Positions 1 to 64,000 of a stretch of DNA of 64,000 nt are shown here, piece after piece. The position numbers and the translations under genes are program-made. Position 1 is the stretch's first letter. Each line of letters starts with the position of its first letter. The DNA is from Thermoleophilia bacterium. Lineage in GTDB: Bacteria; Actinomycetota; Thermoleophilia; RBG-16-64-13. The notes below the pieces were generated by a model. That model saw only the letters and a program-made list of their open reading frames with translations, ran no database searches and was not told the DNA's origin. The stretch is taken from contig JAOSKU010000001.1 of the NCBI GenBank assembly GCA_027493445.1, positions 1,389,314-1,453,313 on the forward strand, in the 5' to 3' direction.

Positions 1-249
1 GCCCGATAACGTTCTCCGATGGCATGTTCGTCGATCACAGGACACTACTTCGCCACCCTCAGCCGATATCCTACTTGTTTGTTGACGGTTCCTAACACCG
101 GCTCGTGCTGCACGTGTCGAAGTTCCTGCCTCATCGGGAGTGTAGGACGAAACCTGGCTCCATCCCGAGCATGAGTGTTGACAAGGAGAGCAAGCTCAGG
201 GGATGGGTACAGGGGCCTCAGGAAGTGCGAGAGAGGAAGGTGAACTAAC

Positions 250-3200
250 GTGAGGCGAAGACTATTGATCTTCGTGAGCCTGGCCTTGATGGCGGCTGTC
301 CTCGTTGGTGGAATCGCCCATGGGGCTGCTCAGCCGACGGCGAATGCGCGGTCCGGCGCCACTATGACTCTCAAGGACCGCGCCGCGGCTGTACAGGAAA
401 AGAGGGCCAAGAGAATCACACAGGCGCAGAGAGAGGAGGCCGCTGCTCGCGCTGAGGAGGCAGGCCTGACCCTGTCGGAGATCGGGACGGCCCAGATGGC
501 GCCGGGCGAGGCGCCGCACTACTTCAGCGTTCCGAACTACGCGAACAGCCAGCTCGTGGCGCTCGATCTGGACGGCAACGTGATCCCGGGAACCGGGATT
601 CGCAAGTTCGTCGACGGTCTGCCGACCCTGACGCCGGCCGGCGCGAACAACCTGGGGCAGTACATCCCGGTAGCGGTCCCGGACACCACAACATACCCGG
701 GCTCCGACTACTACGAGATCGCGGTCATCCAGTTCCGTGAGCAGATGCACTCCGACCTGAATCCCACGCTGCTTCGCGGGTACGTGCAGCTCTCGACGAG
801 CGTGGTACCCGGCAAGCAGGTCCCGCTGTCCAACGCGAACCTTGACGGCACAACCGCCTCGATCATTGGCTACACCGGCGTAGACGACCCCCACTACCTG
901 GGGCCTACGATCGCCGCTACCAAGAACCGCCCGGTGCGGGTCAAGTTCGTCAACCTGCTCCCGGCCGGCGTCGAGGGCAACTTCTTCCTCCCGGTCGACA
1001 CGACAGTGATGGGATCGGGCATGGGGCCGGAAGGCGCGATGATGGAGGAGCCGGACCCGCAAAACCCGCTGGCCGGTACGCTCCCGAAACCATTCGCCGC
1101 CTACACGGAGAACCGGGCCACGCTGCACCTTCACGGAGGCATATCGCCCTGGATCAGTGACGGGACGCCGCACCAATGGATCACCCCCGCGGGCGAGAAC
1201 ACGCCCTACCCTGAGGGTGTGAGTGTGAGGGCCGTCCCCGACATGAACGATTCGGGCGACCCCCGCGACGGCGCCATGACCTTCTACTACACCAACCAGC
1301 AGTCGGCGCGATTGATGTTCTACCACGACCACGCGTGGGGCATCACCCGCCTGAACGTCTACGCGGGCGAGGCGGCACCGTACCTGATCACCGACGACAC
1401 CGAGAAGGCGCTGCTCAACGCGGGTCTGATTCCAGGTTCTGCGGACACCATCCCGCTGGTCATCCAGGACAAGACCTTCGTACCGAATGAGGATCAGCTC
1501 GCCGCGCAGGATCCGACCTGGGACATGAGCCGTTGGGGTGGCGCGGGCAATCTCTGGCTCCCACACGTCTATTCGCCTGCTCAAAACCCCGGTGACAGCT
1601 CGGGTGTCAACCAGTTCGGCCGATGGGCGTACGGACCCTGGTTCTGGCCCCCGACGAACAACATCGAGAACGGTCCGATCCCGAACCCGTACTACGACCC
1701 AGCCGCCGACCCCGATGCGGGTTGGGTCGAGCCTCCCGAGATGCCCGGGACGCCGTTCAACTCCATGGGCATGGAAGCCTTCATGGACACCCCGGTCGTG
1801 AACGGGACTGCGTGCCCAACGACCACCGTTGAACCAAAGGCCTACCGCCTGCGCATTCTGAATGCCGCCAACGACCGGTTCTTCAACCTTTCTCTCTACG
1901 AGGCTGACGTAACCGAGACCGAGGTGGCCCTCAACGCCGCCGAGGTGGCCGCCGCCCTCGAGGACCCAGCCGGGGTCTTCCCCACGCCGGACACGAGCCT
2001 CAGCCCGGCTGGTCCGGACTGGATCCAGATCGGCACCGAGGGTGGGTTCCTGCCTGCCCCGGCGGTCATTCCAGCCCAGGTCACTACCTGGGTGACGGAT
2101 CCGACCGTGTTCAACGCCGGCAATGTCGACAAGCACTCGCTCCTGCTGGCCCCAGCCGAGCGAGCTGACGTGATCGTCGACTTCTCCGCCTACGCGGGCA
2201 AGACGCTGATCCTCTACAACGACGCGCCCGCGGCCTTCCCGGCGCGCGATCCACGTTACGACTACTACACCGGCAGCCCGGACCTGAGCGATACGGGCGG
2301 CGTGCCCCCGGTGCTGCCCGGCTACGGCCCCAATACCCGTACGGTGATGCAGATCAAGGTCGCCGGCGTCGCGGCTGCGCCGTTCGACCTGGCGGCGCTG
2401 CAGAATGCCTTCGCGCACCAAGCCGATAGCGGCGGCGTGTTCGAATCAGGACAGAAGCCGATCATCGTCGGGCAGGGTGCCTACAACTCCGCTTACGGAA
2501 CCACGTTCAAGACGAATGGAGCGGACGCCGGGCTCGTGCAGATCTTCAACACGTCGTTCTCGTTCAAGACGCTCGCCAACGGGGCCACCGGCCCATCGCT
2601 GACGATGCCGCTTGAGCCGAAGATGATCCAGGACGAGATGGGAGAGGCATTCGACCGCACGTACGGGCGCATGAGCGGATTCCTCGGTCTGGAGGCGCCG
2701 AACGCTCAGGCCGGGTTGCAGAACATGATCCTCTACCCGTTCACCTTCCCGCCGTCGGAGGTCATCAAGGGCATCGAGCTCCCGGAGGGGACTGAGGCGC
2801 AACCCATCGCCTCGGCGGACGACGGGACGCAGATCTGGAAGTTCACCCACAACGGGGTGGACACCCACCCGATCCACTTCCACCTGTACGACGTGCAACT
2901 CATCAACCGCGTGGGCTGGGATGGGATCATTCGCAGACCTGACACGAACGAGCTTGGCTGGAAGGACACGGTCCGGATCAGCCCGCTCGAGGATACGATC
3001 GTCGCCTTGCGACCGATAATCCCGAGCCTCCCGTTCGACGTGCCGAACAGTATCCGCCTCATCAATCCCTCGATGCCTGAGGGTGCTGTCCTTGAAAACT
3101 CGACGCTGGCGGACGCCAACGGGCAGCCAATGATGGCGTTCGCGCCGGACGGCGAACCGATCGACGTCATCAACCACTTCGTGAACTTCGGTTGGGAGTA

Positions 3201-4249
3201 CGTGCTCCACTGCCACATCCTCAGCCACGAAGAGATGGACATGATGCGGTCGCAGGTGGTGGGCGTAGCCCCGAAAGCTCCGTCCGGCCTGACGGCGACT
3301 CGCGTCGGGAACGGCAGAAACCGGCGGGTGGACCTGGTCTGGACCGACAACGCGATGAACGAAACTGCGTTCGTCGTCCAGAGGGCAACCGATTCCCACC
3401 GGCCCGTGGACGACGATTGCCACGGTGCCGTCCACTACGACCGGACCGACGACCGGCCCAATCACGTACTCCGACCCCATCGGCAACACGAACCAGACGT
3501 TCTTCTACCAGGTGCAGGCCATCAACGTGGTGGGCGACACCTGGGATTACTCCGATCCGAATCTCAACGAGATCCCGCCGGGAGGTGGGTTCCCCACCCT
3601 GAAACTCGACTCGGCGTTCTCGAACACGGCGACGTTCTCCTCGGAGCCGCCGCCCGCGACGCCGCCCGCGGCGCCGACCAACCTGGCAGCCATCCTCGCG
3701 GGCCCGACTCAGGTGGACCTGACCTGGACCGACAACGCCACCGACGAAACGGGCTTCGTGGTCGAACGCTCCGACAATAGCGGGCCGTTCGTCCAGATCG
3801 CCGCACCCGGGCCGAGAGACGGAACGGGCAGCGTCGCCTTCAGCGACTCCCCCGTGGTACCCGGCACCACCTACGACTACCGCGTGAAAGCCGTGAACAG
3901 CGCCGGATCGTCCGGATACTCGAACACGGTAAACGTGGTCGTCCCCGCCGCGCCCGGCCCGCCGGCGGCTCCCTCCAACCTGAGCGCAACCGCCGGGCGG
4001 GCGGGTCGCAACACAGACAGGGTGACGCTCAACTGGACCGACAACTCCAGTGACGAGACGTCATTCACCCTCCAGCGAGCCACGAACTCGACCTTCACGG
4101 CCGGCCTCAACACGACCACAATCTCGGCGAACATCACCGCCGCCGTGCAGACGGTACCGCGTAACGTGACCTACTGGTATCGGGTGCGGGCAAGCAACGC
4201 CGGGGGCGACTCCGCATGGTCGAACGTGGTCAGCGTGCTCACACCATGA
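250..4249 (+). CDS. Large secreted multicopper oxidase (laccase-like) with C-terminal fibronectin type III repeats; one frameshift near 3395
   Basis: N-terminal signal peptide. All four Cu motifs present: HLHGG, YHDH, HPIHFH, HCHILSHEEMDM. FN3 repeats (PAAPTNLAA..VDLTWTDNATDETGFVVERS; TLNWTDNSSDETSFTLQRA) continue in ORF 3425-4249. Removing one C in the run ttcccacc (~3394) joins the frames as TDSTGPWTTIATVPSTT. Confidence 0.85.
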
Positions 4250-4294
4250 ACCGCAACCCGGGCGTCGCCTGACACCGGCATCAACTCCTGCGTC

Positions 4295-4330
4295 CCCCGG
4301 GGCGGCACCCAGCCGCCCCGGGGCTTTTGT
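4295..4330 (+). terminator. Rho-independent terminator
   Basis: Perfect 12-bp stem ccccggggcggc / gccgccccgggg, 5-nt loop, followed by ctttt, 45 bp after the stop codon. Confidence 0.85.
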
Positions 4331-4397
4331 CGTAGATCCTCGGGCATCGTCCACGGGTCTTGCCACGCATCCGTCCCGCCTATACGCGCTGCACCCG

Positions 4398-4622
4398 GAC
4401 AAACCCGCCATCGCCTTCCAGGGGAAGGTGCTCACCCACCGGCAGTTCAATGCACGGGTCAATAGTCTTGTCAACGCCTTCTGCCGAGACCACTTGGCCG
4501 GGTTCAAGAAGCCCAAGTCGGTCGAGTTCCAAGAAGAGCTGCCCAAGAGTCCAGCGGGCAAGATCCTGAAAGAGAGCTGCGCGAGGGCTACTGGAGCGCG
4601 CCGGGAAGCTGGTCCCAAGTAG
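4398..4622 (+). pseudogene. Internally deleted acyl-CoA synthetase remnant (N-terminal piece fused to C-terminal piece)
   Basis: IAFQGKVLTHRQFNARVNSLVNA is joined directly to FCRDHLAGFKKPKSVEFQEELPKSPAGKILK, the AMP-binding enzyme C-terminal motif. Confidence 0.65.
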
Positions 4623-4629
4623 GCCTTCC

Positions 4630-5502
4630 GCACGTACGGTGAGCCCGTGCTCGCGAACGGACTTCACCACCCGGAACGCCTCGGCCATCATGATGGGCGC
4701 CAAGCTGTCCTCCCGTTCCCGCAGTCGGGGGAAAACGCCGTAAATCTGCTCGAGGGTCTCGCCCCGATGCCTCCATGCGCGCCGGGTATAGGCCCCCTAG
4801 CTCCAGATTCTCGCGTACCGCCATGTCGGGAAAGGGCTTGCCCCCCTCCGGCACCAGGGAGACGCCGAGCTCCACAATCGCGTGGGGAGACAACTCGTCG
4901 ATCCTCCAGCCCTGGAACTCGACCATCCCGGCTCGAGGGGCGAGCATGCCCGAAATGGCCTTGAGGAGCGTCGTCTTGCCTGCCCCGTTGGCTCCGATCA
5001 GGGCCACGATCTCGGCCTCGCCCACGGCCAGGGAAACGCTCCACAACGCGTGGACGTTGATATAGGAGGCATCGAGATTCCTGACCTCCAACAGGCCGCT
5101 ATTCTCCAAGGTATACCTCGACGACGGTCTTGTTGGCCGCGATCTCGTCCGGCGAGCCCTCGGCGATCTTCTGCACCACAATCCGTTCGCACACCCCCAT
5201 GACCGCGCTCATCACGTGCTCGATCATCAAGACCGTCACGCCGCGGCTTCGAATGCTTCGTGCCAGCTCCATGGCTTCATCGACCTCGGTGTGGTTGAGT
5301 GCTTCGGGGTGAGCCCGCCCACAGCCAGAGCACCCACGAAGCCGGCCGCGCCGCCTACCGCCACCAGCACGGGCAAGGGAAACTTCAGTTCCAGGAGGGC
5401 CGAACCGTAGACCCCTATGCCGAAGAACGCGGCCGGGGCCAGCGACATGTAGTTCGTGGGACCAGAGAAGATGGTCCAGCTCACGGTCAGGATGACGTAC
5501 AT
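4630..5502 (-). pseudogene. Collapsed branched-chain amino acid ABC transporter remnants (livM-, livG- and livF-like pieces)
   Basis: Permease piece SWTIFSGPTNYMSLAPAAFFGIGVY; LivG-like tail GVTVLMIEHVMSAVMGVCERI..VVEVYLGE; LivF-like LLEVRNL..GANGAGKTTLLKAISG with internal deletions. Confidence 0.7.
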
Positions 5503-5552
5503 GAAGATGGTGCCTGCCCCAGGACGGCCGTCTGAACTTTCTCGGCCATCCC

Positions 5553-5700
5553 ATGTACGTGATCAATCTGCGCACCCACGGCCTTCACCTGACACCCGCA
5601 ACAACCCCGCCAGGCTCCCTTCACGCCGGGCAGCCGCAGCGACAACATGCTCGTGATGCTGGAACCGGGGCAGAGGACGGTCTACGAGTACGATCTCTCG
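5553..5700 (+). pseudogene. Fragment of a multicopper oxidase N-terminal cupredoxin domain
   Basis: INLRTHGLHLTP and, in a second frame, DNMLVMLEPGQRTVYEYDL resemble the TNLHxHGLH..DN..v.i.PG...yey motif. Confidence 0.5.
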
Positions 5701-5710
5701 AAGCAATCAC

Positions 5711-5933
5711 GAGAGCCAAGCCAACGCCTTTGCCGCCTGGCTACTCGCCCCCGAGGATCGCTTGGAGGCCAAAATCAGGGAGGCTCGCTGTGTCGCCGAG
5801 CTTGCCGAGGATTTCGAGGTCCCAGAGGAGCCAATGAGCCTGCGGCTCAAGATCAGGCAGGCACTGCGGCAGCCGAGCGGCTGCAGGAGGCCAACAAAAC
5901 TATTGACAGACCCCAGCGTCCTGCTACCATAAA
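5711..5933 (+). pseudogene. C-terminal fragment of an ImmA/IrrE-like protein
   Basis: My translation reads ESQANAFAAWLLAPEDRLEAKIREARCVAELAEDFEVPEEPMSLRL, matching the E.qAn.FA..LL.P...lA..F.V....RL tail; no N-terminus is present. Confidence 0.5.
5903..5930 (+). promoter_or_regulatory. Sigma70-type promoter for the MNT-HEPN operon
   Basis: TTGACA at 5903, 16-bp spacer, extended -10 TGcTACCAT; GAGG RBS before ATG 5966. Confidence 0.6.
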
Positions 5934-5965
5934 AACGGCACCACGGTGCCCTTACTGAGGTATAT

Positions 5966-6538
5966 ATGCTATCCACTCTTATCACGTCAAAAGCCCGCCG
6001 AACCATCCTCACACTCTTCCTGACACATCCTGAGGAGCGCTTCTATCAAAAACAGCTCATCCGCCAGCTGGGGATGTCCTCCTCGCTAGTCCAGAAGGAA
6101 CTCAGGAAGCTGGAGGAGATCGGGTTCGTTACCAGTAGCCGGGAAGCCAACACCCGGTTCTTTGCCGTGAACAAGGACTTCCCGCTCTATCAGGAGCTCA
6201 AGAGCATCGTCTACAAAACAGTTGGCCTGGCTGATTTCCTGCGGGAAGCCCTGCACGACATCGGCAGCATCCGCGCGGCTTTCATCTACGGCTCCGTTGC
6301 CAAGAACCTGGAGGACGCCCGCTCTGACATTGATCTAATGGTCATCGGCGACGTTGACCAGGACAAGCTCCACGAGGCCGTCTCAGCCGCCGAGAACGCG
6401 CTTGGCCGCGAAGTGAACTATTCAATCTTTGAGCCGGCCGACTGGAAGAGCCAGCTTGCCGGTCGGAAGGCCTTCGTCACCAGTGTGGCCGAGGGACCCA
6501 AGGTGTTCCTGGTGGGAGGTGAAGATGAGCTTCGATGA
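5966..6538 (+). CDS. HTH plus minimal nucleotidyltransferase (MNT) antitoxin
   Basis: N-terminal winged HTH; FIYGSVAK...SDIDLMVIGD nucleotidyltransferase motif. Confidence 0.85.
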   Translation: MLSTLITSKARRTILTLFLTHPEERFYQKQLIRQLGMSSSLVQKELRKLEEIGFVTSSREANTRFFAVNKDFPLYQELKSIVYKTVGLADFLREALHDIGSIRAAFIYGSVAKNLEDARSDIDLMVIGDVDQDKLHEAVSAAENALGREVNYSIFEPADWKSQLAGRKAFVTSVAEGPKVFLVGGEDELR

Positions 6539-6983
6539 CCTCCTCAGAGCACGGGTCATCGAACGAGTCGAGGTTACTCCTGAGGAGATCGCCGGTCTCT
6601 TTGCCGTGGCCAGACGAGACATCAGAACGGCTCAGCATCTGGTCTCTGCCGACCTGGACTGGGCTTTTGCCATTGCCTACAACTCCATCCTTCAGCTCTC
6701 CATCGCTTACATGAACTATCTGGGCTTTCGGCCCCGGGGCGAGGGCAAGCATTTCAACACCTTCCGCTTTCTGGAGAAGGCCCTGCCCGAAGAGCAGACA
6801 ATGGTCAGGCGCCTGCAGAAACTGAGAAAGAAACGGAACGTCACCATCTACGAGCACGCCGGATCCGTCAGCGAGAAGGAAGCGCGGGACGTGATCGAAT
6901 TTGCCGTCCGTTACTACAAACACATTGAATCGAAACTCCCTGACGAGATCACCGCCCTCGGAGAGAAGGAGGAAGACCGATGA
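6525..6983 (+). CDS. HEPN domain toxin
   Basis: Overlaps the MNT stop; typical WAFAIAYNSIL..GEGKH and RKKRNVTIYE (Rx4-6 H/Y) motifs. Confidence 0.8.
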   Translation: MSFDDLLRARVIERVEVTPEEIAGLFAVARRDIRTAQHLVSADLDWAFAIAYNSILQLSIAYMNYLGFRPRGEGKHFNTFRFLEKALPEEQTMVRRLQKLRKKRNVTIYEHAGSVSEKEARDVIEFAVRYYKHIESKLPDEITALGEKEEDR

Positions 6984-8524
6984 ACTGCGTCATCTACCTC
7001 CGCGTCTCAACCAAGGAGCAGGCCGATAAAGCCGACTCCAGGGAAGGCTACTCCATCCCTGCCCAGCGGGAGGCCTGCGCTCGCTACATCACCAAAGAGG
7101 GCTGGAACCTGCTCGATGAATATGTGGATCGGGGCGAATCGGCCCGCTCTGCTATGAGACCCCCAGCTCCAGGAAACGCTCTCCCGCATCAAGAAGCACG
7201 AAGACGTGCAGGTGGTGGTCGTCCGCAAGATCGACCGCCTGGCCCGCAAATTGGAAGACTACGTGGTCATCAAGGCCATCCTCAAGAAGGCCGGCGCCTC
7301 TCTTGTCTCCGTCGTCGAGAATATCGAAGACACGGCTTCCGGCCGCCTGATCGAAGGCATCCATGCCCTCATGGCCGAGTTCTACTCCGCCAACCTCGGT
7401 ATGCAAACCAAGAAGGGAATGATCCAAAGGCCCGCCAAGGTGACTGGACCTGAGATGGCGCCCCTGGGCTATAAGAACGTCCAGCAGAACGTCGGCGGTC
7501 GCCTTCTCCGCGCCATCGAAGTGGACGAGAAAGGGGCGCCGCTGGTCAAGCTCGGCTTCGAGCTCTACGCGACCGGCGACTGCTCCCTACCGAACTCACC
7601 GAGGAGCTCTACAAACGGGGACTGCGCAGCCGGGGGGACCAGAGGTGTCCCTCAGGCAAGGTCCACAAGTCGAACATCCACAAGATCCTCCAGACCGAGT
7701 TCCACAAAGCGACGGTGGTCTGGGACGGACTGGTGGCCGAAGGCGTCCATCCGCCCCTGATCACCCGCGACCTCTTCGAACGGTCCAGGAAGTCCTCAAG
7801 ATCCACGACGCCGCGGCGAGCGCAAGAGGAAACACCCGCACTACCTGCGAGGGACCCTCTACTGCGGCGAGTGTGGCTCCAGAATGTCGTCGCTGACCGC
7901 CAAGGGCAACCTACCTCTACTTCTACTGCTTGGGCCAGAAACGCCACTACGGCTGCCAGCAGAAGTACGTGCTTGCCGAGGATCTGGAGAAGGCCATTGA
8001 GAAGTACTACCAGCGCATCCAGCCACCGAAGAAAGTGATCGAGCGCCTGGCCAAAGATTTCGGGGACGAGCTCCTGGCCCGGCAATCCAACACCATCGAC
8101 GAGCAACAGTTCATCACCCGGCGGATGGCCAGGTTGGCCGACCAGCGGAAGAGGCTAACGGAGGCCTACTATCATGGGGCTATCCCCATTGAGGTCTTGA
8201 AAGCTGAACAGACCCGGATCACCGGCGAGCTGGACGATTGCCAGAGCCGGTTGGAAGTCCTGAAAGAGGGGCGACGCGGATACCAAACGGGTCCTAGAGC
8301 TTGCCTTGGCCCTCGCGTCCAACTGCGCCGACGCCTACGAGAAAGCCAACCCTAAGGCCCGCCGGATGTTCAACCAGGCCTTCTTCAAGAAAACCGCCGT
8401 ACAAGACAAAGAGGTCAACGCAGTACACTACGCTGACCTCTTCGCCCTGCTCTTTGAACCAAGTTCGAATAAGACAGATATGGTAGCGGGGGCAGGATTC
8501 GAACCTGCGACCTTCGGGTTATGA
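6980..8524 (+). pseudogene. Large serine recombinase with zinc ribbon and coiled coil; multiple frameshifts
   Basis: CVIYLRVSTKEQ (catalytic Ser), KIDRLAR, APLGYKN, C-x2-C ribbon, coiled coil, spread over at least five reading frames; last frame stops at 8524 inside the att repeat. Confidence 0.85.
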
Positions 8525-8527
8525 GCC
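8479..8527 (-). repeat. att site: 49-bp duplicate of the tRNA-fMet 3' half
   Basis: tatggtagcgggggcaggattcgaacctgcgaccttcgggttatgagcc is identical to 48337-48385. Confidence 0.95.
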
Positions 8528-8589
8528 TATCCGGCGCCAATACAACCCGGGTCACCAGAAGTGAACCACGTCCAACAATGGCAGCACAC

Positions 8590-8663
8590 GGGCGGTTTCT
8601 CAGGTCAACGCGGTCCAACCAAGTACAAGGCCGGACAGCTCCGGCGTTGGCAAAATGTTGGCA
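8590..8663 (+). repeat. Imperfect ~70-bp direct repeat at the left island end (probable integrase arm sites)
   Basis: ccggcgttggcaaaatgttggca (8641-8663) matches 48247-48269 at 22/23; similarity extends ~45 bp upstream. Confidence 0.65.
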
Positions 8664-8873
8664 AAGAATTCCACCACCCAGATAGCGAGCATCGGCAAGG
8701 AGGCAATCCGGAGCAACCACCTCTCCCCGGGAGGGGCAGGCCTGGCGGGTCGTCTGAGCCAGAAAGCGGTCTCTGGCTCCCGAGATTCCAAGATCCTCGT
8801 ATTTGGCCGTGTCTGGCCTTCCCCTCGTGACCGATGATCTCTTTCTGAAGGCCCTTTGGTCCTAGCGCTTGTC

Positions 8874-9584
8874 CTATTGCGGAAAGCTCAGCCATTCTTG
8901 GGCGTAGCCGGACTGGTCCGGCCGGGTTCCCGGGACCGCGTCAATGAAGATTGAGTACTCATCGAGGTACTTCTCCCCCCCGATGGTCCAATAGCTGATC
9001 GCGAACCATTCGAAGGGTGGTTCTAGACCCGCAAGATCGGAGAGGGGAACGGGCACGAGGAGGCGATCCTTGTGGGTCTCATCCAACGAGGGCTCGTCCT
9101 CCAAGGTGGTCGAGCCGCCCGTCGAGTCCGAGACCGTTGCCTGCCAACCCTCAATTGTCACTGCGCTAACCAGCCACATCCGGCTGCCCTTGCGCAGCGT
9201 AAGAGACCAATCGATCTCGACGAGTTGTCTAGGCCCCCGCCAAAGCCCACCCCCCAATTGGTTTGCAGCACCGAGGTCACCTGCCGAGCGGAAGGTGACA
9301 AGGAGCCTGTCGGCCTCGGCTAGAAGAGAAACGGACACGAGGTCACCGGCGTCGTCGGTTGGTTTCAGTCCGACATCTTCGGCCAGTATCGGTCCGTCGT
9401 CTGCCAAGAACATGGCATCCCCGGAGGGGTCCGAGGCTTCAGAGGCTCCGGCGAAGACTGGTGTGTCGTACGGCGCACAACTGACCAAAGTGCTTCCCAC
9501 GCCAAGGGTAACCAGGAGGAAGATCAGCATCGATGCGGCAGCCCGCTGCTGAAACATGGTAAACGAGTTTCTCGATTCTATCAA
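8874..9584 (-). CDS. Hypothetical lipoprotein or secreted protein
   Basis: Hydrophobic N-terminus ending LVSC (lipobox-like); 236-aa ORF. Confidence 0.5.
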   Translation of the reverse strand: MIESRNSFTMFQQRAAASMLIFLLVTLGVGSTLVSCAPYDTPVFAGASEASDPSGDAMFLADDGPILAEDVGLKPTDDAGDLVSVSLLAEADRLLVTFRSAGDLGAANQLGGGLWRGPRQLVEIDWSLTLRKGSRMWLVSAVTIEGWQATVSDSTGGSTTLEDEPSLDETHKDRLLVPVPLSDLAGLEPPFEWFAISYWTIGGEKYLDEYSIFIDAVPGTRPDQSGYAQEWLSFPQ

Positions 9585-10006
9585 AAAGCCTCCCTCATGA
9601 GAGTGCGGTCACAGACCGGTTCGGTTGTCTCTTCCCAGCGTCACGTCTCGACGTCGGCATCCGGACTCTTGCCCGCAACAGATCCCAAAGAGTGAACAGC
9701 CTCAGCGACACGTGTACAGGGAAGGACACGGCAAACAGCAAGGCACTACGTTCGTTGTAGCCCAAGTCACTTACACCCCGCTCCTCTTCGAGTCGCCGAC
9801 GTCAGAGGAGGCACGGCTCCCTCGCTGCCCCGCCAGACGGCTGTGGGATACGTACCTCCTGGCGGCCATCTCTCCCCCTCATCACTCAGGCTGAGAGGTG
9901 GGGGAGAGCATGGGTGCGCTCACTGAGTGTATGTCCGGCCACCGCCCCATCATCACCGGAAATACCGCGGCCTCTTACCCGAAAAAGGAACCGTCTGGCT
10001 CGTAGC

Positions 10007-10357
10007 CTACCTTGCCTCCGTCACACGAGCGATGGTCGTCAGGATCGCCGTCGCCGGATAGAAGATCGCAACTCCGATCAGTATTGGAGCGCGCTGCCAG
10101 CCAAGGAGCCACACGGCAAAGAACGCCACGGCCACCAGCCAGACACCGATGAGGATGCGCTGCCACGCCGCAAAGACGGCCAGCCCGCCAGGAAGCAGGA
10201 CAAGGATAGTCCAGAGGACGAGGTAGAGAGGGTGCAGGTTGCCGCCCCAGACGGTGATGAGCATCGGGACGGCGTATGACGCCAGAGCCAGACAGGCGGC
10301 TAGAACGGCCAGATCGTGAACGGAGGGTCGCCAGTCGGCGTCGCGCTTTCCGCGCAC
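10007..10357 (-). CDS. Small hypothetical membrane protein
   Basis: 116 aa with about four hydrophobic segments. Confidence 0.5.
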   Translation of the reverse strand: MRGKRDADWRPSVHDLAVLAACLALASYAVPMLITVWGGNLHPLYLVLWTILVLLPGGLAVFAAWQRILIGVWLVAVAFFAVWLLGWQRAPILIGVAIFYPATAILTTIARVTEAR

Positions 10358-11047
10358 TACTCAACCCGGCCCTTGAGTTGCGTGGCCGCCACCTCGAAAT
10401 CCGTGGGTTGGATCATTGGGTAACTCCCTTCTTGTGAGAGCAGTCGATAGAAGACTCCGCTCTCATCCAGGTCGTAGGCATAGCCGTTCGACGGCAGAAG
10501 CAGACGACGTGCTCCTCCCCCCCTTGCCCCAATAGCGCACTGCTGCATCAGCGCTCGTGCAGTTGGCTCCCCGCGTGCGCGTCCCGGAACGCTTGCTCCC
10601 CTCGTCGAGGTAGTTCAACATCCGGTTCCCGATCCGCTCAAACTTGACGAGGTCTCCTCGACCGTGGGGGTCTACATTGACCATGGAGGTTGCGTCCTGG
10701 TAGTGGGCTCGCACGAGAGCAAGCAGCGCATCAGGCTTGCTGGCGAAGGGTGCCAGGAAGTTCACGCAGCAGACCTGGGAAGAGCAGAGATGGGTCGTCG
10801 GCCCACCTTCTATGCCCTTGTGCCAGGGGATGCCTTTGGCCGCAAACGCCTCGATCTGATTTCTCACGCCGACGAAGAGGTTCTCGCCGGCAACATCCAG
10901 CGGCAGGCAGAAGGGGTACCTGGGTGACTCCGGCCGAGCCGAGTAGTGTCCATCCGCCTGGGCCGATAGGGTGAAGAGCTCGGGATCGTGTTTGAGGGCA
11001 GCCTGTCTCTGCTTCTCCTCGGACAAGAAGGACCGCACCTTGGCCAT
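10357..11047 (-). pseudogene. Truncated, frameshifted putative restriction endonuclease (PGN_0703-like)
   Basis: HLCSSQVCCVNFLAPF and RTRGANCTSADA motifs recalled for this family; frame breaks at ~10545. Confidence 0.5.
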
Positions 11048-11190
11048 CGTCTATCGACCTCCCATCAGGAATCCCGGACGCCGATACAAAGCCGATCCAT
11101 CATACAAGACCTGACGGACAGACGATTCGTGCGACCAGAGACCGAGGGACGTCAAGCTCGTCTTGGCGACTAGAAACTTCCCGTCCGGAT

Positions 11191-11218
11191 ATTGACACTA
11201 TCACGAGATTGTGCTGGC
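11191..11218 (+). repeat. Site S1: putative Tyr-recombinase site (11-6-11)
   Basis: ATTGACACTAT cacgag ATTGTGCTGGC; 88 bp past the stop at 11307. Confidence 0.7.
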
Positions 11219-11306
11219 ACTCGCCGAATGCACTGCGCCGCTGAGCGACGCACAGATGTGCATTTCGCGGTCAGTCCGCGCATTTGAGGCTGGTGCGAGT
11301 CGTGCG

Positions 11307-12074
11307 CTAGCTCCACGCAGCCCACGTCCGAAGGGTTTCAGCCTCAGGCATGTGGGCGTGGCGCGTGATCGTTACCCAGTAGTACTCTCCGACGAGTTGC
11401 GCTGCCGTTGACTTCGGCCGGCCGATCCTCTCGGCTAGGCCATCCAGGTCGAATCCATGACTCGCACATTGGCCTGCAATCGTCGCGAGGTCATCCCGCA
11501 TCAGCTTGAGGAACTTGATGTAGGCCGCTCCTGACTCGCCCCCGCGAGTCTCTCTCGGATGAGCGCGTCCCAAGGCACAAAGACAGCCGGGCAAAGAGCA
11601 AACAAGGTCTTGGAAGCGGCAGTTGAACCAAACTTCCGCCGTACGCTCGGGGGTTTGATGCCCGAAAGCTCATCGAACGGATCGAGGAAGACTTCGAGCG
11701 CGGCATCGCGGAGGCCAATGAGGCGGTCCTGAGCACCCGGTAGCTCATCTCGATGTCTATGGAACCACTCAGTGAGATCTAGCGAAAGAGGTTCGTGGCA
11801 GTCGAGATCGATGCGACATGTCCACGCATTCAACCAATTGAGAAGGGCCCGGCAAATGGGCGTCATCGGCCAGTGAACCGCTCCGACGATCCACGCCTGG
11901 TGCTCGGTATTCCAAGCGAATCTGAACGTTCGAGAAGCGGTCGTGCAGGAGCCAGGCGAACGCATGCTGGAAGTCGGCCTCCGAGTGAAAGACTCTGCGA
12001 GTGAGACTGAGCTCTTCCATCAAGGCGTGCGCATCAAGACCTTGCTCCGGGAACGCCAGTGGCTGGTTCATCAC
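11307..12074 (-). pseudogene. Chimeric, frameshifted remnant of two hypothetical genes
   Basis: Start resembles the RxxFHSEADFQHAFAW..IRLEY family; the remainder resembles the ALLNWLNAW..GxTAASKTLFAL..PWD family; three frames. Confidence 0.55.
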
Positions 12075-12747
12075 GGACTACTCCATGGCTCGCATTGTCC
12101 GCTCGTTCTCCGCCGATTCTACCGCGTGATCATTGGTCAAGACGGACGTTGGCAGGCGCGAGGGCGGGGCACCCGGGCGGCGAGACGCTATGGCCCCGGC
12201 GGCTCTTCTGCTCGCCCCAACGGATCGAGGCTCTCGGCGTAGGCGAGCGCCCAGCGCAGGTGCTCGCGTATGGCCGCGTCGGAGATGCTCTCGAGATCCC
12301 CTCCTCCAAGTGTGTGGATGGCCGCCTGAACGTAGTCTCGAATGTCTCCTGCGCGGCGCCAACGGCTGACTTCCGCTTCCAGGCATTCTCCCCGACGAGC
12401 CTCTTGGCGGCGACGCTCCTCCTGCTCCGCCCGAAGCTTGGCCTCCTCGCGGCGGCGCAGTTCGGCCTCGCGCGCGCCTTGGGCACGCTCTTCCTCGGCC
12501 CTCCGCCTGAGCTTGAAGGCGAGAGCCACTCGGCTGAGGTTGCCGACGAAATCCGGGAGGCACTCCTCAAGACGCTGCTTCTTGCCGTCTTGCCACTTGG
12601 CGCGCACTCCGAGCCCCGAGGTGTTCGTGAGCTGAAGCGCTAGCTCACCGCTCGGCTGATATTCGTAGAGCCGCGGTTGCCACGCATGCTCCCCCTTCCG
12701 CGGGCTTGGGGGCGGGGGGACTTCAACTCGGCGGACCCCCTCACTTA

Positions 12748-14038
12748 GGGCCTGTCACAAAATAACAGTAGCGAAACCGGCCCGACCGTGCTACGCTTCA
12801 CCGCATGGGTGGAGAGGCCGGCATCAAAGAACGATTCGAGCTTTTGGCCCCCTTCCTAGATGAGCGTAGCCGACGCCTGGTGGCCGCGGCGGAAGCGTTG
12901 GCCGCCGGCCGGGGCGGGAACACGCTCGTGGCCCGGGTGACGGGGGTTTCGCGGCGGGCGATCACGGCGGGATCTCGGGAGCTTGCCCATCCGGACCTCG
13001 CGCCGCGCGGGCGCATCCGGCGAGAGGGCGGCGGACGCAAGCGCACCGTGGACACGGATCCGACCCTTCGCGACGACCTGGAGCGCCTGGTGGAACCGGA
13101 GACCCGAGGCGATCCGGAGTCGCCCTTGCGCTGGACCTTAAAGAGCGTTCGCCGCCTGGCCGATGAGCTCACGCGGATGGGGCACCAGACGAGCCATCGC
13201 ATGGTCGCCGAACTGCTGCACGACATGGGCTATAGCCTCCAGGGGAACCGCAAGACCCGGGAAGGCTCGTCCCATCCCGATCGAGACGCTCAGTTTCGAC
13301 ACCTAAACGAGAAGGTCAAGGAGTACCAAGCCCGCAACGACCCGGTCATCTCCGTGGACACCAAGAAGAAGGAGCTGGTGGGCGACTTCAAGAACGGGGG
13401 CCGAGAACTGCGTCCGAAGGGGGATCCAGAAGCGGTGCGCGTGCATGATTTCATGGTCCCCGAGTTGGGAAAGGCGAACCCCTATGGGATCTACGATCTG
13501 GCGGGCAACCTGGGCTGGGTCAGCGTGGGCACCGACCACGATACCGCGGCTTTCGCCGTGCAGAGCATTAGCCGCTGGTGGCACTCGATGGGTAAAGAGA
13601 GGTACCCCGACGCCCACCGACTCCTCATCACCGCCGACTGCGGGGGAAGCAACGGCTACCGTCTCCGGCTGTGGAAGGTCGAACTGCAGAAGTTGGCCAA
13701 CGAGACGGGGCTCACGATCGGGGTCTCTCACCTTCCCCCGGGCACCAGCAAGTGGAACCGGATCGAGCACCGCCTGTTTTCGTTCATCACCCAGAACTGG
13801 CGGGGCAAACCTCTGATCAGTCACGAAGTCATCGTCAACCTGATCGCGGCCACCGTGACCCGCTCCGGACTGCGGGTGCGCTGTGAACTCGACCAAAACA
13901 CCTACGAGAAGGGCATCAAGGTGCCCGACGAGGAACTGGCCGCCGTGAATCTCAAGCGGGATGCCTTCCACGGGGAGTGGAACTACGCCATCGCCCCATC
14001 CGAGCCACCCATTGGATCATTTATTTCATGACGGGCCC
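12748..14038 (+). mobile_element. ISAzo13-family insertion sequence
   Basis: Imperfect TIRs gggcctgtcacaaaataa / rc gggcccgtcatgaaataa; TTA duplicated at 12745-12747 and 14039-14041. Confidence 0.9.
12805..14031 (+). CDS. ISAzo13-family transposase (intact ORF)
   Basis: ISVDTKKKEL, LLITADCGGSN, HLPPGTSKWNRIEHRLFS motifs. Confidence 0.92.
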   Translation: MGGEAGIKERFELLAPFLDERSRRLVAAAEALAAGRGGNTLVARVTGVSRRAITAGSRELAHPDLAPRGRIRREGGGRKRTVDTDPTLRDDLERLVEPETRGDPESPLRWTLKSVRRLADELTRMGHQTSHRMVAELLHDMGYSLQGNRKTREGSSHPDRDAQFRHLNEKVKEYQARNDPVISVDTKKKELVGDFKNGGRELRPKGDPEAVRVHDFMVPELGKANPYGIYDLAGNLGWVSVGTDHDTAAFAVQSISRWWHSMGKERYPDAHRLLITADCGGSNGYRLRLWKVELQKLANETGLTIGVSHLPPGTSKWNRIEHRLFSFITQNWRGKPLISHEVIVNLIAATVTRSGLRVRCELDQNTYEKGIKVPDEELAAVNLKRDAFHGEWNYAIAPSEPPIGSFIS

Positions 14039-14735
14039 TTAGGTAGAATTCGATGGGTTCACCGTCCACGATCACCCTCGTCACCCGGGCCGGGGTTGCG
14101 GCCTTCTCTCGGAGTCGCGGTAGTCGCGCGGGTGGGGCGTCTCCGCCTCCTCCACCACGGCGACCTCGACCTTGAGCCCGACCCCTTCCAAGGTCTTAAT
14201 CACGGCATCGAAGATCCGCAGGGCGCGATCGACCGACCCCGAGGACACCCGGATATCAAGGCAGGCCTTACGGGCAAGCAAAAGAAGACCGCCGCTCGGA
14301 TGCGCCTTGGCGAGATACCGGGAGGCGAGCACGACAAGCTTATGGGGGTTCTCGAGGGATGCCGGGACGACTATGGGTTCGCTGGTCTCGAGGGGGGCCG
14401 CTTGGCCCGCTTCCTCGGCCCATTCAGGAGGAGTTGGTGGTGGTGGCATACGGTGGACGAGAGCTTGCTGGGGTTGCCCGGGCTTGAGCGGGGGTAACGG
14501 CGGCTTTGCCTCTGCTCTTCCCGCCCGCAGCCTCGCCCAATACCCGCGACCCGGCAGGGGCACGCCCATGCGCCGGCAGGTCTTCCCAAGAGCAACGTCT
14601 GACACGCCATAGCGCTTGGCCACCACCTGGATGGGCTCAGCCCACACCTCCTCGTAGAGGAGGTTGCGGTCGTAGATCTGGCGCTCCTCTGCCATGATTG
14701 TCCCAGTATAGGCCCGGATCGTGGAGGGTCGGCAC

Positions 14736-15515
14736 ATGCAAAGCTACGCGATCGAGGTCGCTCACAAATACGGCATGCGGGAGAAGGTCTCACCCGGAGA
14801 GCCGCTCATTCAGGTGCAGGTGCTCGAGAAGGCCGGCAAGCGTGGTCAGGTGAAGGTCCGGCGTCTCTCCGAACCCAACGCCGGCTTGGAGGATTGGGTG
14901 AAGACCCGGCAGCTCATCGTGCCTTGGGCAGAGCGCCAGGCATTCCTCAAGGACGAGGAGCGAGAGGGGAAGTTTGACGAGGCCCGCCCGAAGCCAAACC
15001 AGGCTCTTTCTGGCGCAATCGAGACGGTCATGTACGCAACCGGATACGATGACGCAGGCGCCGACGACGACGGGACCGTCCACATGGACGCGGCCGAGCT
15101 ACGGGAGATCGCCCGTCTGTCCGGCCTTCCTCAGAAGCTCGAAGACCTCCATCCCCTGGCGTACGTCGATCGCCACGGGGACCTGCACCTGCCCCTCGAG
15201 GTCGCCGAGCAGCTGGCCCATGCCTACGCGAGCGCTGAGTCAGAGTCCGTTCTCATGTACATCGAGGACCAGGAGAAGGAGTACAAGTACCGCGGCAATG
15301 AGCCGGGCGAGCGATTCTGGCATGATGAGCTGCGGAGGCGCATGCCGGGCTTTGCATTGGCGCGCTACTGGGCCGGGCATGAAGAGGAGATCGCGTACCT
15401 GCGAGCGGAGATTGAGCGGCTGCGCGGCCTGGTCGTCAGCGCTGCCGATACGCTCTCGAGCAAAGGGCTCTGGGCTGAAGCCGGGCACATCCGGCTGGCT
15501 CTTCAAGGGCGATAG
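14736..15515 (+). CDS. Hypothetical protein
   Basis: 259-aa ORF with GGAG RBS; no family recognised. Confidence 0.6.
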   Translation: MQSYAIEVAHKYGMREKVSPGEPLIQVQVLEKAGKRGQVKVRRLSEPNAGLEDWVKTRQLIVPWAERQAFLKDEEREGKFDEARPKPNQALSGAIETVMYATGYDDAGADDDGTVHMDAAELREIARLSGLPQKLEDLHPLAYVDRHGDLHLPLEVAEQLAHAYASAESESVLMYIEDQEKEYKYRGNEPGERFWHDELRRRMPGFALARYWAGHEEEIAYLRAEIERLRGLVVSAADTLSSKGLWAEAGHIRLALQGR

Positions 15516-15643
15516 GGGTACACATTCCTGGGCCCCGACCATGGCCTCTCCCCCATGTCCCGCAGCAGCGCACAAGGACCGATCACCTGCGCAGCCTGCT
15601 CCGTTTATGGGTCGCGATATCGGCCAATACTGCATCCTTGGAT

Positions 15644-15671
15644 ATTGACACTATGAACGGATGGTGCTTCG
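15644..15671 (+). repeat. Site S2: putative Tyr-recombinase site
   Basis: ATTGACACTAT gaacgg ATGGTGCTTCG; shares GGATATTGACACTAT with S1; 52 bp past the stop at 15724. Confidence 0.72.
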
Positions 15672-15723
15672 GGCACCTACCCTGCAGCGGCACAAACACC
15701 CGGCACTCGCCACTCGGCCGCCG

Positions 15724-18250
15724 CTACGTCGCGCTCGGCTCCTCTGGACGCACGCCGAGGATCCAGCCCTCTACCCGCACGACGGCCTCCTGGTCTTCTC
15801 CGGGGAGCGCCGAGAGGTCGAACAGGCTCGCAAGCTGACCCTCATCATCAAGCCGAGCGAAGTGCTCGGCCAAGGCCCGGACCTGGCCGGCGTCCTTGAC
15901 CTCTGCAAAGGGCGAGGGCGGTATGAATGAGGGATAGATCTCCGCATGGACGATGAGCGGACCGCGGGGGGCGGAGAGGTCCTCCCCAGCGATGGCGGTC
16001 TCAAAGGGCCAGACACGCGAGAGGGGACCAAGGACCGCATCGTCGCGAAGCGCGAGCAGGCGAGGGATGCCAAGCAGGGCCTGGCTGCCCACCGAGCCCG
16101 CGCCGTAGAGCTGCCAGGGAGACTTGGGGCCCACCACCTGGCCATCGCAGAGGCGGTACTCGGGGATCCCTCCGGGCCAGGGGCGCGGCTTGGTTCTCTT
16201 AACAGGCTGCTGAAAAAGTCCCCCGCCTAGCCCTCCGATTGCCTCAACTTCCTATCTTTTTGCGCCCCTTTTTGGTAGTGTTTACCCTGCAAACTGGCAT
16301 AAAGCGAGGGGGTTGGGATGCGGGGAGAAGAGGCAAGGCAGCCGTCGTTTGTATTCTTGGGTCCCTTGGAGGAGCGCATCCCCAAAGATCACCCCTTGCG
16401 GGCCATCCGCAAGATGACCGATAAGGCGCTTTGCGGTCTCTCCCCCCTCTTTGACAAGATCTACTGTGAAGCCGGCCGCCCCTCCATCCCGCCCGAGTAC
16501 CTTCTGCGAGCCCTGCTTATTCAGGTGCTCTACGCCATCCCTTCGGAGCGCAAGCTCTGCGAACACCTCGAGTATCACCTGCTCTTTCGCTGGTTTGTGG
16601 GCCTCGATCTAAACGAGCCCGTCTGGCATCCCACCACCTTCACCCAAAACCGGGAGCGCCTGCTTGAGGGCGAGGTGGCCGAGGCCTTCTTCCTGGAGGT
16701 GAGGAAGCAGGCCCAGGCGGGGAAACTCCTTTCCCGGGAGCACTTCAGCCTGGACGGCACCTTGGTGGAAGCGGCGGCCTCCCTCAAGAGCTTCCGGCCC
16801 AAACAGGAATTGGCCGAGGGCCAGGAGGGCGGCCGGGGGCCAGGCAAAGATGACCCGGGTGCGGGGAGGACCCGAGCCCCGCCGAGCCAGTCTCGGAAAG
16901 CGCAGGCCGCGACCGCAACCCGAGTGTGGATTTCCACGGCGAGCGGCGCCGGAATGACACCCACGCTTCCACCACCGATCCGGAAGCTCTTCTTGCCAAA
17001 CACTCTCCCGGAGAAGCGGCCCGGCTCGCTTATGCCGGCCATCTCCTCACCGAGAACCGCCACGGTCTCATCGTCCAGGCCGATCTCTCCCGGGCCACCG
17101 GTACCGCCGAGCGGGAGATGGGTCTTGAGCTGGTGAAGGAGGAGCGCAAAAAGACCAAGGGCCGGTTCACTGTCGCAGCCGACAAGAACTACGACACCAA
17201 GGACTTCGTGGGCGAACTACGGACTAACGTTGTTACCCCGCATGTGGCTCGCAAAGAGAAGTACTCGGCCATCGATGGCCGCACGACACGGTGGGAGGGA
17301 TACGCCCTCAGCCAGAAGAAGCGCAAGCTGGTGGAGGAGGCCTTCGGCTGGATGAAGACAGTCGGACTGCTTCACAAGCTCCGGCACCGCGGGCGGGCCA
17401 AGGCCCGATGGATCTTCCAGTTCACGGCCGCCGCCTACAACCTGGTGAGAATGAGATCGCTGCTTCCGGAGTGCATCGCCAGATAGGGAAAAAGGGGCGG
17501 GGAATCGGCCTCTCCAGGGGGCATAATCCCGGTCTTCGCCCGGGCAATCCGAGAACCGACCGTTCGTGGGTCAAGCAGCCGAGCAACGGAGCACATCGGA
17601 GGGGCTCCAACCGGGGTATTTCAGCGGCCTGTTAAGGGAGGCACCCGCCTTGCTCTGGGGGCAGCCCCAGAAAGGAGCCGGTCCCCCGGTGAGGGCGCCG
17701 TTGAGCTCGGCGGCCACCTCGAAGCGGTTGTTCTTGTTGTCGGGGTGGTCCTCGACCAGGCCCGCGACTTCCTCCCAAAGAACGCGCCAGGGACGGTCGG
17801 CCGCCACTCCCAGGCGCTCGGCCGTACCCCGGGGAAGCCGTAGGGGAAATCAAAGCCCACCAGCACGCGCTGGCCTTGGGAGAGAAGACGGGTCAGGGAG
17901 GCCCGAACCTCGTGCAGACCTTGTTCCCGGGTGGGCGGGTTCTCTAGCAGCACCCGGCCGGACTCAGGCTCATGCAGGCACCACCAGACACTGTCTTTTC
18001 CCGTCTTGGGCCGACTGTTGGCACTCCAGTCCACCATCAGGTAGGCGTCGAACAGGGTGAGGGCGTCAGGTCTTCTGTGGGGAAGACCGCCGGCGGTCTG
18101 GCGCACGAGGTAGTCACGCAGGATGGTTTTTCGCCCCGCTCTGGCGAACCTCACCGTGACGACGTCGCCCCGCACCTCCTCGACCAGGCCCTGGCCGAAG
18201 ACCTCATGGGAGACCTCATCCCTCGGGCTGATGGGGGTCTCGCCGCTCAC
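15724..18250 (-). pseudogene. PcrA-type Tudor-like domain fused to a DUF429-like predicted nuclease; split by IS5
   Basis: N-terminus VSHEVFGQGLVEEVRGDVVTVRF; FDAYLMVDWSA, VGFDFPYG, PFWGCP, GSVGSQALLGIP, HAEIYPS motifs. Removing the IS rejoins GASLKRTKPRP. Confidence 0.65.
16203..17631 (+). mobile_element. IS5-family insertion sequence; transposase 16318-17486 with one frameshift
   Basis: TIRs CAGGCTGCTGAAAAA / rc CAGGCCGCTGAAATA; TTAA duplicated at 16199-16202 and 17632-17635; GRPSIPPE, HFSLDGTL, ADKNYD motifs. Confidence 0.9.
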
Positions 18251-18520
18251 CTACATGCGGTGGTCTCGTGGTCGCTGCGCCGATGGCGCCCCTTGCTGGT
18301 TCATGAACCTACCCTAGCAGACGGAGGCAACGAGAGGGAAAGGGGTCTGAACTCAAGGGGAGAAAAGGTCGGCTCTGGCTCGGCCGGCATCGTTGGCCGC
18401 CATACGCGTAGGATGCCCGAGGGTGATGGCCCCGCCAACCGGCAAGACCGCGGAGCAGCAATGGCCGATCAAGCGCCCGGCCCCGTAACCACGGGAGACC
18501 CCGCCGCTTCACTCTTGGGA

Positions 18521-18548
18521 ATTGACACTAACTGTTGATGGTGTTCTG
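18521..18548 (+). repeat. Site S3: putative Tyr-recombinase site
   Basis: ATTGACACTAA ctgttg ATGGTGTTCTG; 85 bp past the stop at 18634. Confidence 0.72.
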
Positions 18549-18633
18549 CCGGGTCGTCGGTTTAGCACGTGGGTGGCAGGAGCGCCGGGGGCCGACCACG
18601 CGACCACGCTACGCGCCGAATCGAGCGACTCAC

Positions 18634-21600
18634 CTACCGCCTTGGAAACAAGGGCTTCCAGCCACCCTTGTCCGACCACAGGATGGGGAGCGAGTTATTC
18701 GGACATCCGCGCTCGAACACAACCGCTAAGTCTAGGTTTCCATAGCCGAGAGGATGTTTGGGCTCCAGCTTTGCCCCCAAAATGCGTGGCATTCTTGCGC
18801 GCCAGTTTCCTTTGGTCATCCTCCTCAAACACCGTCCCCTCCTCCGAAAAGAGCTTATCCGCCTCCGATAGCAGCTGAACGTTTCTTACCTCAACGGGCC
18901 ACCCTCGGCGGTCGACCTCCTGCTCCACTCGTGACCATCCAGCAGCATCCGCCACCAGGGCCACGAAAAGAACCCGGAGTCTTCGTTCCTCTGCCAGCCA
19001 CGCTAAGAATGACTGGGACTCCTCGAAATAGCTCAGCACCTGTTCACCTGTGCCAACGAAGTCATCCAAGAATAGGACAACCTTGACACCATCGCCCTCA
19101 CGGACGAAGGCCTGCAACTTGCCGGCCTCCACAACGTTGCTACTGTACAGGTCGGCCTCATCTGCAAAGACCCGCGCCAAGTCCGAACCGCTCTTGCCAA
19201 AATCGCCCAGGTAGCTGACACAAACGTCGGCCCACTTCCTCCGCTTGCTAACTACCTGCCGCTTCAGATTGCGGCGAACCATCGCATCCACCTGGCCCAT
19301 CAGGCTGCGAAGTTCGCTTTCGCGGTAGAAGCGAACACCTCTTAGAATGTTGAACATGGCCCTCTGAGCCTCGTGACGGTCACCGAACTGCCGGAGCCAC
19401 TCCATTACGGCTCCCTCCGTGATCTCCTGGCCACGGTATCTCCCACCCCAGCCCTGGACTAACCGGCGAATCTCGTCTGGCTTGACTCTAATAGACTCCG
19501 CCCGGAGACGCTCCTCTGCTGCCTCATCCCGGTATTCCGCAGGTCCGATAATCGCGTGAACTCCCTGACTTGCCAGCCAGCGGCCGAATAGCGGCACCTT
19601 GAAGTCAAACGAGTCCTCCTGGGGTTCGACCAACACACCCCGGGATACAAACTCGCGCAGTTCGCCCTCTACGGAAGGGACACCAGCCGCAATGCCTTCC
19701 TTCTGAACAGCTTCGATCGTGCATGGAAACGCGCGCGTACAACAGTCAGAGACAGCGACCAGTACCTTGCGCCGGTTAAGGGACCTCTCGTTTCGGAGCA
19801 CGCCCGTGTCGAGAATCCCGTCCTCCCAGAAGTGTTGAAACGAGTTGACCTCGACCTCCTCGGCAGTATCTCGAATCGCTGCCGAGACTTCTGTGTCCGT
19901 GATATGTGAGTCCCGAGACACCAAGACTCGGTTGATGATTCTCTGGCATATCAGATTACTGAAATAAGGATTGCCAGCCGTTTCTTGATGCAAAAGCACC
20001 AAGGCATCATCGCTGTACTCTAGTCCGGTAGCCGGTCGCTGTACAAGTGTTTCGAACTCACTCCTGTTTCCGAAGTAGTCCACCTGCATCACATCCCACT
20101 TATTCAGCCTATACCCTTGCTGGTGAACAATCTGATTCATCTTTTCGCCGCCGACTATCATGAATCCAACATTTTTTCGGTTGCTGATACTCCTCAGCGA
20201 TTCAAAGAAGGCGTCTCCGACAACATCACGAGAATAGAGCACCGTTGGTAAAGAATCGAACTCATCAAGCACAATGACAAGCCTAGCGTTATCAGTCAAT
20301 TCAGCCAAGTCATCCACAAAGTCGGATAATGGGTTCAACGCGTGTTGATCAAAGTTAGGAACCGCAATTGACTTGGCGCGCTTGTCTTCACGGGCAATCG
20401 ATCTACACAACTTGGTTCCCAAGGTCGAGACTGTTTCTTCTCCAGTCGCATGAACAAAATCCCCTGCCTCAAGATATGCCACGATGGATCCTTGGTTCCT
20501 GAGATGCCTCGCGACAGTCTGTGCCAAGGAAGTTTTTCCAACTCGCTTCTGACCTTTGATGATTGCCGAGCCAACCTGAGTCCCGGTAAAGACCCCAATA
20601 AGCTTGTTGAGCAACTCTTTGCGACCTACAAGTCTATCTTCGGAGTCTACGGGCTCTAGCGAATACGGATTCGCTCGCTGCAGAGCTTCCCAGTCCACGT
20701 CAGGTGACTGAGCTTCCAGTTCGACGATCTCCTCTTTCTTGTGCTCTGAACCATCAAAGTCGCGCCAGGATACAACAGCTTCAATGATTGGGGCGCCACC
20801 AGTCACTTGCAGTCGCGCCGGCAGGGCAAGACCAGCAGGCTGCCTCGGAGCCATTAGCCCGATCGAGATGGCCTTCTGAAGCAGAATGACGGAGGCATCG
20901 GCCTCAACCTCGACAGCCACGTCATACGCGTATCCGGGCCCTTCGTTGATGACAATGAAGATTAGGTCAACTGGGGCTTGCTCAATATGAAAAGGGTACT
21001 TCTTGCCCTTCTTCTCCAGCCTGACGTCTGCAGGTTGAGCAGCCTTGTTTTGGGCGAAGTCATCCTTCGTCTGACGCAGTACCTCATCGCACAACGAATC
21101 ACGCAGGATTGACGAATACCTGGTAATGTAGTCTTGAAGCGACCCCCTGAGCGCCTCGCCCGCGTCAACTACCCCTCGATAAGCTTCTAGCGCCGCGGCC
21201 GAATCCCGGCTCTCGATGTACATGTCGACTCTCTCGAACAGCTCGCCGGTTCGGGCCTCCCACTCTCTGGGAAGAAACGGCTGGACAAGGGTCGAGGCCA
21301 CGTCCAATCGAATCGTCTTCATGAATGCCTGCCGCTGCTTCCTGAAGCCACCGAGAGAAGTCGGCGCCGTCAGACTCATTGAGTAAGCTTCATCATAATG
21401 ATCCACGGCCGTCGCGGCTTTCGCCAGCTTCTCATGAGCCTGGTCTTGCCCGCAAAGCCCAAGATCCTGTGCCACCTTGTGCGGGAGTCGACGCTCAAGG
21501 TAGTTCAGTACGTCCTGACGCCACTCGGACGTGTTCAGCCAATTCGCGGCTGGATGCGCCAAGAGTCTCAGAATCGCCGCGGTTAGCACTGACTGATGAT

Positions 21601-21808
21601 TCGGAACACCCGTGCCTTTCAGAGTCTGCTTGAGCTCGCCTGATGCCTCTGCGCGGACAACCGACAGCCCCATCCCCTTGCACAGAACATGGGAGACATC
21701 TTCGGGATCACCTGTTCGGCTGCTATCGAGAAGACATTCATCAACCAGGCAAGCGAACTTCATGGCTGACGACCCACCGACGTTCGGCGGGAACATTTCC
21801 GGCAACAT
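18634..21808 (-). CDS. Multidomain P-loop ATPase (STAND-like) with C-terminal phosphoribosyltransferase (PRTase-CE-like) domain; +1 frameshift in a homopolymer near 18775
   Basis: NPYSLEPV..LVGRKE, Walker A GQKRVGKTS, Walker B IVLDEFD, PRPP loop VLFLDDFVGTGEQ, tail GYG..VVF..CPNNSLPILW; GGAGG RBS before 21808. Confidence 0.8.
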
Positions 21809-22015
21809 TTCCCCTGTCCTCCATGTCAGTAGACACGACCCATACTGGCTGTCTCGGTTCGCCGGTGGTTGACGGAACGCACACCCAGGGAGCGAGAGCT
21901 TCTCTTGGCTCTACCGAAATCCTGGAATCACAAGGCGTGGGTCGGCAGTGAAGCACCTCCTGCCAAGCAATGGATTGCTGTGATTCTGTCAGTTCGGCTG
22001 TTCTCAATTCAACCA

Positions 22016-22043
22016 AGAGATACTACCGCAGAAGGGTGCTCTC
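22016..22043 (+). repeat. Site S4: putative Tyr-recombinase site (degenerate)
   Basis: AGAGATACTAC cgcaga AGGGTGCTCTC; 28 bp past the hsdR stop, at an apparent GC step. Confidence 0.55.
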
Positions 22044-22071
22044 ACAGCCCGCTGCACCGGGCTCGTCCCAC

Positions 22072-25218
<3,147 letters not shown>

Positions 25219-25308
25219 CGTCAAGAAGTCACGTCCTGGTCCTGCCTCGGACACGCGTATAGTATTGCACGCCGCTCTCACGATCGAGCTCGACGAGTGC
25301 CTTGGCCA

Positions 25309-28294
<2,986 letters not shown>

Positions 28295-28400
28295 CGTACA
28301 TCGTCAGCCGGACGGCCGAAACCTGAAACCAGCGAACGCGCGGGAACGGAAAGACGCGAGAAAACGTAGCCGGGGTGCCGGAGGCAGCTAGCCGCCCGAC

Positions 28401-28428
28401 CCCACCACTACCAGGTCATGGTGCTCTG
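28401..28428 (+). repeat. Site S5: putative Tyr-recombinase site
   Basis: CCCACCACTAC caggtc ATGGTGCTCTG; 21 bp past the stop at 28450. Confidence 0.62.
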
Positions 28429-28449
28429 CGCTCGCCAAAACTGCATCAT

Positions 28450-29646
28450 TCAGAACGTCGGCACCTCCGGTTTCAGGCCCGCTACCCCGGCCAGGGCGAG
28501 AACCATCCGCCCGTAGAACCAGGAAAGCAACTGAAGATCCGCCATTTCCTGGGCCGTTGCTGGATTGTCCCTCTCGGCGGGAGTCGGAACCCAGTCAGGG
28601 TGCGCGGTCGAGTGACGAATTCGGCTGAAGCTCCGGAGAACGTCGTTCTTGACCGCCTTCCACGCTGAGCCCAGGTAGTGCTCTTGGAAGTCTTTCAGTC
28701 CCTTCTCCACTGTCCACGACTGGTTCGGCCTCGATAGCGGCTTCTCGTAGTAGCTCCGCAGTGCCGCCTCGAGCCACGTGCCCACCATCAGCTTCCGCCC
28801 GTACCAAGTGGGCTGCTGGTTGGCGGCCATCATGTGCTCAGACGCGCGCTCGATGATCCACTGCTCCTTCGACGGCTTGACCAGCCGTTGCACAAGCGCC
28901 CAGAACAGACCCGCGGGCACCGTCATATCCAACTCGGGGAACATACTGAGGAACGTGAGGACTACGGGGGTCGGTTTCTTGGCCACCTCGATGTAGGTGC
29001 ACCTCCCCCGCTCCACGCTCGACTCCATGAGCCATACCTCTTGACTGGCGAGCAGCGCGAGAGCCACTCGGATTGCCCGCGGTAGGCGTCGGGCATTCTC
29101 CTTTGTGAACCGGCCTCTATCCATAGTTGCGGTTACTTCTAGATATGGCTCTTCCTTGACGCGGCAGAGTAGGTTCACGAACCTGGTCTCGATCTGCAGC
29201 GCCCTCATAGAACCGGTCTTCTCCACCACTCGGTCCGCCACTGAGAAGCTGCCGGTCACCGCATGCGGCAACACTGGTGTCTTGACGAACTGGTACTGCC
29301 CACTCACAAGGTGTCGTGACAAGGCCCCCGGGTCCTTGATCCTCTCGATGAACAGCGCCCTGGGCGCTTCCACGGTAAGTCGCCCGTGCGCCTCGAGGTC
29401 GAACTGGTTTGCGAGCGGCACCGCCGGAATGAAAGCGCGACGACCATCCGTGAGCTCCAGTCGGAGCGAGGAGTACCTGTTCGCGGGTATCAAGCCATGA
29501 ACCATCTCGGAGAACAGCGGGGGTCTCTGAACGGACCGATCAACCAACAGGTCTACTTCCAGGCGCCCTGCTGCTTGCCAGCGCAAGACCCCCTCCCCCG
29601 CATCCAGGCGTCGCGATAACGGAAAGTACCGTCGTCGACGGTCCAT
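28450..29646 (-). CDS. Hypothetical protein with a C-terminal HEPN-like Rx4H motif (ApeA-like architecture)
   Basis: 398 aa; beta-rich N-terminus, helical C-terminus containing FSRIRHSTAHP. Confidence 0.5.
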   Translation of the reverse strand: MDRRRRYFPLSRRLDAGEGVLRWQAAGRLEVDLLVDRSVQRPPLFSEMVHGLIPANRYSSLRLELTDGRRAFIPAVPLANQFDLEAHGRLTVEAPRALFIERIKDPGALSRHLVSGQYQFVKTPVLPHAVTGSFSVADRVVEKTGSMRALQIETRFVNLLCRVKEEPYLEVTATMDRGRFTKENARRLPRAIRVALALLASQEVWLMESSVERGRCTYIEVAKKPTPVVLTFLSMFPELDMTVPAGLFWALVQRLVKPSKEQWIIERASEHMMAANQQPTWYGRKLMVGTWLEAALRSYYEKPLSRPNQSWTVEKGLKDFQEHYLGSAWKAVKNDVLRSFSRIRHSTAHPDWVPTPAERDNPATAQEMADLQLLSWFYGRMVLALAGVAGLKPEVPTF

Positions 29647-29766
29647 TCTTGGTTCTGGCGTATATCTCTCAACGCGCAGGCCTCCCCTTGGTCTCGTCAG
29701 CGCGGCCCGCTGAGCAGCAAATGGGACCCGCCGCGCTCGCGCGACCCCCGGTGCTCACGACTTGCT

Positions 29767-29798
29767 ATTGTCACCATGGGAGCGAACATGGTGACGAC
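29767..29798. promoter_or_regulatory. Site S0: dyad related to S1-S7 with a 10-bp spacer, upstream of the recombinase gene
   Basis: ATTGTCACCAT gggagcgaac ATGGTGACGAC; perfect 8-bp inverted repeat GTCACCAT/ATGGTGAC; left arm 9/11 identical to the S1/S2 left arm. Confidence 0.6.
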
Positions 29799-29821
29799 GA
29801 CTCTATCGCAAGGAGACCACC

Positions 29822-30757
29822 ATGCGCTCGACCGCTGTCAGCTACCCCATCGGATCGTTGGAAGGCTGGGAGCGTTCGCTCATGGCCTTCCTGGTCGAGA
29901 AGGAACGCCGCTCCGGTTCCCGGCGCACGGTGGAGAGCTACTCCCGCATGCTCCAGGACTTCTTCGGGCGGCTGGGCAAGGCTCCCGACAAAGTGACCGC
30001 CCAGGAGGTGTTCGTCTGGGCCCACGCCGTCGGTGTCTCCGGCAGGGACCCCTCCCCCATCACCATCGGCGCGCGCATGGCCTGCGTGTCGTCGTTCTTT
30101 CGTTTCCTTCAGCGCATGGATATCGTCGACAAGAACCCCTGCGATCGGCTGGAGCGACCCAAGACCTCGCCCTCTCCCCCGCGTGGGCTCACGGCCGACG
30201 ATGTACGTCGCTTACTGGCGGTCATCCCCGACACGCCGGTGGGTCTACGCAACCGCGCTCTGATACTCACGCTCGTACTCACGGGCCGTCGCAGGGCCGA
30301 GGTATTCCGCATGACCGCGGGCGACCTCTCCATCGAGAACGGCACCTGCTTCTACACCTACAGGGGCAAGGGGGCGAAGACGGGACGCCGCGAGCTGCCC
30401 CTACCTGCCGTCGACGCGCTCAGGGCCGCGCTGCGGGCCTTCGGGCGCGAACTGGAGGACATGTCCCCGGAGGAGTCCCTCTGGCCCTCAGGGGCGGGCA
30501 CCGGCCGTGGCCTCACCTCGGGCACCTTCTACGCCCAGCTTAGGCGCTACCTAAAGCAAGCCGGTCTGCCAGCGGCCGGGGTGCACATCCTGCGCCACAC
30601 GGCGGCCAAGCTCAGGCGGGATGTCGGCGAGTCCATCGAGGACGTGTCCCGCTTTCTGGATCACTCCTCGCTCGCGGTGACCACGACCTACCTCCGGCGG
30701 CTGGAAGGGCAGGAAGATCTGGGCTGGGGGCGGGTGGCGGAGGCTATCGGGCTGTGA
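29822..30757 (+). CDS. XerC/D-like tyrosine recombinase (intact, 311 aa)
   Basis: SAM-like N-domain (RRTVESYSRML); catalytic residues in TGRRRAE, GKG, HILRH, LDHSS..TTTY; AAGGAG RBS. Confidence 0.92.
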   Translation: MRSTAVSYPIGSLEGWERSLMAFLVEKERRSGSRRTVESYSRMLQDFFGRLGKAPDKVTAQEVFVWAHAVGVSGRDPSPITIGARMACVSSFFRFLQRMDIVDKNPCDRLERPKTSPSPPRGLTADDVRRLLAVIPDTPVGLRNRALILTLVLTGRRRAEVFRMTAGDLSIENGTCFYTYRGKGAKTGRRELPLPAVDALRAALRAFGRELEDMSPEESLWPSGAGTGRGLTSGTFYAQLRRYLKQAGLPAAGVHILRHTAAKLRRDVGESIEDVSRFLDHSSLAVTTTYLRRLEGQEDLGWGRVAEAIGL

Positions 30758-31361
30758 GCGTGCCTTGGCCGAGCAGGAGCGCAACCACCACGACAAGCAG
30801 CACGAGGGCGATCGCTTCACACCCTAACGCCGCGACGAGAAGCCAGGACTTCATATTGTTCGCACGCTGAGCGCCGCGCAGGAGAGCAGCCCGTGTGGCT
30901 GTGGTGCGCGCCAGCGCAGACGTACTCGTCTCCCCCCAGTGTGCTTGCATCATAGCCAGTGTAGTGGGTACGTCGATCTCCCGATAGCGCAATGGGAGGT
31001 TGGTCGCGAGCGCCAGAAGCGCCGCAAAGAGAAACGCAGCAGCCGTCGCCACGAGGAGCGGGGTGACGCTCGCAGGCGGGCCGTAGTCCTTCTGGCTCGT
31101 GACAACCCCGGCTACGGCAAGAAGGAGTGTCGCGAGCGCGCCAGCCGTCGTGATGACGATAATCCCGCGCTGCTCCAACGAGGCCTTGCGCGCCTCTTGA
31201 GCGTCGAGCCGCTCCGTCAGGAACGTGCTGTAGACCTCGTCCCCGTCCACGGCCTGCTCCTCGTCGCGGCTCAGATTACTCGTCGCGCGTGCGTCGCTCC
31301 GTGGCCGGCGGCGCCGCCCTCCACTCCGGGCGCGTAGGAAAGCCTTCCCAGGGATCGTCAC
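30744..31361 (-). CDS. Hypothetical membrane protein (start uncertain)
   Basis: Three hydrophobic segments; convergent with the recombinase gene. Confidence 0.5.
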   Translation of the reverse strand: MTIPGKAFLRARSGGRRRRPRSDARATSNLSRDEEQAVDGDEVYSTFLTERLDAQEARKASLEQRGIIVITTAGALATLLLAVAGVVTSQKDYGPPASVTPLLVATAAAFLFAALLALATNLPLRYREIDVPTTLAMMQAHWGETSTSALARTTATRAALLRGAQRANNMKSWLLVAALGCEAIALVLLVVVVALLLGQGTLTAR

Positions 31362-31585
31362 CCGGCGACGAAGGCGGTGTGATGGGGTTGGTCTCCTGTG
31401 GCGGAGACCCCGGAGAAGGCTGATGCTCTTCAGGCTCGGTCATCGTCCAGTCTCCCGGGTTGGGTACCTTAGCTGTCCCATCCTAGTCCCTCGGTTCGTA
31501 CCGAGTCAACAAGCTGGAGCAGGCAGCAGAGGGCGCGCCTGTTTCAGGACTAAGCCAGTGGCGGCCGACTCTCCAGCCGGTGCGT

Positions 31586-31613
31586 GTCAGCACCATTTGG
31601 TCATGGTCCTGTC
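31586..31613 (-). repeat. Site S6: putative Tyr-recombinase site, inverted relative to S1-S5
   Basis: rc GACAGGACCAT gaccaa ATGGTGCTGAC; 50 bp past the stop at 31664. Confidence 0.6.
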
Positions 31614-31663
31614 GTGTTCGTCCCTGACCACGATGTGGTATGAGACGAGAAGATGATGTTCTT

Positions 31664-32502
31664 CTATGGAGCATGGCGCCCAAGAGTCTGCGTGCCGGAC
31701 CTGACGAGGCACTGGGATGGGAGAGGCAACCACTGCCGTCTTCGGGAATGGCTGAGACTCGCTCCAACCAGGCAGTCACGCTTTCTTGAGCGAGCGAACC
31801 CCCACGCCACAGTTATTTCGTCCGTTGATCCATCGGAGTCGTCGACGAGATGCACTTTCGCAAGGCGCACAGGGCCCGGATTGGTGACGGGTGTCTCCAA
31901 GGCCGAGACGATTCTCTTGCCCTCCAAGCCCCCAGCTCTCGAGTGCTAGCCAAGCCCCGGATCGTCGTCGATCGAGCGTAGGAATCCTGAAGGGCCACTA
32001 CATCGACTATCCGAGCAAAGCGTGCCGCGGTAATCAGTCCCCTGTGGGTCAATGTCTGAGATGCAAAGACAACCGCATACTCAGACTCCTGGTCCTCCGG
32101 CATCGCTAGAACTTCTCTCTCTGCCTCGTCAGGCTTGGGAAGGTAGTGGTAGCCCGGAATAGGGAGACCCTTCCTGAACGCATCCCATGGGCCCTCCTGC
32201 CATTGCTCGGGAGTGACAAGAGGAGCGACAACCAACCGCGAGTCCTCGTCGTGGGCTTGTTGAATCTCGCAGCTCTGGCTGAGGACAACCACAGGTCCCG
32301 CCCACACTCGGACACAGTAGTCCCCGAGTGGCCCGGAACCCGCCAGATGCTCATCGTACTCGCCGAATTCGGGAAGTTCGGCAATGCTCAGCCGGCCTGG
32401 CCACCGACGACCGGCACGGGAAGAGCAGAGCTGGGCGAAATAGGAAACCGCCAAGTCGCCCTGCCGAACGGTCTTGGCCGAGGGTTTCTCGTATCGGGTC
32501 AG
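31664..32502 (-). CDS. PemK/MazF-like putative toxin with C-terminal extension; frameshift near 31940
   Basis: RQGDL near a probable CTG start overlapping the upstream stop; GPVVVLSQSCEI..RLVVAPLVT resembles the PemK fold pattern. Confidence 0.5.
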
Positions 32503-33458
32503 GCGTCCTCCTCCATTGAGTCAAGAACTGCCGCAATTTCCGGGTCTTTCCAATCGTCCGATCGTGCGACGGGAGCGACGTGATTTGCACGGGAACGTGC
32601 AAGCAGGGCAAACAACTCAGCCGGACTCTTGAGGGAGTCATAGCGTGCCTCGGGAGGAGGCGATCCCAACGCCCTGCCTGGAGATGCTCTTGTGGCAGAA
32701 GTGAATATGCGAGCAGGCCGACGTTCGGCCGCCGTTTCAACTCTGGCCTTGAAGTCATCCCATGCCTCGGCTTCAAGGAGCTGGAGGGGCGACGGCTCCC
32801 CGTGTCGGAGCCAGGTATGCAGGTCAAGCGGACGCCAAGCTCTGATCACCGAGAGAACGTCCTCAAGTCGAGACAGCCTAGCCATATTCCTCTGACGGGG
32901 GCGGGTAGTCGCTGCGCGCCACGTGAAGACTGTTCTCTCAGCAATACCAAGCAACTTCGCAACCGTTCGGTTGTCGACCCCAAGCATGTCCTGCAACCGT
33001 TGGATTCGCGTCATCACTGTTGGCTCGGCAGCCACCAACGATGCACTGGAGCGGGCCCAAAGCTCGTGATACATGGCTGCATAGTTGGGGGTCGTGCAAG
33101 GCAGGGATTCAAGGCACTGCACGCGGCGGTTTCGACGCTGCGCGAGGCTGTGATAAAGCGACTCAATCCCTCCTCGACCATAATAGTCCACGAATACAGT
33201 TCCACTTGGATTCCAGTCCGTGACGGAGCCTTCGTAGCTACCCGGGATAAAGTAGGCCATTGGCGAATCGGTGAACGTTTCCCAACTTGCGGTTGTGCGA
33301 TGCACGGGACTCATCCATAGAGCCTCTGTCTGCTGCGCTTCACCTTGAGCAGGAGTGCACGGCCACCTGTCGGCCAAATAGGCACCCACTGCCCATTGCG
33401 CCCTAAAAGCAGTCCAACCCGTTTCCCGAAGGGGAGGGGCACTAGCCGGTACGCTCAT
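32499..33458 (-). CDS. Xre-type HTH protein with possible antitoxin C-domain and long N-terminal extension
   Basis: LQDMLGVDNRTVAKLLGIAERTVFTW (HTH); WLRHGEPSPLQLL; ATGA overlap with the upstream gene. Confidence 0.6.
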   Translation of the reverse strand: MSVPASAPPLRETGWTAFRAQWAVGAYLADRWPCTPAQGEAQQTEALWMSPVHRTTASWETFTDSPMAYFIPGSYEGSVTDWNPSGTVFVDYYGRGGIESLYHSLAQRRNRRVQCLESLPCTTPNYAAMYHELWARSSASLVAAEPTVMTRIQRLQDMLGVDNRTVAKLLGIAERTVFTWRAATTRPRQRNMARLSRLEDVLSVIRAWRPLDLHTWLRHGEPSPLQLLEAEAWDDFKARVETAAERRPARIFTSATRASPGRALGSPPPEARYDSLKSPAELFALLARSRANHVAPVARSDDWKDPEIAAVLDSMEEDA

Positions 33459-34267
33459 TTCGCAACCTCTTCGCCGCCAAAGTCTCGAATCAGCGCGTCT
33501 GTCACCGAGCCGCGGAAGAACGACCAGACGGAGTCTTTTAGGGACTGGAGAGTAGGAAAGATCACGTCCTGTCTGAACGCCCCCCTCGCCTGTACAAAAG
33601 CGTCAATGTCCAAGACGTACATGAGACCACCCTCCGATGGGACCACGCCATGCCTGATATTCATACGATCGTCATTGAGTTCCAACAGCAGCTCCTGCAA
33701 TGATTGCCGTAAGCGAGGAATGATTGTCTCTTCTCCGACTACTCCCACCAACGAAGGTACAACATACTCTAAGCATGTACCATTATCGGGAGGGAGCATT
33801 TCATTCACGTAGCGGATCCCGATTCGTTCGTAGTACTGCACTTCGTGAGAAGACACCAAGCTATCGATCGCGAAGCTGAAGCGTTCAGAGAATTCTTCAA
33901 ACCGCGAATACTCGGTTGTTTCTAGACTGATAGCGTCCGGGGTGAGAGCTACGAGCCAAGCTCCGGACGCGTCGCGGAAGCGATAGGGACCCACGGCGGC
34001 GAAGTTCAAGCCTGGGACATCTAGTCGAGGCACGCCCTCATCTCTGGGGATGGCCATGGGGTACTGGGGCGAGACAAGTTTCTGGAACTCACCAACACTG
34101 GCGGGCTCCTCAAGAGCATAGAGATGAGGAAAGCGCACCTGGGCGATCACTGTCCGAAGGGGATTCCGCGCGAAACGCATACGGGCCCGAGGCTCAAAAC
34201 CCTTGAATGGCATGTACTCCCTCCTCGATTGCAGTATCACTGCATCCTCCCACACTGTACCCGCCAA
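33455..34267 (-). CDS. TIGR04255-family protein
   Basis: FARNPLRTVIAQVRFP, YRF..DASGAWLVAL, TTEYSRFEEF, RIGIRYVN, YVLDIDAF pattern. Confidence 0.75.
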   Translation of the reverse strand: MAGTVWEDAVILQSRREYMPFKGFEPRARMRFARNPLRTVIAQVRFPHLYALEEPASVGEFQKLVSPQYPMAIPRDEGVPRLDVPGLNFAAVGPYRFRDASGAWLVALTPDAISLETTEYSRFEEFSERFSFAIDSLVSSHEVQYYERIGIRYVNEMLPPDNGTCLEYVVPSLVGVVGEETIIPRLRQSLQELLLELNDDRMNIRHGVVPSEGGLMYVLDIDAFVQARGAFRQDVIFPTLQSLKDSVWSFFRGSVTDALIRDFGGEEVAK

Positions 34268-34417
34268 GGCAACTGCAAAACGCTGCTGTTAGTAGGCGCG
34301 TCGCGTAATGAGCGTGCCCCGTCAGACGAGCGGACCCGCTGGTGCCGCCTTTCTCCGAGTCTTGTCCAGTCCTGTCCAGTTGGCTATGCTGCGTCGAGGG
34401 GCGACTCAACCAGAACG

Positions 34418-34445
34418 CTACGCACGATCGCCTCATAGTGGTTGG
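34418..34445 (-). repeat. Site S7: putative Tyr-recombinase site, inverted relative to S1-S5
   Basis: rc CCAACCACTAT gaggcg ATCGTGCGTAG; left arm nearly equals that of S5; 35 bp past the stop at 34481. Confidence 0.6.
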
Positions 34446-35973
34446 CCTCTTTCTCCTGCCACCCGCCTCAACAGCCACAGCTACAGACGTGTGAGCTGCC
34501 GTCTCACGATATCCTCCGCCGCCTGCTTCTCCCCCAACTTCGAAAGCGCCTCGGCCTTGGCCGAATCGACGAGAGAAGCAGCCAGCTCTCCCCCACGTGC
34601 GTCGTCCAAAATCCCTTCGACATCGATCCTCTCTAGCTGCGCGTCGTCACCCTGTTCCTGTACCTGCTTCTCCCCGGCAAGCCCCTCCCACTCGGCCACC
34701 AGACCCTCATTGGCGATATCTGCCATGGCGCTCAGGGTTGTCCGCATTCGGTCAAGATCCGCAGCCGCATCCGGGTAGAGGGCCGAATGACCGGCCAGAT
34801 ACCTGCGCTCGATCTGGTGGCAGGCCGAGAGGAACTCCCCCAGTTCCGCCAAGATCTCCCTCCCGTGGTTGCACCAGCCGGCCACCTGCTCCCGGAAGGG
34901 CGTCCGATCGTAGGGGCCTGTGCGGGTCCAGGAGCCGTCTGACTGGTCAAGGTCGCTCAAGGTCCAGCTGCGGGCAGCGGCCAGGAGCCGGGCCCGGCGA
35001 GCCAAACGGTCTTGCAGCTCGTCCTTTTGGGACACGACCTCCAAGGGGAAGTCGGCGCTGTAGTCTGCGATCTCCTTCACCGCGACGCCGGCAAGCTCGG
35101 CGGGTCCAGTGCTTGCGTGCTCACTCACCCACCGGTTCCAGCTCTCGCGGACGAAGCCTTGCTTGATGTGGGAATCCAGCCTGCCTTTCACCCAGCGGCT
35201 GCGCCATTTGCGGTAGTCGGCCAAGCGCAGGTAGGGGCGGCCGTCGATCTTGCGGGTCTTGCCCGGACACCTCTCGAGGTGGCGGTCGGCCTCCGCAAGC
35301 AGCCGCTCGGCTTCCTCCGCGTTGATCTCCTTCCTGTCGCGGAGTATGCGGTGCCAGGCCAGGGGGTGGTCGTCTAGGGGCGGTCTAATCTCAAAGCCCC
35401 GCGTGGCAGGAAGGGCGCCGTACTCGGCCAGGAGGAGGACGTGGCGGTCGAGCCATTCCCCCTCCCCTATGGCAAGATCGTGTAGGTAGCCGTGGGGGAC
35501 GGCCTCGAGGTGAAGGACAGACCCGGCGGCAACCTGGCCTGAGTCGACCAGGGCGCCCAGGGCCTCCTCCACCGCCTCGAGGCAGGCCTCGAACTCCTCG
35601 TCGGTGACATCGGCGAGACCGTAGGTGTAGTCCTTGAGCTCGGTGAAGGAAGTGAAGGCCGCCTCGCCCGCAAAGCAGGCCCGCACCTCGTCTTCTTCCG
35701 GGAGCGAGAATCTCAGCGGAGGCACGGTGGCCGGATCGGCAAAGACCAGGTAGCTGCCGAAGGGAAGCTCCGTCTTGCGCTCCCCTATGTACTGGGCCCG
35801 CACCCAGTCGGCCAGATACTCACCGTCTGCAAGCTCCTCCCAGGTGACGACCCCGTGGGCCTGAGCGGCCTCGACCGCAATGGCCGTGTCCGGGTCCAAA
35901 GGATAGGGAAGCTCCCGGGAGAGGGCCAGCCAGCGGGACCTGTCAACCCCGATGAGACACTTCTGTTCCGCAA

Positions 35974-38900
35974 TTAGTGAGCAGCCTCCTTTGTCTCGGG
36001 TGGGTTAATCCAGGCGGCTGTCGGCAGCGCCGGTGGCGTGGGCGCCCCCCGGACGAATCGTTCCGGGTTGGCGGCGTAGGCCGAGTCGAGCACTCGCTGG
36101 CGCTCTTTGTGGATCATCTGCGCCTGGCCGTGGTGGACGGCGCTCGGAGTCATAAGCCCGATGCCGCCGTGGCGGTGAACGTGGTTGTACCAGAAGAAGA
36201 ACTCCCCCAGGAAGCTGCGGGCCTCTTCCAGCGAGAAGAAACGCTCCGGGAAATCCGGCCGGTATTTCAGCGTGCGAAACTGGGCCTCGGAGTAGGGGTT
36301 GTCCGTGGAGGTGTAGGGCCGGGAGTGGCTCTTTTGGATACCAAGATCAGCCAAGAGGAAGGCCACCGGCTTGGAGGTCATGGCCGCTCCTCGGTCGGCG
36401 TGCACGATGAGGGTGCCCGGCTCGATCTTCTGCTGGGCGGCCGCCTGGGTGATGAGGGCTTTGGCGATCTCGCCCGACTCCCGGTAGGTGACGCACCAGC
36501 CCACGCAGTAGCGGCTAAAGACGTCCAAAAGGACGTAGAGGTAGTAGTAGGTCCAGGTGGCCGGGCCCTTGAGCTTGGTGTAGGGTCGGACCGAGGCGCG
36601 GTGCCGAGGTTTCCCCGCGGTCCGTCTCCTCGGCCCGCCCTCCGAACCGGACATGCACGTCTCCACGCATCCGGCTCTCCACGAGTTCATGCCGTGCTCA
36701 CCCACGGTGTCTGGATGCAGGCGCCCCGGTAGCGGTAGCGCTCAATGGCTACCTTGTTGGGACGAAACATCTTGACGGCGCCGTCGCGTATCTGCCAGTT
36801 GGGCAAGTAGCGGCGGCTGAGAGTGCCCCAGTTCAGCCCGTGATGCCGCTTGCGCAACCAGGTAACCACCCGCCACCACGCAAAGTGGTCCAGGTAGCTG
36901 AAAGTGCGCGAGCTGACCCCGTGGCGGAAGTAGGTGCACCAGCCCCGCAGCACTGGGTTTAAGTAGCGCAGCAGGGCGGCGAGCGTTCGATGCTTCTTGC
37001 GACGAGTGAGCGAGCGCACCTTCGCCATCACCGAGGCGAGCGCCTTCTTGGATGGGTAGGTGTAGACGGCCCGCTTACCGGCCCAACCGCGCTTTCGGCG
37101 CCGCTGAATGCGGTAACCCAGGAAGTCAAACCCCTCGTCGATATGGCAGACCCTCGTCTTCTCGGCCGACAGGCGCAGGCCCACGGGCGCGAGCAGCGCG
37201 CTGACCTCGTCCCGGAGCGCTTCTGCATCACCGCGTGAGCCTCCGACCATGAACACAAAATCGTCCACATAGCGGACGAGGCGGCAGGCCGGGACCCCTT
37301 GGCGGCGCCGCTTGGCCCGGGTCCAGTACGGGCCGAGGGCTTCCCACTTGCGCGTGAAGTGCTCGTCCAGTACGGACAGGGCAATGTTCGCCAGCAAGGG
37401 CGAGAGGATCTGACCTTGAGGAGTGCCGGTGATCGTGTCCCGACTCACGCCATCCTCAGAGAGGATGCCAGCGGCCAGGAAGGCTTTCACCAACGCCAGC
37501 ACGCGCTTGTCCTTGACGCGTACCCGCACGCGGTCCATGAGACCTCGGTGCGAGATTTCGTCAAAGCAGTCCGCAATATCTGCCTCGAACACCCACTCGT
37601 AATTACGGGTGGGGGACCCGAGGTAGTGTATCTCGGCGATGGCATCCTGAGCCCGGCGCTTGGGGCGGAAGCCGTAGGAGCACGGCTTAAAGTCCGCCTC
37701 GAAGATGGGCTCGAGCACCAGCTTCAACACCGCTTGCACAGCCCGATCGCTAGCGGTCGCGATCCCCAGACGCCGGACCTTGCCGTTCGCCTTGGGGATG
37801 AGCTTCTCGCGTACCCGATCCGGGGTAAACCGGCGAGCCTTGAGACAAGCTCTAAGCTCGGCGAGGAACCCCGCGCTGTCGGTGATGGATCGCGGTGCGA
37901 TACCGTCCACGCCTGCGGAGCGTGCGCCCCGGTTGCTCCTCACCCTGGCCCAGGCCACCACCAGAAAGGCCGGGTCATAGACCAGGTTGTAGAGGTCATC
38001 GAACCGGCGGCCCGCATCGGCGACCGCCCTTCGGTGCAGCTTCGTCTGCATGGCGAGTACCCGTTGCTCGGCCTCCACGAGGCTGGGCCACGGTGCGCCC
38101 GTGTTCACCGGCGACCTTCCCGCTTCGCATTGATGCTGCGAACCCGCTGGACCCCTTCGCCATGTACCGGGCTTTCCCCGGCTCGGACTACTACGGGTCC
38201 TCCGTCCCGAGCCGCTGGCGTCCGCCGGCGACGAGCATTCCCGCCGACCAGCCTAGGGCTGGCCGATGAGGGGACCATCGGCCCGGTTCCCACGTTCACC
38301 TTGTGATCGTTCGTCGGGTTAGGTGCCCAACTATGCCCCTGCGGCTTCGCCACACCTACGCCGCAGACCTTCGGTGTGGCCTCCTGGCCGGCGACATAAA
38401 CCGACCAGAGGAGTTCCCCGCGCCTCGTGCGGGTGCGCGCCGCGACCCAGCCCATATCCGCCAGATTGGAGCTGGTGGTTCTCTCTTGAGGAGCGTTCTG
38501 ACGCTGGTTTCTCACGTACACCTTCCCGTCTTGCTTGCCGGACCCAGACCGTCTGGCAGTACCGACCCGTCCCGTCGTTGTCGGGGCTGCTTGCCGCTCT
38601 TACCGGCGTCCCCCGGTTCGAGCTGCCCCCAGCTTCACCGGTCCGCTGCGACGAACCGGCGGCGGTGTCCTTTCATCACCGCACGATCGCATGGCGCCTC
38701 GTGGCGCTCCGTATCCCAACTCCACACCCGGTTGGGCTCTTCGGCCAGTAGCTCGGGCTTGTGGTAGGCGGGATGGGTACGCTGGTTGCGCCGTTCCCTC
38801 AGCTCGCCCCGGGCGGCCAAGAGGCGGTACATGGTGCGCTCCGAGCAGAGGTAGCGGCCCTCGTCGAGAAGCGTGGCGAAGACCGCAGCCGGGGACGCAT

Positions 38901-39111
38901 CGCAGAAACGCTCACTGTGAAGACAGTCAAGGACGGCCGCCCGCTCGCCGGGAGAAAGGGCCCGGGCTGCGGTGGGCCGGGACGCCGGAGGCTTCTCCTG
39001 GGGTGGCCGCCGGCGGCGGTAGAGGGTGGCCGGGGCCACGCCGAGGGCCCGGCAGGCCGGGCGCGTGCCCACGATGAGGCTGAGCTCTTCGGTTGTCTTT
39101 TCCAACATCAT
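35974..39111 (-). CDS. IS3-family transposase OrfB (DDE), interrupted by the intron
   Basis: PNRVWSWD | TKLKG..LDVFSRYCVGW, HADRG, DNPYSEAQF; in frame after removing 36580-38709. Confidence 0.85.
36580..36677 (-). ncRNA. Group II intron domains V-VI
   Basis: DV GAGCCGGAUGCGUGGAGACGUGCAUGUCCGGUUC (AGC triad), followed by DVI ending CCGACCCUAC. Confidence 0.92.
36687..38108 (-). CDS. ltrA: Group II intron reverse transcriptase/maturase without endonuclease domain
   Basis: GVDG, IPKANGKVRRLGI, SYGFRP, GTPQGQILSPLLAN, RYVDD, GFDFLG, LNPVLRGWCTYF; 473 aa. Confidence 0.93.
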   Translation of the reverse strand: MNTGAPWPSLVEAEQRVLAMQTKLHRRAVADAGRRFDDLYNLVYDPAFLVVAWARVRSNRGARSAGVDGIAPRSITDSAGFLAELRACLKARRFTPDRVREKLIPKANGKVRRLGIATASDRAVQAVLKLVLEPIFEADFKPCSYGFRPKRRAQDAIAEIHYLGSPTRNYEWVFEADIADCFDEISHRGLMDRVRVRVKDKRVLALVKAFLAAGILSEDGVSRDTITGTPQGQILSPLLANIALSVLDEHFTRKWEALGPYWTRAKRRRQGVPACRLVRYVDDFVFMVGGSRGDAEALRDEVSALLAPVGLRLSAEKTRVCHIDEGFDFLGYRIQRRRKRGWAGKRAVYTYPSKKALASVMAKVRSLTRRKKHRTLAALLRYLNPVLRGWCTYFRHGVSSRTFSYLDHFAWWRVVTWLRKRHHGLNWGTLSRRYLPNWQIRDGAVKMFRPNKVAIERYRYRGACIQTPWVSTA

Positions 39112-39605
39112 TCGTTGCTCTTGTCGGGCTCCGCGCCCCTGGGCCCCAAGAGTTCGCCCAAAAGCGCAGATACGTTTCCCTGGACTTCGATCACCCGGCG
39201 GGCCTTCTCAAGCTCGGCCTCGGTGCGCACCAGGCGCCGGCGCAGCTCGACATTCTCCTTCTCCAAGGGATCCGCCGATTTGCGGCCTCGGGCCCGGGAA
39301 AGAGCCTCCAGGGCACCCTCCTCCCGTTGCCGGCGCCACTTGGTGAGGTGGGAGGAGTAGAGGCCCTCCCGGCGCAGAAGAGCGCCCACCTCACCTGGCT
39401 TGGTGGCGGCGCCGGCTTCCTCTAGGATGGCCAGCTTGTAGGCGGCGGAGAAGCGCCGCCTGTTTGCCCGCTCCACCAGCTCTGGGTCAGCCGTGACCAC
39501 GGGCATGCAGGGCTCGGCCTTCCCCACAGTGCCCTCGCCCACGCCTCCTGGCGCCTCACGGCCACCACCATTTCTCTCGAACAATGACATCTCGGATGCT
39601 CCCAT
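39108..39605 (-). CDS. IS3-family transposase OrfA
   Basis: RRRFSAAYKLAIL..LRREGLYSSHLTKWRRQ HTH plus coiled coil. Confidence 0.88.
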   Translation of the reverse strand: MGASEMSLFERNGGGREAPGGVGEGTVGKAEPCMPVVTADPELVERANRRRFSAAYKLAILEEAGAATKPGEVGALLRREGLYSSHLTKWRRQREEGALEALSRARGRKSADPLEKENVELRRRLVRTEAELEKARRVIEVQGNVSALLGELLGPRGAEPDKSNE

Positions 39606-40067
39606 CTCGCCCTCATAGGTTCAGTAATTCTTGTGCCTCTGAGTGTCTCACGCCATGTTGGCAGAGAGGGCAGTGCGCGGCCATGTCCTCGGCAAGAGCC
39701 TGACGAGTGAGAAGCCCGCGTAGCTGCTCGTGAAGTATGAGGCTCTTCAGACGCAGACTGTCGGTGAGCTCCAGGGCCCGGAGGTTGAGATCCTTGATGA
39801 GGAAGTAGCATAAGAGGACATCGCGCTCGGCCGAGCGGATCTTCTGGTGGATCTCCTCCGGGCTTCTTCCTTTCATGGCCGCCCGTAAGGCCTGTTGTAC
39901 CTGACCAGGCACCTTGATCAAGGGGTAGCATTCCTCTGGCTGCTCGACGAGCCAACGGGCGTAGTCCATGAGGCTGCCAAACTTGTGAGCCTCCTCCATC
40001 CAGAGAAGGACGGCCTGCTGCGGGGTGAGGGAGGCTTCGATCTTCTCTAGGCGCCTCTTCTTGCCGC

Positions 40068-40515
40068 TCATGCCACCTCCCCGAAGTCGGCCCGGTCGTC
40101 CTCGTCCTGATCAAAGAGGGAGCGAAGCTCAGATGCCTGGCCTTTCACCGCCTGCTCCAGGAACTGCACCCTTTCTTCCAGCTCTCCCACCTGCAGGGCC
40201 CTAAGCGCCGCCTGGGCAATGGCCACCAAGGTGCGCGAGCGGGTGGCCGAGTTCTCCAGACCCAGGGTATCTAAGGCGGCGATCACGAGTAGACGACGGA
40301 TGCCCTCCACCGTTTCGAGCTCACAGAAGTCAAAGGCGCCGGCCACCGTGTGCTCTTTTTCGCCGCCGTAGACCACCGAGGCGCCTAATCTCCTGGACGT
40401 CCTCCCGACGCTCGGGGTGGTGGAAGAGGCAGTACTCCTCGCCCTTCAAGGGCGCAGCGCCGCAGGGCTCTCCCCGCTCGTTTCGGTGTCTGCAGGTTCG
40501 TCTCGCCAGCATCAA
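40068..40515 (-). CDS. Small hypothetical protein with an N-terminal Cys/His cluster; one frameshift
   Basis: CRHRNERGEPCGAAPLKGEEYCLFHHP, continuing into ORF 40068-40376. Confidence 0.55.
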
Positions 40516-40555
40516 CCACCTCTGCAGGTCATATCCATGCTGGTCTCACTGCCCA

Positions 40556-41794
40556 TCACTGACCCTCGATCCTCTCCGCCCGCTCCCCGGAGAAGGCCTC
40601 CCATCTGGCCACCACTATGGAAGCGTAGTGTGCATCGAGCTCCGTGCCGTAGCAGACGCGGCCGGTGCGCTCGGCGGCGATCAAGGTAGAGCCTGAGCCG
40701 AGAAAGAGGTCCAAGACGATGTCCCCTCGCTTGGAGCTGTTCTCCAGCGCCCGCTCGATCAAGGCCAGGGGCTTCATGGTGGGGTGCGCTTCCGAGGCCG
40801 AGGGCCGGGGCACCTTCCAGACGTCGGCCTGATCGCGGTCGCCGCACCAGTAAGGCTTCGCCCCTTCGGGCCAGCCAAACCAGCAGGGCTCGTACGCTCT
40901 CTGGTAGGGTGCCCGACCCAGGACGAACTGTCCTTTGTCCCAGATCAGGTAGTCGCTCCAGTGGCCACCGGCATCCTCGAAGACCCGGGCGACGATCGGC
41001 AGCTCCTTGGAACTCATGAAGCAATAGATGGCCCCGTCAGTGAAAGCGATGATGTTGCCCACGAAGCCCCGCACGAACTCCTGCCATTCTTCGGGTGGCA
41101 AGTTGTCGTTCTCGAGGCGGCGCCGTCGCTGTCCGCGTTGCTGACCGCCATGGTCGCCCAGCGCCACGCCGTACGGCGGGTCAGTCACACAGACGGCCGC
41201 TTTCCGCCCGTCCATCAACCTGGTGACATCATCAGTCTTGGTTGCATCACCACACAGTAGGCGGTGGTCTCCGAGCGCCCAGAGCTCGCCCGACTTGACC
41301 CGGGGCTCGCGCCGGGCTTCCTCGAGGGCGGCCTCCAGGTCGAAGCTCTCCGGCCGGTCGCGCTTCTCCCGGACTTCCAGGGTCTTCAAGAGCCTCTTGA
41401 TCTCGTCGTCCTCAAACCCGGACAGGGTTAGGTCGAGGTCCGGGGTCTGCCCAAGATCGGAGAGCAGGCGGGCGAGCAGCTCCTCATCCCAGGATCCCGA
41501 GATCCGGTTCAGGGCTAGGTTGAGCAGCCGGGCCTTCTCCTCGGAGACGTCGAGGAGGATGACCGGTATCTTCTCGAGTCCCAGCTTCCGGGCGGCCAGG
41601 AGGCGTTGGTGGCCGCCAATGACGGTTCCGTCCTCTTGCCTTGCGATGATGGGGTCGACCAGACCGAACTCCTGGATGCTCCGGGTGAGGGACTCTAGCT
41701 CGGCGTCCGAGATGCGCCTTGGGTTGGCCGGGTCGGGACGAAGCTCAGAGATGGGCAGGGTCTGCATTTCGAGGACGGGGGCGGTCTTAGTCAT
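40556..41794 (-). CDS. ParB-like N-domain fused to N4/N6 DNA methyltransferase
   Basis: LRPDPANPRRI..IGGHQRL; VTDPPYG; HPTMKP; VLDLFLGSGSTL. Confidence 0.92.
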   Translation of the reverse strand: MTKTAPVLEMQTLPISELRPDPANPRRISDAELESLTRSIQEFGLVDPIIARQEDGTVIGGHQRLLAARKLGLEKIPVILLDVSEEKARLLNLALNRISGSWDEELLARLLSDLGQTPDLDLTLSGFEDDEIKRLLKTLEVREKRDRPESFDLEAALEEARREPRVKSGELWALGDHRLLCGDATKTDDVTRLMDGRKAAVCVTDPPYGVALGDHGGQQRGQRRRRLENDNLPPEEWQEFVRGFVGNIIAFTDGAIYCFMSSKELPIVARVFEDAGGHWSDYLIWDKGQFVLGRAPYQRAYEPCWFGWPEGAKPYWCGDRDQADVWKVPRPSASEAHPTMKPLALIERALENSSKRGDIVLDLFLGSGSTLIAAERTGRVCYGTELDAHYASIVVARWEAFSGERAERIEGQ

Positions 41795-41895
41795 CTGGCC
41801 TCCTGAGGGGTGGAGAGGGGAAGCACTATGAGGTTGCTAATCCGGGCCGGAAGAGCGTGTATGGGTGAGCAACGACGACCAGCCCGGAGGGCGCT

Positions 41896-42550
41896 ATGGC
41901 AGGCACGCTCAAGATCAAGATCACTGAGTGCAGCGGGGAGATCAAAGACCTCCGCTACGCCTACATGTGGAGCGCCTGGCTGGACGGCCGGCTCCTGGGT
42001 CAGGGCCACGCCTTCCGGCCCGAAGAGGCCGAGAGCAAGGCCATGAATCTCGTGACCGACCTCGTCTCGCCCGACGAGGTCGAACACATCGAGATCACGC
42101 AGGCCTGAGCCATGGACCGCTGCCGGTATTGCCAGACCGCCATCCTCGAGCGCACCCGGGCCGTCCTCGAGCCTGAGGGCTTCCTGCTTGACTTCTTTTG
42201 TGCCGCCGAGCTTGCTCGGGCGGGAGAGCTCAGCCAGGTCCAGATCCCCATCGTTCGGGGGCGCCGTGGTGGGCTACCTGCCCGCCTTCTGGAGCGAGCA
42301 CTTGGGTGGCTTCATCACCATCGCCGAGAGGGAGGAGTGAGGCATGGGCATTCCCCAGACCGAGAGCGAGCTTCGCGAGTGGCTCACGGAGGTCATCTAC
42401 TCGGCACTGGATGAAGAGTCGGGCGGGTCGCCGGCCCACATGCGGATCGACTCCTTCGCCGAGGCCCAGATCATGACCCTGAACGAGGGCCTGGTTCTTC
42501 GCTTCTGGAACGGCCCGGAGTTTCAGCTCACCATCGTGAAGAGCCGGTAG
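41896..42550 (+). CDS. Three small co-oriented hypothetical genes (41896-42108, ~42112-42350, 42344-42550)
   Basis: Tightly spaced ORFs with GGAG(G) RBS; the middle one is probably frameshifted. Confidence 0.55.
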
Positions 42551-42585
42551 GCTCAGTCCGAGTTTCGTCGGCCGCCCCACGGCGC

Positions 42586-42722
42586 TCACCACCCCCTCTG
42601 GTGCTCTTCGTTAGGGCTCGAGCTCCGCGTCTGAGATCCGACGGGGTTGGCCGGGTCGGGTCGCAGTTCGTCGATAGGCAACTGCTTGAGTTCCGGGACG
42701 GGGCAGGAACTAGCCATGACAC
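42586..42722 (-). pseudogene. Truncated second copy of the ParB-MTase 5' end
   Basis: ELKQLPIDELRPDPANP(R)RISDAELE(A)LTKS versus EMQTLPISELRPDPANPRRISDAELESLTRS at 41794. Confidence 0.7.
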
Positions 42723-42773
42723 CTCCGGGATTGGAGCGATGGATGCGACGCCGGGATCGGCAATAGGCGCCGT

Positions 42774-43166
42774 TCATGTCGCGCTCTCTCGGGAGAAGGA
42801 CCTGAAGAGGCTGAGGGCGTAGTCCTCCCGCTCCCGGATGACCCTCCCGAACTGCGCCTGGTCCCTATTCTTGTAGGCCTTTTGCAGCTCGCCTTCGAAC
42901 CGTCGCCACTCCTCGCTTTCGAGCGCACATCCCTTGGGCCAGGCTCGAGCAAGGTAGCGAGTGGAGGAGAGAAGAACTCCGTCAGCCTCCTCCTCCCAGC
43001 GTAGGAGGTCGAGAAGTTCCTGTCGGTGGGCACGAAGGGCGGCGATGAGTTCGGGGGTGAGATTCTCAGGCTCGACGAAGGAGGGTTGCACGTGTACACG
43101 CTCGCCTCTGCGGCTCAGATGCACGAAGCGCCGCCCGCATTCCTCAAGAAGCTCCTCCAAGCTCAT
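42774..43166 (-). CDS. Small hypothetical protein coupled to the primase-helicase
   Basis: LTPELIAALRAHRQELLDLL; ATGA overlap. Confidence 0.6.
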   Translation of the reverse strand: MSLEELLEECGRRFVHLSRRGERVHVQPSFVEPENLTPELIAALRAHRQELLDLLRWEEEADGVLLSSTRYLARAWPKGCALESEEWRRFEGELQKAYKNRDQAQFGRVIREREDYALSLFRSFSRESAT

Positions 43167-45181
43167 ATGAGGAGTCCTCCCTCGGGTTCAGGCCTTGGGG
43201 CTGAGGGGTCCCGTACATCGTCAGAATCGCCATACTTCTCCACCGGCACCGGGTGAAGATGTATGGGTGGTGGTGAGGATGTATGGGGGAGCGACCAGAA
43301 AGAGGTGGAGCCCTGGCCGAATCCGTCGCGCTTGGACTGAACGTTAAGGGCCTTCTTGGCTCGCTCCAGGGTCGTCTCGCTGACGCCGGCGCTCCTCGCG
43401 GCCTTATATATGTCTGTGGCCGGCAGCCGCCCGGCTGCCAGCATCTCCTCCAGGAAGTCTTTGGCTTCATCGAGTTGGGTTCGGCCCTTCTCGCCGCGCG
43501 GCCGGCGGACGAGTTGGTCTGCCGTGTAATCGCATCTGCCGTCCCACCTCACTCGGCAGACGCCGCCAGCGGTGGGCTCGAGATGAAAGGCCAGGCTATC
43601 CGGCGCGGGGCCCAAGTTGCTCTTGGTGGAGGCGAGCACCCGAACCTCATCATCGTCCGGGTGCTTTCCCACGAGGAGGGCCGAACGGGCCGCCCCCACG
43701 ATGCCGATGCTCCCCCCGCCTCGGTAAAGGGCGGGCCCATCCTCGGCCTTGTTTAGGTGTCTGACCACCAGGGTGCTGGCCCCGGTCTCCTCGGCCATCC
43801 CCGACAGACGGAATAGCGCGCGGCGAACGTCCTGATCTCGGTATGAGTTCACCTTCCCGGCGAGATAAGCCATAAGGGGATCCACGACAACGAGACAAGC
43901 GTCAACTTGAACGATGGCCTGGGTCAGGAAGGGAAGGTCGTCCGGAAGCAGTGGTGGATGCTCCGCCTCCCCATTCGAATCGGGACAGGCGGCCAGCAAG
44001 AGGATGCGGGTGAGGTCCGCGCCAGCCGCGATGAGCCGAGGGACGATGGTATCGGCAAGACCATCTTCGGCGGAGAGGATGACGACCCCAGACGGCTCCC
44101 CGCCACTGGTGCCGTCGGGCATAACGTCTCCACGGCTCAGCCGGGCGGCGATGTCGAGGCAGGCCGTGCTCTTGCCGAGGCCGGGGTCGCCATCGAGCAC
44201 CACAAGCTTGCCCTGAGGTATACGGCCGGGCCAGAGCCAGCGTACAACCTCGGGCCTGATCTGAGAGGCGAGGATGCCCAGCGGCCGCGGCGGAGTTGCT
44301 GCGGGCGGCTGCCCCTTCCCCGAGGTCATGAGGCGCTCCAGCTCCTCGCGAGTGCCCCCCGCCGCGGCCCAATCACTGATGTCACCCTTCTCGGCGAGGT
44401 CGGGTAACTCGAGAACCGAAACCCTCGTGCCGAATTCGGTCAGGGCGGCGGCGACGGCACGAGCGTGCTCGCGACCCGCCTGGTCATTGTCCGGGAGGAT
44501 GATGACCTCCGCTCCTCGAAGCGCCTTGGAGTACTCGTCGCGCCACTTGCCGGCGCCCATGGGGTTGCACGTGGCAACCAATCCCCACCTCTCCAGGGTG
44601 TGGACGTCTTTCTCCCCCTCGACGATGAAGATTGGGTGGCCTTCGCGCACGGCTTGGAGCACTCTCGGTAGTCGGTAGAGAACGAGCGGAGCGGTGGGGA
44701 ACCATCTGACCCGGGCCCCAGGCCTTGAGGGTTCCGGCAGGAAGTCATCTTCCTTGGCTTTCGACTTCGACCGGCGCCAGTCACCGTCTGCACCCTGTTC
44801 GTACCACGCACCCCTGAGCCCCCAGACCCAACTGCCTAAGCCGTCCGGCCGCCGCTGAGGGAACTGCTTCGACGGCAGGCGAAGCACCTGAAAGAGCGGG
44901 TGGCCGTCCGCGGCCGCGTATTCGTAGACATCCTGGGGCCCTGTCCTGTCCCCGCGCAGCGGCTCCAGCTTCAACTCCCCGGCTGTCACCCCTAGTGCCC
45001 GGGTGATATCGGAAAAGGAGCAGCCCGCGTGGCAGTTGAGAAGCACCTGTCCTCGGTCACCGATCCCGACGCTGAGAGAGGCATGGGTGTCCTCATGGGC
45101 CGGGCAACTGGCCGACCAGCCATCCCCGCATTCCCTCACCTGCTTGAGCCGACCCAGGATCAGTTTCGCCGGCTCGTTCAT
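43163..45181 (-). CDS. Primase-helicase fusion (Zn-binding, TOPRIM, AAA_25/RepA-type helicase)
   Basis: CPAHED..CHAGC; VEGEKD..LPDND..G; GDPGLGKS; LVVVDP; VRHLNK..GGGSIG. Confidence 0.88.
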   Translation of the reverse strand: MNEPAKLILGRLKQVRECGDGWSASCPAHEDTHASLSVGIGDRGQVLLNCHAGCSFSDITRALGVTAGELKLEPLRGDRTGPQDVYEYAAADGHPLFQVLRLPSKQFPQRRPDGLGSWVWGLRGAWYEQGADGDWRRSKSKAKEDDFLPEPSRPGARVRWFPTAPLVLYRLPRVLQAVREGHPIFIVEGEKDVHTLERWGLVATCNPMGAGKWRDEYSKALRGAEVIILPDNDQAGREHARAVAAALTEFGTRVSVLELPDLAEKGDISDWAAAGGTREELERLMTSGKGQPPAATPPRPLGILASQIRPEVVRWLWPGRIPQGKLVVLDGDPGLGKSTACLDIAARLSRGDVMPDGTSGGEPSGVVILSAEDGLADTIVPRLIAAGADLTRILLLAACPDSNGEAEHPPLLPDDLPFLTQAIVQVDACLVVVDPLMAYLAGKVNSYRDQDVRRALFRLSGMAEETGASTLVVRHLNKAEDGPALYRGGGSIGIVGAARSALLVGKHPDDDEVRVLASTKSNLGPAPDSLAFHLEPTAGGVCRVRWDGRCDYTADQLVRRPRGEKGRTQLDEAKDFLEEMLAAGRLPATDIYKAARSAGVSETTLERAKKALNVQSKRDGFGQGSTSFWSLPHTSSPPPIHLHPVPVEKYGDSDDVRDPSAPRPEPEGGLLI

Positions 45182-45450
45182 GACCGCGGTAGTGAAGAGA
45201 CTGGGGAATCGACGACGAGATCCACTCTTGTGAGATTCAGCAAGGGGACGAGCGGGATGAGGAGGCGCCGCCCAAGCCGGCAAACCTGTATTTCCTGCTG
45301 GGCGATGGCCTGGCGCACGCTGCCGCGGCTGACGCCAAGGAGGCGTGCCGCCTCGTGGTCGGTTAGCATTAGGCGCCCCTCGTCGCGAATGATGTGGACC
45401 AGCCAGGGGGGAAGGACATCGGGGACGACAGCTGCGTGGGTAAGCTCGAT
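45178..45450 (-). CDS. Excisionase/AlpA-like HTH protein (start uncertain)
   Basis: LMLTDHEAARLLGVSRGSVRQAI..RLGRRLLIP. Confidence 0.7.
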   Translation of the reverse strand: MELTHAAVVPDVLPPWLVHIIRDEGRLMLTDHEAARLLGVSRGSVRQAIAQQEIQVCRLGRRLLIPLVPLLNLTRVDLVVDSPVSSLPRS

Positions 45451-45640
45451 TCCGAGGATTTGGTCTCGCGTCAGCTGCTCCAATGGTCTCCCGGTCCTTC
45501 TGGGGCCAGCCCGTTGCTTTCTCGTCCTAACAAGCGTATCCTGGTCTTGTCCGTGAGAAAAGAAGGATTTAACACGGACAGCCTGGAGGAGGCGCCACGC
45601 ACCCAGTCGAGGACATAGAGAAGCCGCCGGGAGCCAGCCC

Positions 45641-46737
45641 ATGGACCCATGACGATCTATGGGCGCGCTTCCAGCGGGACTGGCGCTACGAGGGAGGGTT
45701 CTTTCTCCCTCCCCAGGCGGGCCGTGAGTTCCCCTATCGTTTGAGCGAAGTGGAGCAGGAACTGCGCGGAGACTTCCGCGACATGCCCAAGAAGCAGCGT
45801 CATAAGGAGTTCCCCGCGTTTCCCTTCTTGCCTGGCCTGAAAGAACCGGGCCGGGGCGACAACACCATACGAAGCCTGGCCATTGGTTTCCTTAACCTTC
45901 CTACGCTCCCCCGCAGGCGGACCCGGCGGAGACGGGCTTCGTCGAGAAGAACGGCGCGGCTGTCGCGGACTACCTCGAATGGCTCAACTGTTGGGGTCCC
46001 CTCGGGCTGCTCGGACAGCTTTATCAGCCTCTGGGGGGCGTGTGGGACCGCTCAGACGAGGCAGAGATTCAGTTACCGGAGAGGTTCTTGAAGCGAACCG
46101 ATGGACCGCCCTCCGGGCGCTGGATGGTCCATCACTGGCTTGAGCGTCGCACCGATCGTCTTCTAGAAGCACCAGAGATGCTCGAGATCCAGCGTCGTCA
46201 TCACGAGCTAGGAAAGCCTATAGTCAGCTGGCATGCGCCCCTGATCCTCAAGTTCAAAGAACGTATCGCTATTGCCGACTTCTCGCGCGAGATCGATCTG
46301 TTCAGGCAGGCCTACCTGCTGGCACGGGGTAGCGCCGAGGAGAAGGAGGCAGCCGCAGGGCGGATCCGAGCAGAACTCCCTCCCGCATGCTGGCGGAGGC
46401 TGCGACCCCGGACGGGTGCCTCCATTGGTGGCTCCTGCTTAACCACACAAGTAGCCTCGTCTACAGCCCCAAGCTTTCTCGGTTCTATCTAGCCAAGGGC
46501 CCCCTCGTCTGGCGACACACGAGTTTCCTCGGGGCCATGTATCACTTCCTCTTTGTGGATCAGCTCGCGGGGGCAGCAACTATCCGACGCTGTCCCGAGT
46601 GCCACCGCTACTTCATTCCGAAAAGGGATGCACTTTACGATCGAGAGAGGTGCAGCAACACGCTTTCCAAGCGTCGTCGCCGCGAGGCTGAACGGGCAAG
46701 GCGAGCTGGCGGCAACGAGCGCCAAGGCGAGGGCTAG
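45641..46737 (+). pseudogene. Hypothetical regulator-like gene with a C-terminal CGNR-like zinc finger; several frameshifts
   Basis: Ends IRRCPECHRYFIPKRDALYDRERCSNTLSKRRRR; pieces in four frames. Confidence 0.5.
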
Positions 46738-46739
46738 GA

Positions 46740-48054
46740 ATGAGGGGCCATGTGCGCAGGCGGGGTACCTGGGAGTACATCCTCGAGCTGGGCGATCGAC
46801 CGACACAGCGCTGCACCGGCTGCAACCACAGGCATTGGGTGGATCGAACCCGTCTGAAGTCCTGCGTCAAATGCGGCGGTCCGCTGGTCGACCGCGTCGA
46901 GCGGAGACAGCAGGTGAAGACGGGCTTCAAGACCAAGAAGGATGCAGAGGCCGCCCTCAATGACGCTCTGAGCTCCCTCGGCCAGGGAACCTACGTCGCG
47001 CCCGCCAAGCTGACGGTGGAGGAGTTCCTGCGGGACGAGTGGCTACCCGCCGTCAAGAGCAGCATCCGGGAGAGCACCTACCTCAGCTACAAGGGTCACG
47101 TGGAGGGCCACATCATCCCGCTGCTCGGACCGGAGCGCCTGCAGCGGCTATCAGGCTCCATGATCAACGCCTTCTACGCCACTCTCCTCAGCGAACCCGA
47201 GCCCGAAGAACCGAAGGACAAGGTCGCAAAGACACGAACGGACACGCGCACGAAGACCCCAAAGAAGAAGCCAACGACCGAAACTCGCAAGAAGAAGCTC
47301 AGCCCCACCACCGTCCGCCACGTCCATGGGACCCTGCACAAGGCGCTCAAGGACGCGGTCCGCTGGGACAGGCTGCCCCGCAATCCCATCGAGGCGGCCA
47401 ACCCTCCCAAGAGAATGAGCGCCGGGAGCGCGGAGATGCAGGTGTGGACCTCGGCCGAGCTTAAGACGTTCCTCTCCGGGGGTGCGGTCGTCTCGGCTCT
47501 ACCCACTCTGGCTCCTCCTCGCCTCCACCGGCATGCGCCGAGGGGAGGTCGTGGGGCTACGCTGGAAGGACGTGGATCTCAAGGCGGGGAGACTGTCGGT
47601 ACGCCAAACCCTCGTTTGCGTCGGCTACGAGGTCCAGGTATCCGAACCCAAGACCCGTAAGGGGAGGCGCTCGGTGGCCCTGGACCCGGTCACCGTAGCC
47701 ACTCTCAAGCGCTGGCGCAAGGAGCAATCTGCGGAGAGGCTCGCCTGGGGACCGGCCTGGAATAACACCGGGTATGTCTTCACTCGGGAGGATGGACACC
47801 CCCACCACCCCGACAGGATCAGCAAGCTCTTCGAGGACGCCGTGGCGGATTCTGGCCTTCCCCGGATCCGCCTGCACGACATGAGGCATACCCATGCCAC
47901 CTTGGCCTTGGCCGCGGGCATCCACCCAAAGGTGGTGAGCGAGCGCCTGGGTCACGCCAACGTGAGCATCACCTTGGACACGTACTCCCACGCCATCCCC
48001 GCTATGGCAGAGGAAGCGGCCACCAAGATCGCCGCCTTGGTGCATCCGGAGTAG
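46740..48054 (+). CDS. int: Island tyrosine integrase; one frameshift near 47480
   Basis: MRGHVRRRG arm-binding start with a CxxC insertion; TGMRRGE; IRLHDMRHTHAT; LGHANVSITLDTYSH. Confidence 0.92.
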
Positions 48055-48199
48055 CACCTCACTAGGACTCCTCTTGCGCCTGGGGTCGCACTGAGGGCGC
48101 ACAGTCAACCCAGTAGGGTCTCCCAACCACCCCCGACGAACGTTGCTTCCCTCGTCGCACGTGACGGGGACGAAGGGGCGACACACCCCCAAGAATGGG

Positions 48200-48269
48200 T
48201 CCGTTTCGGGTCAGCGAGGGTCAACTGAGTCCAGGGGCGGACAACCCCGGCGTTGGCAGAATGTTGGCA
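48200..48269 (+). repeat. Right-end copy of the ~70-bp imperfect repeat
   Basis: See 8590-8663; contains tandem GTTGGCA at 11-bp spacing. Confidence 0.65.
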
Positions 48270-48308
48270 CGTGGCCAATTCGGGTTTCGGCAGACGAAGC
48301 CGGCCAAC

Positions 48309-48335
48309 AAAAAAGGCCCGCAAATGGGGCCTTTT
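48309..48335 (-). terminator. Terminator downstream of the tRNA
   Basis: aaaaggccc-gcaaatg-gggcctttt stem with a U-tract on the minus strand. Confidence 0.8.
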
Positions 48336-48338
48336 CTA

Positions 48339-48415
<77 letters not shown>

Positions 48416-48772
48416 CCGTTCAGGTGACACAGTATACCACCGTCGCCTGAGCCTGCCCACCGACCGACCGGATGTTCTCCGTCGGCCCAAGACCCGAAAC
48501 GGCCTTCTCTCGCGATCCACCGGACCAACGCGATCCCCGCGGGTGAGGCGAACCCGCGAGTAGACGCTGCCTAGCCGTTCGCCAAGGTGATCCCAAAGTC
48601 CGATACGAGCCTGACAGCGTGCGTCCTAGACTCGGTCCCATACCCGGAGTACGTATCCGGATTCCTCAAGATTCGTTGAAAAAACCCGATAGGGAACCTG
48701 AAGAAACGCGCCCTTGCGAGCGCCGAGGATCAGCCGGAGCCCCTGGCTTCGATCGAGAGTGAGAGGCCGACC

Positions 48773-49963
48773 GTGGCCGACGGAACCACCAGAGCACGCG
48801 TGATCGCACCTCCGGACCGCTCCCGGGGGCTCGCCGTCGCCTTCGTCGGGGCGCTCGCCTTCTTCGTCCTCCTGGTACTGGCCGTTCCACCCGCCCGGGC
48901 TGTCCCCTCCGAGACCCCGACGACCCTGGTGTTGACCGGCGAAGCCAAGAGGCAGGTCGACGAACTGCAGGCGCAGGCGGACGCTGTGGCGGCTCAGATA
49001 AACGACCTCGACACCCAGCTGGAGCAGGCTGTCGAAAGCTACAACGAGACCAACCTGCTGCTCGAGGCCGTCAACCAGGACCTGGCCGCCCTACGGCGCC
49101 GGCTACGGGACGCGCAGACCGAGTACGAGTATCGTCGCGGCCAGATCGACAAGCGGCTGGCCGAGACTTACAAGGCCGGGAACAACAACTTTCTCGAGAT
49201 CCTCCTGGCCACCCATGACTTCACGTCGTTCGTCAAGCGTCTGGTGCTGATCTTCCATGTCACTTCCCACGACCAGCGCTTGGTAGGCGAGTTCGAGCTC
49301 AGCCTAGAGGACATGAACGCGGTGCAGGAACAAATCGAGACCAAGAAACGAGAGGGGCTCGAGATTCGCCGCCAGTTGGAGCAGAAGCAGGTGGAGATCG
49401 ACCAGAGCCTGGCGGAACGCCAAGCCGCCCTCGAGGGTCTCGACTCACGCATCGCCGCCCTTATCGAACAGGAACGCCAGCGGCAGGAGGCGGAGCGTCG
49501 CCGGCTGGAGGAGGAGCTACGCGCCAGGGTGGCCGGCTGGCAGAGGTACGATGGGCCTCTGCCCCAGACCGACGACGCCGTACTGAACCAGCTGGTGGAG
49601 ACGGCTGCCGCCTATCTGGGCATCCCCTACAAGTGGGGGGGCGAGCGCCCCTCCACAGGCATGGATTGCTCAGGGTTCCTGCAATACGTGTACAAGCAGC
49701 ACGGCGTCCAGCTTCCGCACTACTCCGGCTACCAGGCCGCAATGGGCGCGGAGGTTACAGTCAGCGAGATCAAGCCGGGCGACCTCATCGCTTTCGGCTT
49801 CCCGGTCCACCACGTGGGCATGTACATCGGCGAAGGCAAGTACATTCACGCGCCCCGCACGGGCGACGTCATCAAGATCTCGCTGCTTTCCGCGCGAAAC
49901 GATGTGAACACCGTCCGCCGCTTCCCCGTCCAGCCCCGTGTCGGGCCGCCGATCTTCGACTGA
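48773..49963 (+). CDS. Coiled-coil NlpC/P60 peptidoglycan endopeptidase
   Basis: N-terminal TM/signal, long coiled coil, YLGIPYKWGG..DCSGF..HVGMY..HAP. Confidence 0.92.
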   Translation: MADGTTRARVIAPPDRSRGLAVAFVGALAFFVLLVLAVPPARAVPSETPTTLVLTGEAKRQVDELQAQADAVAAQINDLDTQLEQAVESYNETNLLLEAVNQDLAALRRRLRDAQTEYEYRRGQIDKRLAETYKAGNNNFLEILLATHDFTSFVKRLVLIFHVTSHDQRLVGEFELSLEDMNAVQEQIETKKREGLEIRRQLEQKQVEIDQSLAERQAALEGLDSRIAALIEQERQRQEAERRRLEEELRARVAGWQRYDGPLPQTDDAVLNQLVETAAAYLGIPYKWGGERPSTGMDCSGFLQYVYKQHGVQLPHYSGYQAAMGAEVTVSEIKPGDLIAFGFPVHHVGMYIGEGKYIHAPRTGDVIKISLLSARNDVNTVRRFPVQPRVGPPIFD

Positions 49964-50013
49964 CGGTCCTCGACTGACCTTGCGGGGCGACACCGCCCTC
50001 CCGATAGATTAGA

Positions 50014-50328
50014 ATGAACAGCGTGAACACCGCACTGCTCATTGTCATCCTGTTCTCGGTCGGGCTCGTCTTGGTCGGCCTCGCGCTCGTAACCGTGCGG
50101 GCCTACCGCCTCTATAAAAAGGCCAAGGCCGTCCGGACCGAGATCGAGCGTCCCGCCCAGGAGATCTTGCGAAGACAGGAAATCGCGATGGAACTGGCCG
50201 GTAGCCTCGCCCAGCGACAAGCCCTGCTGACCGAACGCATGCAACTAGCTTCTCGGTCGGTCGGTCGGCTGACCTACCTCGTAGGCGAACTCAACACCGC
50301 CAAGAGCCGCTTGACCACACTCCAGTAG
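50014..50328 (+). CDS. Small membrane-anchored hypothetical protein
   Basis: N-terminal TM followed by a helical region. Confidence 0.6.
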   Translation: MNSVNTALLIVILFSVGLVLVGLALVTVRAYRLYKKAKAVRTEIERPAQEILRRQEIAMELAGSLAQRQALLTERMQLASRSVGRLTYLVGELNTAKSRLTTLQ

Positions 50329-50407
50329 TCCGCGGTCGTGATGTGCCGCCGCTCGGCGGGTGGCCGCGCGGGTAGACTCCCCCCGCCGCCACCCGGGTCG
50401 AACAGAC

Positions 50408-50632
50408 TCAGACTGCCTCGACGGCCATGACCTCGGGCACAGCCTCCTTGAGGATCCGCTCGACCCCATTCTTCAAGGTCATCTGCGACATCGGGCAGCC
50501 GCCGCAGGCCCCGACCAGGCGGACCTGGACGACGCCGTTGTCCTCGTCGACCCCGACGAGCTCGATGTCGCCGCCGTCGTTCTGCAGGGCCGGCCGGATG
50601 AACTCCAGGGCCTCCTCGACGCGCTCCTTCAT
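50408..50632 (-). CDS. NifU/NfuA C-terminal domain protein
   Basis: [21 protein letters not shown]. Confidence 0.92.
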
Positions 50633-50728
50633 GTCTCCTCCTTGCTGGTCACCGGCGCCGTTCCCCGACGCTCGGCCAAATCCCGACTAATCCTGTATAT
50701 TTTCTCACACTGACGCGAACTTTCCCAC

Positions 50729-51916
50729 CTAGTCTTCCCGGCGGACCACGGTGGCTACACCCTGACCGCCTCCGATGCACAGCGTGGCCAGGCCCACCCC
50801 AGCCCCCTCATGCCGCATCGCGTACAGCAGAGTCACCAGGATGCGAGCACCCGACGCGCCGATGGGGTGACCCAGAGCGATGGCGCCGCCACGGGTGTTG
50901 GTCTTGGCCGAGTCCAGGCCCAGCTCCCGGCCCACGGCCAGAACCTGCGAAGCGAAGGCCTCGTTGGCCTCGATGAGGTCGATCTGGTCAATTGTCAGCC
51001 CGGCTTTCTCCAAGGCTTTCCGCGAAGCGTACAGGGGGCCCATGCCCATGATGGCAGGGTCGAGGCCGGCCGACGCCTGGCTGACGATGGAGGCCAGGGG
51101 TTTGAGGCCGTGGGCGTCGGCGTACTGGCGCGAGGCCACCACGAACGCCGCCCCGGCGTCGTTGATGCCGCTGGCGTTGCCGGCGGTCACGGTCCCGTCC
51201 TGCTTGAAGGCGGGCCGCAACCCGGCCAGGGCCTCGGGGGTGGTGTCGGGCCGGGGATGCTCGTCAGTGTCGAATACCTTGGGATCGCCCTTCTTCTGGG
51301 GGATCTGCACGGGCACGATCTCGTCCTGGAACTTGCCGGTGGCGATGGCCTCACCAGCCCGCCGCTGGCTCTCGGCCGAGAAGGCGTCCTGCATCTCACG
51401 GGTGATGCCATAGCGCTCGGCCACATTCTCGGCGGTGATGCCCATGTGCACGTCGGTCATGGCGCACCACAAGCCGTCCTTGATCATAGAGTCGACCAGG
51501 GTGCCGTCTCCCATGCGGTAGCCGGTCCGCCCCTTAGGCAGCAAGTAGGGGGCCAGACTCATGTTCTCCATGCCGCCCGCCACCACCACGTCGGCGTCGC
51601 CCAGAGCCACCCCCTGTGCGGCCAGGTTGACCGCTTTCAGACCCGAGCCGCAGACCTTGTTGATGGTCAAGGCAGGGGTCTCTGGGGCAAGTCCAGCCTC
51701 CAGTACCGCCTGGCGGGCGGGGTTCTGGCCCAGGCCGGCCTGCAGCACGTTACCCATGATCACTTCGTCGACCGGTCCGCCCTCGAGACCGGCGCGCCGC
51801 AGCGCCTCGGCGATGGCGATGGCTCCCAGCTTGGTGGCCGGTACGCCGGCCAGCGAACCCAGGAACCGGCCCACCGGCGTCCGACAGGCGCTCAGAATGA
51901 CAGCTTCGCGAGACAC
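50729..51916 (-). CDS. Acetyl-CoA acetyltransferase (thiolase)
   Basis: [28 protein letters not shown]; GTG start at 51916. Confidence 0.95.
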
Positions 51917-52140
51917 ATAGACTCCTCTCCTTTTCTCCTTACCCATGACAACGACCCACTCATGGTGGCTGCGTGGACGACCACGCGGAGGATGACGGCT
52001 CCGACAGCCCTGCCCGGGAGCGCATCCGGCCGGCCGGAAACGCGGGGCGAGGAACAAGAGACCTCGTTCCGAATGCTACCACGAGGTCCGACGTCCTGAA
52101 CGGGGCCGCGGACCGAACGCGGTCTTCTCGCCGCCGCCCG

Positions 52141-52875
52141 CTACTGGCCGGGCGGGGGCGCGAGCGTGGTGCCCGAGGTGGTCGGGGGCACCGTGGTCGT
52201 GGAGGGTGGCTCCGTGCTGGTAGTCGAGGTGGAGCCGAGCTCGGTCGTAGTGGTCGTGCTGGTGGTCGTAGTCTCCGTAGACGTCGTGGTGGGAGCGGCG
52301 GGCGTCACGTCGCCAGTGGGGCCCTTGGAGGGAGTCTTGGCCGGCACGTTCACAGTGACGGTCTCCTTCTGGATCACCACCCTCTCCTGGAACACAGGCT
52401 TCTCCACCACTCGTTCGCGGACGATCACCCGTTCGATGGGCGTCCCGCTGACCACCGAGTAGGCGCTCGTCCCCAGGGCGGCGGCCGCCAGCGCCAGGGC
52501 TGCCCACCGAGCCGGGAGGCGCCGCCAAGAAGGCGGAGCCGGAAAGTTCGCGACCTCGCGACCGGCTGCGGCCTCCAGCGCAGAGGGAGCGGAGAGTGTG
52601 CCCGTGTCGGCGCCGGAACGAGGCTCAACCTCGCCCGTTTCCGCCGCCCCGCCGGCCAAGCCGGGGCCGCCCGGCGCGCCGGCCAGGCGCCCGCGCCACC
52701 AGCCGGCGCAGCGCTCCAGCCCGGAACCCACCCAGTGCGAGGTCCCGGTGTATACCATCGAGGCCACGGCGGCACCAACCAGGGTACCGGCCAGGCCGGA
52801 GCGGGTGATGACGTAGAAGGCGACCGAGGAGGCCAAGGCCGCGGTGGCTACGGTGGCGATGTGCGGGCGTGTCAA
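52141..52875 (-). CDS. Hypothetical membrane protein with a Thr-rich tail
   Basis: Hydrophobic N-terminus; PTTTSTETTTTSTTTTT. Confidence 0.55.
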   Translation of the reverse strand: MTRPHIATVATAALASSVAFYVITRSGLAGTLVGAAVASMVYTGTSHWVGSGLERCAGWWRGRLAGAPGGPGLAGGAAETGEVEPRSGADTGTLSAPSALEAAAGREVANFPAPPSWRRLPARWAALALAAAALGTSAYSVVSGTPIERVIVRERVVEKPVFQERVVIQKETVTVNVPAKTPSKGPTGDVTPAAPTTTSTETTTTSTTTTTELGSTSTTSTEPPSTTTVPPTTSGTTLAPPPGQ

Positions 52876-53003
52876 GGGAAGATCACCAACGATGGCTGGG
52901 GAATGTCACACTGTCTCGACGAGTTTAGCCCACGCGCCGGTTCCCGACCGGCGGGCGCAGCCTTTTCGGCAAGACCAATCACCGATTGCCGCCGGCGTTC
53001 GGG

Positions 53004-53651
53004 CTAGCCCAAGTGCTCCTCGTTGCCGGTGACAAAGTAGCGGATGCGCTCGGCCATATTGACGGCGTGGTCGGCGATGCGCTCGAAGTAGCGCCCTACC
53101 AGCACCAGGTTCATGGCCACCTCGAAGGTGGTCTCCCTGCTCAGCGCGAACAGCTCCTTGAACAGCCGGGCGTAAAGGTCGTCGATCTCGTCGTCGAGTT
53201 GGTCCATCTCCTCGGCCAGGGCAATGTCCTTGTCCGCCCAGGCATCGAGCGACTTGCTGAGCAGGCGGCGGGACGCATGACCCAGCTCGTAGACCAGGGC
53301 GCTCACCGGCTTGAGCGTGATGATCTCGAGGTCCTTGCGTACCACGGAGGCGATGTTGAAGGCCAGGTCGCCCGACCGTTCCAGATCGTTGACACACCTC
53401 AGGATGGCCACGATCAGGCGCAGGTCCCCCGCCACCGGCTGCTGTTGGGCGAGCATGGCCAGGGCCCGCTTCTCGATATCGAGAAACAGGTCGTCGATGG
53501 CGTCGTCGCCGTCCATGACCTTGCGGGCCAGCTCGAGGTCGTTCTCCGCCAGGGCCAGGGTGGCGTTCTCGATGGCCGCCTCCACCAGCGCCCCCATGCG
53601 GACCACGTCCTGATCCAGCCGTTCGAGCTCCCTATGAAACGTCTCGCGCAT
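53004..53651 (-). CDS. phoU: Phosphate signalling protein PhoU
   Basis: QQPVAGDLR, LERSGD, YFERIADHAVN. Confidence 0.95.
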   Translation of the reverse strand: MRETFHRELERLDQDVVRMGALVEAAIENATLALAENDLELARKVMDGDDAIDDLFLDIEKRALAMLAQQQPVAGDLRLIVAILRCVNDLERSGDLAFNIASVVRKDLEIITLKPVSALVYELGHASRRLLSKSLDAWADKDIALAEEMDQLDDEIDDLYARLFKELFALSRETTFEVAMNLVLVGRYFERIADHAVNMAERIRYFVTGNEEHLG

Positions 53652-53690
53652 CGCGGTGGTTCACTCCCTTTCCGGGCTTGGAACTCGTTC

Positions 53691-54551
53691 TCATCCGAAG
53701 CGGCCGGAGACGTAGTCCTCGGTCCGTTTGTCTCTGGGCCGGGTGAAGATGTCCGAGGTATCTCCGAACTCGACCAGAATTCCCCAGCGCTGGCCGGCGG
53801 CCTCATCGACCTCCGTATAGAGAAAGGCCGTCCTGTCCGACACCCGGGCGGCCTGCTGCATGTTGTGGGTAACGATGACGATAGAGTACTCCTGCTTGAG
53901 CTCCTGCATCAGGTCTTCGATGCGCACCGTGGCGATGGGGTCGAGGGCCGAGGCCGGTTCGTCCATGAGGATCACGTCGGGCTCGACGGCGATGGCCCGA
54001 GCGATGCACAGGCGCTGCTGCTGTCCGCCGGAAAGGGCCAAGGCGCTCTTGCGCAGCTTGCTCTTGACCTCGTCCCAGAGGGCGGCCCGGCGCAGGGAGC
54101 GTTCCACCAGCTCGTCCATGTCCCCCTTGTAACCGTTGATGCGCGCTCCGAAGGCCACATTGTCGTAGACGGACTTGGGGAAAGGGTTGGGGCGCTGGAA
54201 GACCATACCGATGCGCCGGCGGACGGTGACCGGGTCCACTCCGGCGGCATAGATGTCCTCGCCGTGGTAGAGGACCTCGCCGCTCACCTCCGCTCCGGGG
54301 ATCAGGTCGTTCATGCGGTTGAAGCAGCGGATGAGCGTGCTCTTGCCGCAGCCCGACGGTCCGATGATCGCGGTGATCTCCCGGGGCTGCACGTCGAGCG
54401 AGACGTCGCGCAAAGCGGGCAGGCCGCCGTAGTGGACCCCGAGGCCTCGGACGGTGAAGACCGAGGGCGCCCCGAAGGCCGGGGCGGGACCCTCCGACCC
54501 ACGTTCGGTCGCGGTGATGTTCTCCTCCAATGAGATCGTGTTCTCGTTCAT
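53691..54551 (-). CDS. pstB: Phosphate ABC transporter ATPase
   Basis: [30 protein letters not shown]. Confidence 0.96.
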
Positions 54552-55438
54552 CGTGAGATCCTGCTCCTGGAAGCGGCCACGCGGGCCAAGAGGGTGAACA
54601 CCAGAACGATGAGCAGGAGCTCGAGGGCGCCCGCCCAGGCCCGCTCCTGTCCGGCGGCGAAGGGACTACGGGCGCCGTCGAAGATGGCCAAGGGCAGCGC
54701 CGAGATGGGTGCGCCTACGAGCTTGGTCACGATCTCGATCGCCCCCAGGGTGGTCAGGATGAGGGGTGCGGTCTCTCCGGCGGCCCGGGCCACGGCCAGC
54801 AGGACGCCGGTGGTGATACCGGGCAGTGCCGAGGGCAGGACGACGCGCACGGTCGTCTGCCAGGTGCCCGCTCCCAGAGCGTAGCTGGCGTCTTTCAGCT
54901 CCCGCGGCACCAGCTTCAGCATCTCCTCGGTGGAGCGGACCACGATGGGCAGCATGATGATGGCCAGCGCCGCCGCCCCCATGACCGCTCCGAAGCCGAA
55001 AGGCAGCACGAAGGCTGTGTACACGAAGAGACCCACAAAGATCGAAGGCACCCCCGTCATCACGTCGGAGAAGAAGCGGATGAGCGTGGCCAGCAGGTTC
55101 TTCTTGCCGTACTCGGTGAGATAGATGGCCGCCAGGACGCCCAGCGGCACGGCGACGGCGGTGGCCAGCCCCACCATGATCGCGGTACCCACCAGGGCGT
55201 TGAAGAAGCCGCCCCCGATCTTGCGGTAGCTGTAGGGCATGGCCTGGGTCAAGAACTCCCAGCTCATGGTTCCCAAGCCTTTTTGGGCGATCTGGAAGAG
55301 GATCATCCCCACCGGCAGGAGCACCAGGACGGTGGCGACCAGCATGGCCAGGGTGCCCAGACGGTCGCCCCAGACACGACGGGGGCTGGGACGCCGGCCC
55401 TGGAGCCGACCCGGGTCCTTCGGCGCCGGGGCGCTCAC
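54548..55438 (-). CDS. pstA: Phosphate ABC permease
   Basis: [15 protein letters not shown]. Confidence 0.95.
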
Positions 55439-56415
55439 CGCTCCACCATCCGCCAGACGAGCATACGGGCAGCCATGTTGATCATGATGGTGATGGCGAA
55501 GAGCACGACGCCGGCGCCGACCAAAGCCCGGATGCCCTCCGGGTTGGCCTCCCCGAACGTGTTAGCGATAAGGGCGGCTATGGAGTAGCCGGGCTTGAGG
55601 ATCGAGGCCCCCACCTCGGCCCGAGAGCCGATAAGGAGGGCGACGGCGATGGTCTCGCCCAGCGCCCGACCCAACCCCAGCATGGTCGCCCCTACGATCC
55701 CGGCCCGGCTACGAGGTAGAACCGCACCCCGGATCATCTCCCAGCGGGTGGCTCCCAGCGCGTACGCGGCATGGCGGTCCTCCACGGGCACGGCCCGAAA
55801 GACCTCCCGGGAAAGCGAGCTGATGATGGGCACGATCATGATGGCCAAAACCACGCCGGCCCCGAAGTACGAAATCCCCGAGGCCGGACCGGCGAAGATA
55901 GGAATGAAGCCCAGGGTTCGCGAGAGGAACTCGGCCGCCGGCTGCAGGAAGAGAGGCAGCAGCACGAAGACGCCCCACAGCCCGTAAACCACGCTGGGCA
56001 CGGCGGCCAGCAGATCAACGGCGTAGGCCACCGGACCGCGCAACCAGCGGGGAGCCACCTCGACCAGGTAGAGCGAGACACCCAGACTCAAAGGCACGGC
56101 GATCACCAGGGCGATGGCCGAGGTCACCAGGGTGCCGTAAACGAAGGCCAGGATGCCGAACTGCCCGTCGGCCGGCCTCCACGTAGCGCTAGTCACGAAA
56201 GAGAGGCCTTGCGATCGGAAGACCGGCAGGGCCACGTTGGTGGTGGTAAGTACCATGTAGGCCAGGATGATCAGCACGAGCAGCCCGGCCAGAGCCGTCA
56301 GGCCCGCGAAGAGGGTGTCGGCCCGCCGGCCCAGGCGCGTCCTCTCCCGGCGGAAGCGCTCCGCCCGGGTAGAGGACGCTGTACTCAGGGCTTCTGGGGA
56401 CACCGGCTCGCTCAC
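55435..56415 (-). CDS. pstC: Phosphate ABC permease
   Basis: LAAVPSVVYGLWG, GRALGETIAV; GTG start overlaps the pstS stop. Confidence 0.95.
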   Translation of the reverse strand: MSEPVSPEALSTASSTRAERFRRERTRLGRRADTLFAGLTALAGLLVLIILAYMVLTTTNVALPVFRSQGLSFVTSATWRPADGQFGILAFVYGTLVTSAIALVIAVPLSLGVSLYLVEVAPRWLRGPVAYAVDLLAAVPSVVYGLWGVFVLLPLFLQPAAEFLSRTLGFIPIFAGPASGISYFGAGVVLAIMIVPIISSLSREVFRAVPVEDRHAAYALGATRWEMIRGAVLPRSRAGIVGATMLGLGRALGETIAVALLIGSRAEVGASILKPGYSIAALIANTFGEANPEGIRALVGAGVVLFAITIMINMAARMLVWRMVER

Positions 56416-57530
56416 TCGGTGGCGTTGATGGCCTCGACCTTGGCCAAAGCCAGGTTCTTCAGCTCCGGGGGCAGGGGGGCGTAGCCCAGATCGCGAGCGA
56501 TGGCGTTCCCGTCCTGCAGGCACCAGGTCAGGAAGCTCTTCAGCGCGGCGGCCTTCGCCTGGTCCCGCATCTGGTCGTAAGCCAGGATCCACGTGGCGCC
56601 CACGATGGGGTAGGCGTCGGGAGAGGCGCTGTCGCTGAGCGAGAAGCGCAGGTCTTCGGGGAAGTCGATCCCCGCACCCGCGGCGGAGGTGGAGTCGAGC
56701 GAGGGCTCGACGAAGTTGCCCGCCTTGTTCCTGAGGGTGGCCGTCCGCAAGCCCGTCTCGACCGCGTAGGAGAGCTCCACGTAGCCCAGCGAACCCTTCC
56801 GCTGCTGCACCACGGCGGCCACGCCGTCGTTGCCCTGCCCCCCGATTCCCACCGGCCACTGGACCTCCTTGCCCGCGCCCACTCCCGACTCCCACGAGCT
56901 TGAGGTCTGAGCCAGGTAGCCGGTGAAGATGCTGGTGGTACCCGAGGAGTCGGAGCGGTGGACCACCTGGATCGCCTCATCGGGCAGAGCCGTCCCGCTG
57001 TTGAGGGCGGCAATCTTGGGGTCGTTCCACGTGGTGATGTCGCCCAGGAAGACGCCGGCCAGGGTTTCCTGGTCGAGTCTGAGCTGATCCACACCCTCGA
57101 GGTTGTAGACGGGCACCACGGCCCCGAAGACCGTGGGGATGTGCAGCACCTTGGCACCGCTCGCCGACTCGGCCGCCGCGATCTCCTCGTCCTCCATGGG
57201 GGCGTCGCTGGCTCCATAGTCGACCGTCATCTGCGTGAACTGCTGGATACCCCCACCCGAGCCGATGCCCTGGTAGTTGATGCTGACGTTGGGTTGGACG
57301 TTGGTGATGTACTCGCCGATCCACTCGAGGTAGAGGGGCTCGGGAAAGGTAGCGCCCGCTCCGCTCAAGCTGGCAGCCCTTCCACCGGAGGCGGCGTCGC
57401 CGGCCGTGGTGGAGGTTTCGCCGTCGGCCGGCCGGACGTCGCCTCCACAGCCCAGCAGCAGCACAGCCGCCAAGCCCAGGGCAACCGCCGAAGCGATCAT
57501 CCTCCGCACGCCCTGTACGGATCTCTTCAT
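56412..57530 (-). CDS. pstS: Phosphate-binding lipoprotein
   Basis: LLGC lipobox; GAGATFP, GSGGG, HRSDSSGTT. Confidence 0.95.
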   Translation of the reverse strand: MKRSVQGVRRMIASAVALGLAAVLLLGCGGDVRPADGETSTTAGDAASGGRAASLSGAGATFPEPLYLEWIGEYITNVQPNVSINYQGIGSGGGIQQFTQMTVDYGASDAPMEDEEIAAAESASGAKVLHIPTVFGAVVPVYNLEGVDQLRLDQETLAGVFLGDITTWNDPKIAALNSGTALPDEAIQVVHRSDSSGTTSIFTGYLAQTSSSWESGVGAGKEVQWPVGIGGQGNDGVAAVVQQRKGSLGYVELSYAVETGLRTATLRNKAGNFVEPSLDSTSAAGAGIDFPEDLRFSLSDSASPDAYPIVGATWILAYDQMRDQAKAAALKSFLTWCLQDGNAIARDLGYAPLPPELKNLALAKVEAINATE

Positions 57531-57594
57531 GATCCTCTCTTCCTCCTTCTCGACTCTGCCGCCGTGCAGGCTAGCAGGGGTCGCGGAGCCGAGT

Positions 57595-57622
57595 GTTACC
57601 ATTGCGTTACCGACAGGTTAAC
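57595..57622. promoter_or_regulatory. PHO-box-like direct repeats
   Basis: GTTACC / GTTACC / GTTAAC at exact 11-bp period between the divergent pstS and response-regulator genes. Confidence 0.75.
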
Positions 57623-57650
57623 TTCGTGGCCGCAACCGAAAGGGAGGCCG

Positions 57651-58382
57651 GTGACTCAATCCCCAGAGGGCATCCCGCCACGGGCGAACATCCTCGTAGT
57701 GGAGGACGATCCCACAATCGCCGACCTGCTGGCGTACAATCTCCGCCGGGCCGGGTATCTGGTGGCCCAGGAGCGGAGCGGCCGGGCCGGACTGGAGGCC
57801 GCTCTGACCGGGAACCCTGACCTGGTGCTCCTCGACCTCATGCTCCCCGGCCCCGACGGGTTGACCGCCGCCAGAGAGGTCAAGCGCCGCCGGCCCGAGC
57901 TCCCGGTGATCATGCTGACCGCCCGCGCGCAGCGGGACGACATGCTGGAAGGATTCGAGGCCGGCGCCGATGACTACGTCACCAAGCCCTTCGATATGGA
58001 CGTGCTTCTCGCTCGCATCCAGGCCAGGCTGCGCGACGCGGGCCCCAGGGTGACTCGGGGGCCGCAACCGCGCAACTCGAGCTTCGCCAACCTCATCCTC
58101 GACCGTGACGCCCACGTGCTGCGCTCTCCCTCCGGCGCGGTGTCTCTCAAGCCGAAGGAGCACGACCTGCTCGAGCTCCTCTGGTCAGCACCGGGCCATC
58201 TCTACCCGCGGGAGGAGATAGTCGAACGTGTGTGGCACTACCGCTATCTGCCTGGCTCCCGCACCCTCGACGTGCATGTGCGCCGCCTGCGGGAGAAGAT
58301 GGGGTTCCTGAGAGCCACGGCTGAGATCGAGACGGTGCGGGGCGTCGGCTACCGTCTCGCGTCCCGGGACGAGACCCCGTGA
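57651..58382 (+). CDS. OmpR-family response regulator (PhoP-like)
   Basis: ILVVEDD, LLDLMLPG, DDYVTKPF, RTLDVHVRRLREK. Confidence 0.92.
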   Translation: MTQSPEGIPPRANILVVEDDPTIADLLAYNLRRAGYLVAQERSGRAGLEAALTGNPDLVLLDLMLPGPDGLTAAREVKRRRPELPVIMLTARAQRDDMLEGFEAGADDYVTKPFDMDVLLARIQARLRDAGPRVTRGPQPRNSSFANLILDRDAHVLRSPSGAVSLKPKEHDLLELLWSAPGHLYPREEIVERVWHYRYLPGSRTLDVHVRRLREKMGFLRATAEIETVRGVGYRLASRDETP

Positions 58383-60187
58383 GGCGCATCCGGCAACGCC
58401 TGCTCCTCTCGTTCCTGGCGGTGGTCGTGGCGGCCATCCTGGGATTGGCCCTGGTGTCCGGCCTAGTGCTGAGAGGAACGTTCCTGGACCGGCTCGAACT
58501 CGACATGGCCAGACAGGCGCGAGAGCTGGCGGTGGTGCTGGACGCGCAGACCGGCCTGGGTTCGCGGCTGGCCCTCGACCCGCCGGCCCTCGAGACCCTG
58601 GCCCGAGAGAGCGCCAGAGCCGCCGAGGTGCGCTTCACCATCATCGCTCACGACGGCCGCGTGCTGGCCGACTCCGACGAGGACCCCGCTGCCATGGAGA
58701 ACCACGCCACCCGGCCGGAGGTGGTAACCGCCCTCTCCGGCGGCGAAGGTCTCTCCCGCCGATACTCCACCACAGTAGACACCGAGATGCTCTACGTGGC
58801 CGTGCCCCTGAGCGAAAGCAACGCCCCCTGGTCGCGGGGCGTCCTTCGCATCGCCGTACCCTCATCCCGCATCGATCCCCTGCTGAGATCGGTTCTGGCC
58901 CTACCGCTCTGGGTGGGTCTCGTCTTGCTGGCCCCGGCGCTCGGCTTCACCTACCTTCTGTCCCGCTCCATGACTCGGCCCATCGAGTACCTTCGCTCCA
59001 TGGCCGTGGCCGTCTCTAAGGGGGACCTCACCTACCGCGTCGGCGCCATGCGCAACGACGAGCTCGGCGAGCTGGGTGAAGCCCTCAACGACATGGCCGG
59101 CCAGCTGGAAGAGCGGATGGGACAATTGGTCGCCGAGCGGGAGCAGATTGCCGAGATCCTGGCCGTTATGGGTGACGGCGTGCTCGTGCTCGACGATTGC
59201 GGCACGGTGGCCCGGGCCAACAAGACCGCCGCAACGCTGCTCGACACGACCGTTGCGGCTCTGGAAGGCCGGGCCATCGTGCATGTCGCCCGAGAATTCC
59301 CCGCCTTGGCGCTGGCCGAGCGGACGTTCCACGCGGGTATCCCGATCGAGGAGTACCTGGAGCTGCCGGGCGCCCGTACCATGTGGGTCCAGGCCGTACC
59401 CCTCCGGGAAAGCATCGGAAGGGGTCGATACGTGCTCATCCTGTTCCGGGACGAGACGGCCCGTGCCCGCGTGGACCGCATGCGCCGGGATTTCGTGAGC
59501 AATGTCTCGCACGAGCTGAAGACGCCCCTGGCCGGGCTATCGCTGCTGGCCACCACTCTGCAGCACGCTGTGGACGAGGACCCCGTGGAGGCTCGCCGCT
59601 TTGCCCGCCGCCTCTCGGATGAGATCTCCCAGCTGACCAACCTGGTGAACGACCTCCTCACCCTCTCCCGCCTGGAGGAGACGGCCGCCGCCCAAGGGCC
59701 GCCACTGGAGCCCGTCGACCTGGGCCGTCTCGCTCGAGAGGCCGAAGAAGCGATGGCCGAGCAAGCAGCTAGCCGCGGCCTCAGCCTGGCCGTGAGCTCC
59801 GCCCGGACCGTCTTCGTCGCCGGTCACGCGGTGGAGCTCGAAACCGCCCTCCGCAACCTGCTCGACAACGCCCTGCGCTACACCGACCCGGGCGGTCATG
59901 TAGACGTCGACGTACACGTCGAGGACGGCTGGGCAGTGCTGGTGGTACGCGACGACGGCCTCGGCATCCCGCGGAGCGACCAACCACGGATATTCGAGCG
60001 CTTCTACCGCGTGGACAAGGCCCGCTCCCGGGAGACCGGGGGTACGGGCCTTGGCCTGAGCATCGTGCGGCACGTGGTCGAGAGGCACCGCGGGTCGGTG
60101 AACGTGGAGAGCACGCTCGGTGTCGGCTCGACCTTCACCGTGCGGCTGCCGTTGCTCAGCCCGGACCGGCGAGAGCCCGGGAGATGA
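58379..60187 (+). CDS. PhoR-like sensor histidine kinase
   Basis: HAMP, PAS, FVSNVSHELKTP, NLLDNA, GTGLGLSIV. Confidence 0.93.
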   Translation: MRRIRQRLLLSFLAVVVAAILGLALVSGLVLRGTFLDRLELDMARQARELAVVLDAQTGLGSRLALDPPALETLARESARAAEVRFTIIAHDGRVLADSDEDPAAMENHATRPEVVTALSGGEGLSRRYSTTVDTEMLYVAVPLSESNAPWSRGVLRIAVPSSRIDPLLRSVLALPLWVGLVLLAPALGFTYLLSRSMTRPIEYLRSMAVAVSKGDLTYRVGAMRNDELGELGEALNDMAGQLEERMGQLVAEREQIAEILAVMGDGVLVLDDCGTVARANKTAATLLDTTVAALEGRAIVHVAREFPALALAERTFHAGIPIEEYLELPGARTMWVQAVPLRESIGRGRYVLILFRDETARARVDRMRRDFVSNVSHELKTPLAGLSLLATTLQHAVDEDPVEARRFARRLSDEISQLTNLVNDLLTLSRLEETAAAQGPPLEPVDLGRLAREAEEAMAEQAASRGLSLAVSSARTVFVAGHAVELETALRNLLDNALRYTDPGGHVDVDVHVEDGWAVLVVRDDGLGIPRSDQPRIFERFYRVDKARSRETGGTGLGLSIVRHVVERHRGSVNVESTLGVGSTFTVRLPLLSPDRREPGR

Positions 60188-60401
60188 CGACGCCGTTCTG
60201 CTCCAGCAGCTCGACGAGCTCGGGCAGCATGGGCCAGAACTCCTGCTCCCTCTCGCTGGCGGGCTCCCCGGCTCGGTGTACGTGGTAGACGGTGACCCGA
60301 AGCTCACCGTCCACATCGTCCGCTATGATGCCGTACCCCTGCTCCAGCCACTCGTCGAACCTGAGCCTGATCTCCTCGAAGTCAACGGGCTCCATTGTCA
60401 C
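60156..60401 (-). CDS. Small hypothetical protein
   Basis: 81 aa, acidic, GGAG RBS. Confidence 0.55.
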   Translation of the reverse strand: MTMEPVDFEEIRLRFDEWLEQGYGIIADDVDGELRVTVYHVHRAGEPASEREQEFWPMLPELVELLEQNGVVISRALAGPG

Positions 60402-60490
60402 TCCTTCCGCCGCCGGTGGGTGGCACGGGTCCCTCCTGCTTCGGTCCGCCCCCTGATTGTTACCCCAGGCGGAACTCTGAAACCCCGTCG

Positions 60491-61123
60491 TCAGGCAGCC
60501 GCCTCCGCCGGCACACCGGCCTCCGCCTCCACCGAGGCCACCGCCGCGGCTTCGCCGGACATCTCGGTGGCGGCGTCTCCGACGGTCACGGCCGGCTCGG
60601 CGCTGCCCTTCCTGGCCGCCGCCCCGCGGCCGGTGCCTTTCGCCCGCGTAGCTTTCACCGCCGCCTCCGTCGCCTCGCGGGCGGCCCGCTCGCGCCAGCC
60701 CGCGCTGAACAGGAACAAAGCTGCGGAGGTACGCCCCAGGTGCGAGAACCGCGCGGCCAGGTCCTCGGCAGCCGCGTGGAGATCTTCGCCGACTCCCAGC
60801 GATTCGAGGTAGGCGTGGAAGCCGCCCTTCTCGGCAACCACTTGGAGAAAGATGCCCGCGTTGGCGATGACGGCTTCGATCTTCCTCCGGTTGCGGATGA
60901 CTCCAGGATCGGCGAGCAGACGGGCGACGTCGCTCTCGTCCATGACCGCCACCTTCTCGGGATCCAGGCCCCGGAAGGCGAAACGAAGCCCCTCCCAGCG
61001 GGCCTCGACCACCCGCGGCCCCAGACCTCCGGAGAACACCGCGCGCGCAAGAAGCGCGAAGTACTCGGCATCGGAGCGCGGGTACTCACCGGCCCGCTGC
61101 ATCCATGGCAGACGCTCGAACAT
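60491..61123 (-). CDS. DNA-3-methyladenine glycosylase I-like protein with a low-complexity tail
   Basis: ARWEGLRFAFRGLDPEKVA..VIRNRRKIEAVIANA. Confidence 0.8.
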   Translation of the reverse strand: MFERLPWMQRAGEYPRSDAEYFALLARAVFSGGLGPRVVEARWEGLRFAFRGLDPEKVAVMDESDVARLLADPGVIRNRRKIEAVIANAGIFLQVVAEKGGFHAYLESLGVGEDLHAAAEDLAARFSHLGRTSAALFLFSAGWRERAAREATEAAVKATRAKGTGRGAAARKGSAEPAVTVGDAATEMSGEAAAVASVEAEAGVPAEAAA

Positions 61124-61358
61124 GACTCCTCCCTTCGTCGATACCCCCTGCGATGGGGACACTGTGAGACTAGGGGAGCGGCAACACGCTGTCTCTACAA
61201 CGGAGGTTGGAGGTTGGAGGCCAATCCGGCGATCAGCCCCATCGAGAGACGTGTTCGAGCTCGGTTCAGAACGAAGCCTTGGCCCCCGCGGCCGCACTGG
61301 GCGGGCCGATGCCGTGTCCTTGCCTCGCCCGCACCCAGCGCATCCTGAGGGCGAGGCG

Positions 61359-61796
61359 TCATTCCGAGACGAGCTCTGAGTTGCCGGCCTGGTCGGCTAC
61401 CGCGTCCATGGCCGCGGTCAACCGCTTCTGAGCTTCTGCGGCCACCTCGCCAAGGATCGCACTGTCGACCACGCTGAGGGCGGCCATGGGAGAGATGGCT
61501 TCCACACAGGCGGCGCCCGGGCCTTCTTCGTACACCACAATGTTGCATGGGAGCATAAGGCCGATGTCGGGCTCGGCCGTCAAAGCCTTGTGCGCCAGCT
61601 GCGGGTTGCACGCACCCAAGATGATGTAGGGCTTGAAGTCGACATCGAGCTTCTCTTTCATGGTCTTCTTGACGTCGATTTCCGTGAGCACGCCGAAACC
61701 CTGGGCCTTCAAGGCCGCTCGGGCGAGCACGACAGCTTCCTCATAGCCGACGGCGACGTGCTTCACGATCCCGTATGCCGGATCACTCATGGTCAT
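61359..61796 (-). CDS. DUF302 domain protein
   Basis: GFGVLTEID..ILGACNP..IGLMLPCNIVV. Confidence 0.9.
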   Translation of the reverse strand: MTMSDPAYGIVKHVAVGYEEAVVLARAALKAQGFGVLTEIDVKKTMKEKLDVDFKPYIILGACNPQLAHKALTAEPDIGLMLPCNIVVYEEGPGAACVEAISPMAALSVVDSAILGEVAAEAQKRLTAAMDAVADQAGNSELVSE

Positions 61797-61943
61797 TCCT
61801 TTCTCGTAATGTACTCTGGCTCTGCTCGATCAAGGCGCGCGCAACGGGTTCAAGTTCATGCGGTGCTCGCGCGCGGACCACGGGTCCCCCTCGGCACTCA
61901 CATACCTGAAGCCGAGGACGACTCGCGTGTTATCCTCCCCAGT

Positions 61944-62528
61944 ATGACGGCCCTCCTCACCACGTTCTTGCTCGTGGGCATTGCCGAGATGGCCGACAAG
62001 ACTCAGCTGCTCACGCTCTGCCTCACCTGCCGCTACCCCGCCCGCAAGGTGCTTCTGGGTGTCACCCTGGCCATAGCCGCCCTCAACCTGGCGGCCGTCC
62101 TGGTAGGCGGCCTCGCCGGCGAGCTCCTGCCGGTGCGGCCCATCAAGATCGCAGCCGGCCTGCTGTTCGTGGCCTTCGGCCTGTGGACCCTGCGTGGCGC
62201 TGGAAACGACCCCGGGGGCGCGGGCGCCTGCGAGACCGGGGCTCCTGAACGGTCGAACCGGAGTGCCGTGCTCGCGGTGGCCGCCGCGTTCCTCGTTGCC
62301 GAGGTGGGCGACAAGACTCAGCTCGCCACACTTTCGCTGGCGGCAAGGTTCGGCTCCTTCGTCGCGGTCTGGCTGGGAGCGAGCCTGGGCATGCTGCTGG
62401 CCAACGCTCTGGCCGTCGGGTGTGGGAGCCTGCTCGGGAACCGTTTGCGCACGTCTACTTTGGCCAAGATCTCGGCCCTCCTCTTCATCGCCTTCGGTCT
62501 ATGGACCCTGGCCGACGCCTTCCTCTGA
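61944..62528 (+). CDS. TMEM165/GDT1 (UPF0016) family protein
   Basis: Two copies of AE(M/V)(A/G)DKTQL. Confidence 0.92.
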   Translation: MTALLTTFLLVGIAEMADKTQLLTLCLTCRYPARKVLLGVTLAIAALNLAAVLVGGLAGELLPVRPIKIAAGLLFVAFGLWTLRGAGNDPGGAGACETGAPERSNRSAVLAVAAAFLVAEVGDKTQLATLSLAARFGSFVAVWLGASLGMLLANALAVGCGSLLGNRLRTSTLAKISALLFIAFGLWTLADAFL

Positions 62529-62715
62529 TACCTCTGGGGGTATTCTAGCGGGGACGCTTGGGGGAATCAAGCGGAGCGTTCCACCTCAGTGGCTGCACGG
62601 AAGCCGTCTGCGTGACGGAGGCACCGGCGACAGCCGGCCGGCGCACGGGGCCCGGATTTTGGGGGCGAGCCCGACCCACGAGAGACGCCGGCTGTTTAGA
62701 GGCGGCACCCAGGCT

Positions 62716-63756
62716 TCAATGTTCGTGGCGATGATCTACGTCGGGAGCATGCCAGTGGGCATGCACGACTCCGGCGTGGACGTGCTCGTGTACGTGCTGC
62801 TCGCCCATCATGAGCCACGCGCCTGCTGCCATGAAACCGGCCGCCACGAACACCAGGCTCCCTGGAGTCTCCCCAGTGACCAGCAGCGACAGGCCGGCCG
62901 CCAGGAAAGGCGCCGAGCCGAAGTAGGCCCCGGTGCGGGCCGCTCCCAGACGACGGAGAGCGAGGACGAAGAGCACCAGGCTGAGACCGTAGGCCGCCCC
63001 ACCGACAGCCAGGGCGCCCGCTAATGCTCCCCAACCGGGCAAACGGAAGCCGAAAAGCAGGCCCAGCCCTAGATTGACTCCTCCAGAGACGAAACCCTTG
63101 ATGCGGGCGATACGCACCGCTTCCAGGTCCTCGATGACGGCGGTCAGGTTGTTGTCGAGACCCCAGAGGGCGCAGGCTCCGACCACGCCCAGAGCCCCGA
63201 GGGACAAGCCCCACTCACCGTCGGGATCGAGGCTCAGCAGGACCCCGCCGACCGTTACCGCCGCCACAGCCAGCCCCACCCGCCGGCCGACATGCTCGCG
63301 GAAGAAGACGCCCGCCCAGAGCGCCGTGAAGACCACCTCGAAGGAGAGCAGCAAAGCGGCCGTGGCTGCCGGGGTTCTCTGCAGGCCCGAGAGGAGAGCG
63401 ATCGGCGCCGCAACCCCGCCCGTGGCAATGGCACCGGCCAAACGGAGGTAGTCGGCGGTCCGCGGGCGGCGCGCCGCAGGTACTCGCCTGCTGGGAGCGT
63501 TCGGGGCAAGGACGGTCTTCCTGACGAAGCCGAAGAGCCCAAGAGCGATGCCCGCGCCGAGGTAGAGCAGCCCGGCCAGGATGAGCGGCGGGGTCGACTC
63601 GAGCAAGACCTTGCTCGCCGGCACGGTCAGCGCGAAGAGAAGCGCCGAGAGAAGGGCCAGTACCGGACCGCGCAAGCGACCGGGGGGACCCGAGTGCGCG
63701 CCGGCACATGGCGGGGGATGCCGCGTAACCGGTTGGCTTGCCCTTTCGAAGCCCAC
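62716..63756 (-). CDS. EamA/DMT transporter with a His-rich C-terminus
   Basis: About ten TM segments; HVHEHVHAGVVHAHWHAPDVDHRHEH. Confidence 0.88.
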   Translation of the reverse strand: MGFERASQPVTRHPPPCAGAHSGPPGRLRGPVLALLSALLFALTVPASKVLLESTPPLILAGLLYLGAGIALGLFGFVRKTVLAPNAPSRRVPAARRPRTADYLRLAGAIATGGVAAPIALLSGLQRTPAATAALLLSFEVVFTALWAGVFFREHVGRRVGLAVAAVTVGGVLLSLDPDGEWGLSLGALGVVGACALWGLDNNLTAVIEDLEAVRIARIKGFVSGGVNLGLGLLFGFRLPGWGALAGALAVGGAAYGLSLVLFVLALRRLGAARTGAYFGSAPFLAAGLSLLVTGETPGSLVFVAAGFMAAGAWLMMGEQHVHEHVHAGVVHAHWHAPDVDHRHEH

Positions 63757-63769
63757 CAGGTCAAGCCCG

Positions 63770-64000
63770 AGGGTAGCTTTGACACGTCAACATGACCACC
63801 GTGTAGGCCACTCGGAAGCCCAAGCGCTCCATGTTGCGCTGGGATCCGTTGCCCGGAGCCGCGCCGGCGGCGGCCAGGTCGCAGCCGGCTTCAGCGCCCC
63901 GCGCCAGGCGGTGACGGAGCAAGGCCGACTGGACCCCTCGGCCGCGGAACTCGGGCAGGGTGGCGTCGCCGAAGCAGGTGGCGATGCCGTCATGGATCGC
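63770..64000 (-). CDS. GNAT acetyltransferase, C-terminal part (cut by the window edge)
   Basis: My translation reads ATLPEFRGRGVQSALL..NGSQRNMERLGF. Confidence 0.7.

Follow-up and report, generated by a model that had tools for sequence, protein, structure and literature searches.

Ordered classes of short dyad sites beside an Xer-like recombinase gene suggest a platform for the exchange of defence modules

The attC sites of integrons are imperfect palindromes of about 60–130 nt that form single-stranded hairpins and carry R and L boxes (RYYYAAC/GTTRRRY). To our knowledge, integrons are rare or absent in Actinomycetota and Chloroflexota. The pdif sites that bound accessory modules in Acinetobacter combine a XerC arm with a different XerD arm, occur in alternating orientation at the borders of a module, are plasmid-borne, and use the chromosomal Xer pair of the host. 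In shufflons and phase-variable hsdS loci (Rci/sfx; CreX/ivr) a tyrosine recombinase lies near restriction-modification genes with multiple short sites, and coding segments are inverted through inverted repeats within the genes. Engineered recombinase-mediated cassette exchange uses heterospecific lox or FRT sites, which are mutually incompatible and differ in the spacer only; the segment between them is stable against excision and can be exchanged for one on a donor with an identical pair of sites. Sedentary chromosomal integrons, with IntI, attI and attC arrays, store anti-phage cassettes (bioRxiv 10.1101/2024.07.02.601686).

Here we describe a locus in which seven short sites, S1 to S7, separate gene modules around the gene for an Xer-like recombinase. 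It is contained in a 64-kb window, which is the whole stretch of DNA that was analysed. The coordinates that an earlier note gave for the seven 28-mers are exact, with S1 to S5 matching on the + strand and S6 and S7 as reverse complements. To the left of the recombinase gene, and counted outwards from it, are S5 (28401..28428, + strand; CACTAC-caggtc-ATGGTG, class CAGGTC; 16.8 bits), which is the first slot boundary, S4 (22016..22043, + strand; TACTAC-cgcaga-AGGGTG, class CGCAGA; 4.4 bits), S3 (18521..18548, + strand; CACTAA-ctgttg-ATGGTG; 20.1 bits), S2 (15644..15671, + strand; CACTAT-gaacgg-ATGGTG, class GAACGG; 23.3 bits), and S1 (11191..11218, + strand; CACTAT-cacgag-ATTGTG; 19.8 bits), which is the last detectable site of the left array. 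On the right are S6 (31586..31613; CACCAT-ttggtc-ATGGTC on the + strand, class TTGGTC; 16.0 bits on both strands) and S7 (34418..34445; CACGAT-cgcctc-ATAGTG on the + strand; 15.1 bits on the - strand and 10.0 bits on the + strand). S4 is degenerate and lies at a GC step, and its extended right arm, GGTGCTCT, is the same as that of S5. A true 37-nt repeat family (D1, to which S3 belongs) is formed by S1 to S3, and the pattern TTGACACTA-N7-ATNGTG has three exact matches where 0.07 are expected.

The scores of S1, S2, S3, S5, S6 and S7 come from an independent matrix, built from the arms only of 22 perfect sites in recombinase neighbourhoods of other genomes. This matrix recovers six of the seven sites (S1, S2, S3, S5, S6 and S7), S4 being weak, and these six are among only nine positions in the window that reach 9 bits or more. 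Other positions, at 12–18 bits (23446, 35462 and 40610), all fall within coding sequence. Within the window, a matrix trained on S1–S3 ranks S4 5th, S5 7th, S7 20th and S6 48th of 127,946 positions, and one trained on S4–S7 ranks S2 6th, S3 8th and S1 9th. At 14 bits or more there are eleven matches with a 6-nt spacer and zero to two with spacers of 4, 5 or 7–10 nt.

The site core is 18 bp, CACYAT-N6-ATRGTG, and its flanks are unrelated; as had been proposed, the sites are not attC hairpins. The 6-bp spacer, the 11-6-11-type layout of a Xer core and the position at the borders of accessory modules recall the plasmid dif modules of Acinetobacter. Unlike pdif, the arms are near-palindromic, which suggests one protein, and the sites have a dedicated linked recombinase, are mostly co-oriented and chromosomal, and are ordered by spacer class. 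The inner arms of the familiar dif site, which may not be this organism's own, read ...CATAA/TTATG... and are unlike CACYAT/ATRGTG. Orientation is hard to call because the arms are symmetric: the flanks of the arms alone support the description of S6 and S7 as inverted, whereas by its spacer class (TTGGTC on the + strand) S6 has the common direct orientation. All sites had been placed 21–88 nt past the stop of a minus-strand gene. After homopolymer errors were corrected from short-read contigs this holds for S1 (88 nt), S2 (52), S3 (85), S4 (28), S5 (21) and S7 (35), but not for S6 (about 162 nt). The steps in GC content noted by eye are real: the value, about 0.65 elsewhere, falls to about 0.51–0.58 between S3 and S4 and to 0.56–0.60 between S6 and S7. 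An Rfam scan of the window at gathering thresholds returned just a tRNA and a group II intron.

The recombinase gene (29822..30757, + strand) encodes an intact protein of 311 amino acids (Pfam Phage_integrase, 1.8e-18), and its frame is free of errors in short-read contigs. It consists of a core-binding and a catalytic domain with the R-K-H-R-H/W-Y residues and has no arm-binding domain, as is typical of simple two-domain tyrosine recombinases; the match to Phage_int_SAM_1 is weak (20.9 bits against a cut-off of 22.3). The earlier reading of the enzyme as intact and Xer-like is borne out, in that all catalytic residues (R..K..HxxR..H..Y) are kept and are invariant among 18 homologues. The closest PDB match is XerD (1a0p, 5e-15). 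It is closest to XerA, XerC and XerD, and its sites share the arm-6-arm layout of Xer/dif dimer resolution and IMEX. However, it scores 94–99 bits with the XerA, XerC and XerD models, far under the cut-offs of 220–335 (330–335 for XerC and XerD), and a genome has many paralogous copies, every one with an array of its own. These scores, together with several divergent paralogues per genome with different flanks, rule out identity with the XerC, XerD or XerA of dimer resolution, of which a chromosome normally has a single one or a single pair, active at one dif site. A pdif-type system with distinct XerC and XerD arms served by the host's XerC and XerD does not fit either, given the near-palindromic arms and a linked recombinase under the XerC and XerD cut-offs. 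Identity with IntI, a clade marked by a characteristic extra domain, is ruled out by the integron integrase models (TIGR02249, 39.5 bits where the cut-off is 265; PRK15417, 29.3 where it is 435).

Immediately upstream of the recombinase gene is an element (29767..29795, + strand) of the form ATTGTCACCAT-N10-ATGGTGAC. Homologous recombinase genes also have the right half, GAGCGAACATGGTG, conserved upstream of them, where it follows a TTGACTT-like -35 box. Read with a 6-nt spacer, the element becomes a degenerate left arm followed by GCGAAC and ATGGTG, like those of two homologous loci (L008 and L011). It is probably a promoter, an operator, or a decayed proximal site.

The sites bound coherent units, mostly of defence type, as the earlier note had described. 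Between the recombinase gene and S5 is a gene for a protein of 407 amino acids (28450..29674, - strand, after a C was added at 29588) that has no family match: Pfam gave none with the uncorrected 398-aa reading, and NCBIfam none with the corrected protein. The second module is a type I restriction-modification operon, hsdM-hsdS-hsdR (22072..28294, - strand), with a single hsdS gene. It brings to mind shufflons and phase-variable hsdS loci; here, unlike in those systems, the sites lie between genes and divide entire, unrelated modules from one another. The third module has low GC content and encodes a 1057-aa AAA/STAND-type ATPase fused to PRTase-CE (18634..21808, - strand; the frame was mended by removal of one base at 18774). 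The fourth is a DUF429-type gene (15724..18250, - strand) split by a multicopy IS5 element (16195-17639, about 13x depth). The fifth (11307..15515) comprises three genes: one of 264 aa, which is on the + strand, one of 218+139 aa, which ISAzo13 (12747-14039, about 4x depth) interrupts, and one of 219 aa. The ISAzo13 element and the + strand gene, both in the S1–S2 unit, and the IS5 element in the S2–S3 unit were missing from the earlier description. On the other side, a predicted membrane protein of 205 amino acids without a family match (30744..31361, - strand) is encoded between the recombinase gene and S6. A low-GC triad between S6 and S7 (31776..34267, - strand) encodes a TIGR04255 protein (270 aa; 5.2e-36), an HTH protein (319 aa), and a third protein of 226 aa.

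Comparison with 1.22 Mb of DNA around 80 homologous recombinase genes of Actinomycetota and Chloroflexota shows a family of sites that is linked to this recombinase, lies at module borders and homology breakpoints, and has spacer classes in a set order. The motif CACYAT-Nx-ATRGTG occurs 22 times in this DNA at x = 6 and zero or one time at each other x from 0 to 15, and the arm matrix gives 114 matches of 14 bits or more at N6 against 2–14 at other spacings. The sites, found by the kind of matrix scan that the earlier note had suggested, are real and appear specific to the neighbourhood of the recombinase family. They cluster upstream of the recombinase gene, which diverges from them as reported for the window: 66 sites of 13 bits or more are upstream and nine downstream (1.23 against 0.15 per 10 kb, an 8-fold higher density). 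In 23 of 75 loci a site is located 60–140 nt upstream of the recombinase gene, at its promoter. By source gene calls, where these exist, all eight sites are intergenic, as are 57 of 74 by crude gene calls. No site was detectable at some homologous loci (L006, L007, L021, and the L030–L044 Dehalococcoidia group).

BLAST homology between recombinase modules starts within or at the proximal site and stops at the stop codon of the recombinase gene in all six Limnocylindrales pairs, and the same breakpoints are seen in same-genome pairs of paralogous modules. Many recombinase paralogues occur per genome, each with its own array, and the recombinase is the sole protein conserved beside the sites. 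The cargo between sites is non-homologous from locus to locus. It is rich in type I, type IIG and ISP restriction-modification systems, SMC/AAA ATPases, CBASS, and Upx-like genes.

Discrete classes can be distinguished among the 6-bp spacers (CAGGTC, GCCGCG, TTGGTC, CGGGYG, GAACGG, CGCAGA, and others). Among 96 sites there are 101 pairs with identical spacers, against 2–9 for five of six flanking control 6-mers; the sixth, with 22 pairs, overlaps the conserved promoter beside proximal sites. The 72 non-proximal sites account for 43 identical pairs, against a mean of 2.9 and a maximum of 11 after column shuffling. Sites of the same class have unrelated flanks, and in every locus the classes point in one and the same direction with respect to the recombinase. 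Within one array all spacers differ, and the order of classes from the recombinase is conserved without exception. In Limnocylindrales this order is TTGGTC/TCTGTC < GCCGCG < CGGGYG < CCGCGC, and TTGGTC, the class of S6, is the proximal-site class of these loci. One Chloroflexia genome has three loci in which TGCGCC precedes CAGGTC. The latter, which is the class of S5, occupies the first or proximal position in L009, L016, L023, L028, L040, and L094; it precedes GAACGG, the class of S2, both in the window and in L094, and GAACGG is distal to other sites in L008 and L094. CAGGTC precedes CGCAGA in the window, and CAGGCC precedes CGCAGA in L005, whose recombinase is 81% identical to that of the window; the slot before CGCAGA holds a type I restriction system in the window and a type IIG system in L005.

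Several loci carry signatures of insertion. In L013, an insert of 1.4 kb has an intact TGCGCC site on one side and, beside the recombinase promoter, a decayed copy on the other, and a cassette common to L013 and L020 starts exactly at the left arm of a CAGGTC site. In L094, a module is flanked by one intact and one decayed CAGGTC site. Locus L020 has its cargo on the + strand, in contrast to the - strand elsewhere as a rule, and its upstream sites likewise score on the strand opposite to the usual one. The recurrent classes and the two inserts with intact and decayed sites of one class are consistent with the spacer rule of Cre, Flp and lambda-type recombinases, by which partner sites have a common crossover spacer and integration leaves a copy of it at either end of the insert. 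The earlier note had suggested from the different spacers of S1 to S7 that spacer homology would be relaxed, but the identical pairs and the conserved order speak against this. The recurrence and fixed order of the classes point to strict matching within a class and to sites that would be mutually incompatible within an array. A shared ancestry of the arrays, and not a functional rule, could account for part of the conserved order.

We consider it fairly probable that the sites are double-stranded core recombination sites in a row of module slots, used by the adjacent Xer-like recombinase. Each site would consist of two inverted arms of 6–9 bp (CACYAT/ATRGTG), presumably bound and cut by the recombinase, around a 6-bp crossover spacer, and a conserved module of about 1 kb would comprise the recombinase gene and a proximal site at its promoter. 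The row on the divergent side would be made up of sites with mutually different spacers, each of a class that recurs elsewhere at a constant rank relative to the recombinase, so that the locus would be divided into slots. Modules, mostly anti-phage and usually transcribed away from the recombinase with a site after each, would enter or be replaced by recombination of a resident site with a same-class site on incoming or circular DNA. Such an exchange is predicted to need matching spacers, and incompatibility within the array would guard against self-deletion. More tentatively, Actinomycetota and Chloroflexota may possess a natural standard for cassette exchange, with spacer class and rank conserved across phyla and whole defence modules swapped slot by slot, without self-deletion, with any incoming element that has the same sites in order. 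If so, it would be the natural equivalent of cassette exchange with heterospecific sites, where the engineered form is a laboratory design, and a third platform for gene cassettes beside integrons and dif modules. We have come across no published account of a gene-swapping platform of this kind.

Whether the platform still operates in the window is a separate matter, and it is quite possible, though short of probable, that the array is a fossil: once active and now inert, its recombinase either retained for some other function or still to decay. In seven metagenome runs of this organism (2020–2023, several studies), the contigs that cross S1–S7 contain no alternative junctions or joints at the sites. 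This is weak evidence because contigs hide rare forms; the array (S5, S4, S3, S2 and S1 on the left, S6 and S7 on the right) appears fixed at present. The identical junctions in all sampled populations, the degenerate S4 and the N10 variant in place of a proximal site favour this reading, and the insertions of IS5 and ISAzo13 inside two modules are consistent with it. On the other hand, the recombinase frame is intact with all catalytic residues, and five of the seven sites score 16–23 bits. With neither excision nor insertion nor shuffling seen in populations of this organism, we infer the action of the recombinase at 29822 from comparative data. The fossil reading is about present activity only and is compatible with module exchange between same-class sites as the explanation of the system.

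It is unlikely that the locus is an integron-like platform, in which modules enter at the proximal site, any two sites recombine (for example by single-strand exchange resolved by replication), and shuffling is free. The topology is the same as that of integrons: the recombinase diverges from the array, a site lies by its promoter, and the cargo, enriched in defence systems, mostly points away with a site after each gene. The platform is likewise mostly chromosomal and sedentary, and the spacers within one array all differ. The earlier description of an integron-like locus with relaxed spacers is borne out for the divergent layout but not for the spacers, and the locus does not belong to the integrons. 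The enzyme is far below the integron-integrase cut-off, and the sites are double-stranded dyads of 18–28 bp with arms of just about 6–9 bp and a 6-bp spacer rather than folded single-stranded attC hairpins. Unlike integron cassettes, the modules are often multi-gene operons of 1–6 kb, and there are discrete spacer classes in a set order, a feature that integrons lack. Free shuffling predicts neither this order nor recurrent classes, and the insertion signatures duplicate one class on both sides of an insert, as in classical spacer-matched recombination.

Slightly less likely still is that the sites are operators or insulators, recognised by the recombinase as a regulator or by another factor, which punctuate accessory operons whose cargo is replaced by homologous or illegitimate recombination. 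Many operators have dyad arms, the proximal site touches the recombinase promoter or overlaps with it, and recombination products are lacking in this population. However, there is no other conserved protein beside the sites, a consensus scan found no sigma-70-type promoter at any of S1 to S7, homology breakpoints fall exactly at the arms, and same-class sites are duplicated around inserts. A strict 6-bp spacer with discrete classes across phyla is the signature of a crossover region and not of an operator spacer. Chance gathering of AT-rich look-alikes in the intergenic DNA of a GC-rich genome, to which the choice of S4–S7 by eye and the greater frequency of AT-rich words between genes might lend credit, is highly improbable in view of the spacing specificity, the recovery by an independent matrix, the recurrence of spacer classes, and the 8-fold asymmetry around the recombinase gene.

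If module exchange by spacer-matched recombination is correct, it would provide a mechanism for the assembly and turnover of defence islands in two large, mostly uncultured phyla, and a compact recombinase with a ready set of orthogonal 18-bp sites that may be of use in genome engineering. The ordered, class-specific spacers would also raise the question of whether site incompatibility serves to stabilise arrays and yet keep them exchangeable. The recombinase family together with CACYAT-N6-ATRGTG would be a key for finding new defence systems in metagenomes. In a metagenome-wide scan with one site class, where chance matches are expected to dominate because the database is so large, a recombinase was within the available flank at only six of 80 loci.

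The earlier note had placed seven 28-nucleotide sites (S1–S7) in the window, at 11191, 15644, 18521, 22016, 28401, 31586 and 34418, and all seven are found there. Their arms are of the form CACYAT and ATRGTG, around a 6-bp spacer. S1–S5 lie to the left, and S6 and S7 to the right, of a gene for an Xer-like tyrosine recombinase (29822–30757, plus strand). S1–S3 form a true repeat family of approximately 37 nucleotides. A matrix built from these three ranks S4 fifth and S5 seventh among approximately 128,000 window positions, and a matrix of S4–S7 places S1–S3 at ranks six to nine among the same number. As an independent set we used 1.22 Mb of neighbourhoods around 80 homologous recombinase genes from Actinomycetota, Dehalococcoidia, Limnocylindrales and Chloroflexia. 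In these loci (numbered with the prefix L) CACYAT-Nx-ATRGTG occurs 22 times with x = 6, and never or once with every other spacing from 0 to 15. A cross-genome matrix, derived only from the arms of those 22 sites, gives 114 matches of at least 14 bits at N6 in the loci, versus 2–14 at N4, N5 and N7–N10; in the window the same threshold yields 11 matches at N6 versus 0–2 at other spacings. Window matches of at least 15 bits comprise S1, S2, S3, S5, S6 and S7 together with two positions in coding sequence; S4 is weak (4.4 bits). The spacing specificity and the matches to the cross-genome matrix thus indicate that the site family is real, with six of its seven members independently confirmed.

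Two other readings of S1–S3 were rejected. They are not the ends of insertion sequences, whose borders lie elsewhere (12747–14039 and 16195–17639). Nor does their TTGACA hexamer mark a promoter: a consensus scan detected none of the sigma-70 type at the seven sites, and the hexamer belongs to the left arm with its flank. The units between S1 and S2 and between S2 and S3 are interrupted by IS elements, which the earlier note had not recorded. Its distances of 21–88 bp from the preceding stop codons are correct for six of the seven sites, whereas S6 lies approximately 162 nucleotides from the corrected stop. The steps in GC content that it described were borne out.

From the differing spacers of S1–S7 relaxed spacer homology had been proposed. 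The comparison across loci points to the opposite: identical 6-bp spacers recur, and they fall into classes of fixed rank. The 96 sites yield 101 pairs with identical spacers, versus 2–9 pairs for five of six flanking control 6-mers; the sixth, with 22 pairs, overlaps a conserved promoter beside the proximal sites. When only the 72 non-proximal sites are considered, 43 identical-spacer pairs are seen, versus a mean of 2.9 and a maximum of 11 after shuffling. The main classes are GCCGCG (nine sites), CAGGTC (eight), TTGGTC (six), CGGGTG (five), CGGGCG (three) and TGCGCC (three), and flanking sequences are unrelated within a class. S1–S3 reverse this pattern, as they share approximately 15 extra conserved bases on the left (CTTC..C.TTGGATATTGACACTAT; 11177–11213, 15630–15666 and 18507–18543) next to different spacers. 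This flank may be a 5' end that the three modules on the left of these sites have in common.

Counted outward from the recombinase, the order in Limnocylindrales is TTGGTC or TCTGTC, then GCCGCG, CGGGYG and CCGCGC, and in three loci of one Chloroflexia genome TGCGCC precedes CAGGTC. CAGGTC precedes CGCAGA in the window, as the near-identical CAGGCC does in L005; the CGCAGA-bounded slot is occupied in the window by a type I system, and in L005 by one of type IIG. CAGGTC also precedes GAACGG in both the window and L094. We saw no violation of this order among the compared loci, although the comparisons are not fully independent because loci may share ancestry. Two loci carry the signature of a classical insertion, with an insert that has sites of one class on both sides, one intact and the other decayed (TGCGCC in L013 and CAGGTC in L094), and a cassette common to two loci of one genome starts exactly at the left arm of a CAGGTC site. 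No same-class duplicates were found within loci at 3 bits or more, and no decayed same-spacer partners of S1–S7 within the window.

The recombinase has 311 amino acids with a full set of catalytic residues, and thousands of homologues share 60–86% identity with it. The earlier note had observed that its gene diverges from the left array, and a matrix scan around homologous recombinases agrees: of the sites of at least 13 bits, 66 lie on the divergent side of the gene versus 9 on the other (1.23 versus 0.15 per 10 kb, an 8-fold difference). In 23 of 75 loci a proximal site lies 60–140 nucleotides upstream of the recombinase gene, adjoining a TTGACTT/TTGCTTTC -35-like box. When paralogous or orthologous loci, including same-genome pairs, are aligned, homology is confined to approximately 1 kb, bounded by the proximal site and the stop codon of the recombinase gene; it starts inside or at the proximal site in six of six Limnocylindrales pairs. 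No second protein besides the recombinase is conserved beside the sites in the compared homologous loci. L009 and L011 have purH-side downstream chromosomal flanks that are 97.5% identical, but their recombinases are only 79% identical; a whole recombinase module has therefore been exchanged at a single chromosomal locus. The DNA directly after the recombinase gene also differs between these two. A metagenome scan for CACYATCAGGTCATRGTG found a recombinase on the predicted side and strand in 6 of 80 loci and further sites in 15 of 80, the remaining loci being indistinguishable from matches that would arise by chance in a collection that large.

Several recombinase loci require separate comment. 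L056 and L057 were rejected as two copies in one genome: they are mirror images, 100% identical over 20.9 kb, and the contig on which both lie, JBCLDE010000003.1, is a palindromic assembly artefact. In Dehalococcoidia (L030–L044) a unit of approximately 4.3 kb with a 63–65%-identical recombinase is 96–100% identical across genomes and repeated within them. Canonical sites are missing from it, and in some copies a decayed TGCGCC element persists beside the -35 box; the unit resembles a derivative with a mobility of its own. The window recombinase probably has an 85%-identical paralogue (P0002) in the same genome. In two runs, a 94-nucleotide unitig inside its gene (29937–30030) is covered approximately 1.5 times as deeply as the neighbouring ones, consistent with a stretch common to both genes.

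The sites separate groups of cargo genes. All eight sites in loci with source-database gene calls are intergenic; our own gene calls in the retrieved homologous loci are crude. Genes between sites mostly lie on the strand pointing away from the recombinase, with a site after each group. L020 differs in that its cargo genes occupy the opposite strand and its upstream sites score on the strand opposite to the usual one; being near-palindromic, the arms do not fix the orientation of a site. To the left of the window recombinase, module 1 encodes a 407-aa unknown protein and is followed by S5 (spacer CAGGTC), module 2 (hsdMSR), S4 (CGCAGA), module 3 (a low-GC ATPase-PRTase), S3 (CTGTTG), module 4 (a DUF429-type gene interrupted by IS5), S2 (GAACGG), module 5 (three genes, one split by ISAzo13) and S1 (CACGAG), beyond which lies REase-ARP. 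To the right are a 205-aa membrane protein, S6 (TTGGTC), a triad of genes, S7 (CGCCTC) and a 472-aa gene. The triad (31776–34267) has low GC content (0.56–0.60) and overlapping reading frames for a TIGR04255 protein, an HTH protein and a 226-aa protein, and is a candidate toxin-antitoxin-like or defence triad.

Cargo is non-homologous between loci. Examples are an SMC-like ATPase, a site, an MmeI-like type IIG enzyme and a site (L005); an Upx-like gene, a site, and SNF2 with an MmeI-type methylase (L085); hsdRSM with two unknown genes, a site and a core gene (L088); and a 198-aa protein, a site, an MmeI-like protein and, further on, a CD-NTase (L094). Among 83 cargo proteins the most frequent families are N6_Mtase, Eco57I, AAA_21, ResIII, MmeI and HSDR_N. 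PADLOC matches include type I, II and IIG restriction-modification, mad2, AriA-like and LmuB-like proteins, and part of the cargo is clearly non-defence.

We consider it reasonably probable that the whole is a recombination-site cassette platform. The sites would be core sites of the linked recombinase, and the 6-bp spacer would be the crossover region, which must match between partner sites; we infer this binding, cleavage and spacer rule. As all spacers differ within an array, the array would not delete itself. Same-class sites could recombine when they lie in two different arrays, or one in an array and one on an incoming or circular element; one event would insert a module and two would exchange a slot. 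This logic of exchange between mutually incompatible slots is more tentative, and we regard it as rather less than an even prospect. The platform is mostly chromosomal: 2.9 million viral contigs gave one close match, and plasmids one match of 37%. In the window and some relatives it lies on integrative elements in which a ParB-methylase gene recurs approximately 8 kb downstream, which would provide a route for arrays to meet.

This ParB-N/DNA-methylase gene contains a site look-alike in the window (CACTAT-ggaagc-GTAGTG, 40610–40633) that is kept as coding sequence in L012 (19089). The gene recurs approximately 8–10 kb downstream of related recombinases in L012 and probably L038 (a look-alike at the same offset), which suggests a shared integrative-element backbone.

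The proposed likeness to integrons stands for topology and cargo. However, on the integron-integrase model the enzyme reaches 39.5 bits, where the cut-off is 265, and the sites do not pass the integron tests either. The site layout resembles dif/pdif, but here the arms are near-palindromic and the enzymes form a dedicated multi-copy family far below the XerC/D/A cut-offs. In its logic the platform is similar to engineered heterospecific-site cassette exchange. A full-text literature search found no published description of this array system.

The recombinase gene is intact, but the array in the window may at present be static. Assembled Logan contigs from seven public runs span all of the sites with no alternative junctions, and show neither joints nor loose ends at S1–S7. 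Two modules contain multicopy IS elements, S4 is degenerate, and an N10 dyad stands in place of the proximal site; the right half of this dyad is GAGCGAACATGGTG, a sequence conserved in the promoter region of the recombinase.

The source is a metagenome-assembled genome from bioreactor metagenomes (approximately 65% GC, 4.6-Mb contig), and the array lies within an accessory island of approximately 43 kb adjoining tRNA-Met (48339–48415). Short-read contigs of the same organism, from three or four runs per comparison, revealed single-base homopolymer errors at 11538, 16862, 17830, 18774, 29588, 31798, 31928 and 47478, which cause false frameshifts in several genes. The errors at 11538, 17830, 18774, 29588, 31798, 31928 and 47478 were corrected before gene reading. 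The tRNA-Met integrase (46740–48054) is intact after one base is dropped at 47478 and is therefore not a broken gene. The island also encodes a Toprim/AAA_25 replication protein, the ParB-methylase and several defence genes, and carries IS3, IS5 and ISAzo13 copies. A group II intron (reverse transcriptase/maturase, 36687–38108; Rfam domain V, 36580–36679) interrupts the IS3-family transposase gene (35974–39605). The IS5-family element (16195–17639), with 21-nucleotide inverted repeats, and the ISAzo13-family element (12747–14039), which lie inside different modules, are multicopy in the genome, at approximately 13-fold and 4-fold depth, respectively.

What the first reader, a model, noticed from the sequence alone, without database searches (positions are those of the whole stretch)
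18634..21808. Single-gene cassette encoding an Ig-like/STAND-type ATPase/PRTase fusion: candidate anti-phage sensor-effector
Seen: ~1058 aa (after one homopolymer fix) comprising a helical N-region, a beta-sandwich-like segment, a P-loop ATPase, a probable wHTH, and a C-terminal PRTase with LDDFVGTG and GYG..PNNSLPILW motifs. It has visibly lower GC and is bounded exactly by S3 and S4. Established: STAND NTPases act as infection sensors, and this PRTase subtype has been predicted as a conflict-system effector. Inference: ATPase-triggered PRPP/nucleotide depletion or modification causing abortive infection.
Basis: partly seen in the sequence, partly recalled or inferred. Interest (0 to 1): 0.7.

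Follow-up and report, generated by a model that had tools for sequence, protein, structure and literature searches.

The report
Intact single-gene ATPase–PRTase defence candidate
The gene is real and intact (its "frameshift" is an assembly error) and encodes a 1,057-residue protein joining a variable sensor-like head, an ATPase switch and a phosphoribosyltransferase of the type retrons use to kill phage-infected cells; it belongs to a widespread, untested family that is probably a one-gene antiviral system.

Summary
The minus-strand gene at 18634-21808 is real. Its single frameshift is an assembly error. Short-read contigs from five bioreactor-metagenome runs all lack one base of the C5 run at 18774-18778, and an intact 1,057-aa product (P0028) is on record.

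A confident AlphaFold2 model (pLDDT 88) shows five parts: a helical N-domain, an eight-strand beta-sandwich, a P-loop ATPase with lid and winged helix, a helical linker, and a C-terminal PRTase. The PRTase matches Pfam PRTase-CE and folds like UPRT, OPRT and HGPRT. Walker A/B and the DD-x-x-GTG PRPP loop are invariant across the family.

The ATPase carries STAND-like motifs (GRExE, GxP), but its best structural matches are RuvB, RFC and ORC. It has no repeat sensor, so "STAND-type" is only partly supported.

The gene is the lowest-GC stretch of the window (55% against 64%) and lies directly downstream of a type I R-M operon. Relatives occur in about 410 of 185,579 species genomes across many phyla. 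They have no conserved partner gene, and their recurrent neighbours are R-M and other defence genes.

"Bounded by S3 and S4" fails: S3 belongs to a real three-copy repeat, but S4 is a chance-level match.

Best reading: an untested, stand-alone abortive-infection sensor-effector that consumes PRPP. It is a new variant of a known kind.

The parts
18634..21808 (-). Whole gene. It encodes 1057 aa once the one spurious base is removed. The ATG at 21808 is preceded by GGAGGA 8 nt upstream.
18774..18778 (.). C5 homopolymer (G5 on the coding strand). One base is an assembly error and causes the apparent +1 frameshift.
   Evidence: the base is absent from contigs of 5 runs. One search gives the coordinates.
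21053..21769 (-). N-terminal all-helical domain (residues 14-252). It has no Pfam match and is the most variable part of the family (20% mean identity). Candidate sensor.
20720..21025 (-). Eight-strand beta-sandwich (residues 262-363), Ig-like by predicted secondary structure. It has no Pfam match and 28% mean identity across the family.
20039..20635 (-). P-loop NTPase core (residues 392-590). Motifs: LVGRKEL (GRExE-like), Walker A GQKRVGKTS at 20528-20554, Walker B VIVLDEFD at 20255-20278.
19739..20011 (-). Helical lid (residues 600-690) with the invariant G-N-P (GxP) motif and the conserved FQHFWEDG motif.
19544..19738 (-). Winged-helix-like domain (residues 691-755).
   Evidence: One search shows RuvB/ORC-type AAA+-lid-WH matches.
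18637..19408 (-). PRTase-CE domain (residues 801-1057): a helical N-part plus the PRTase core. The PRPP loop VVLFLDDFVGTG lies at 19046-19081. The C-terminal motif is GYG...CPNNSLPILW.
   Evidence: 81.4 + 65.1 bits, cut-off 27; (pLDDT 95)
21809..22071 (.). 263-bp low-GC (57%) spacer between the hsdR stop and the gene start. It is presumed to hold the gene's own promoter, but no consensus promoter was found.
22072..28294 (-). Type I R-M operon directly upstream on the same strand: hsdM 26591-28294, hsdS 25309-26607, hsdR 22072-25281.
18521..18548 (+). It is a member of a real three-copy repeat (with 11191 and 15644) of unknown role.
22016..22043 (+). It is a weak match (5 of 19 mismatches) that cannot be told from chance.
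16203..17631 (+). Multicopy IS (DUF772 transposase, about 14x depth). It truncates the next gene downstream and marks the region as a mobile-element hotspot.

Best explanation
The gene encodes an intact, horizontally acquired, stand-alone immune-type sensor-effector.

Proposed mechanism. The variable N-terminal helical and Ig-like head is the likely sensor. The conserved ORC/STAND-like ATPase-lid-winged-helix module is the nucleotide-dependent switch or oligomerisation unit. The C-terminal PRTase-CE domain is the effector. On sensing a phage or mobile-element cue, the ATPase module would release or assemble the PRTase. The PRTase would then consume PRPP, as the same family does in Retron-Eco11. 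Nucleotide synthesis would collapse and infection would abort.

Shown here:
- the gene is intact;
- the domain architecture and folds;
- membership of the PRTase-CE family;
- conservation of the catalytic motifs;
- foreign base composition;
- patchy distribution across many phyla;
- lack of any obligate partner gene;
- defence and mobile-element neighbourhoods.

Inferred: defence function, which domain senses, ATPase gating, and PRPP depletion as the toxic act.
For: INTACT GENE
- Five runs lack the extra base.
- P0028 is identical to the repaired translation.
- Depth over the gene equals the flanks (29 against 30-36), so it is fixed in the population.

EFFECTOR
- PF24390 PRTase-CE scores 81.4 bits for residues 801-1008, and the tail adds 65.1 bits.
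- The only notable PADLOC hits are retron PRTase_III-A models, up to 54 bits.
- All of the best PDB fold matches to the C-terminal model (pLDDT 95) are type I PRTases, E down to 3e-5.
- The best viral match is a 'PRTase-CE domain-containing protein', E 2e-12, TM 0.68.
- D916, G921, P1036 and N1037 are invariant and D915 is nearly so, in 24 and 73 sequences.
- PRTase-CE is the retron III-A effector family (PMC13712802).
- Activated Eco11 PRTase lowers PRPP and causes abortive infection (PMC12746101).
- ShosT toxicity needs its DD motif (PMC11961720).

SWITCH
- Walker A and Walker B are invariant.
- The model has an AAA+-lid-WH module that matches RuvB, RFC and ORC/Cdc6 at E about 1e-7.

SENSOR-LIKE VARIABILITY
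- Mean identity is 20% for the N-domain, 28% for the beta-sandwich and 43% for the ATPase.

FAMILY AND CONTEXT
- 410 relatives in 185,579 species genomes across many bacterial phyla and some archaea.
- 1118 representatives at E<=1e-30.
- No neighbour family is shared by more than 5 of 83 loci. The shared ones are HsdS, HsdM and type IIG R-M.
- The gene abuts or sits inside type I R-M operons in the window, L003, L009 and L067.
- Immediate neighbours include mad2, type I, III and IV restriction enzymes, PbeA, ZacC, PifA, GajB, HmaB and PDC candidates, plus transposases and recombinases.
- Low GC indicates recent transfer.
Against: - There is no experimental evidence for defence, toxicity or PRPP use.
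- No PADLOC v2 or NCBIfam model names this family.
- Some homologues sit among housekeeping genes, for example L004 and the enolase, ferrochelatase and LeuRS neighbours.
- My enrichment estimate has no matched control.
- No full-length relative was found on plasmids or phages.
- The trigger is unknown. The sensor role of the N-domain rests only on its variability.
- ShosT bound PRPP but no tested purine, so the acceptor, and hence the chemistry, of defence PRTases is unsettled.
Confidence: 0.55

Rival explanations
1. Same sensor-switch-effector logic, but different effector chemistry. The PRTase does not simply drain PRPP. It would either phosphoribosylate a macromolecule (DNA, RNA or protein) or make an aberrant or signalling nucleotide.
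For: - ShosT binds PRPP but none of the tested purines, so its acceptor is unknown.
- Ophion's PRTase is proposed to make transcription-blocking nucleotides without abortive infection.
- Conflict-type PRTases share a conserved Arg with the DNA-uptake protein ComFC.
- Some family members carry an extra cyclase (P0008) or Schlafen AlbA_2 (P0157) domain, which hints at nucleotide or nucleic-acid chemistry.
Against: The closest characterised relative by sequence is the retron III-A PRTase. Its only significant metabolite change on activation was PRPP loss.
Confidence: 0.2
2. A guard of the neighbouring type I R-M system, analogous to PrrC. The protein would be held silent by the Hsd complex and fire when a phage anti-restriction protein disables it.
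For: The gene lies directly downstream of hsdR on the same strand. It sits between hsdS and hsdR in L003, just after hsdR in L009, and 19 nt before hsdM in L067.
Against: - Only about 6-7 of 84 loci have a type I system within 10 kb, so the link is not obligate.
- The gene's GC differs from the hsd genes by 9-11 points, so it arrived separately.
- Type I loci are general insertion hotspots for defence genes (established knowledge).
Confidence: 0.1
3. Not a defence gene. It would instead be a mobile-element or nucleotide-metabolism regulator, for example a TniB/AAA_22-type target selector or a PyrR/ComFC-like regulator.
For: - AAA_22 hits, and a TniB hit in one member.
- IS elements and recombinases are nearby.
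- Some loci are in housekeeping contexts.
Against: - No transposase or other partner is conserved.
- The PRTase is of the conflict-effector family, not Pribosyltran, PyrR or ComF.
- The family shows a sporadic 0.2% species distribution across phyla, a hypervariable N-domain and foreign GC.
Confidence: 0.1
4. The gene is a mobile integron-like cassette, excised and inserted at S3 and S4 by the XerD-like recombinase at 29822-30757.
For: - S3 belongs to a real repeat family.
- An intact tyrosine recombinase lies 8 kb away.
- The low-GC block roughly fills the S3-S4 interval.
- The idea comes from earlier AI note e1-5216433.
Against: - S4 is a chance-level match, and S5-S7 are weaker still.
- No repeats flank the gene.
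- The contigs of four of the runs, laid across it, show no excision joint or empty site.
- Homologues elsewhere have unrelated flanks.
Confidence: 0.07
5. A decaying pseudogene, or a programmed +1 frameshift.
For: The window sequence has a frameshift in a homopolymer.
Against: - Five runs give the in-frame sequence.
- Three other indels within 16 kb show that the assembly is indel-prone.
- All catalytic motifs are intact.
Confidence: 0.02

Closest known systems
Type III-A retron PRTase effectors (e.g. Retron-Eco11; PMC12746101, PMC7736814, PMC13712802)
   Same: The same Pfam family (PRTase-CE, PF24390) and PADLOC PRTase_III-A models. The DD PRPP loop is conserved. In retrons the effector is held inactive and then causes abortive infection with PRPP loss.
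   Different: There is no reverse transcriptase, ncRNA or msDNA here. Control would come from a covalently fused ATPase module and N-terminal head. Sequence similarity is modest (54 bits).
Avs / bacterial NLR-like STAND single-protein defences (Avs1-5, bNACHT)
   Same: One polypeptide joins a sensor, a nucleotide switch (NBD-helical-WH) and an effector. The GRExE-like and GxP motifs are present. The family is sporadic, horizontally transferred and found in defence islands.
   Different: The polarity is reversed: the variable head is N-terminal and the effector C-terminal. There is no TPR, WD40 or LRR sensor. The best fold matches are RuvB, RFC and ORC rather than STAND structures. No Avs or NACHT model reached E<=0.1 in PADLOC. 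No paper on STAND or Avs proteins in the library searched reports a PRTase effector.
ShosTA / PsyrTA toxins (PMC11961720, PMC12961424)
   Same: A PRTase domain is the toxic effector of a validated phage defence, and the DD motif is essential.
   Different: ShosT has an N-terminal pyrophosphatase and is countered by a DprA-like antitoxin gene. Here there is no partner gene and no PPase domain. ShosT and PsyrT models did not hit.
PrrC / RloC-type ATPase-effector proteins embedded in type I R-M loci
   Same: An ATPase fused to a toxic C-terminal effector, encoded inside or next to hsd operons (window, L003, L009, L067).
   Different: The ATPase class is different (ABC-type in PrrC) and so is the effector (anticodon nuclease). 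The R-M association here is occasional, in about 5-8% of loci.
Operonic PRTase-CE + ORC/Cdc6-like ATPase (+CARF-like, SIS/HAD, PfkB) cassettes noted earlier in this scan (AI notes)
   Same: A PRTase-CE effector is paired with a P-loop ATPase in mobile, defence-associated contexts.
   Different: Here the two are fused in one protein and there are no accessory genes. The ATPase did not match PF24389 in the Pfam scan. I did not examine those cassettes myself.

Membership tests
PRTase-CE (Pfam PF24390) | Profile match above the curated cut-off over the whole domain | tested here: met
   81.4 bits for profile positions 1-201 and 65.1 bits for positions 204-253 (cut-off 27). The two pieces are split only by the assembly error; other family members score up to 168 bits.
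PRTase-CE (Pfam PF24390) | Structural match to another PRTase-CE protein | tested here: met
   the best BFVD match is a 'PRTase-CE domain-containing protein', E 2.4e-12, TMq 0.68.
Type I phosphoribosyltransferase fold | Rossmann-like PRTase core | tested here: met
   the model has pLDDT 95. The top 30 PDB matches are all UPRT, OPRT, HGPRT, APRT or PyrR, with E from 3e-5 to 4e-3 and probability about 1.0.
Type I phosphoribosyltransferase fold | PRPP-binding loop: hydrophobic strand, two acidic residues, then a small G/T-rich turn | tested here: met
   The loop reads VVLFLDDFVGTG (residues 910-921). D916 and G921 are invariant and D915 is at least 90% conserved.
Type I phosphoribosyltransferase fold | PRPP binding or turnover, and identity of the acceptor | not testable with these tools
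   This needs biochemistry.
STAND NTPases | NBD, helical domain with GxP motif and winged helix; GRExE-like motif before the P-loop | tested here: met
   LVGRKEL, GQKRVGKTS, VIVLDEFD, AGNPYF, then a wH at 691-755. Weak or partial Pfam hits to AAA_16, ATPase_2, NPHP3_N, nSTAND3 and NACHT.
STAND NTPases | Closest structural relatives are STAND proteins (Apaf-1, NLR, MalT, Avs) | tested here: not met
   the top 50 PDB matches are RuvB, RFC, ORC/Cdc6, Clp, p97 and proteasomal AAA+ proteins, with no STAND entry. Only the top 50 can be seen.
STAND NTPases | C-terminal repeat sensor (TPR, WD40, LRR) after the NOD module | tested here: not met
   the C-terminus is a PRTase and no repeats are present.
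Avs (antiviral STAND) families | Match to Avs profiles | tested here: not met
   no Avs model among PADLOC hits at E<=0.1.
Retron type III-A system | Adjacent reverse transcriptase and msr/msd ncRNA | tested here: not met
   The window neighbours are hsdR and an IS-truncated gene. No neighbour family is conserved across 83 loci. I ran no dedicated ncRNA search.
ShosTA/PsyrTA toxin-antitoxin | Adjacent DprA-like antitoxin; N-terminal PPase on the toxin | tested here: not met
   no such partner gene or domain.
Integron-like or dif-like cassette | Paired recombination sites flanking the unit, above chance | tested here: not met
   S4 has 5 of 19 mismatches, with 1.15 such sites expected by chance; no flanking repeats; no excision joints.
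Defence-island gene (operational criterion) | Homologues recurrently next to known defence genes | tested here: inconclusive
   At least about 22 of 123 immediate neighbours hit PADLOC models at E<=1e-10. R-M components are the only recurrent neighbour clusters. No matched control set was run.

The most novel reading that the evidence does not exclude
This family would be a previously undescribed, widespread class of single-chain immune receptors with reversed NLR polarity. A hypervariable helical and Ig-like head senses phage components. An ORC/STAND-like ATPase oligomerises. The fused PRTase-CE is thereby switched on to destroy PRPP. That would make it the first ATPase-gated metabolic PRTase effector. 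It would also act as a 'Rosetta-stone' fusion, explaining why PRTase-CE genes travel with separate P-loop ATPases in other candidate systems.
Probability: 0.35. Interest if true: 0.65.

Novelty: new variant of a known kind. Interest (0 to 1): 0.5.

Why it matters
If confirmed, this would add a compact one-gene system to the list of bacterial immune mechanisms. It occurs in roughly 0.2% of prokaryotic species across more than 15 phyla.

It would also show a third way of controlling defence PRTases, after retron RT-msDNA complexes and DprA-type antitoxins: direct fusion to a nucleotide-dependent switch. Because sensor, switch and effector lie in one chain, it would be a convenient model for three questions:
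- how PRTase effectors are kept silent;
- what they actually do to PRPP or nucleotides;
- what the unannotated N-terminal head recognises.

There is also a practical lesson. This closed metagenome-assembled genome carries homopolymer indels at about 1 per 4 kb in this region, so its other "frameshifted" genes should not be called pseudogenes without reads.

Tried and rejected
- Programmed frameshift or pseudogene. Rejected by read evidence.
- Flanking repeats or att sites. A blastn self-comparison of both spacers and the repeat finder found nothing beyond the short S1-S3 motif.
- S4-S7 as members of the S1-S3 family. They are at chance level.
- Conserved partner gene (HNH_2 after P0005, DUF8370/8371 before it, the 269-aa ORF in L003). 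None recurs. The stretch downstream in the window encodes an unrelated IS-truncated gene with no Pfam hit.
- Effector swapping. P0141 seemed to lack the PRTase, but its tail is an out-of-frame Arg/Ser/Cys-rich read-through. P0134, P0170 and P0172 look truncated.
- Sequence search of the PDB with the protein and with the family profile. It gave only P-loop-local AAA+ hits and no PRTase or ShosT hit.
- Pfam on the isolated N-domain and beta-sandwich. No family even at E<=10.
- Plasmid and phage collections. Only stand-alone PRTase-domain hits on plasmids and none in phages.
- Promoter and terminator consensus scan of 18300-22200. Nothing found.
- PADLOC scan of ten other window ORFs. No hits.
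- Literature. No paper in the library describes this fusion.
- The genome search and the fetch from genomes were shut. I could not examine the rest of the genome or verify its taxonomy.
Full report
**1. The observation**

The minus strand carries a 1037-aa ORF at 18695-21808. A 64-aa ORF in another frame, at 18634-18828, overlaps its end. Pfam places positions 1-201 of PRTase-CE (PF24390) at residues 801-1008 of the long ORF. Positions 204-253 fall in the short ORF. One domain is therefore split by a frameshift, in the run TTTTGGGGG of the coding strand (C5 at 18774-18778 on the plus strand).

I laid Logan contigs of public bioreactor-metagenome runs on the region. All five runs tested (X1-X4 and X6, from four studies) lack exactly one base at 18774 and are otherwise identical. 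The same contigs disagree with the window by single-base indels at 16862, 17830 and 29588, so the assembly is indel-prone.

Removing the extra base gives a 1057-aa protein. It is letter-for-letter identical to P0028, a Logan-derived member of the same 90% cluster. Relatives end with the same ...HPxGYG...CPNNSLPxxW...F.RR tail.

The gene is therefore intact. A pseudogene and a programmed frameshift are both excluded.

Depth over the gene (29x in X1) equals that of the flanks (30-36x). No contig joins the flanks without it, so it is fixed in the sampled population.

**2. Anatomy**

An AlphaFold2 model was built from P0028 and 23 homologues. It has mean pLDDT 87.9 and shows these parts:

| Residues | Part |
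|---|---|
| 14-252 | all-helical N-domain |
| 262-363 | eight-strand beta-sandwich |
| 392-590 | P-loop core |
| 600-690 | helical lid |
| 691-755 | winged-helix-like domain |
| 758-850 | helical linker |
| 860-1057 | alpha/beta domain |

- *N-terminal head.* Neither the N-domain nor the beta-sandwich matches any Pfam family, even at E<=10.
- *C-terminal domain.* A separate model of residues 757-1057 (73-sequence alignment, pLDDT 95.1) matches only type I phosphoribosyltransferases in the PDB. These are UPRT, OPRT, HGPRT, APRT and PyrR, with E down to 2.8e-5 and probability 1.0. Its best viral match is a protein annotated "PRTase-CE domain-containing", E 2.4e-12, TMq 0.68.
- *PRPP loop.* The loop reads VVLFLDDFVGTG. 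D916, G921, P1036 and N1037 are invariant and D915 is nearly so.

**3. The ATPase**

Walker A (GQKRVGKTS) and Walker B (VIVLDEFD) are invariant in the family. An LVGRKEL motif precedes the P-loop. An invariant G-N-P lies in the lid. Both are hallmarks usually quoted for STAND NTPases (from my own knowledge of Leipe et al. 2004 and Danot et al. 2009, not re-read here).

Pfam gives AAA_16 and AAA_22 at E about 1e-11. It gives weak ATPase_2, NPHP3_N and nSTAND3 hits for this protein. Other members reach ATPase_2 above its cut-off, with NACHT and TniB hits in single members.

However, the 50 best structural matches of the full model are RuvB, RFC, ORC/Cdc6 and other classical AAA+ proteins. None is a STAND structure. 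No repeat sensor follows the winged helix. I therefore call it an ORC/STAND-like AAA+ switch, and "STAND-type" is only partly supported.

**4. Family**

- A word-indexed search found 25 full-length relatives of 1035-1107 aa with the same domains. The best is 45% identical.
- A profile search of 1.84 billion representatives found 1118 proteins at E<=1e-30, and most of the best 150 span the whole profile.
- A scan of one genome per species found 410 relatives in 185,579 species. They fall in Chloroflexota, Acidobacteriota, Cyanobacteria, Planctomycetota, Gemmatimonadota, Bacteroidota, Desulfobacterota, Actinomycetota, a few archaea and others. Cultured hosts include Pseudomonas trivialis, P. alliivorans, Mesorhizobium sangaii, Paludibaculum fermentans and Gelidibacter algens.
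- The window protein's nearest genomic relatives are in other phyla: Anaerolineae 41%, Polyangiaceae 39%.
- The architecture is rigid. The few exceptions add a domain: a class III cyclase in P0008, Schlafen AlbA_2 in P0157 and UPF0158 in P0037. The rest are truncated or frameshifted entries.
- Conservation is uneven. Mean identity to the window protein is 20% in the N-domain, 28% in the beta-sandwich, 43% in the ATPase and lid, and 35% in the PRTase. A fast-evolving recognition head on a conserved switch and effector would give this pattern.

**5. Context**

*In the window.* The gene follows hsdM-hsdS-hsdR (28294 to 22072) on the same strand after a 263-bp spacer.

- Downstream lies a gene fragment cut by a multicopy IS at 16203-17631 (about 14x depth).
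- Another transposase and a tyrosine recombinase are nearby.
- The gene is the lowest-GC 3.2-kb stretch of the window: 55.4% against 64.1%, with GC3 62% against 76-90% in the hsd genes. It was therefore acquired separately from the R-M system.

*In other loci.*

- In L003 the homologue sits between hsdS and hsdR, beside AbiEii-like and CHAT/Pepco genes and an integrase.
- In L009 it follows hsdR, and in L067 it ends 19 nt before hsdM. L015 and L052 also have type I systems within 10 kb.
- L005 lies beside a type IIG enzyme inside a conjugative element. L001 lies beside an SbcCD-like pair and an HNH gene.

*Across loci.*

- I clustered all ORFs within 4 kb in 83 loci. No neighbour family is shared by more than five loci. 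The shared ones are HsdS, HsdM and Eco57I-like enzymes. There is no obligate partner, so "single-gene" holds.
- Of 123 immediate neighbours, at least about 22 hit PADLOC models at E<=1e-10. These are mad2 (four), type I, III and IV restriction components, PbeA, ZacC, PifA, GajB, HmaB and several PDC candidates. Transposases and recombinases are also common.
- Some loci are plainly housekeeping.
- I ran no matched control, so the enrichment is indicative, not proven.
- No full-length relative is on PLSDB plasmids or in phage genomes.

**6. "Bounded exactly by S3 and S4"**

Earlier first-reader notes define S1-S7 as 11-6-11 sites. S1-S3 (11191, 15644, 18521) share CTTGGnnATTGACACTAW-N6-ATKGTGYT and are a real repeat. 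No shuffle out of 100 reached the observed count.

S4 (22016) was scored against the S1-S3 consensus and has 5 mismatches in 19 positions. Two such sites occur in the window against 1.15 expected. S5-S7 have 6 or more mismatches, with 9.3 such sites expected.

No repeat flanks the gene, and the contigs laid across it show no excision joint. The cassette claim is not supported. The compositional island is simply the gene plus its upstream spacer.

**7. Mechanism**

PRTase-CE is the effector family of type III-A retrons (PMC13712802). The only notable PADLOC hits of this protein are retron PRTase_III-A models.

- In Retron-Eco11 the PRTase is essential. It is activated by phage helicases, causes abortive infection and lowers PRPP by about half (PMC12746101).
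- In ShosTA the PRTase DD motif is required for toxicity, and the enzyme binds PRPP (PMC11961720).
- Ophion's PRTase is needed against jumbo phages (bioRxiv 10.1101/2025.09.30.679545).

By analogy, I propose that the variable head senses an infection cue, that the ATPase module switches or oligomerises, and that the PRTase then consumes PRPP. Only the parts list is shown. Gating, trigger and chemistry are inferred.

*Rivals.*

- A different PRTase product or target.
- A PrrC-like guard of the type I R-M system, suggested by four abutting loci but contradicted by the roughly 93% of loci without one.
- A non-defence mobile-element or regulatory role.
- Recombinase-mobilised cassette status.

**8. 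Novelty**

No PADLOC v2 or NCBIfam model names the family. No paper in the searchable library describes an ATPase-PRTase-CE fusion.

The components and the logic are known: sensor-NTPase-effector single proteins, and PRTase effectors. Earlier notes of this scan report operonic PRTase-CE plus ATPase cassettes (unchecked). This is therefore a new variant of a known kind. It is credible, widespread and easy to test, but not conceptually surprising.

One 226-nt metatranscriptome contig identical to 19444-19667 is a weak hint of expression.

The host is an uncultured bioreactor bacterium. An earlier AI note calls it Thermoleophilia, which I could not verify because the genome tools were shut.

Noticed in passing
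window 16862, 17830, 18774, 29588: Single-base indels relative to short-read contigs of several runs. The closed assembly has about one homopolymer error per 4 kb here, so other apparent frameshifts in this genome are suspect, including one in the IS transposase at 16862.
   Followed up: partly
window 16203-17631: A 1430-bp IS with a DUF772 transposase at about 14x the depth of its flanks, so it is multicopy in the genome or community. It truncates a minus-strand gene that starts near 18250.
   Followed up: partly
window 17632-18250 (-): IS-truncated gene fragment (…LMVDWSANSRPKTGKDSVWW…). It needs the +G correction at 17830 to read through. It has no Pfam hit.
   Followed up: partly
window 11177-11213, 15630-15666, 18507-18543: Real three-copy repeat CTTGGnnATTGACACTAW-N6-ATKGTGYT (S1-S3), each in a spacer. 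Its role is unknown: a regulator site, a promoter element or a recombination site. The proposed extra copies S4-S7 are at chance level.
   Followed up: partly
window 28450-29646 (-): A 398-aa ORF just upstream of hsdM on the same strand has no Pfam, NCBIfam or PADLOC match. It may be an uncharacterised accessory of the R-M operon.
   Followed up: no
L003 1-23225: Dense defence island around the homologue P0009. It holds CHAT + Pepco, an integrase, two hsdM genes with an AbiEii/DUF6036 pair between them, hsdS, the ATPase-PRTase gene, hsdR, a Roc-COR LRR GTPase and HATPase_c_3 + PP_RS20740.
   Followed up: no
P0008 (L004 10001-13876), P0157, P0037: Family variants with an added domain: a C-terminal class III adenylate/guanylate cyclase, a C-terminal Schlafen AlbA_2, or an N-terminal UPF0158. 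These may hint at nucleotide signalling or nucleic-acid binding.
   Followed up: partly
window 19444-19667: A 226-nt contig from a bioreactor metatranscriptome run (X14) is identical to this part of the gene. This is weak evidence of transcription, because the library may contain DNA.
   Followed up: no
window 22010-22543 and 25748-26281: Extra contig depth and many loose ends over the 3' part of hsdR and within hsdS. Related hsd alleles from other community members share these segments.
   Followed up: no

Follow-up and report, generated by a model that had tools for sequence, protein, structure and literature searches.

The window analysed here is a 64,000-nucleotide stretch of high-GC DNA from a bioreactor metagenome, and all coordinates refer to positions within it. 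Two perfect 49-nt copies of the 3' end of a tRNA-Met gene (the tRNA at 48339-48415), in direct orientation at 8479-8527 and 48337-48385, bound a 39.9-kb island. Within the island lies rec (29822..30757, plus strand), which codes for a 311-aa Xer-like tyrosine recombinase. The first-pass annotation described its reading frame as uninterrupted and its catalytic residues as complete, and both statements hold: alignment to XerD (1A0P) places the R-K-HxxR-H/W-Y set of the tyrosine recombinases in the segments RRRAE, GKGAK, HILRH, DHSSL and TTYL. The product matches Pfam Phage_integrase (E = 1.8e-18), and its best NCBIfam models are Xer-type at ~96-99 bits, all far under their own cut-offs. With the IntI model (TIGR02249), for which the cut-off is 265 bits, the product reaches 39.5 bits and aligns over residues 30-199 only.

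To the left of rec, the minus strand carries a 398-aa gene, the Type I genes hsdM, hsdS and hsdR, and a gene for a STAND-type ATPase-PRTase fusion. The 398-aa gene (28450..29646 as assembled) is the first gene divergent from rec. Its earlier label of HEPN-like came from a single RxxxxH motif (RHSTAH, near the C-terminus) and is not retained; the gene has no match in Pfam, NCBIfam or PADLOC. A sigma-70-like promoter candidate, TTGAGA-16-AAGAAT (29645..29672, minus strand), points into it; this is a consensus match only, with one found by the scan and 0.0 expected. All four independent short-read contig sets have an extra C after position 29588, and the N-terminus of the 398-aa product is therefore wrong as assembled. 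Extra C residues are also seen after 31798 and 31928 in three or four of the four runs; the window thus contains homopolymer errors.

Between the two divergent genes is the dyad S0 (29767-29798), composed of ATTGTCACCAT (29767-29777), the spacer gggagcgaac (29778-29787) and ATGGTGACGAC (29788-29798), that is, ATTGTCACCAT-N10-ATGGTGACGAC. It ends 23 bp before the rec ATG at 29822, and a GGAG at 29812-29815 lies between the two. The perfect part of the dyad is 8 bp long (GTCACCAT/ATGGTGAC), with a mismatch at the ninth pair, and the left arm is identical at 9/11 positions to ATTGACACTAT of the sites S1 and S2 (at 11191 and 15644). The sequence, the 23-bp distance, the 8-bp dyad and the arm identity are all as first reported, and the sequence of S0 is the same in four independent short-read contig sets. 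The exact dyad with a spacer of 4-16 bp occurs once in the window and in none of 100 shuffles, but by rough arithmetic about a dozen 8-bp dyads of any sequence with such spacers are expected per 64 kb, so that the palindrome by itself is unremarkable. The 11-mer has 13 matches in the window with up to two mismatches where 6.8 are expected, an enrichment that is not significant. What is above chance in S0 is that both arms are of the type found in the S sites described below: the left arm GTCACCAT (29770..29777, plus strand) scores 8.9 bits and the right arm 8.4 bits, the median for the right arm in homologues being 9.7. An arm as good as the left one is expected within 15 positions with P ~0.006.

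The S sites are seven intergenic sites, S1-S7, of the form rACACyAT-N6-ATnGTGCT, in which two 8-bp arms flank a 6-bp spacer (8-6-8). The core CACCAT-N6-ATGGTG with at most two mismatches is found 7 times in the window, compared with 1.8 in shuffled sequence. S1 (11194), S2 (15647) and S3 (18524), all on the plus strand within 11194..18545, have in common an extended left part, GGAwATTGACACTAw, and the intervals S1-S2 and S2-S3 are now filled by IS transposase genes. S4 (GATACTAC-cgcaga-AGGGTGCT, 22019..22040, plus strand) lies just beyond the hsdR stop codon and S5 (ACCACTAC-caggtc-ATGGTGCT, 28404..28425, plus strand) 24 bp beyond the stop codon of the 398-aa gene, and the two bound the Type I restriction-modification operon. 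On the divergent side S5 is the full S site closest to rec; S3, S4 and S5 are each positioned just past the stop codon of a minus-strand gene or operon. Downstream of rec are S6 (AGCACCAT-ttggtc-ATGGTCCT, 31589..31610), which is near-symmetric and has no strand assigned, and S7 (ACCACTAT-gaggcg-ATCGTGCG, 34421..34442, minus strand) at the border of the cargo and the island backbone.

Homologues of rec number more than 3326, with several copies per genome. A paralogue of 85% identity (P0004) lies on the same 4.6-Mb contig as the window, and in three of the four runs the short-read contigs break inside rec, at 29966/30001, which fits the presence of repeated rec copies. The only relative in the plasmid collection is 37% identical. 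For comparison we used homologue loci with 58-86% identity, 13 from metagenome-assembled genomes (MAGs), 79 from metagenomes and one more. Their neighbour genes are not conserved. A conserved partner gene beside rec was considered and rejected, the first divergent genes in 29 loci being mutually unrelated. DNA homology between the window and the other loci extends only from ~29760-29780 to the stop codon, and among the loci in general from about -55 to -85 (or -160) to between 0 and +15 beyond the stop codon. A mobile unit made up of rec alone, with conserved ends, was considered as well; at the 3' end of rec no S-like site is detectable and conservation at synonymous sites is ordinary.

The S sites recur in these loci. 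With a matrix derived from the seven window sites alone, 565 kb of homologue loci yield 23 sites scoring 17 bits or more, every one of them upstream of rec, and shuffled sequence yields none. With a refined matrix there are 34 unique sites in 264 kb of upstream sequence and 2 in 205 kb of downstream sequence, against 2 in shuffles, although this is a less independent test because the matrix was partly trained on hits from the same loci. S1-S7 and the 34 sites from homologue loci all have inverted arms around a 6-bp centre, within the 6-8 bp of Xer/dif-type sites, whereas S0, with 10 bp, falls outside. In every mapped locus a minus-strand gene or operon, divergent from rec, has the S site immediately 3' of it. 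Divergent arrays with a site at the end of each cassette occur both in the window (S3-S5) and in 12 or more of the homologue loci, bearing out the integron-like layout first proposed for the window.

The spacers fall into position-specific classes. CAGGTC is the spacer of the first S site detected upstream of rec in the window (S5) and in six other loci (L002, L005, L041, L047, L065 and L078), with CAGGCC at this position in L001 and L091. CGCAGA or CCCAGA is found at the second site out in the window (S4), L017, L028 and L041, although in L028 it is the only site detected. Downstream of rec a TTGGTC-type site is present in the window (S6), L001, L002 and L030, with one-letter variants in L027 and L072; in these five homologue loci the site, with spacer TTGGTC, TCGGTC or GTGGTC, lies 35-59 nt beyond the rec match. 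That the rec family and the S motif belong together is strongly supported. The enzyme is thus linked to the motif, as the first-pass annotation held, through this enrichment and the breaks in homology described below, and not through the S0 dyad.

Where it can be annotated, the cargo of the rec loci is mostly restriction or defence related. It includes Type III systems (L041 and L028), an Eco57I-like Type IIG enzyme (L017), an MmeI-like enzyme (L047), Mrr (L002), an LmuB-like ATPase (L001) and an HSDR_N-RAMA protein (L090), together with the Type I system and PRTase-STAND fusion of the window. Further genes between rec and the sites, for example those for SLH, bPH and HATPase domain proteins, have no evident defence role, and several have no family match. 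We also considered a role for rec in shuffling a phase-variable hsdS, which was rejected: no long inverted repeats link hsdS to other partial hsdS copies, and linkage to Type I systems is not a feature of the rec homologues.

Homology between loci breaks inside S sites. L017 and L005 are 90% identical from rec outward and diverge within a site: on the rec side they agree up to and including the right arm, their spacers are different at one base, and from the left arm outward the sequences are unrelated. In a distant rec subfamily (five contigs, ~92% identical) homology begins no more than 2 nt from a full S site at -86, with the structure [variable arm]|GAGGCC|ATCGTGTT-GACTTC, whose right arm overlaps the -35 region. 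In nine loci with a TTGCTT-type hexamer the junction site is at -156 to -198 and has the form [variable arm]|GCA(C/A)AC|ATnGCGAT. At junction sites the half facing the recombinase does not change, whereas the outer arm differs from flank to flank, and the full S sites at -86 and ~-160 are the likely attI counterparts in two rec subfamilies. The nine loci with the -156 to -198 junction retain an S0-type sequence as well, which is therefore conserved for some purpose other than the junction. The proposal that S0 is the primary entry site is not borne out by these relatives, and in the window the attI-like cassette junction is probably not S0 but lies left of ~29760. Nor was the adjacent gene, suggested to be the newest cassette if S0 were an entry site, inserted by a simple exchange between S0 and an S site, since the spacers of S5 (CAGGTC) and S0 (GCGAAC) differ.

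Two further observations concern joints near S0. L006 is a mosaic: its left flank is 84% identical to L021, its rec is 84% identical to L007 and 74% to L021, and the left junction falls exactly at the conserved S0-type sequence. Since L006 and L007 are paralogues from a single MAG, gene conversion is an alternative explanation here. The window is colinear with the contigs of eight DNA runs, and these have no alternative joints at the S sites, although contigs drop rare variants.

To determine which parts of S0 are conserved, the upstream regions of 56 non-redundant homologues were aligned without gaps, anchored on the conserved block. Only the right half is kept, as GAG(C/G)GAAC-ATGGTG(T/A)C. 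Within it AACATGGTG is near-invariant at 1.4-2.0 bits per position and the GAG(C/G)G ahead of it is well kept; the corresponding block in the window, GAGCGAAC-ATGGTGAC (29780..29795, plus strand), consists of the second half of the dyad spacer and the right arm, and it is the sole strongly conserved non-coding element 5' of the rec homologues. A -35-like hexamer, TTGCTA (29762..29767, plus strand; TTGCTT or TTGACT in homologues), stands at the same distance from the block throughout. The TTG of this TTG(A/C)(C/T)T element has 1.4-1.5 bits and is a constant 17 nt ahead of AACATGGTG in the 56 sequences, while the 17 nt between are constant in length but variable in sequence (0.2-0.7 bit).

The left arm is different. 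Its positions have 0.2-0.4 bit across the homologues, an arm matching the quality of that in the window occurs in 2 of the 56, and it is absent from L096, the closest homologue compared (86% identity). In the nearest subfamily CAC-type motifs are found at other spacings (8 nt in L047 and 5 nt in L041, compared with 10 in the window). Left-arm-like motifs are mildly enriched overall (9/56 against 3.6 expected), and L052 carries a full 6-bp-spaced S site, GTCACTAT-cgcaat-ATGGTCAT, at the position of S0. Conservation of the dyad upstream of homologues had been named beforehand as the check on the first reading, and it did not hold: the dyad as a unit is not conserved and is a lineage-specific palindrome. 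A dyad conserved over the regulator's own promoter is a feature of autoregulatory operators, and here one arm only is conserved. GCGAAC, the spacer part of the block, also serves as the spacer in true S sites that bound the first cassette of L040 and of L061, and it resembles the GCA(C/A)AC of the nine junction sites.

The block is also complementary to the start of rec. A third arm-like 8-mer, ACCACCAT (29816..29823, plus strand; 9.7 bits), overlaps the start codon and is the inverted repeat of the CATGGTG in the block, so that CATGGTG(TC) can be matched with (GA)CACCATG. In homologues with short leaders the predicted hairpin reaches -18 kcal/mol with z to -6.9, and two of the nine pairs of the consensus stem have compensatory changes, with several G-U pairs. 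The window stem has 7 bp and -9.6 kcal/mol and is not significant (z = 0.06), and homologues whose start context is GGACATG lack the hairpin. Should the proposed promoter geometry be correct, transcription of rec would begin just downstream of the block, and the hairpin would form in read-through RNA only. A leaderless start or upstream reading frame at the ATGGTG was rejected: its frame relative to rec varies among homologues, because the distance from block to ATG varies.

A plausible scenario, which we hold at about even confidence, is that S0 is a promoter/leader element of rec with one S-type arm and a lineage-specific second arm, and that its role is probably regulatory. The right half (29780-29795), together with the TTGCTA 17 nt before AACATG, would constitute a family-wide rec promoter/leader element that contains a single S-type recombinase arm. 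Since the left arm GTCACCAT is lineage-specific, the 10-bp-spaced palindrome is not a conserved functional unit. A rec monomer bound to the arm may lie across the -10/start region and thereby act as a repressor of rec, and in the distant subfamily the equivalent arm would lie on the -35 instead. In transcripts that include the block, CAUGGUG is predicted to pair with CACCAUG and mask the start codon, which would resemble the fold-back inhibition of insertion sequences against read-through.

The promoter assignment, which we infer from conservation and spacing, has points on both sides. The actinobacterial -10 consensus is TAnnnT, and T variants of the block give TATGGT, which fits it. The best -10 candidate, (C/T)ATGGT, is 19 nt from the -35, compared with the 16-18 nt of sigma-70-type promoters, and AACATG, which stands at 17 nt, is a poor -10 hexamer; a sigma-70 consensus scan of the plus strand at S0 called no promoter. 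The metatranscriptomes searched do not contain the S0/rec sequence. A LexA box of the Cheo type within GCGAAC-N4-TGTC is weak; its left half fits, its right half matches at 2-3 of 5 positions, and many homologues have CAAC. An ECF-type -35 (GGGAAC) was rejected for want of a CGTT or GTT at the proper distance.

The favoured reading has to be weighed against three others. An attI-like interpretation is in our view unlikely. It takes the GCGAAC spacer and the arm ATGGTGAC as the half of a primary recombination site that is linked to rec; at this site, where the right arm would be strong, the overlap fixed and the left arm weak and exchangeable, cassette DNA would join the rec module. S0-type blocks do behave as the verified junction sites do, with a variable left arm next to a constant spacer and right arm on the rec side, and the GCGAAC-spacer sites that bound the first cassettes of L040 and L061, the full site in L052, the L006 junction at the block and the mild enrichment of left-arm-like motifs point the same way; the last three fit a recombination role and count against a regulatory one. 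However, nine loci with their junction at ~-160 retain the block, the fixed-distance TTG to its left should be lost under repeated insertion, and the differing spacers of S5 and S0 are not those that a single reciprocal exchange would leave on either side of the neighbour gene. The left arm of the window scores -23.6 bits in the 6-bp frame, the actual arm spacing being 10 bp. The contigs from eight runs give no alternative joints (with the caveat on rare variants noted above) and the L006 mosaic could be gene conversion between paralogues of one genome. The persistence of the block in the ~-160 loci, the fixed TTG distance and the difference between the S5 and S0 spacers are the reasons for which we regard the block as a promoter/leader element and not a junction. 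A 10-bp spacer is unsuited to canonical strand exchange by tyrosine recombinases, and S0 at this spacing cannot act as a canonical core site; this part of the argument from spacer length stands, whereas the use of the dyad as a functional unit does not, given the 0.2-0.4 bit of its left arm.

The opposite simplification, that the conserved half is a plain rec core promoter with -35 and -10 elements, that its likeness to an S arm is coincidence and that the palindrome arose by chance, we consider improbable. It accounts for the conserved TTG, the length-constant but variable spacer and the conserved block downstream of it; the conserved positions of the block (the A, T and final T of [C/T]ATGGT) are also unlike those of the S arms (AT.GTGC), and by our estimate an ATnGTG match in a 60-nt promoter region has a ~5-10% chance of occurring. 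Against it, the nine near-invariant bases together with GAG(C/G)G go beyond the needs of a -10 element, a point that also counts against the favoured reading, the scan calls no canonical promoter, and an arm like the left one of the window within 15 positions has the low probability given above. The GCGAAC/GCAAAC spacer recurs in true S sites, and in the distant subfamily the -35 itself is overlapped by a full S site. In the main family the block is present and the -35 has no site, whereas in the distant subfamily the S site covers the -35 and the block is degenerate; the two arrangements are complementary. That the block exceeds a -10 element is suggested by its nine near-invariant bases, the GCGAAC of true S sites and the arrangement in the sister subfamily, and also by the full site in L052, the left-arm enrichment and the L006 mosaic junction. 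Least probable of all, and very unlikely, is that the complete 8-10-8 palindrome is a working dimer operator in this genome, bound by rec or by another DNA-binding protein of the island. The dyad is perfect over 8 bp, has two S-type arms, overlaps the conserved promoter block and is accompanied by a third arm at the start codon, but it is not conserved, the CAC-type motifs of the nearest relatives are at 8 and 5 nt and not 10, and its arms are 18 bp apart from centre to centre compared with 14 bp in every S site.

The promoter/leader element is thus the reading we carry forward, and the practical outcome for S0 is negative: the palindrome is not to be taken as an entry site or a conserved operator. 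The surrounding system, comprising an Xer-like enzyme, 8-6-8 sites, spacer classes and defence cassettes, appears to be undescribed and outweighs the S0 result; a literature search found no description of this recombinase/site system. We tentatively suggest, as a possibility and not yet a probable one, that rec and the S sites represent a class of cassette system not described before. Such a class would occur in Actinomycetota/Thermoleophilia, with a few members among the Chloroflexota, and would combine an integron-like layout with a dedicated Xer-like enzyme and double-strand 8-6-8 sites. Because the spacers fall into heterospecific classes, entire defence operons would be exchanged slot by slot, in a natural counterpart of cassette exchange, and not excised. 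Through the S-type arm in the rec promoter (at the -10 here and the -35 in the sister clade) production of the enzyme would depend on how the sites are occupied, and S0 may be the regulatory and platform end of the system.

These comparisons turn an integron-like pattern in one window into a testable system. The rec family sits beside arrays of restriction-modification and other defence genes, and, if the conserved half of S0 binds the recombinase, it would provide an experimental entry to a family of more than 3000 homologues that is apparently unstudied in the literature. Integrons are not known from Gram-positive high-GC lineages, and the proposed class, if real, would be a second, independent route to arrays of defence-gene cassettes there. 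It is also a possible source of recombinases with naturally heterospecific sites.

The closest parallel in organization is with integrons. In both, the recombinase gene is divergent from a cassette array with a site at the 3' end of each cassette, the cargo is variable (here mostly defence where annotated), the rec-proximal junction site has a conserved half on the recombinase side, and a regulatory element, a LexA box in integrons and a putative one here, lies over the promoter of the recombinase gene. However, rec is Xer-like and by its TIGR02249 score not of the IntI clade, which is marked by an extra domain, and it resides in Actinomycetota/Thermoleophilia. The S sites are 22-bp double-strand 8-6-8 dyads without GTTRRRY, whereas attC sites are folded, imperfect palindromes (R''-L''...L'-R') 55-140 bp long that contain GTTRRRY; S spacers fall into recurrent position-specific classes and a cassette can be an entire operon of 6 kb. 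The pdif modules of Acinetobacter plasmids are similar in that short dyads with a 6-bp centre flank accessory modules and the enzyme is of the Xer branch. They differ in using the host XerC and XerD on 11-6-11 sites of alternating orientation, whereas here a single dedicated rec, with several copies per genome, lies beside the array and the sites have similar arms and point in one direction. The inner arms of dif are ATAA/TTAT, unlike the CAyTAT/ATnGTG of the S sites.

The start-codon pairing recalls the fold-back inhibition of IS10 and IS50, in which the start codon is within a stem whose 5' strand is at or before the element's own transcription start. In IS10 only read-through RNA folds, and here too silencing would affect only read-through transcripts, although the pairing is deduced from sequence and modest covariation and the enzyme is a tyrosine recombinase and not a DDE transposase. 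Finally, the array has features of laboratory cassette exchange (RMCE) with heterospecific lox or FRT sites. Unlike RMCE this would be a natural system, in which exchange is predicted from sequence comparison, but as in RMCE neighbouring sites differ in spacer (CGCAGA and CAGGTC), and one pair of spacer classes flanks a Type I system in the window, a Type IIG system in L017 and a Type III system in L041.

The island is 39.9 kb long and is bounded by perfect 49-nt direct repeats of a tRNA-Met 3' end (window positions 8479-8527 and 48337-48385), beside which lies a second repeat of 64 nt, 80% identical between its copies (8600-8663 and 48206-48269). Its backbone includes the N-terminal part of the integrase (46740-47660), a Toprim/AAA_25 primase-helicase (43163-45283) and a ParB-methylase fusion (40556-41794). 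The interval from S1 to S2 holds an ISAzo13-family DDE transposase (12805-14031), and that from S2 to S3 a transposase of the DUF772 (IS5-like) type (16318-17136). These three candidate recombination sites have an extended similarity of 37 nt in common. An IS3-family transposase is in parts (35974-36705 and 38635-39605), which lie either side of a group II intron reverse transcriptase/maturase (36687-38108).

The contig sets of four short-read DNA runs were compared with the window, and all four have an extra C after 29588 and after 31928. A further extra C follows 31798 in three of the four, the fourth (X6) being without coverage there. These differences are therefore homopolymer deletions in the window assembly, and the window's reading frames that have been called interrupted, that of the island integrase among them, may owe this to the assembly.

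The Xer-like tyrosine recombinase gene rec (29822-30757, forward strand) is a repeated gene, both in this genome and in the community. A paralogue with 85% identity (P0004) is located on the same 4.6-Mb contig, and the contigs of runs X1, X3 and X5 break at one common place within rec (29966-30001), X6 having no contig there. Among loci from metagenomes and metagenome-assembled genomes, the match to rec is stretched over 2.8-4.2 kb in L025 (7995-11088), L028 (5040-9218) and L067 (5078-7907), which suggests that these copies are broken by insertions of 2-3 kb. Among 39 homologues the modal-codon share is 0.74-0.84 in codons 1-45 (window 29822-29956) but about 0.5-0.7 for most of the gene, hinting at additional constraint on the 5' coding region.

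Conserved elements are also seen on both sides of rec in its relatives. Upstream, CAGCAGAGCTGGTCAAAGGTGG is found about 60-85 nt before the -35 element in L007, L025, L028, L033, L062, L086 and others, inward of the full S site at the -160 junction and ahead of the promoter of rec; it resembles a degenerate S-type site whose spacer is CTGGTC. Downstream, the recombinases of one rec subfamily (L001/L017, L002/L053, L027, L030 and L072) are extended at the C-terminus, and after the extension, at 35-59 nt beyond the rec match, comes the conserved site CACCGCCAT-TTGGTC-ATnGGACT, with spacer variants TCGGTC in L027 and GTGGTC in L072. This site is homologous to the S6 region of the window, which is found 832 nt beyond rec, on the far side of a membrane-protein-like reading frame of 205 aa.

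The same two spacer classes stand at the ends of different restriction systems, CGCAGA/CCCAGA at one end and CAGGTC/CAGGCC at the opposite one: a Type I system in the window (22019-28425), an Eco57I-like enzyme in L017 (1620-4954) and, in L041 (761-6589), a Type III system. The three segments look like a single slot that has been filled by exchange.
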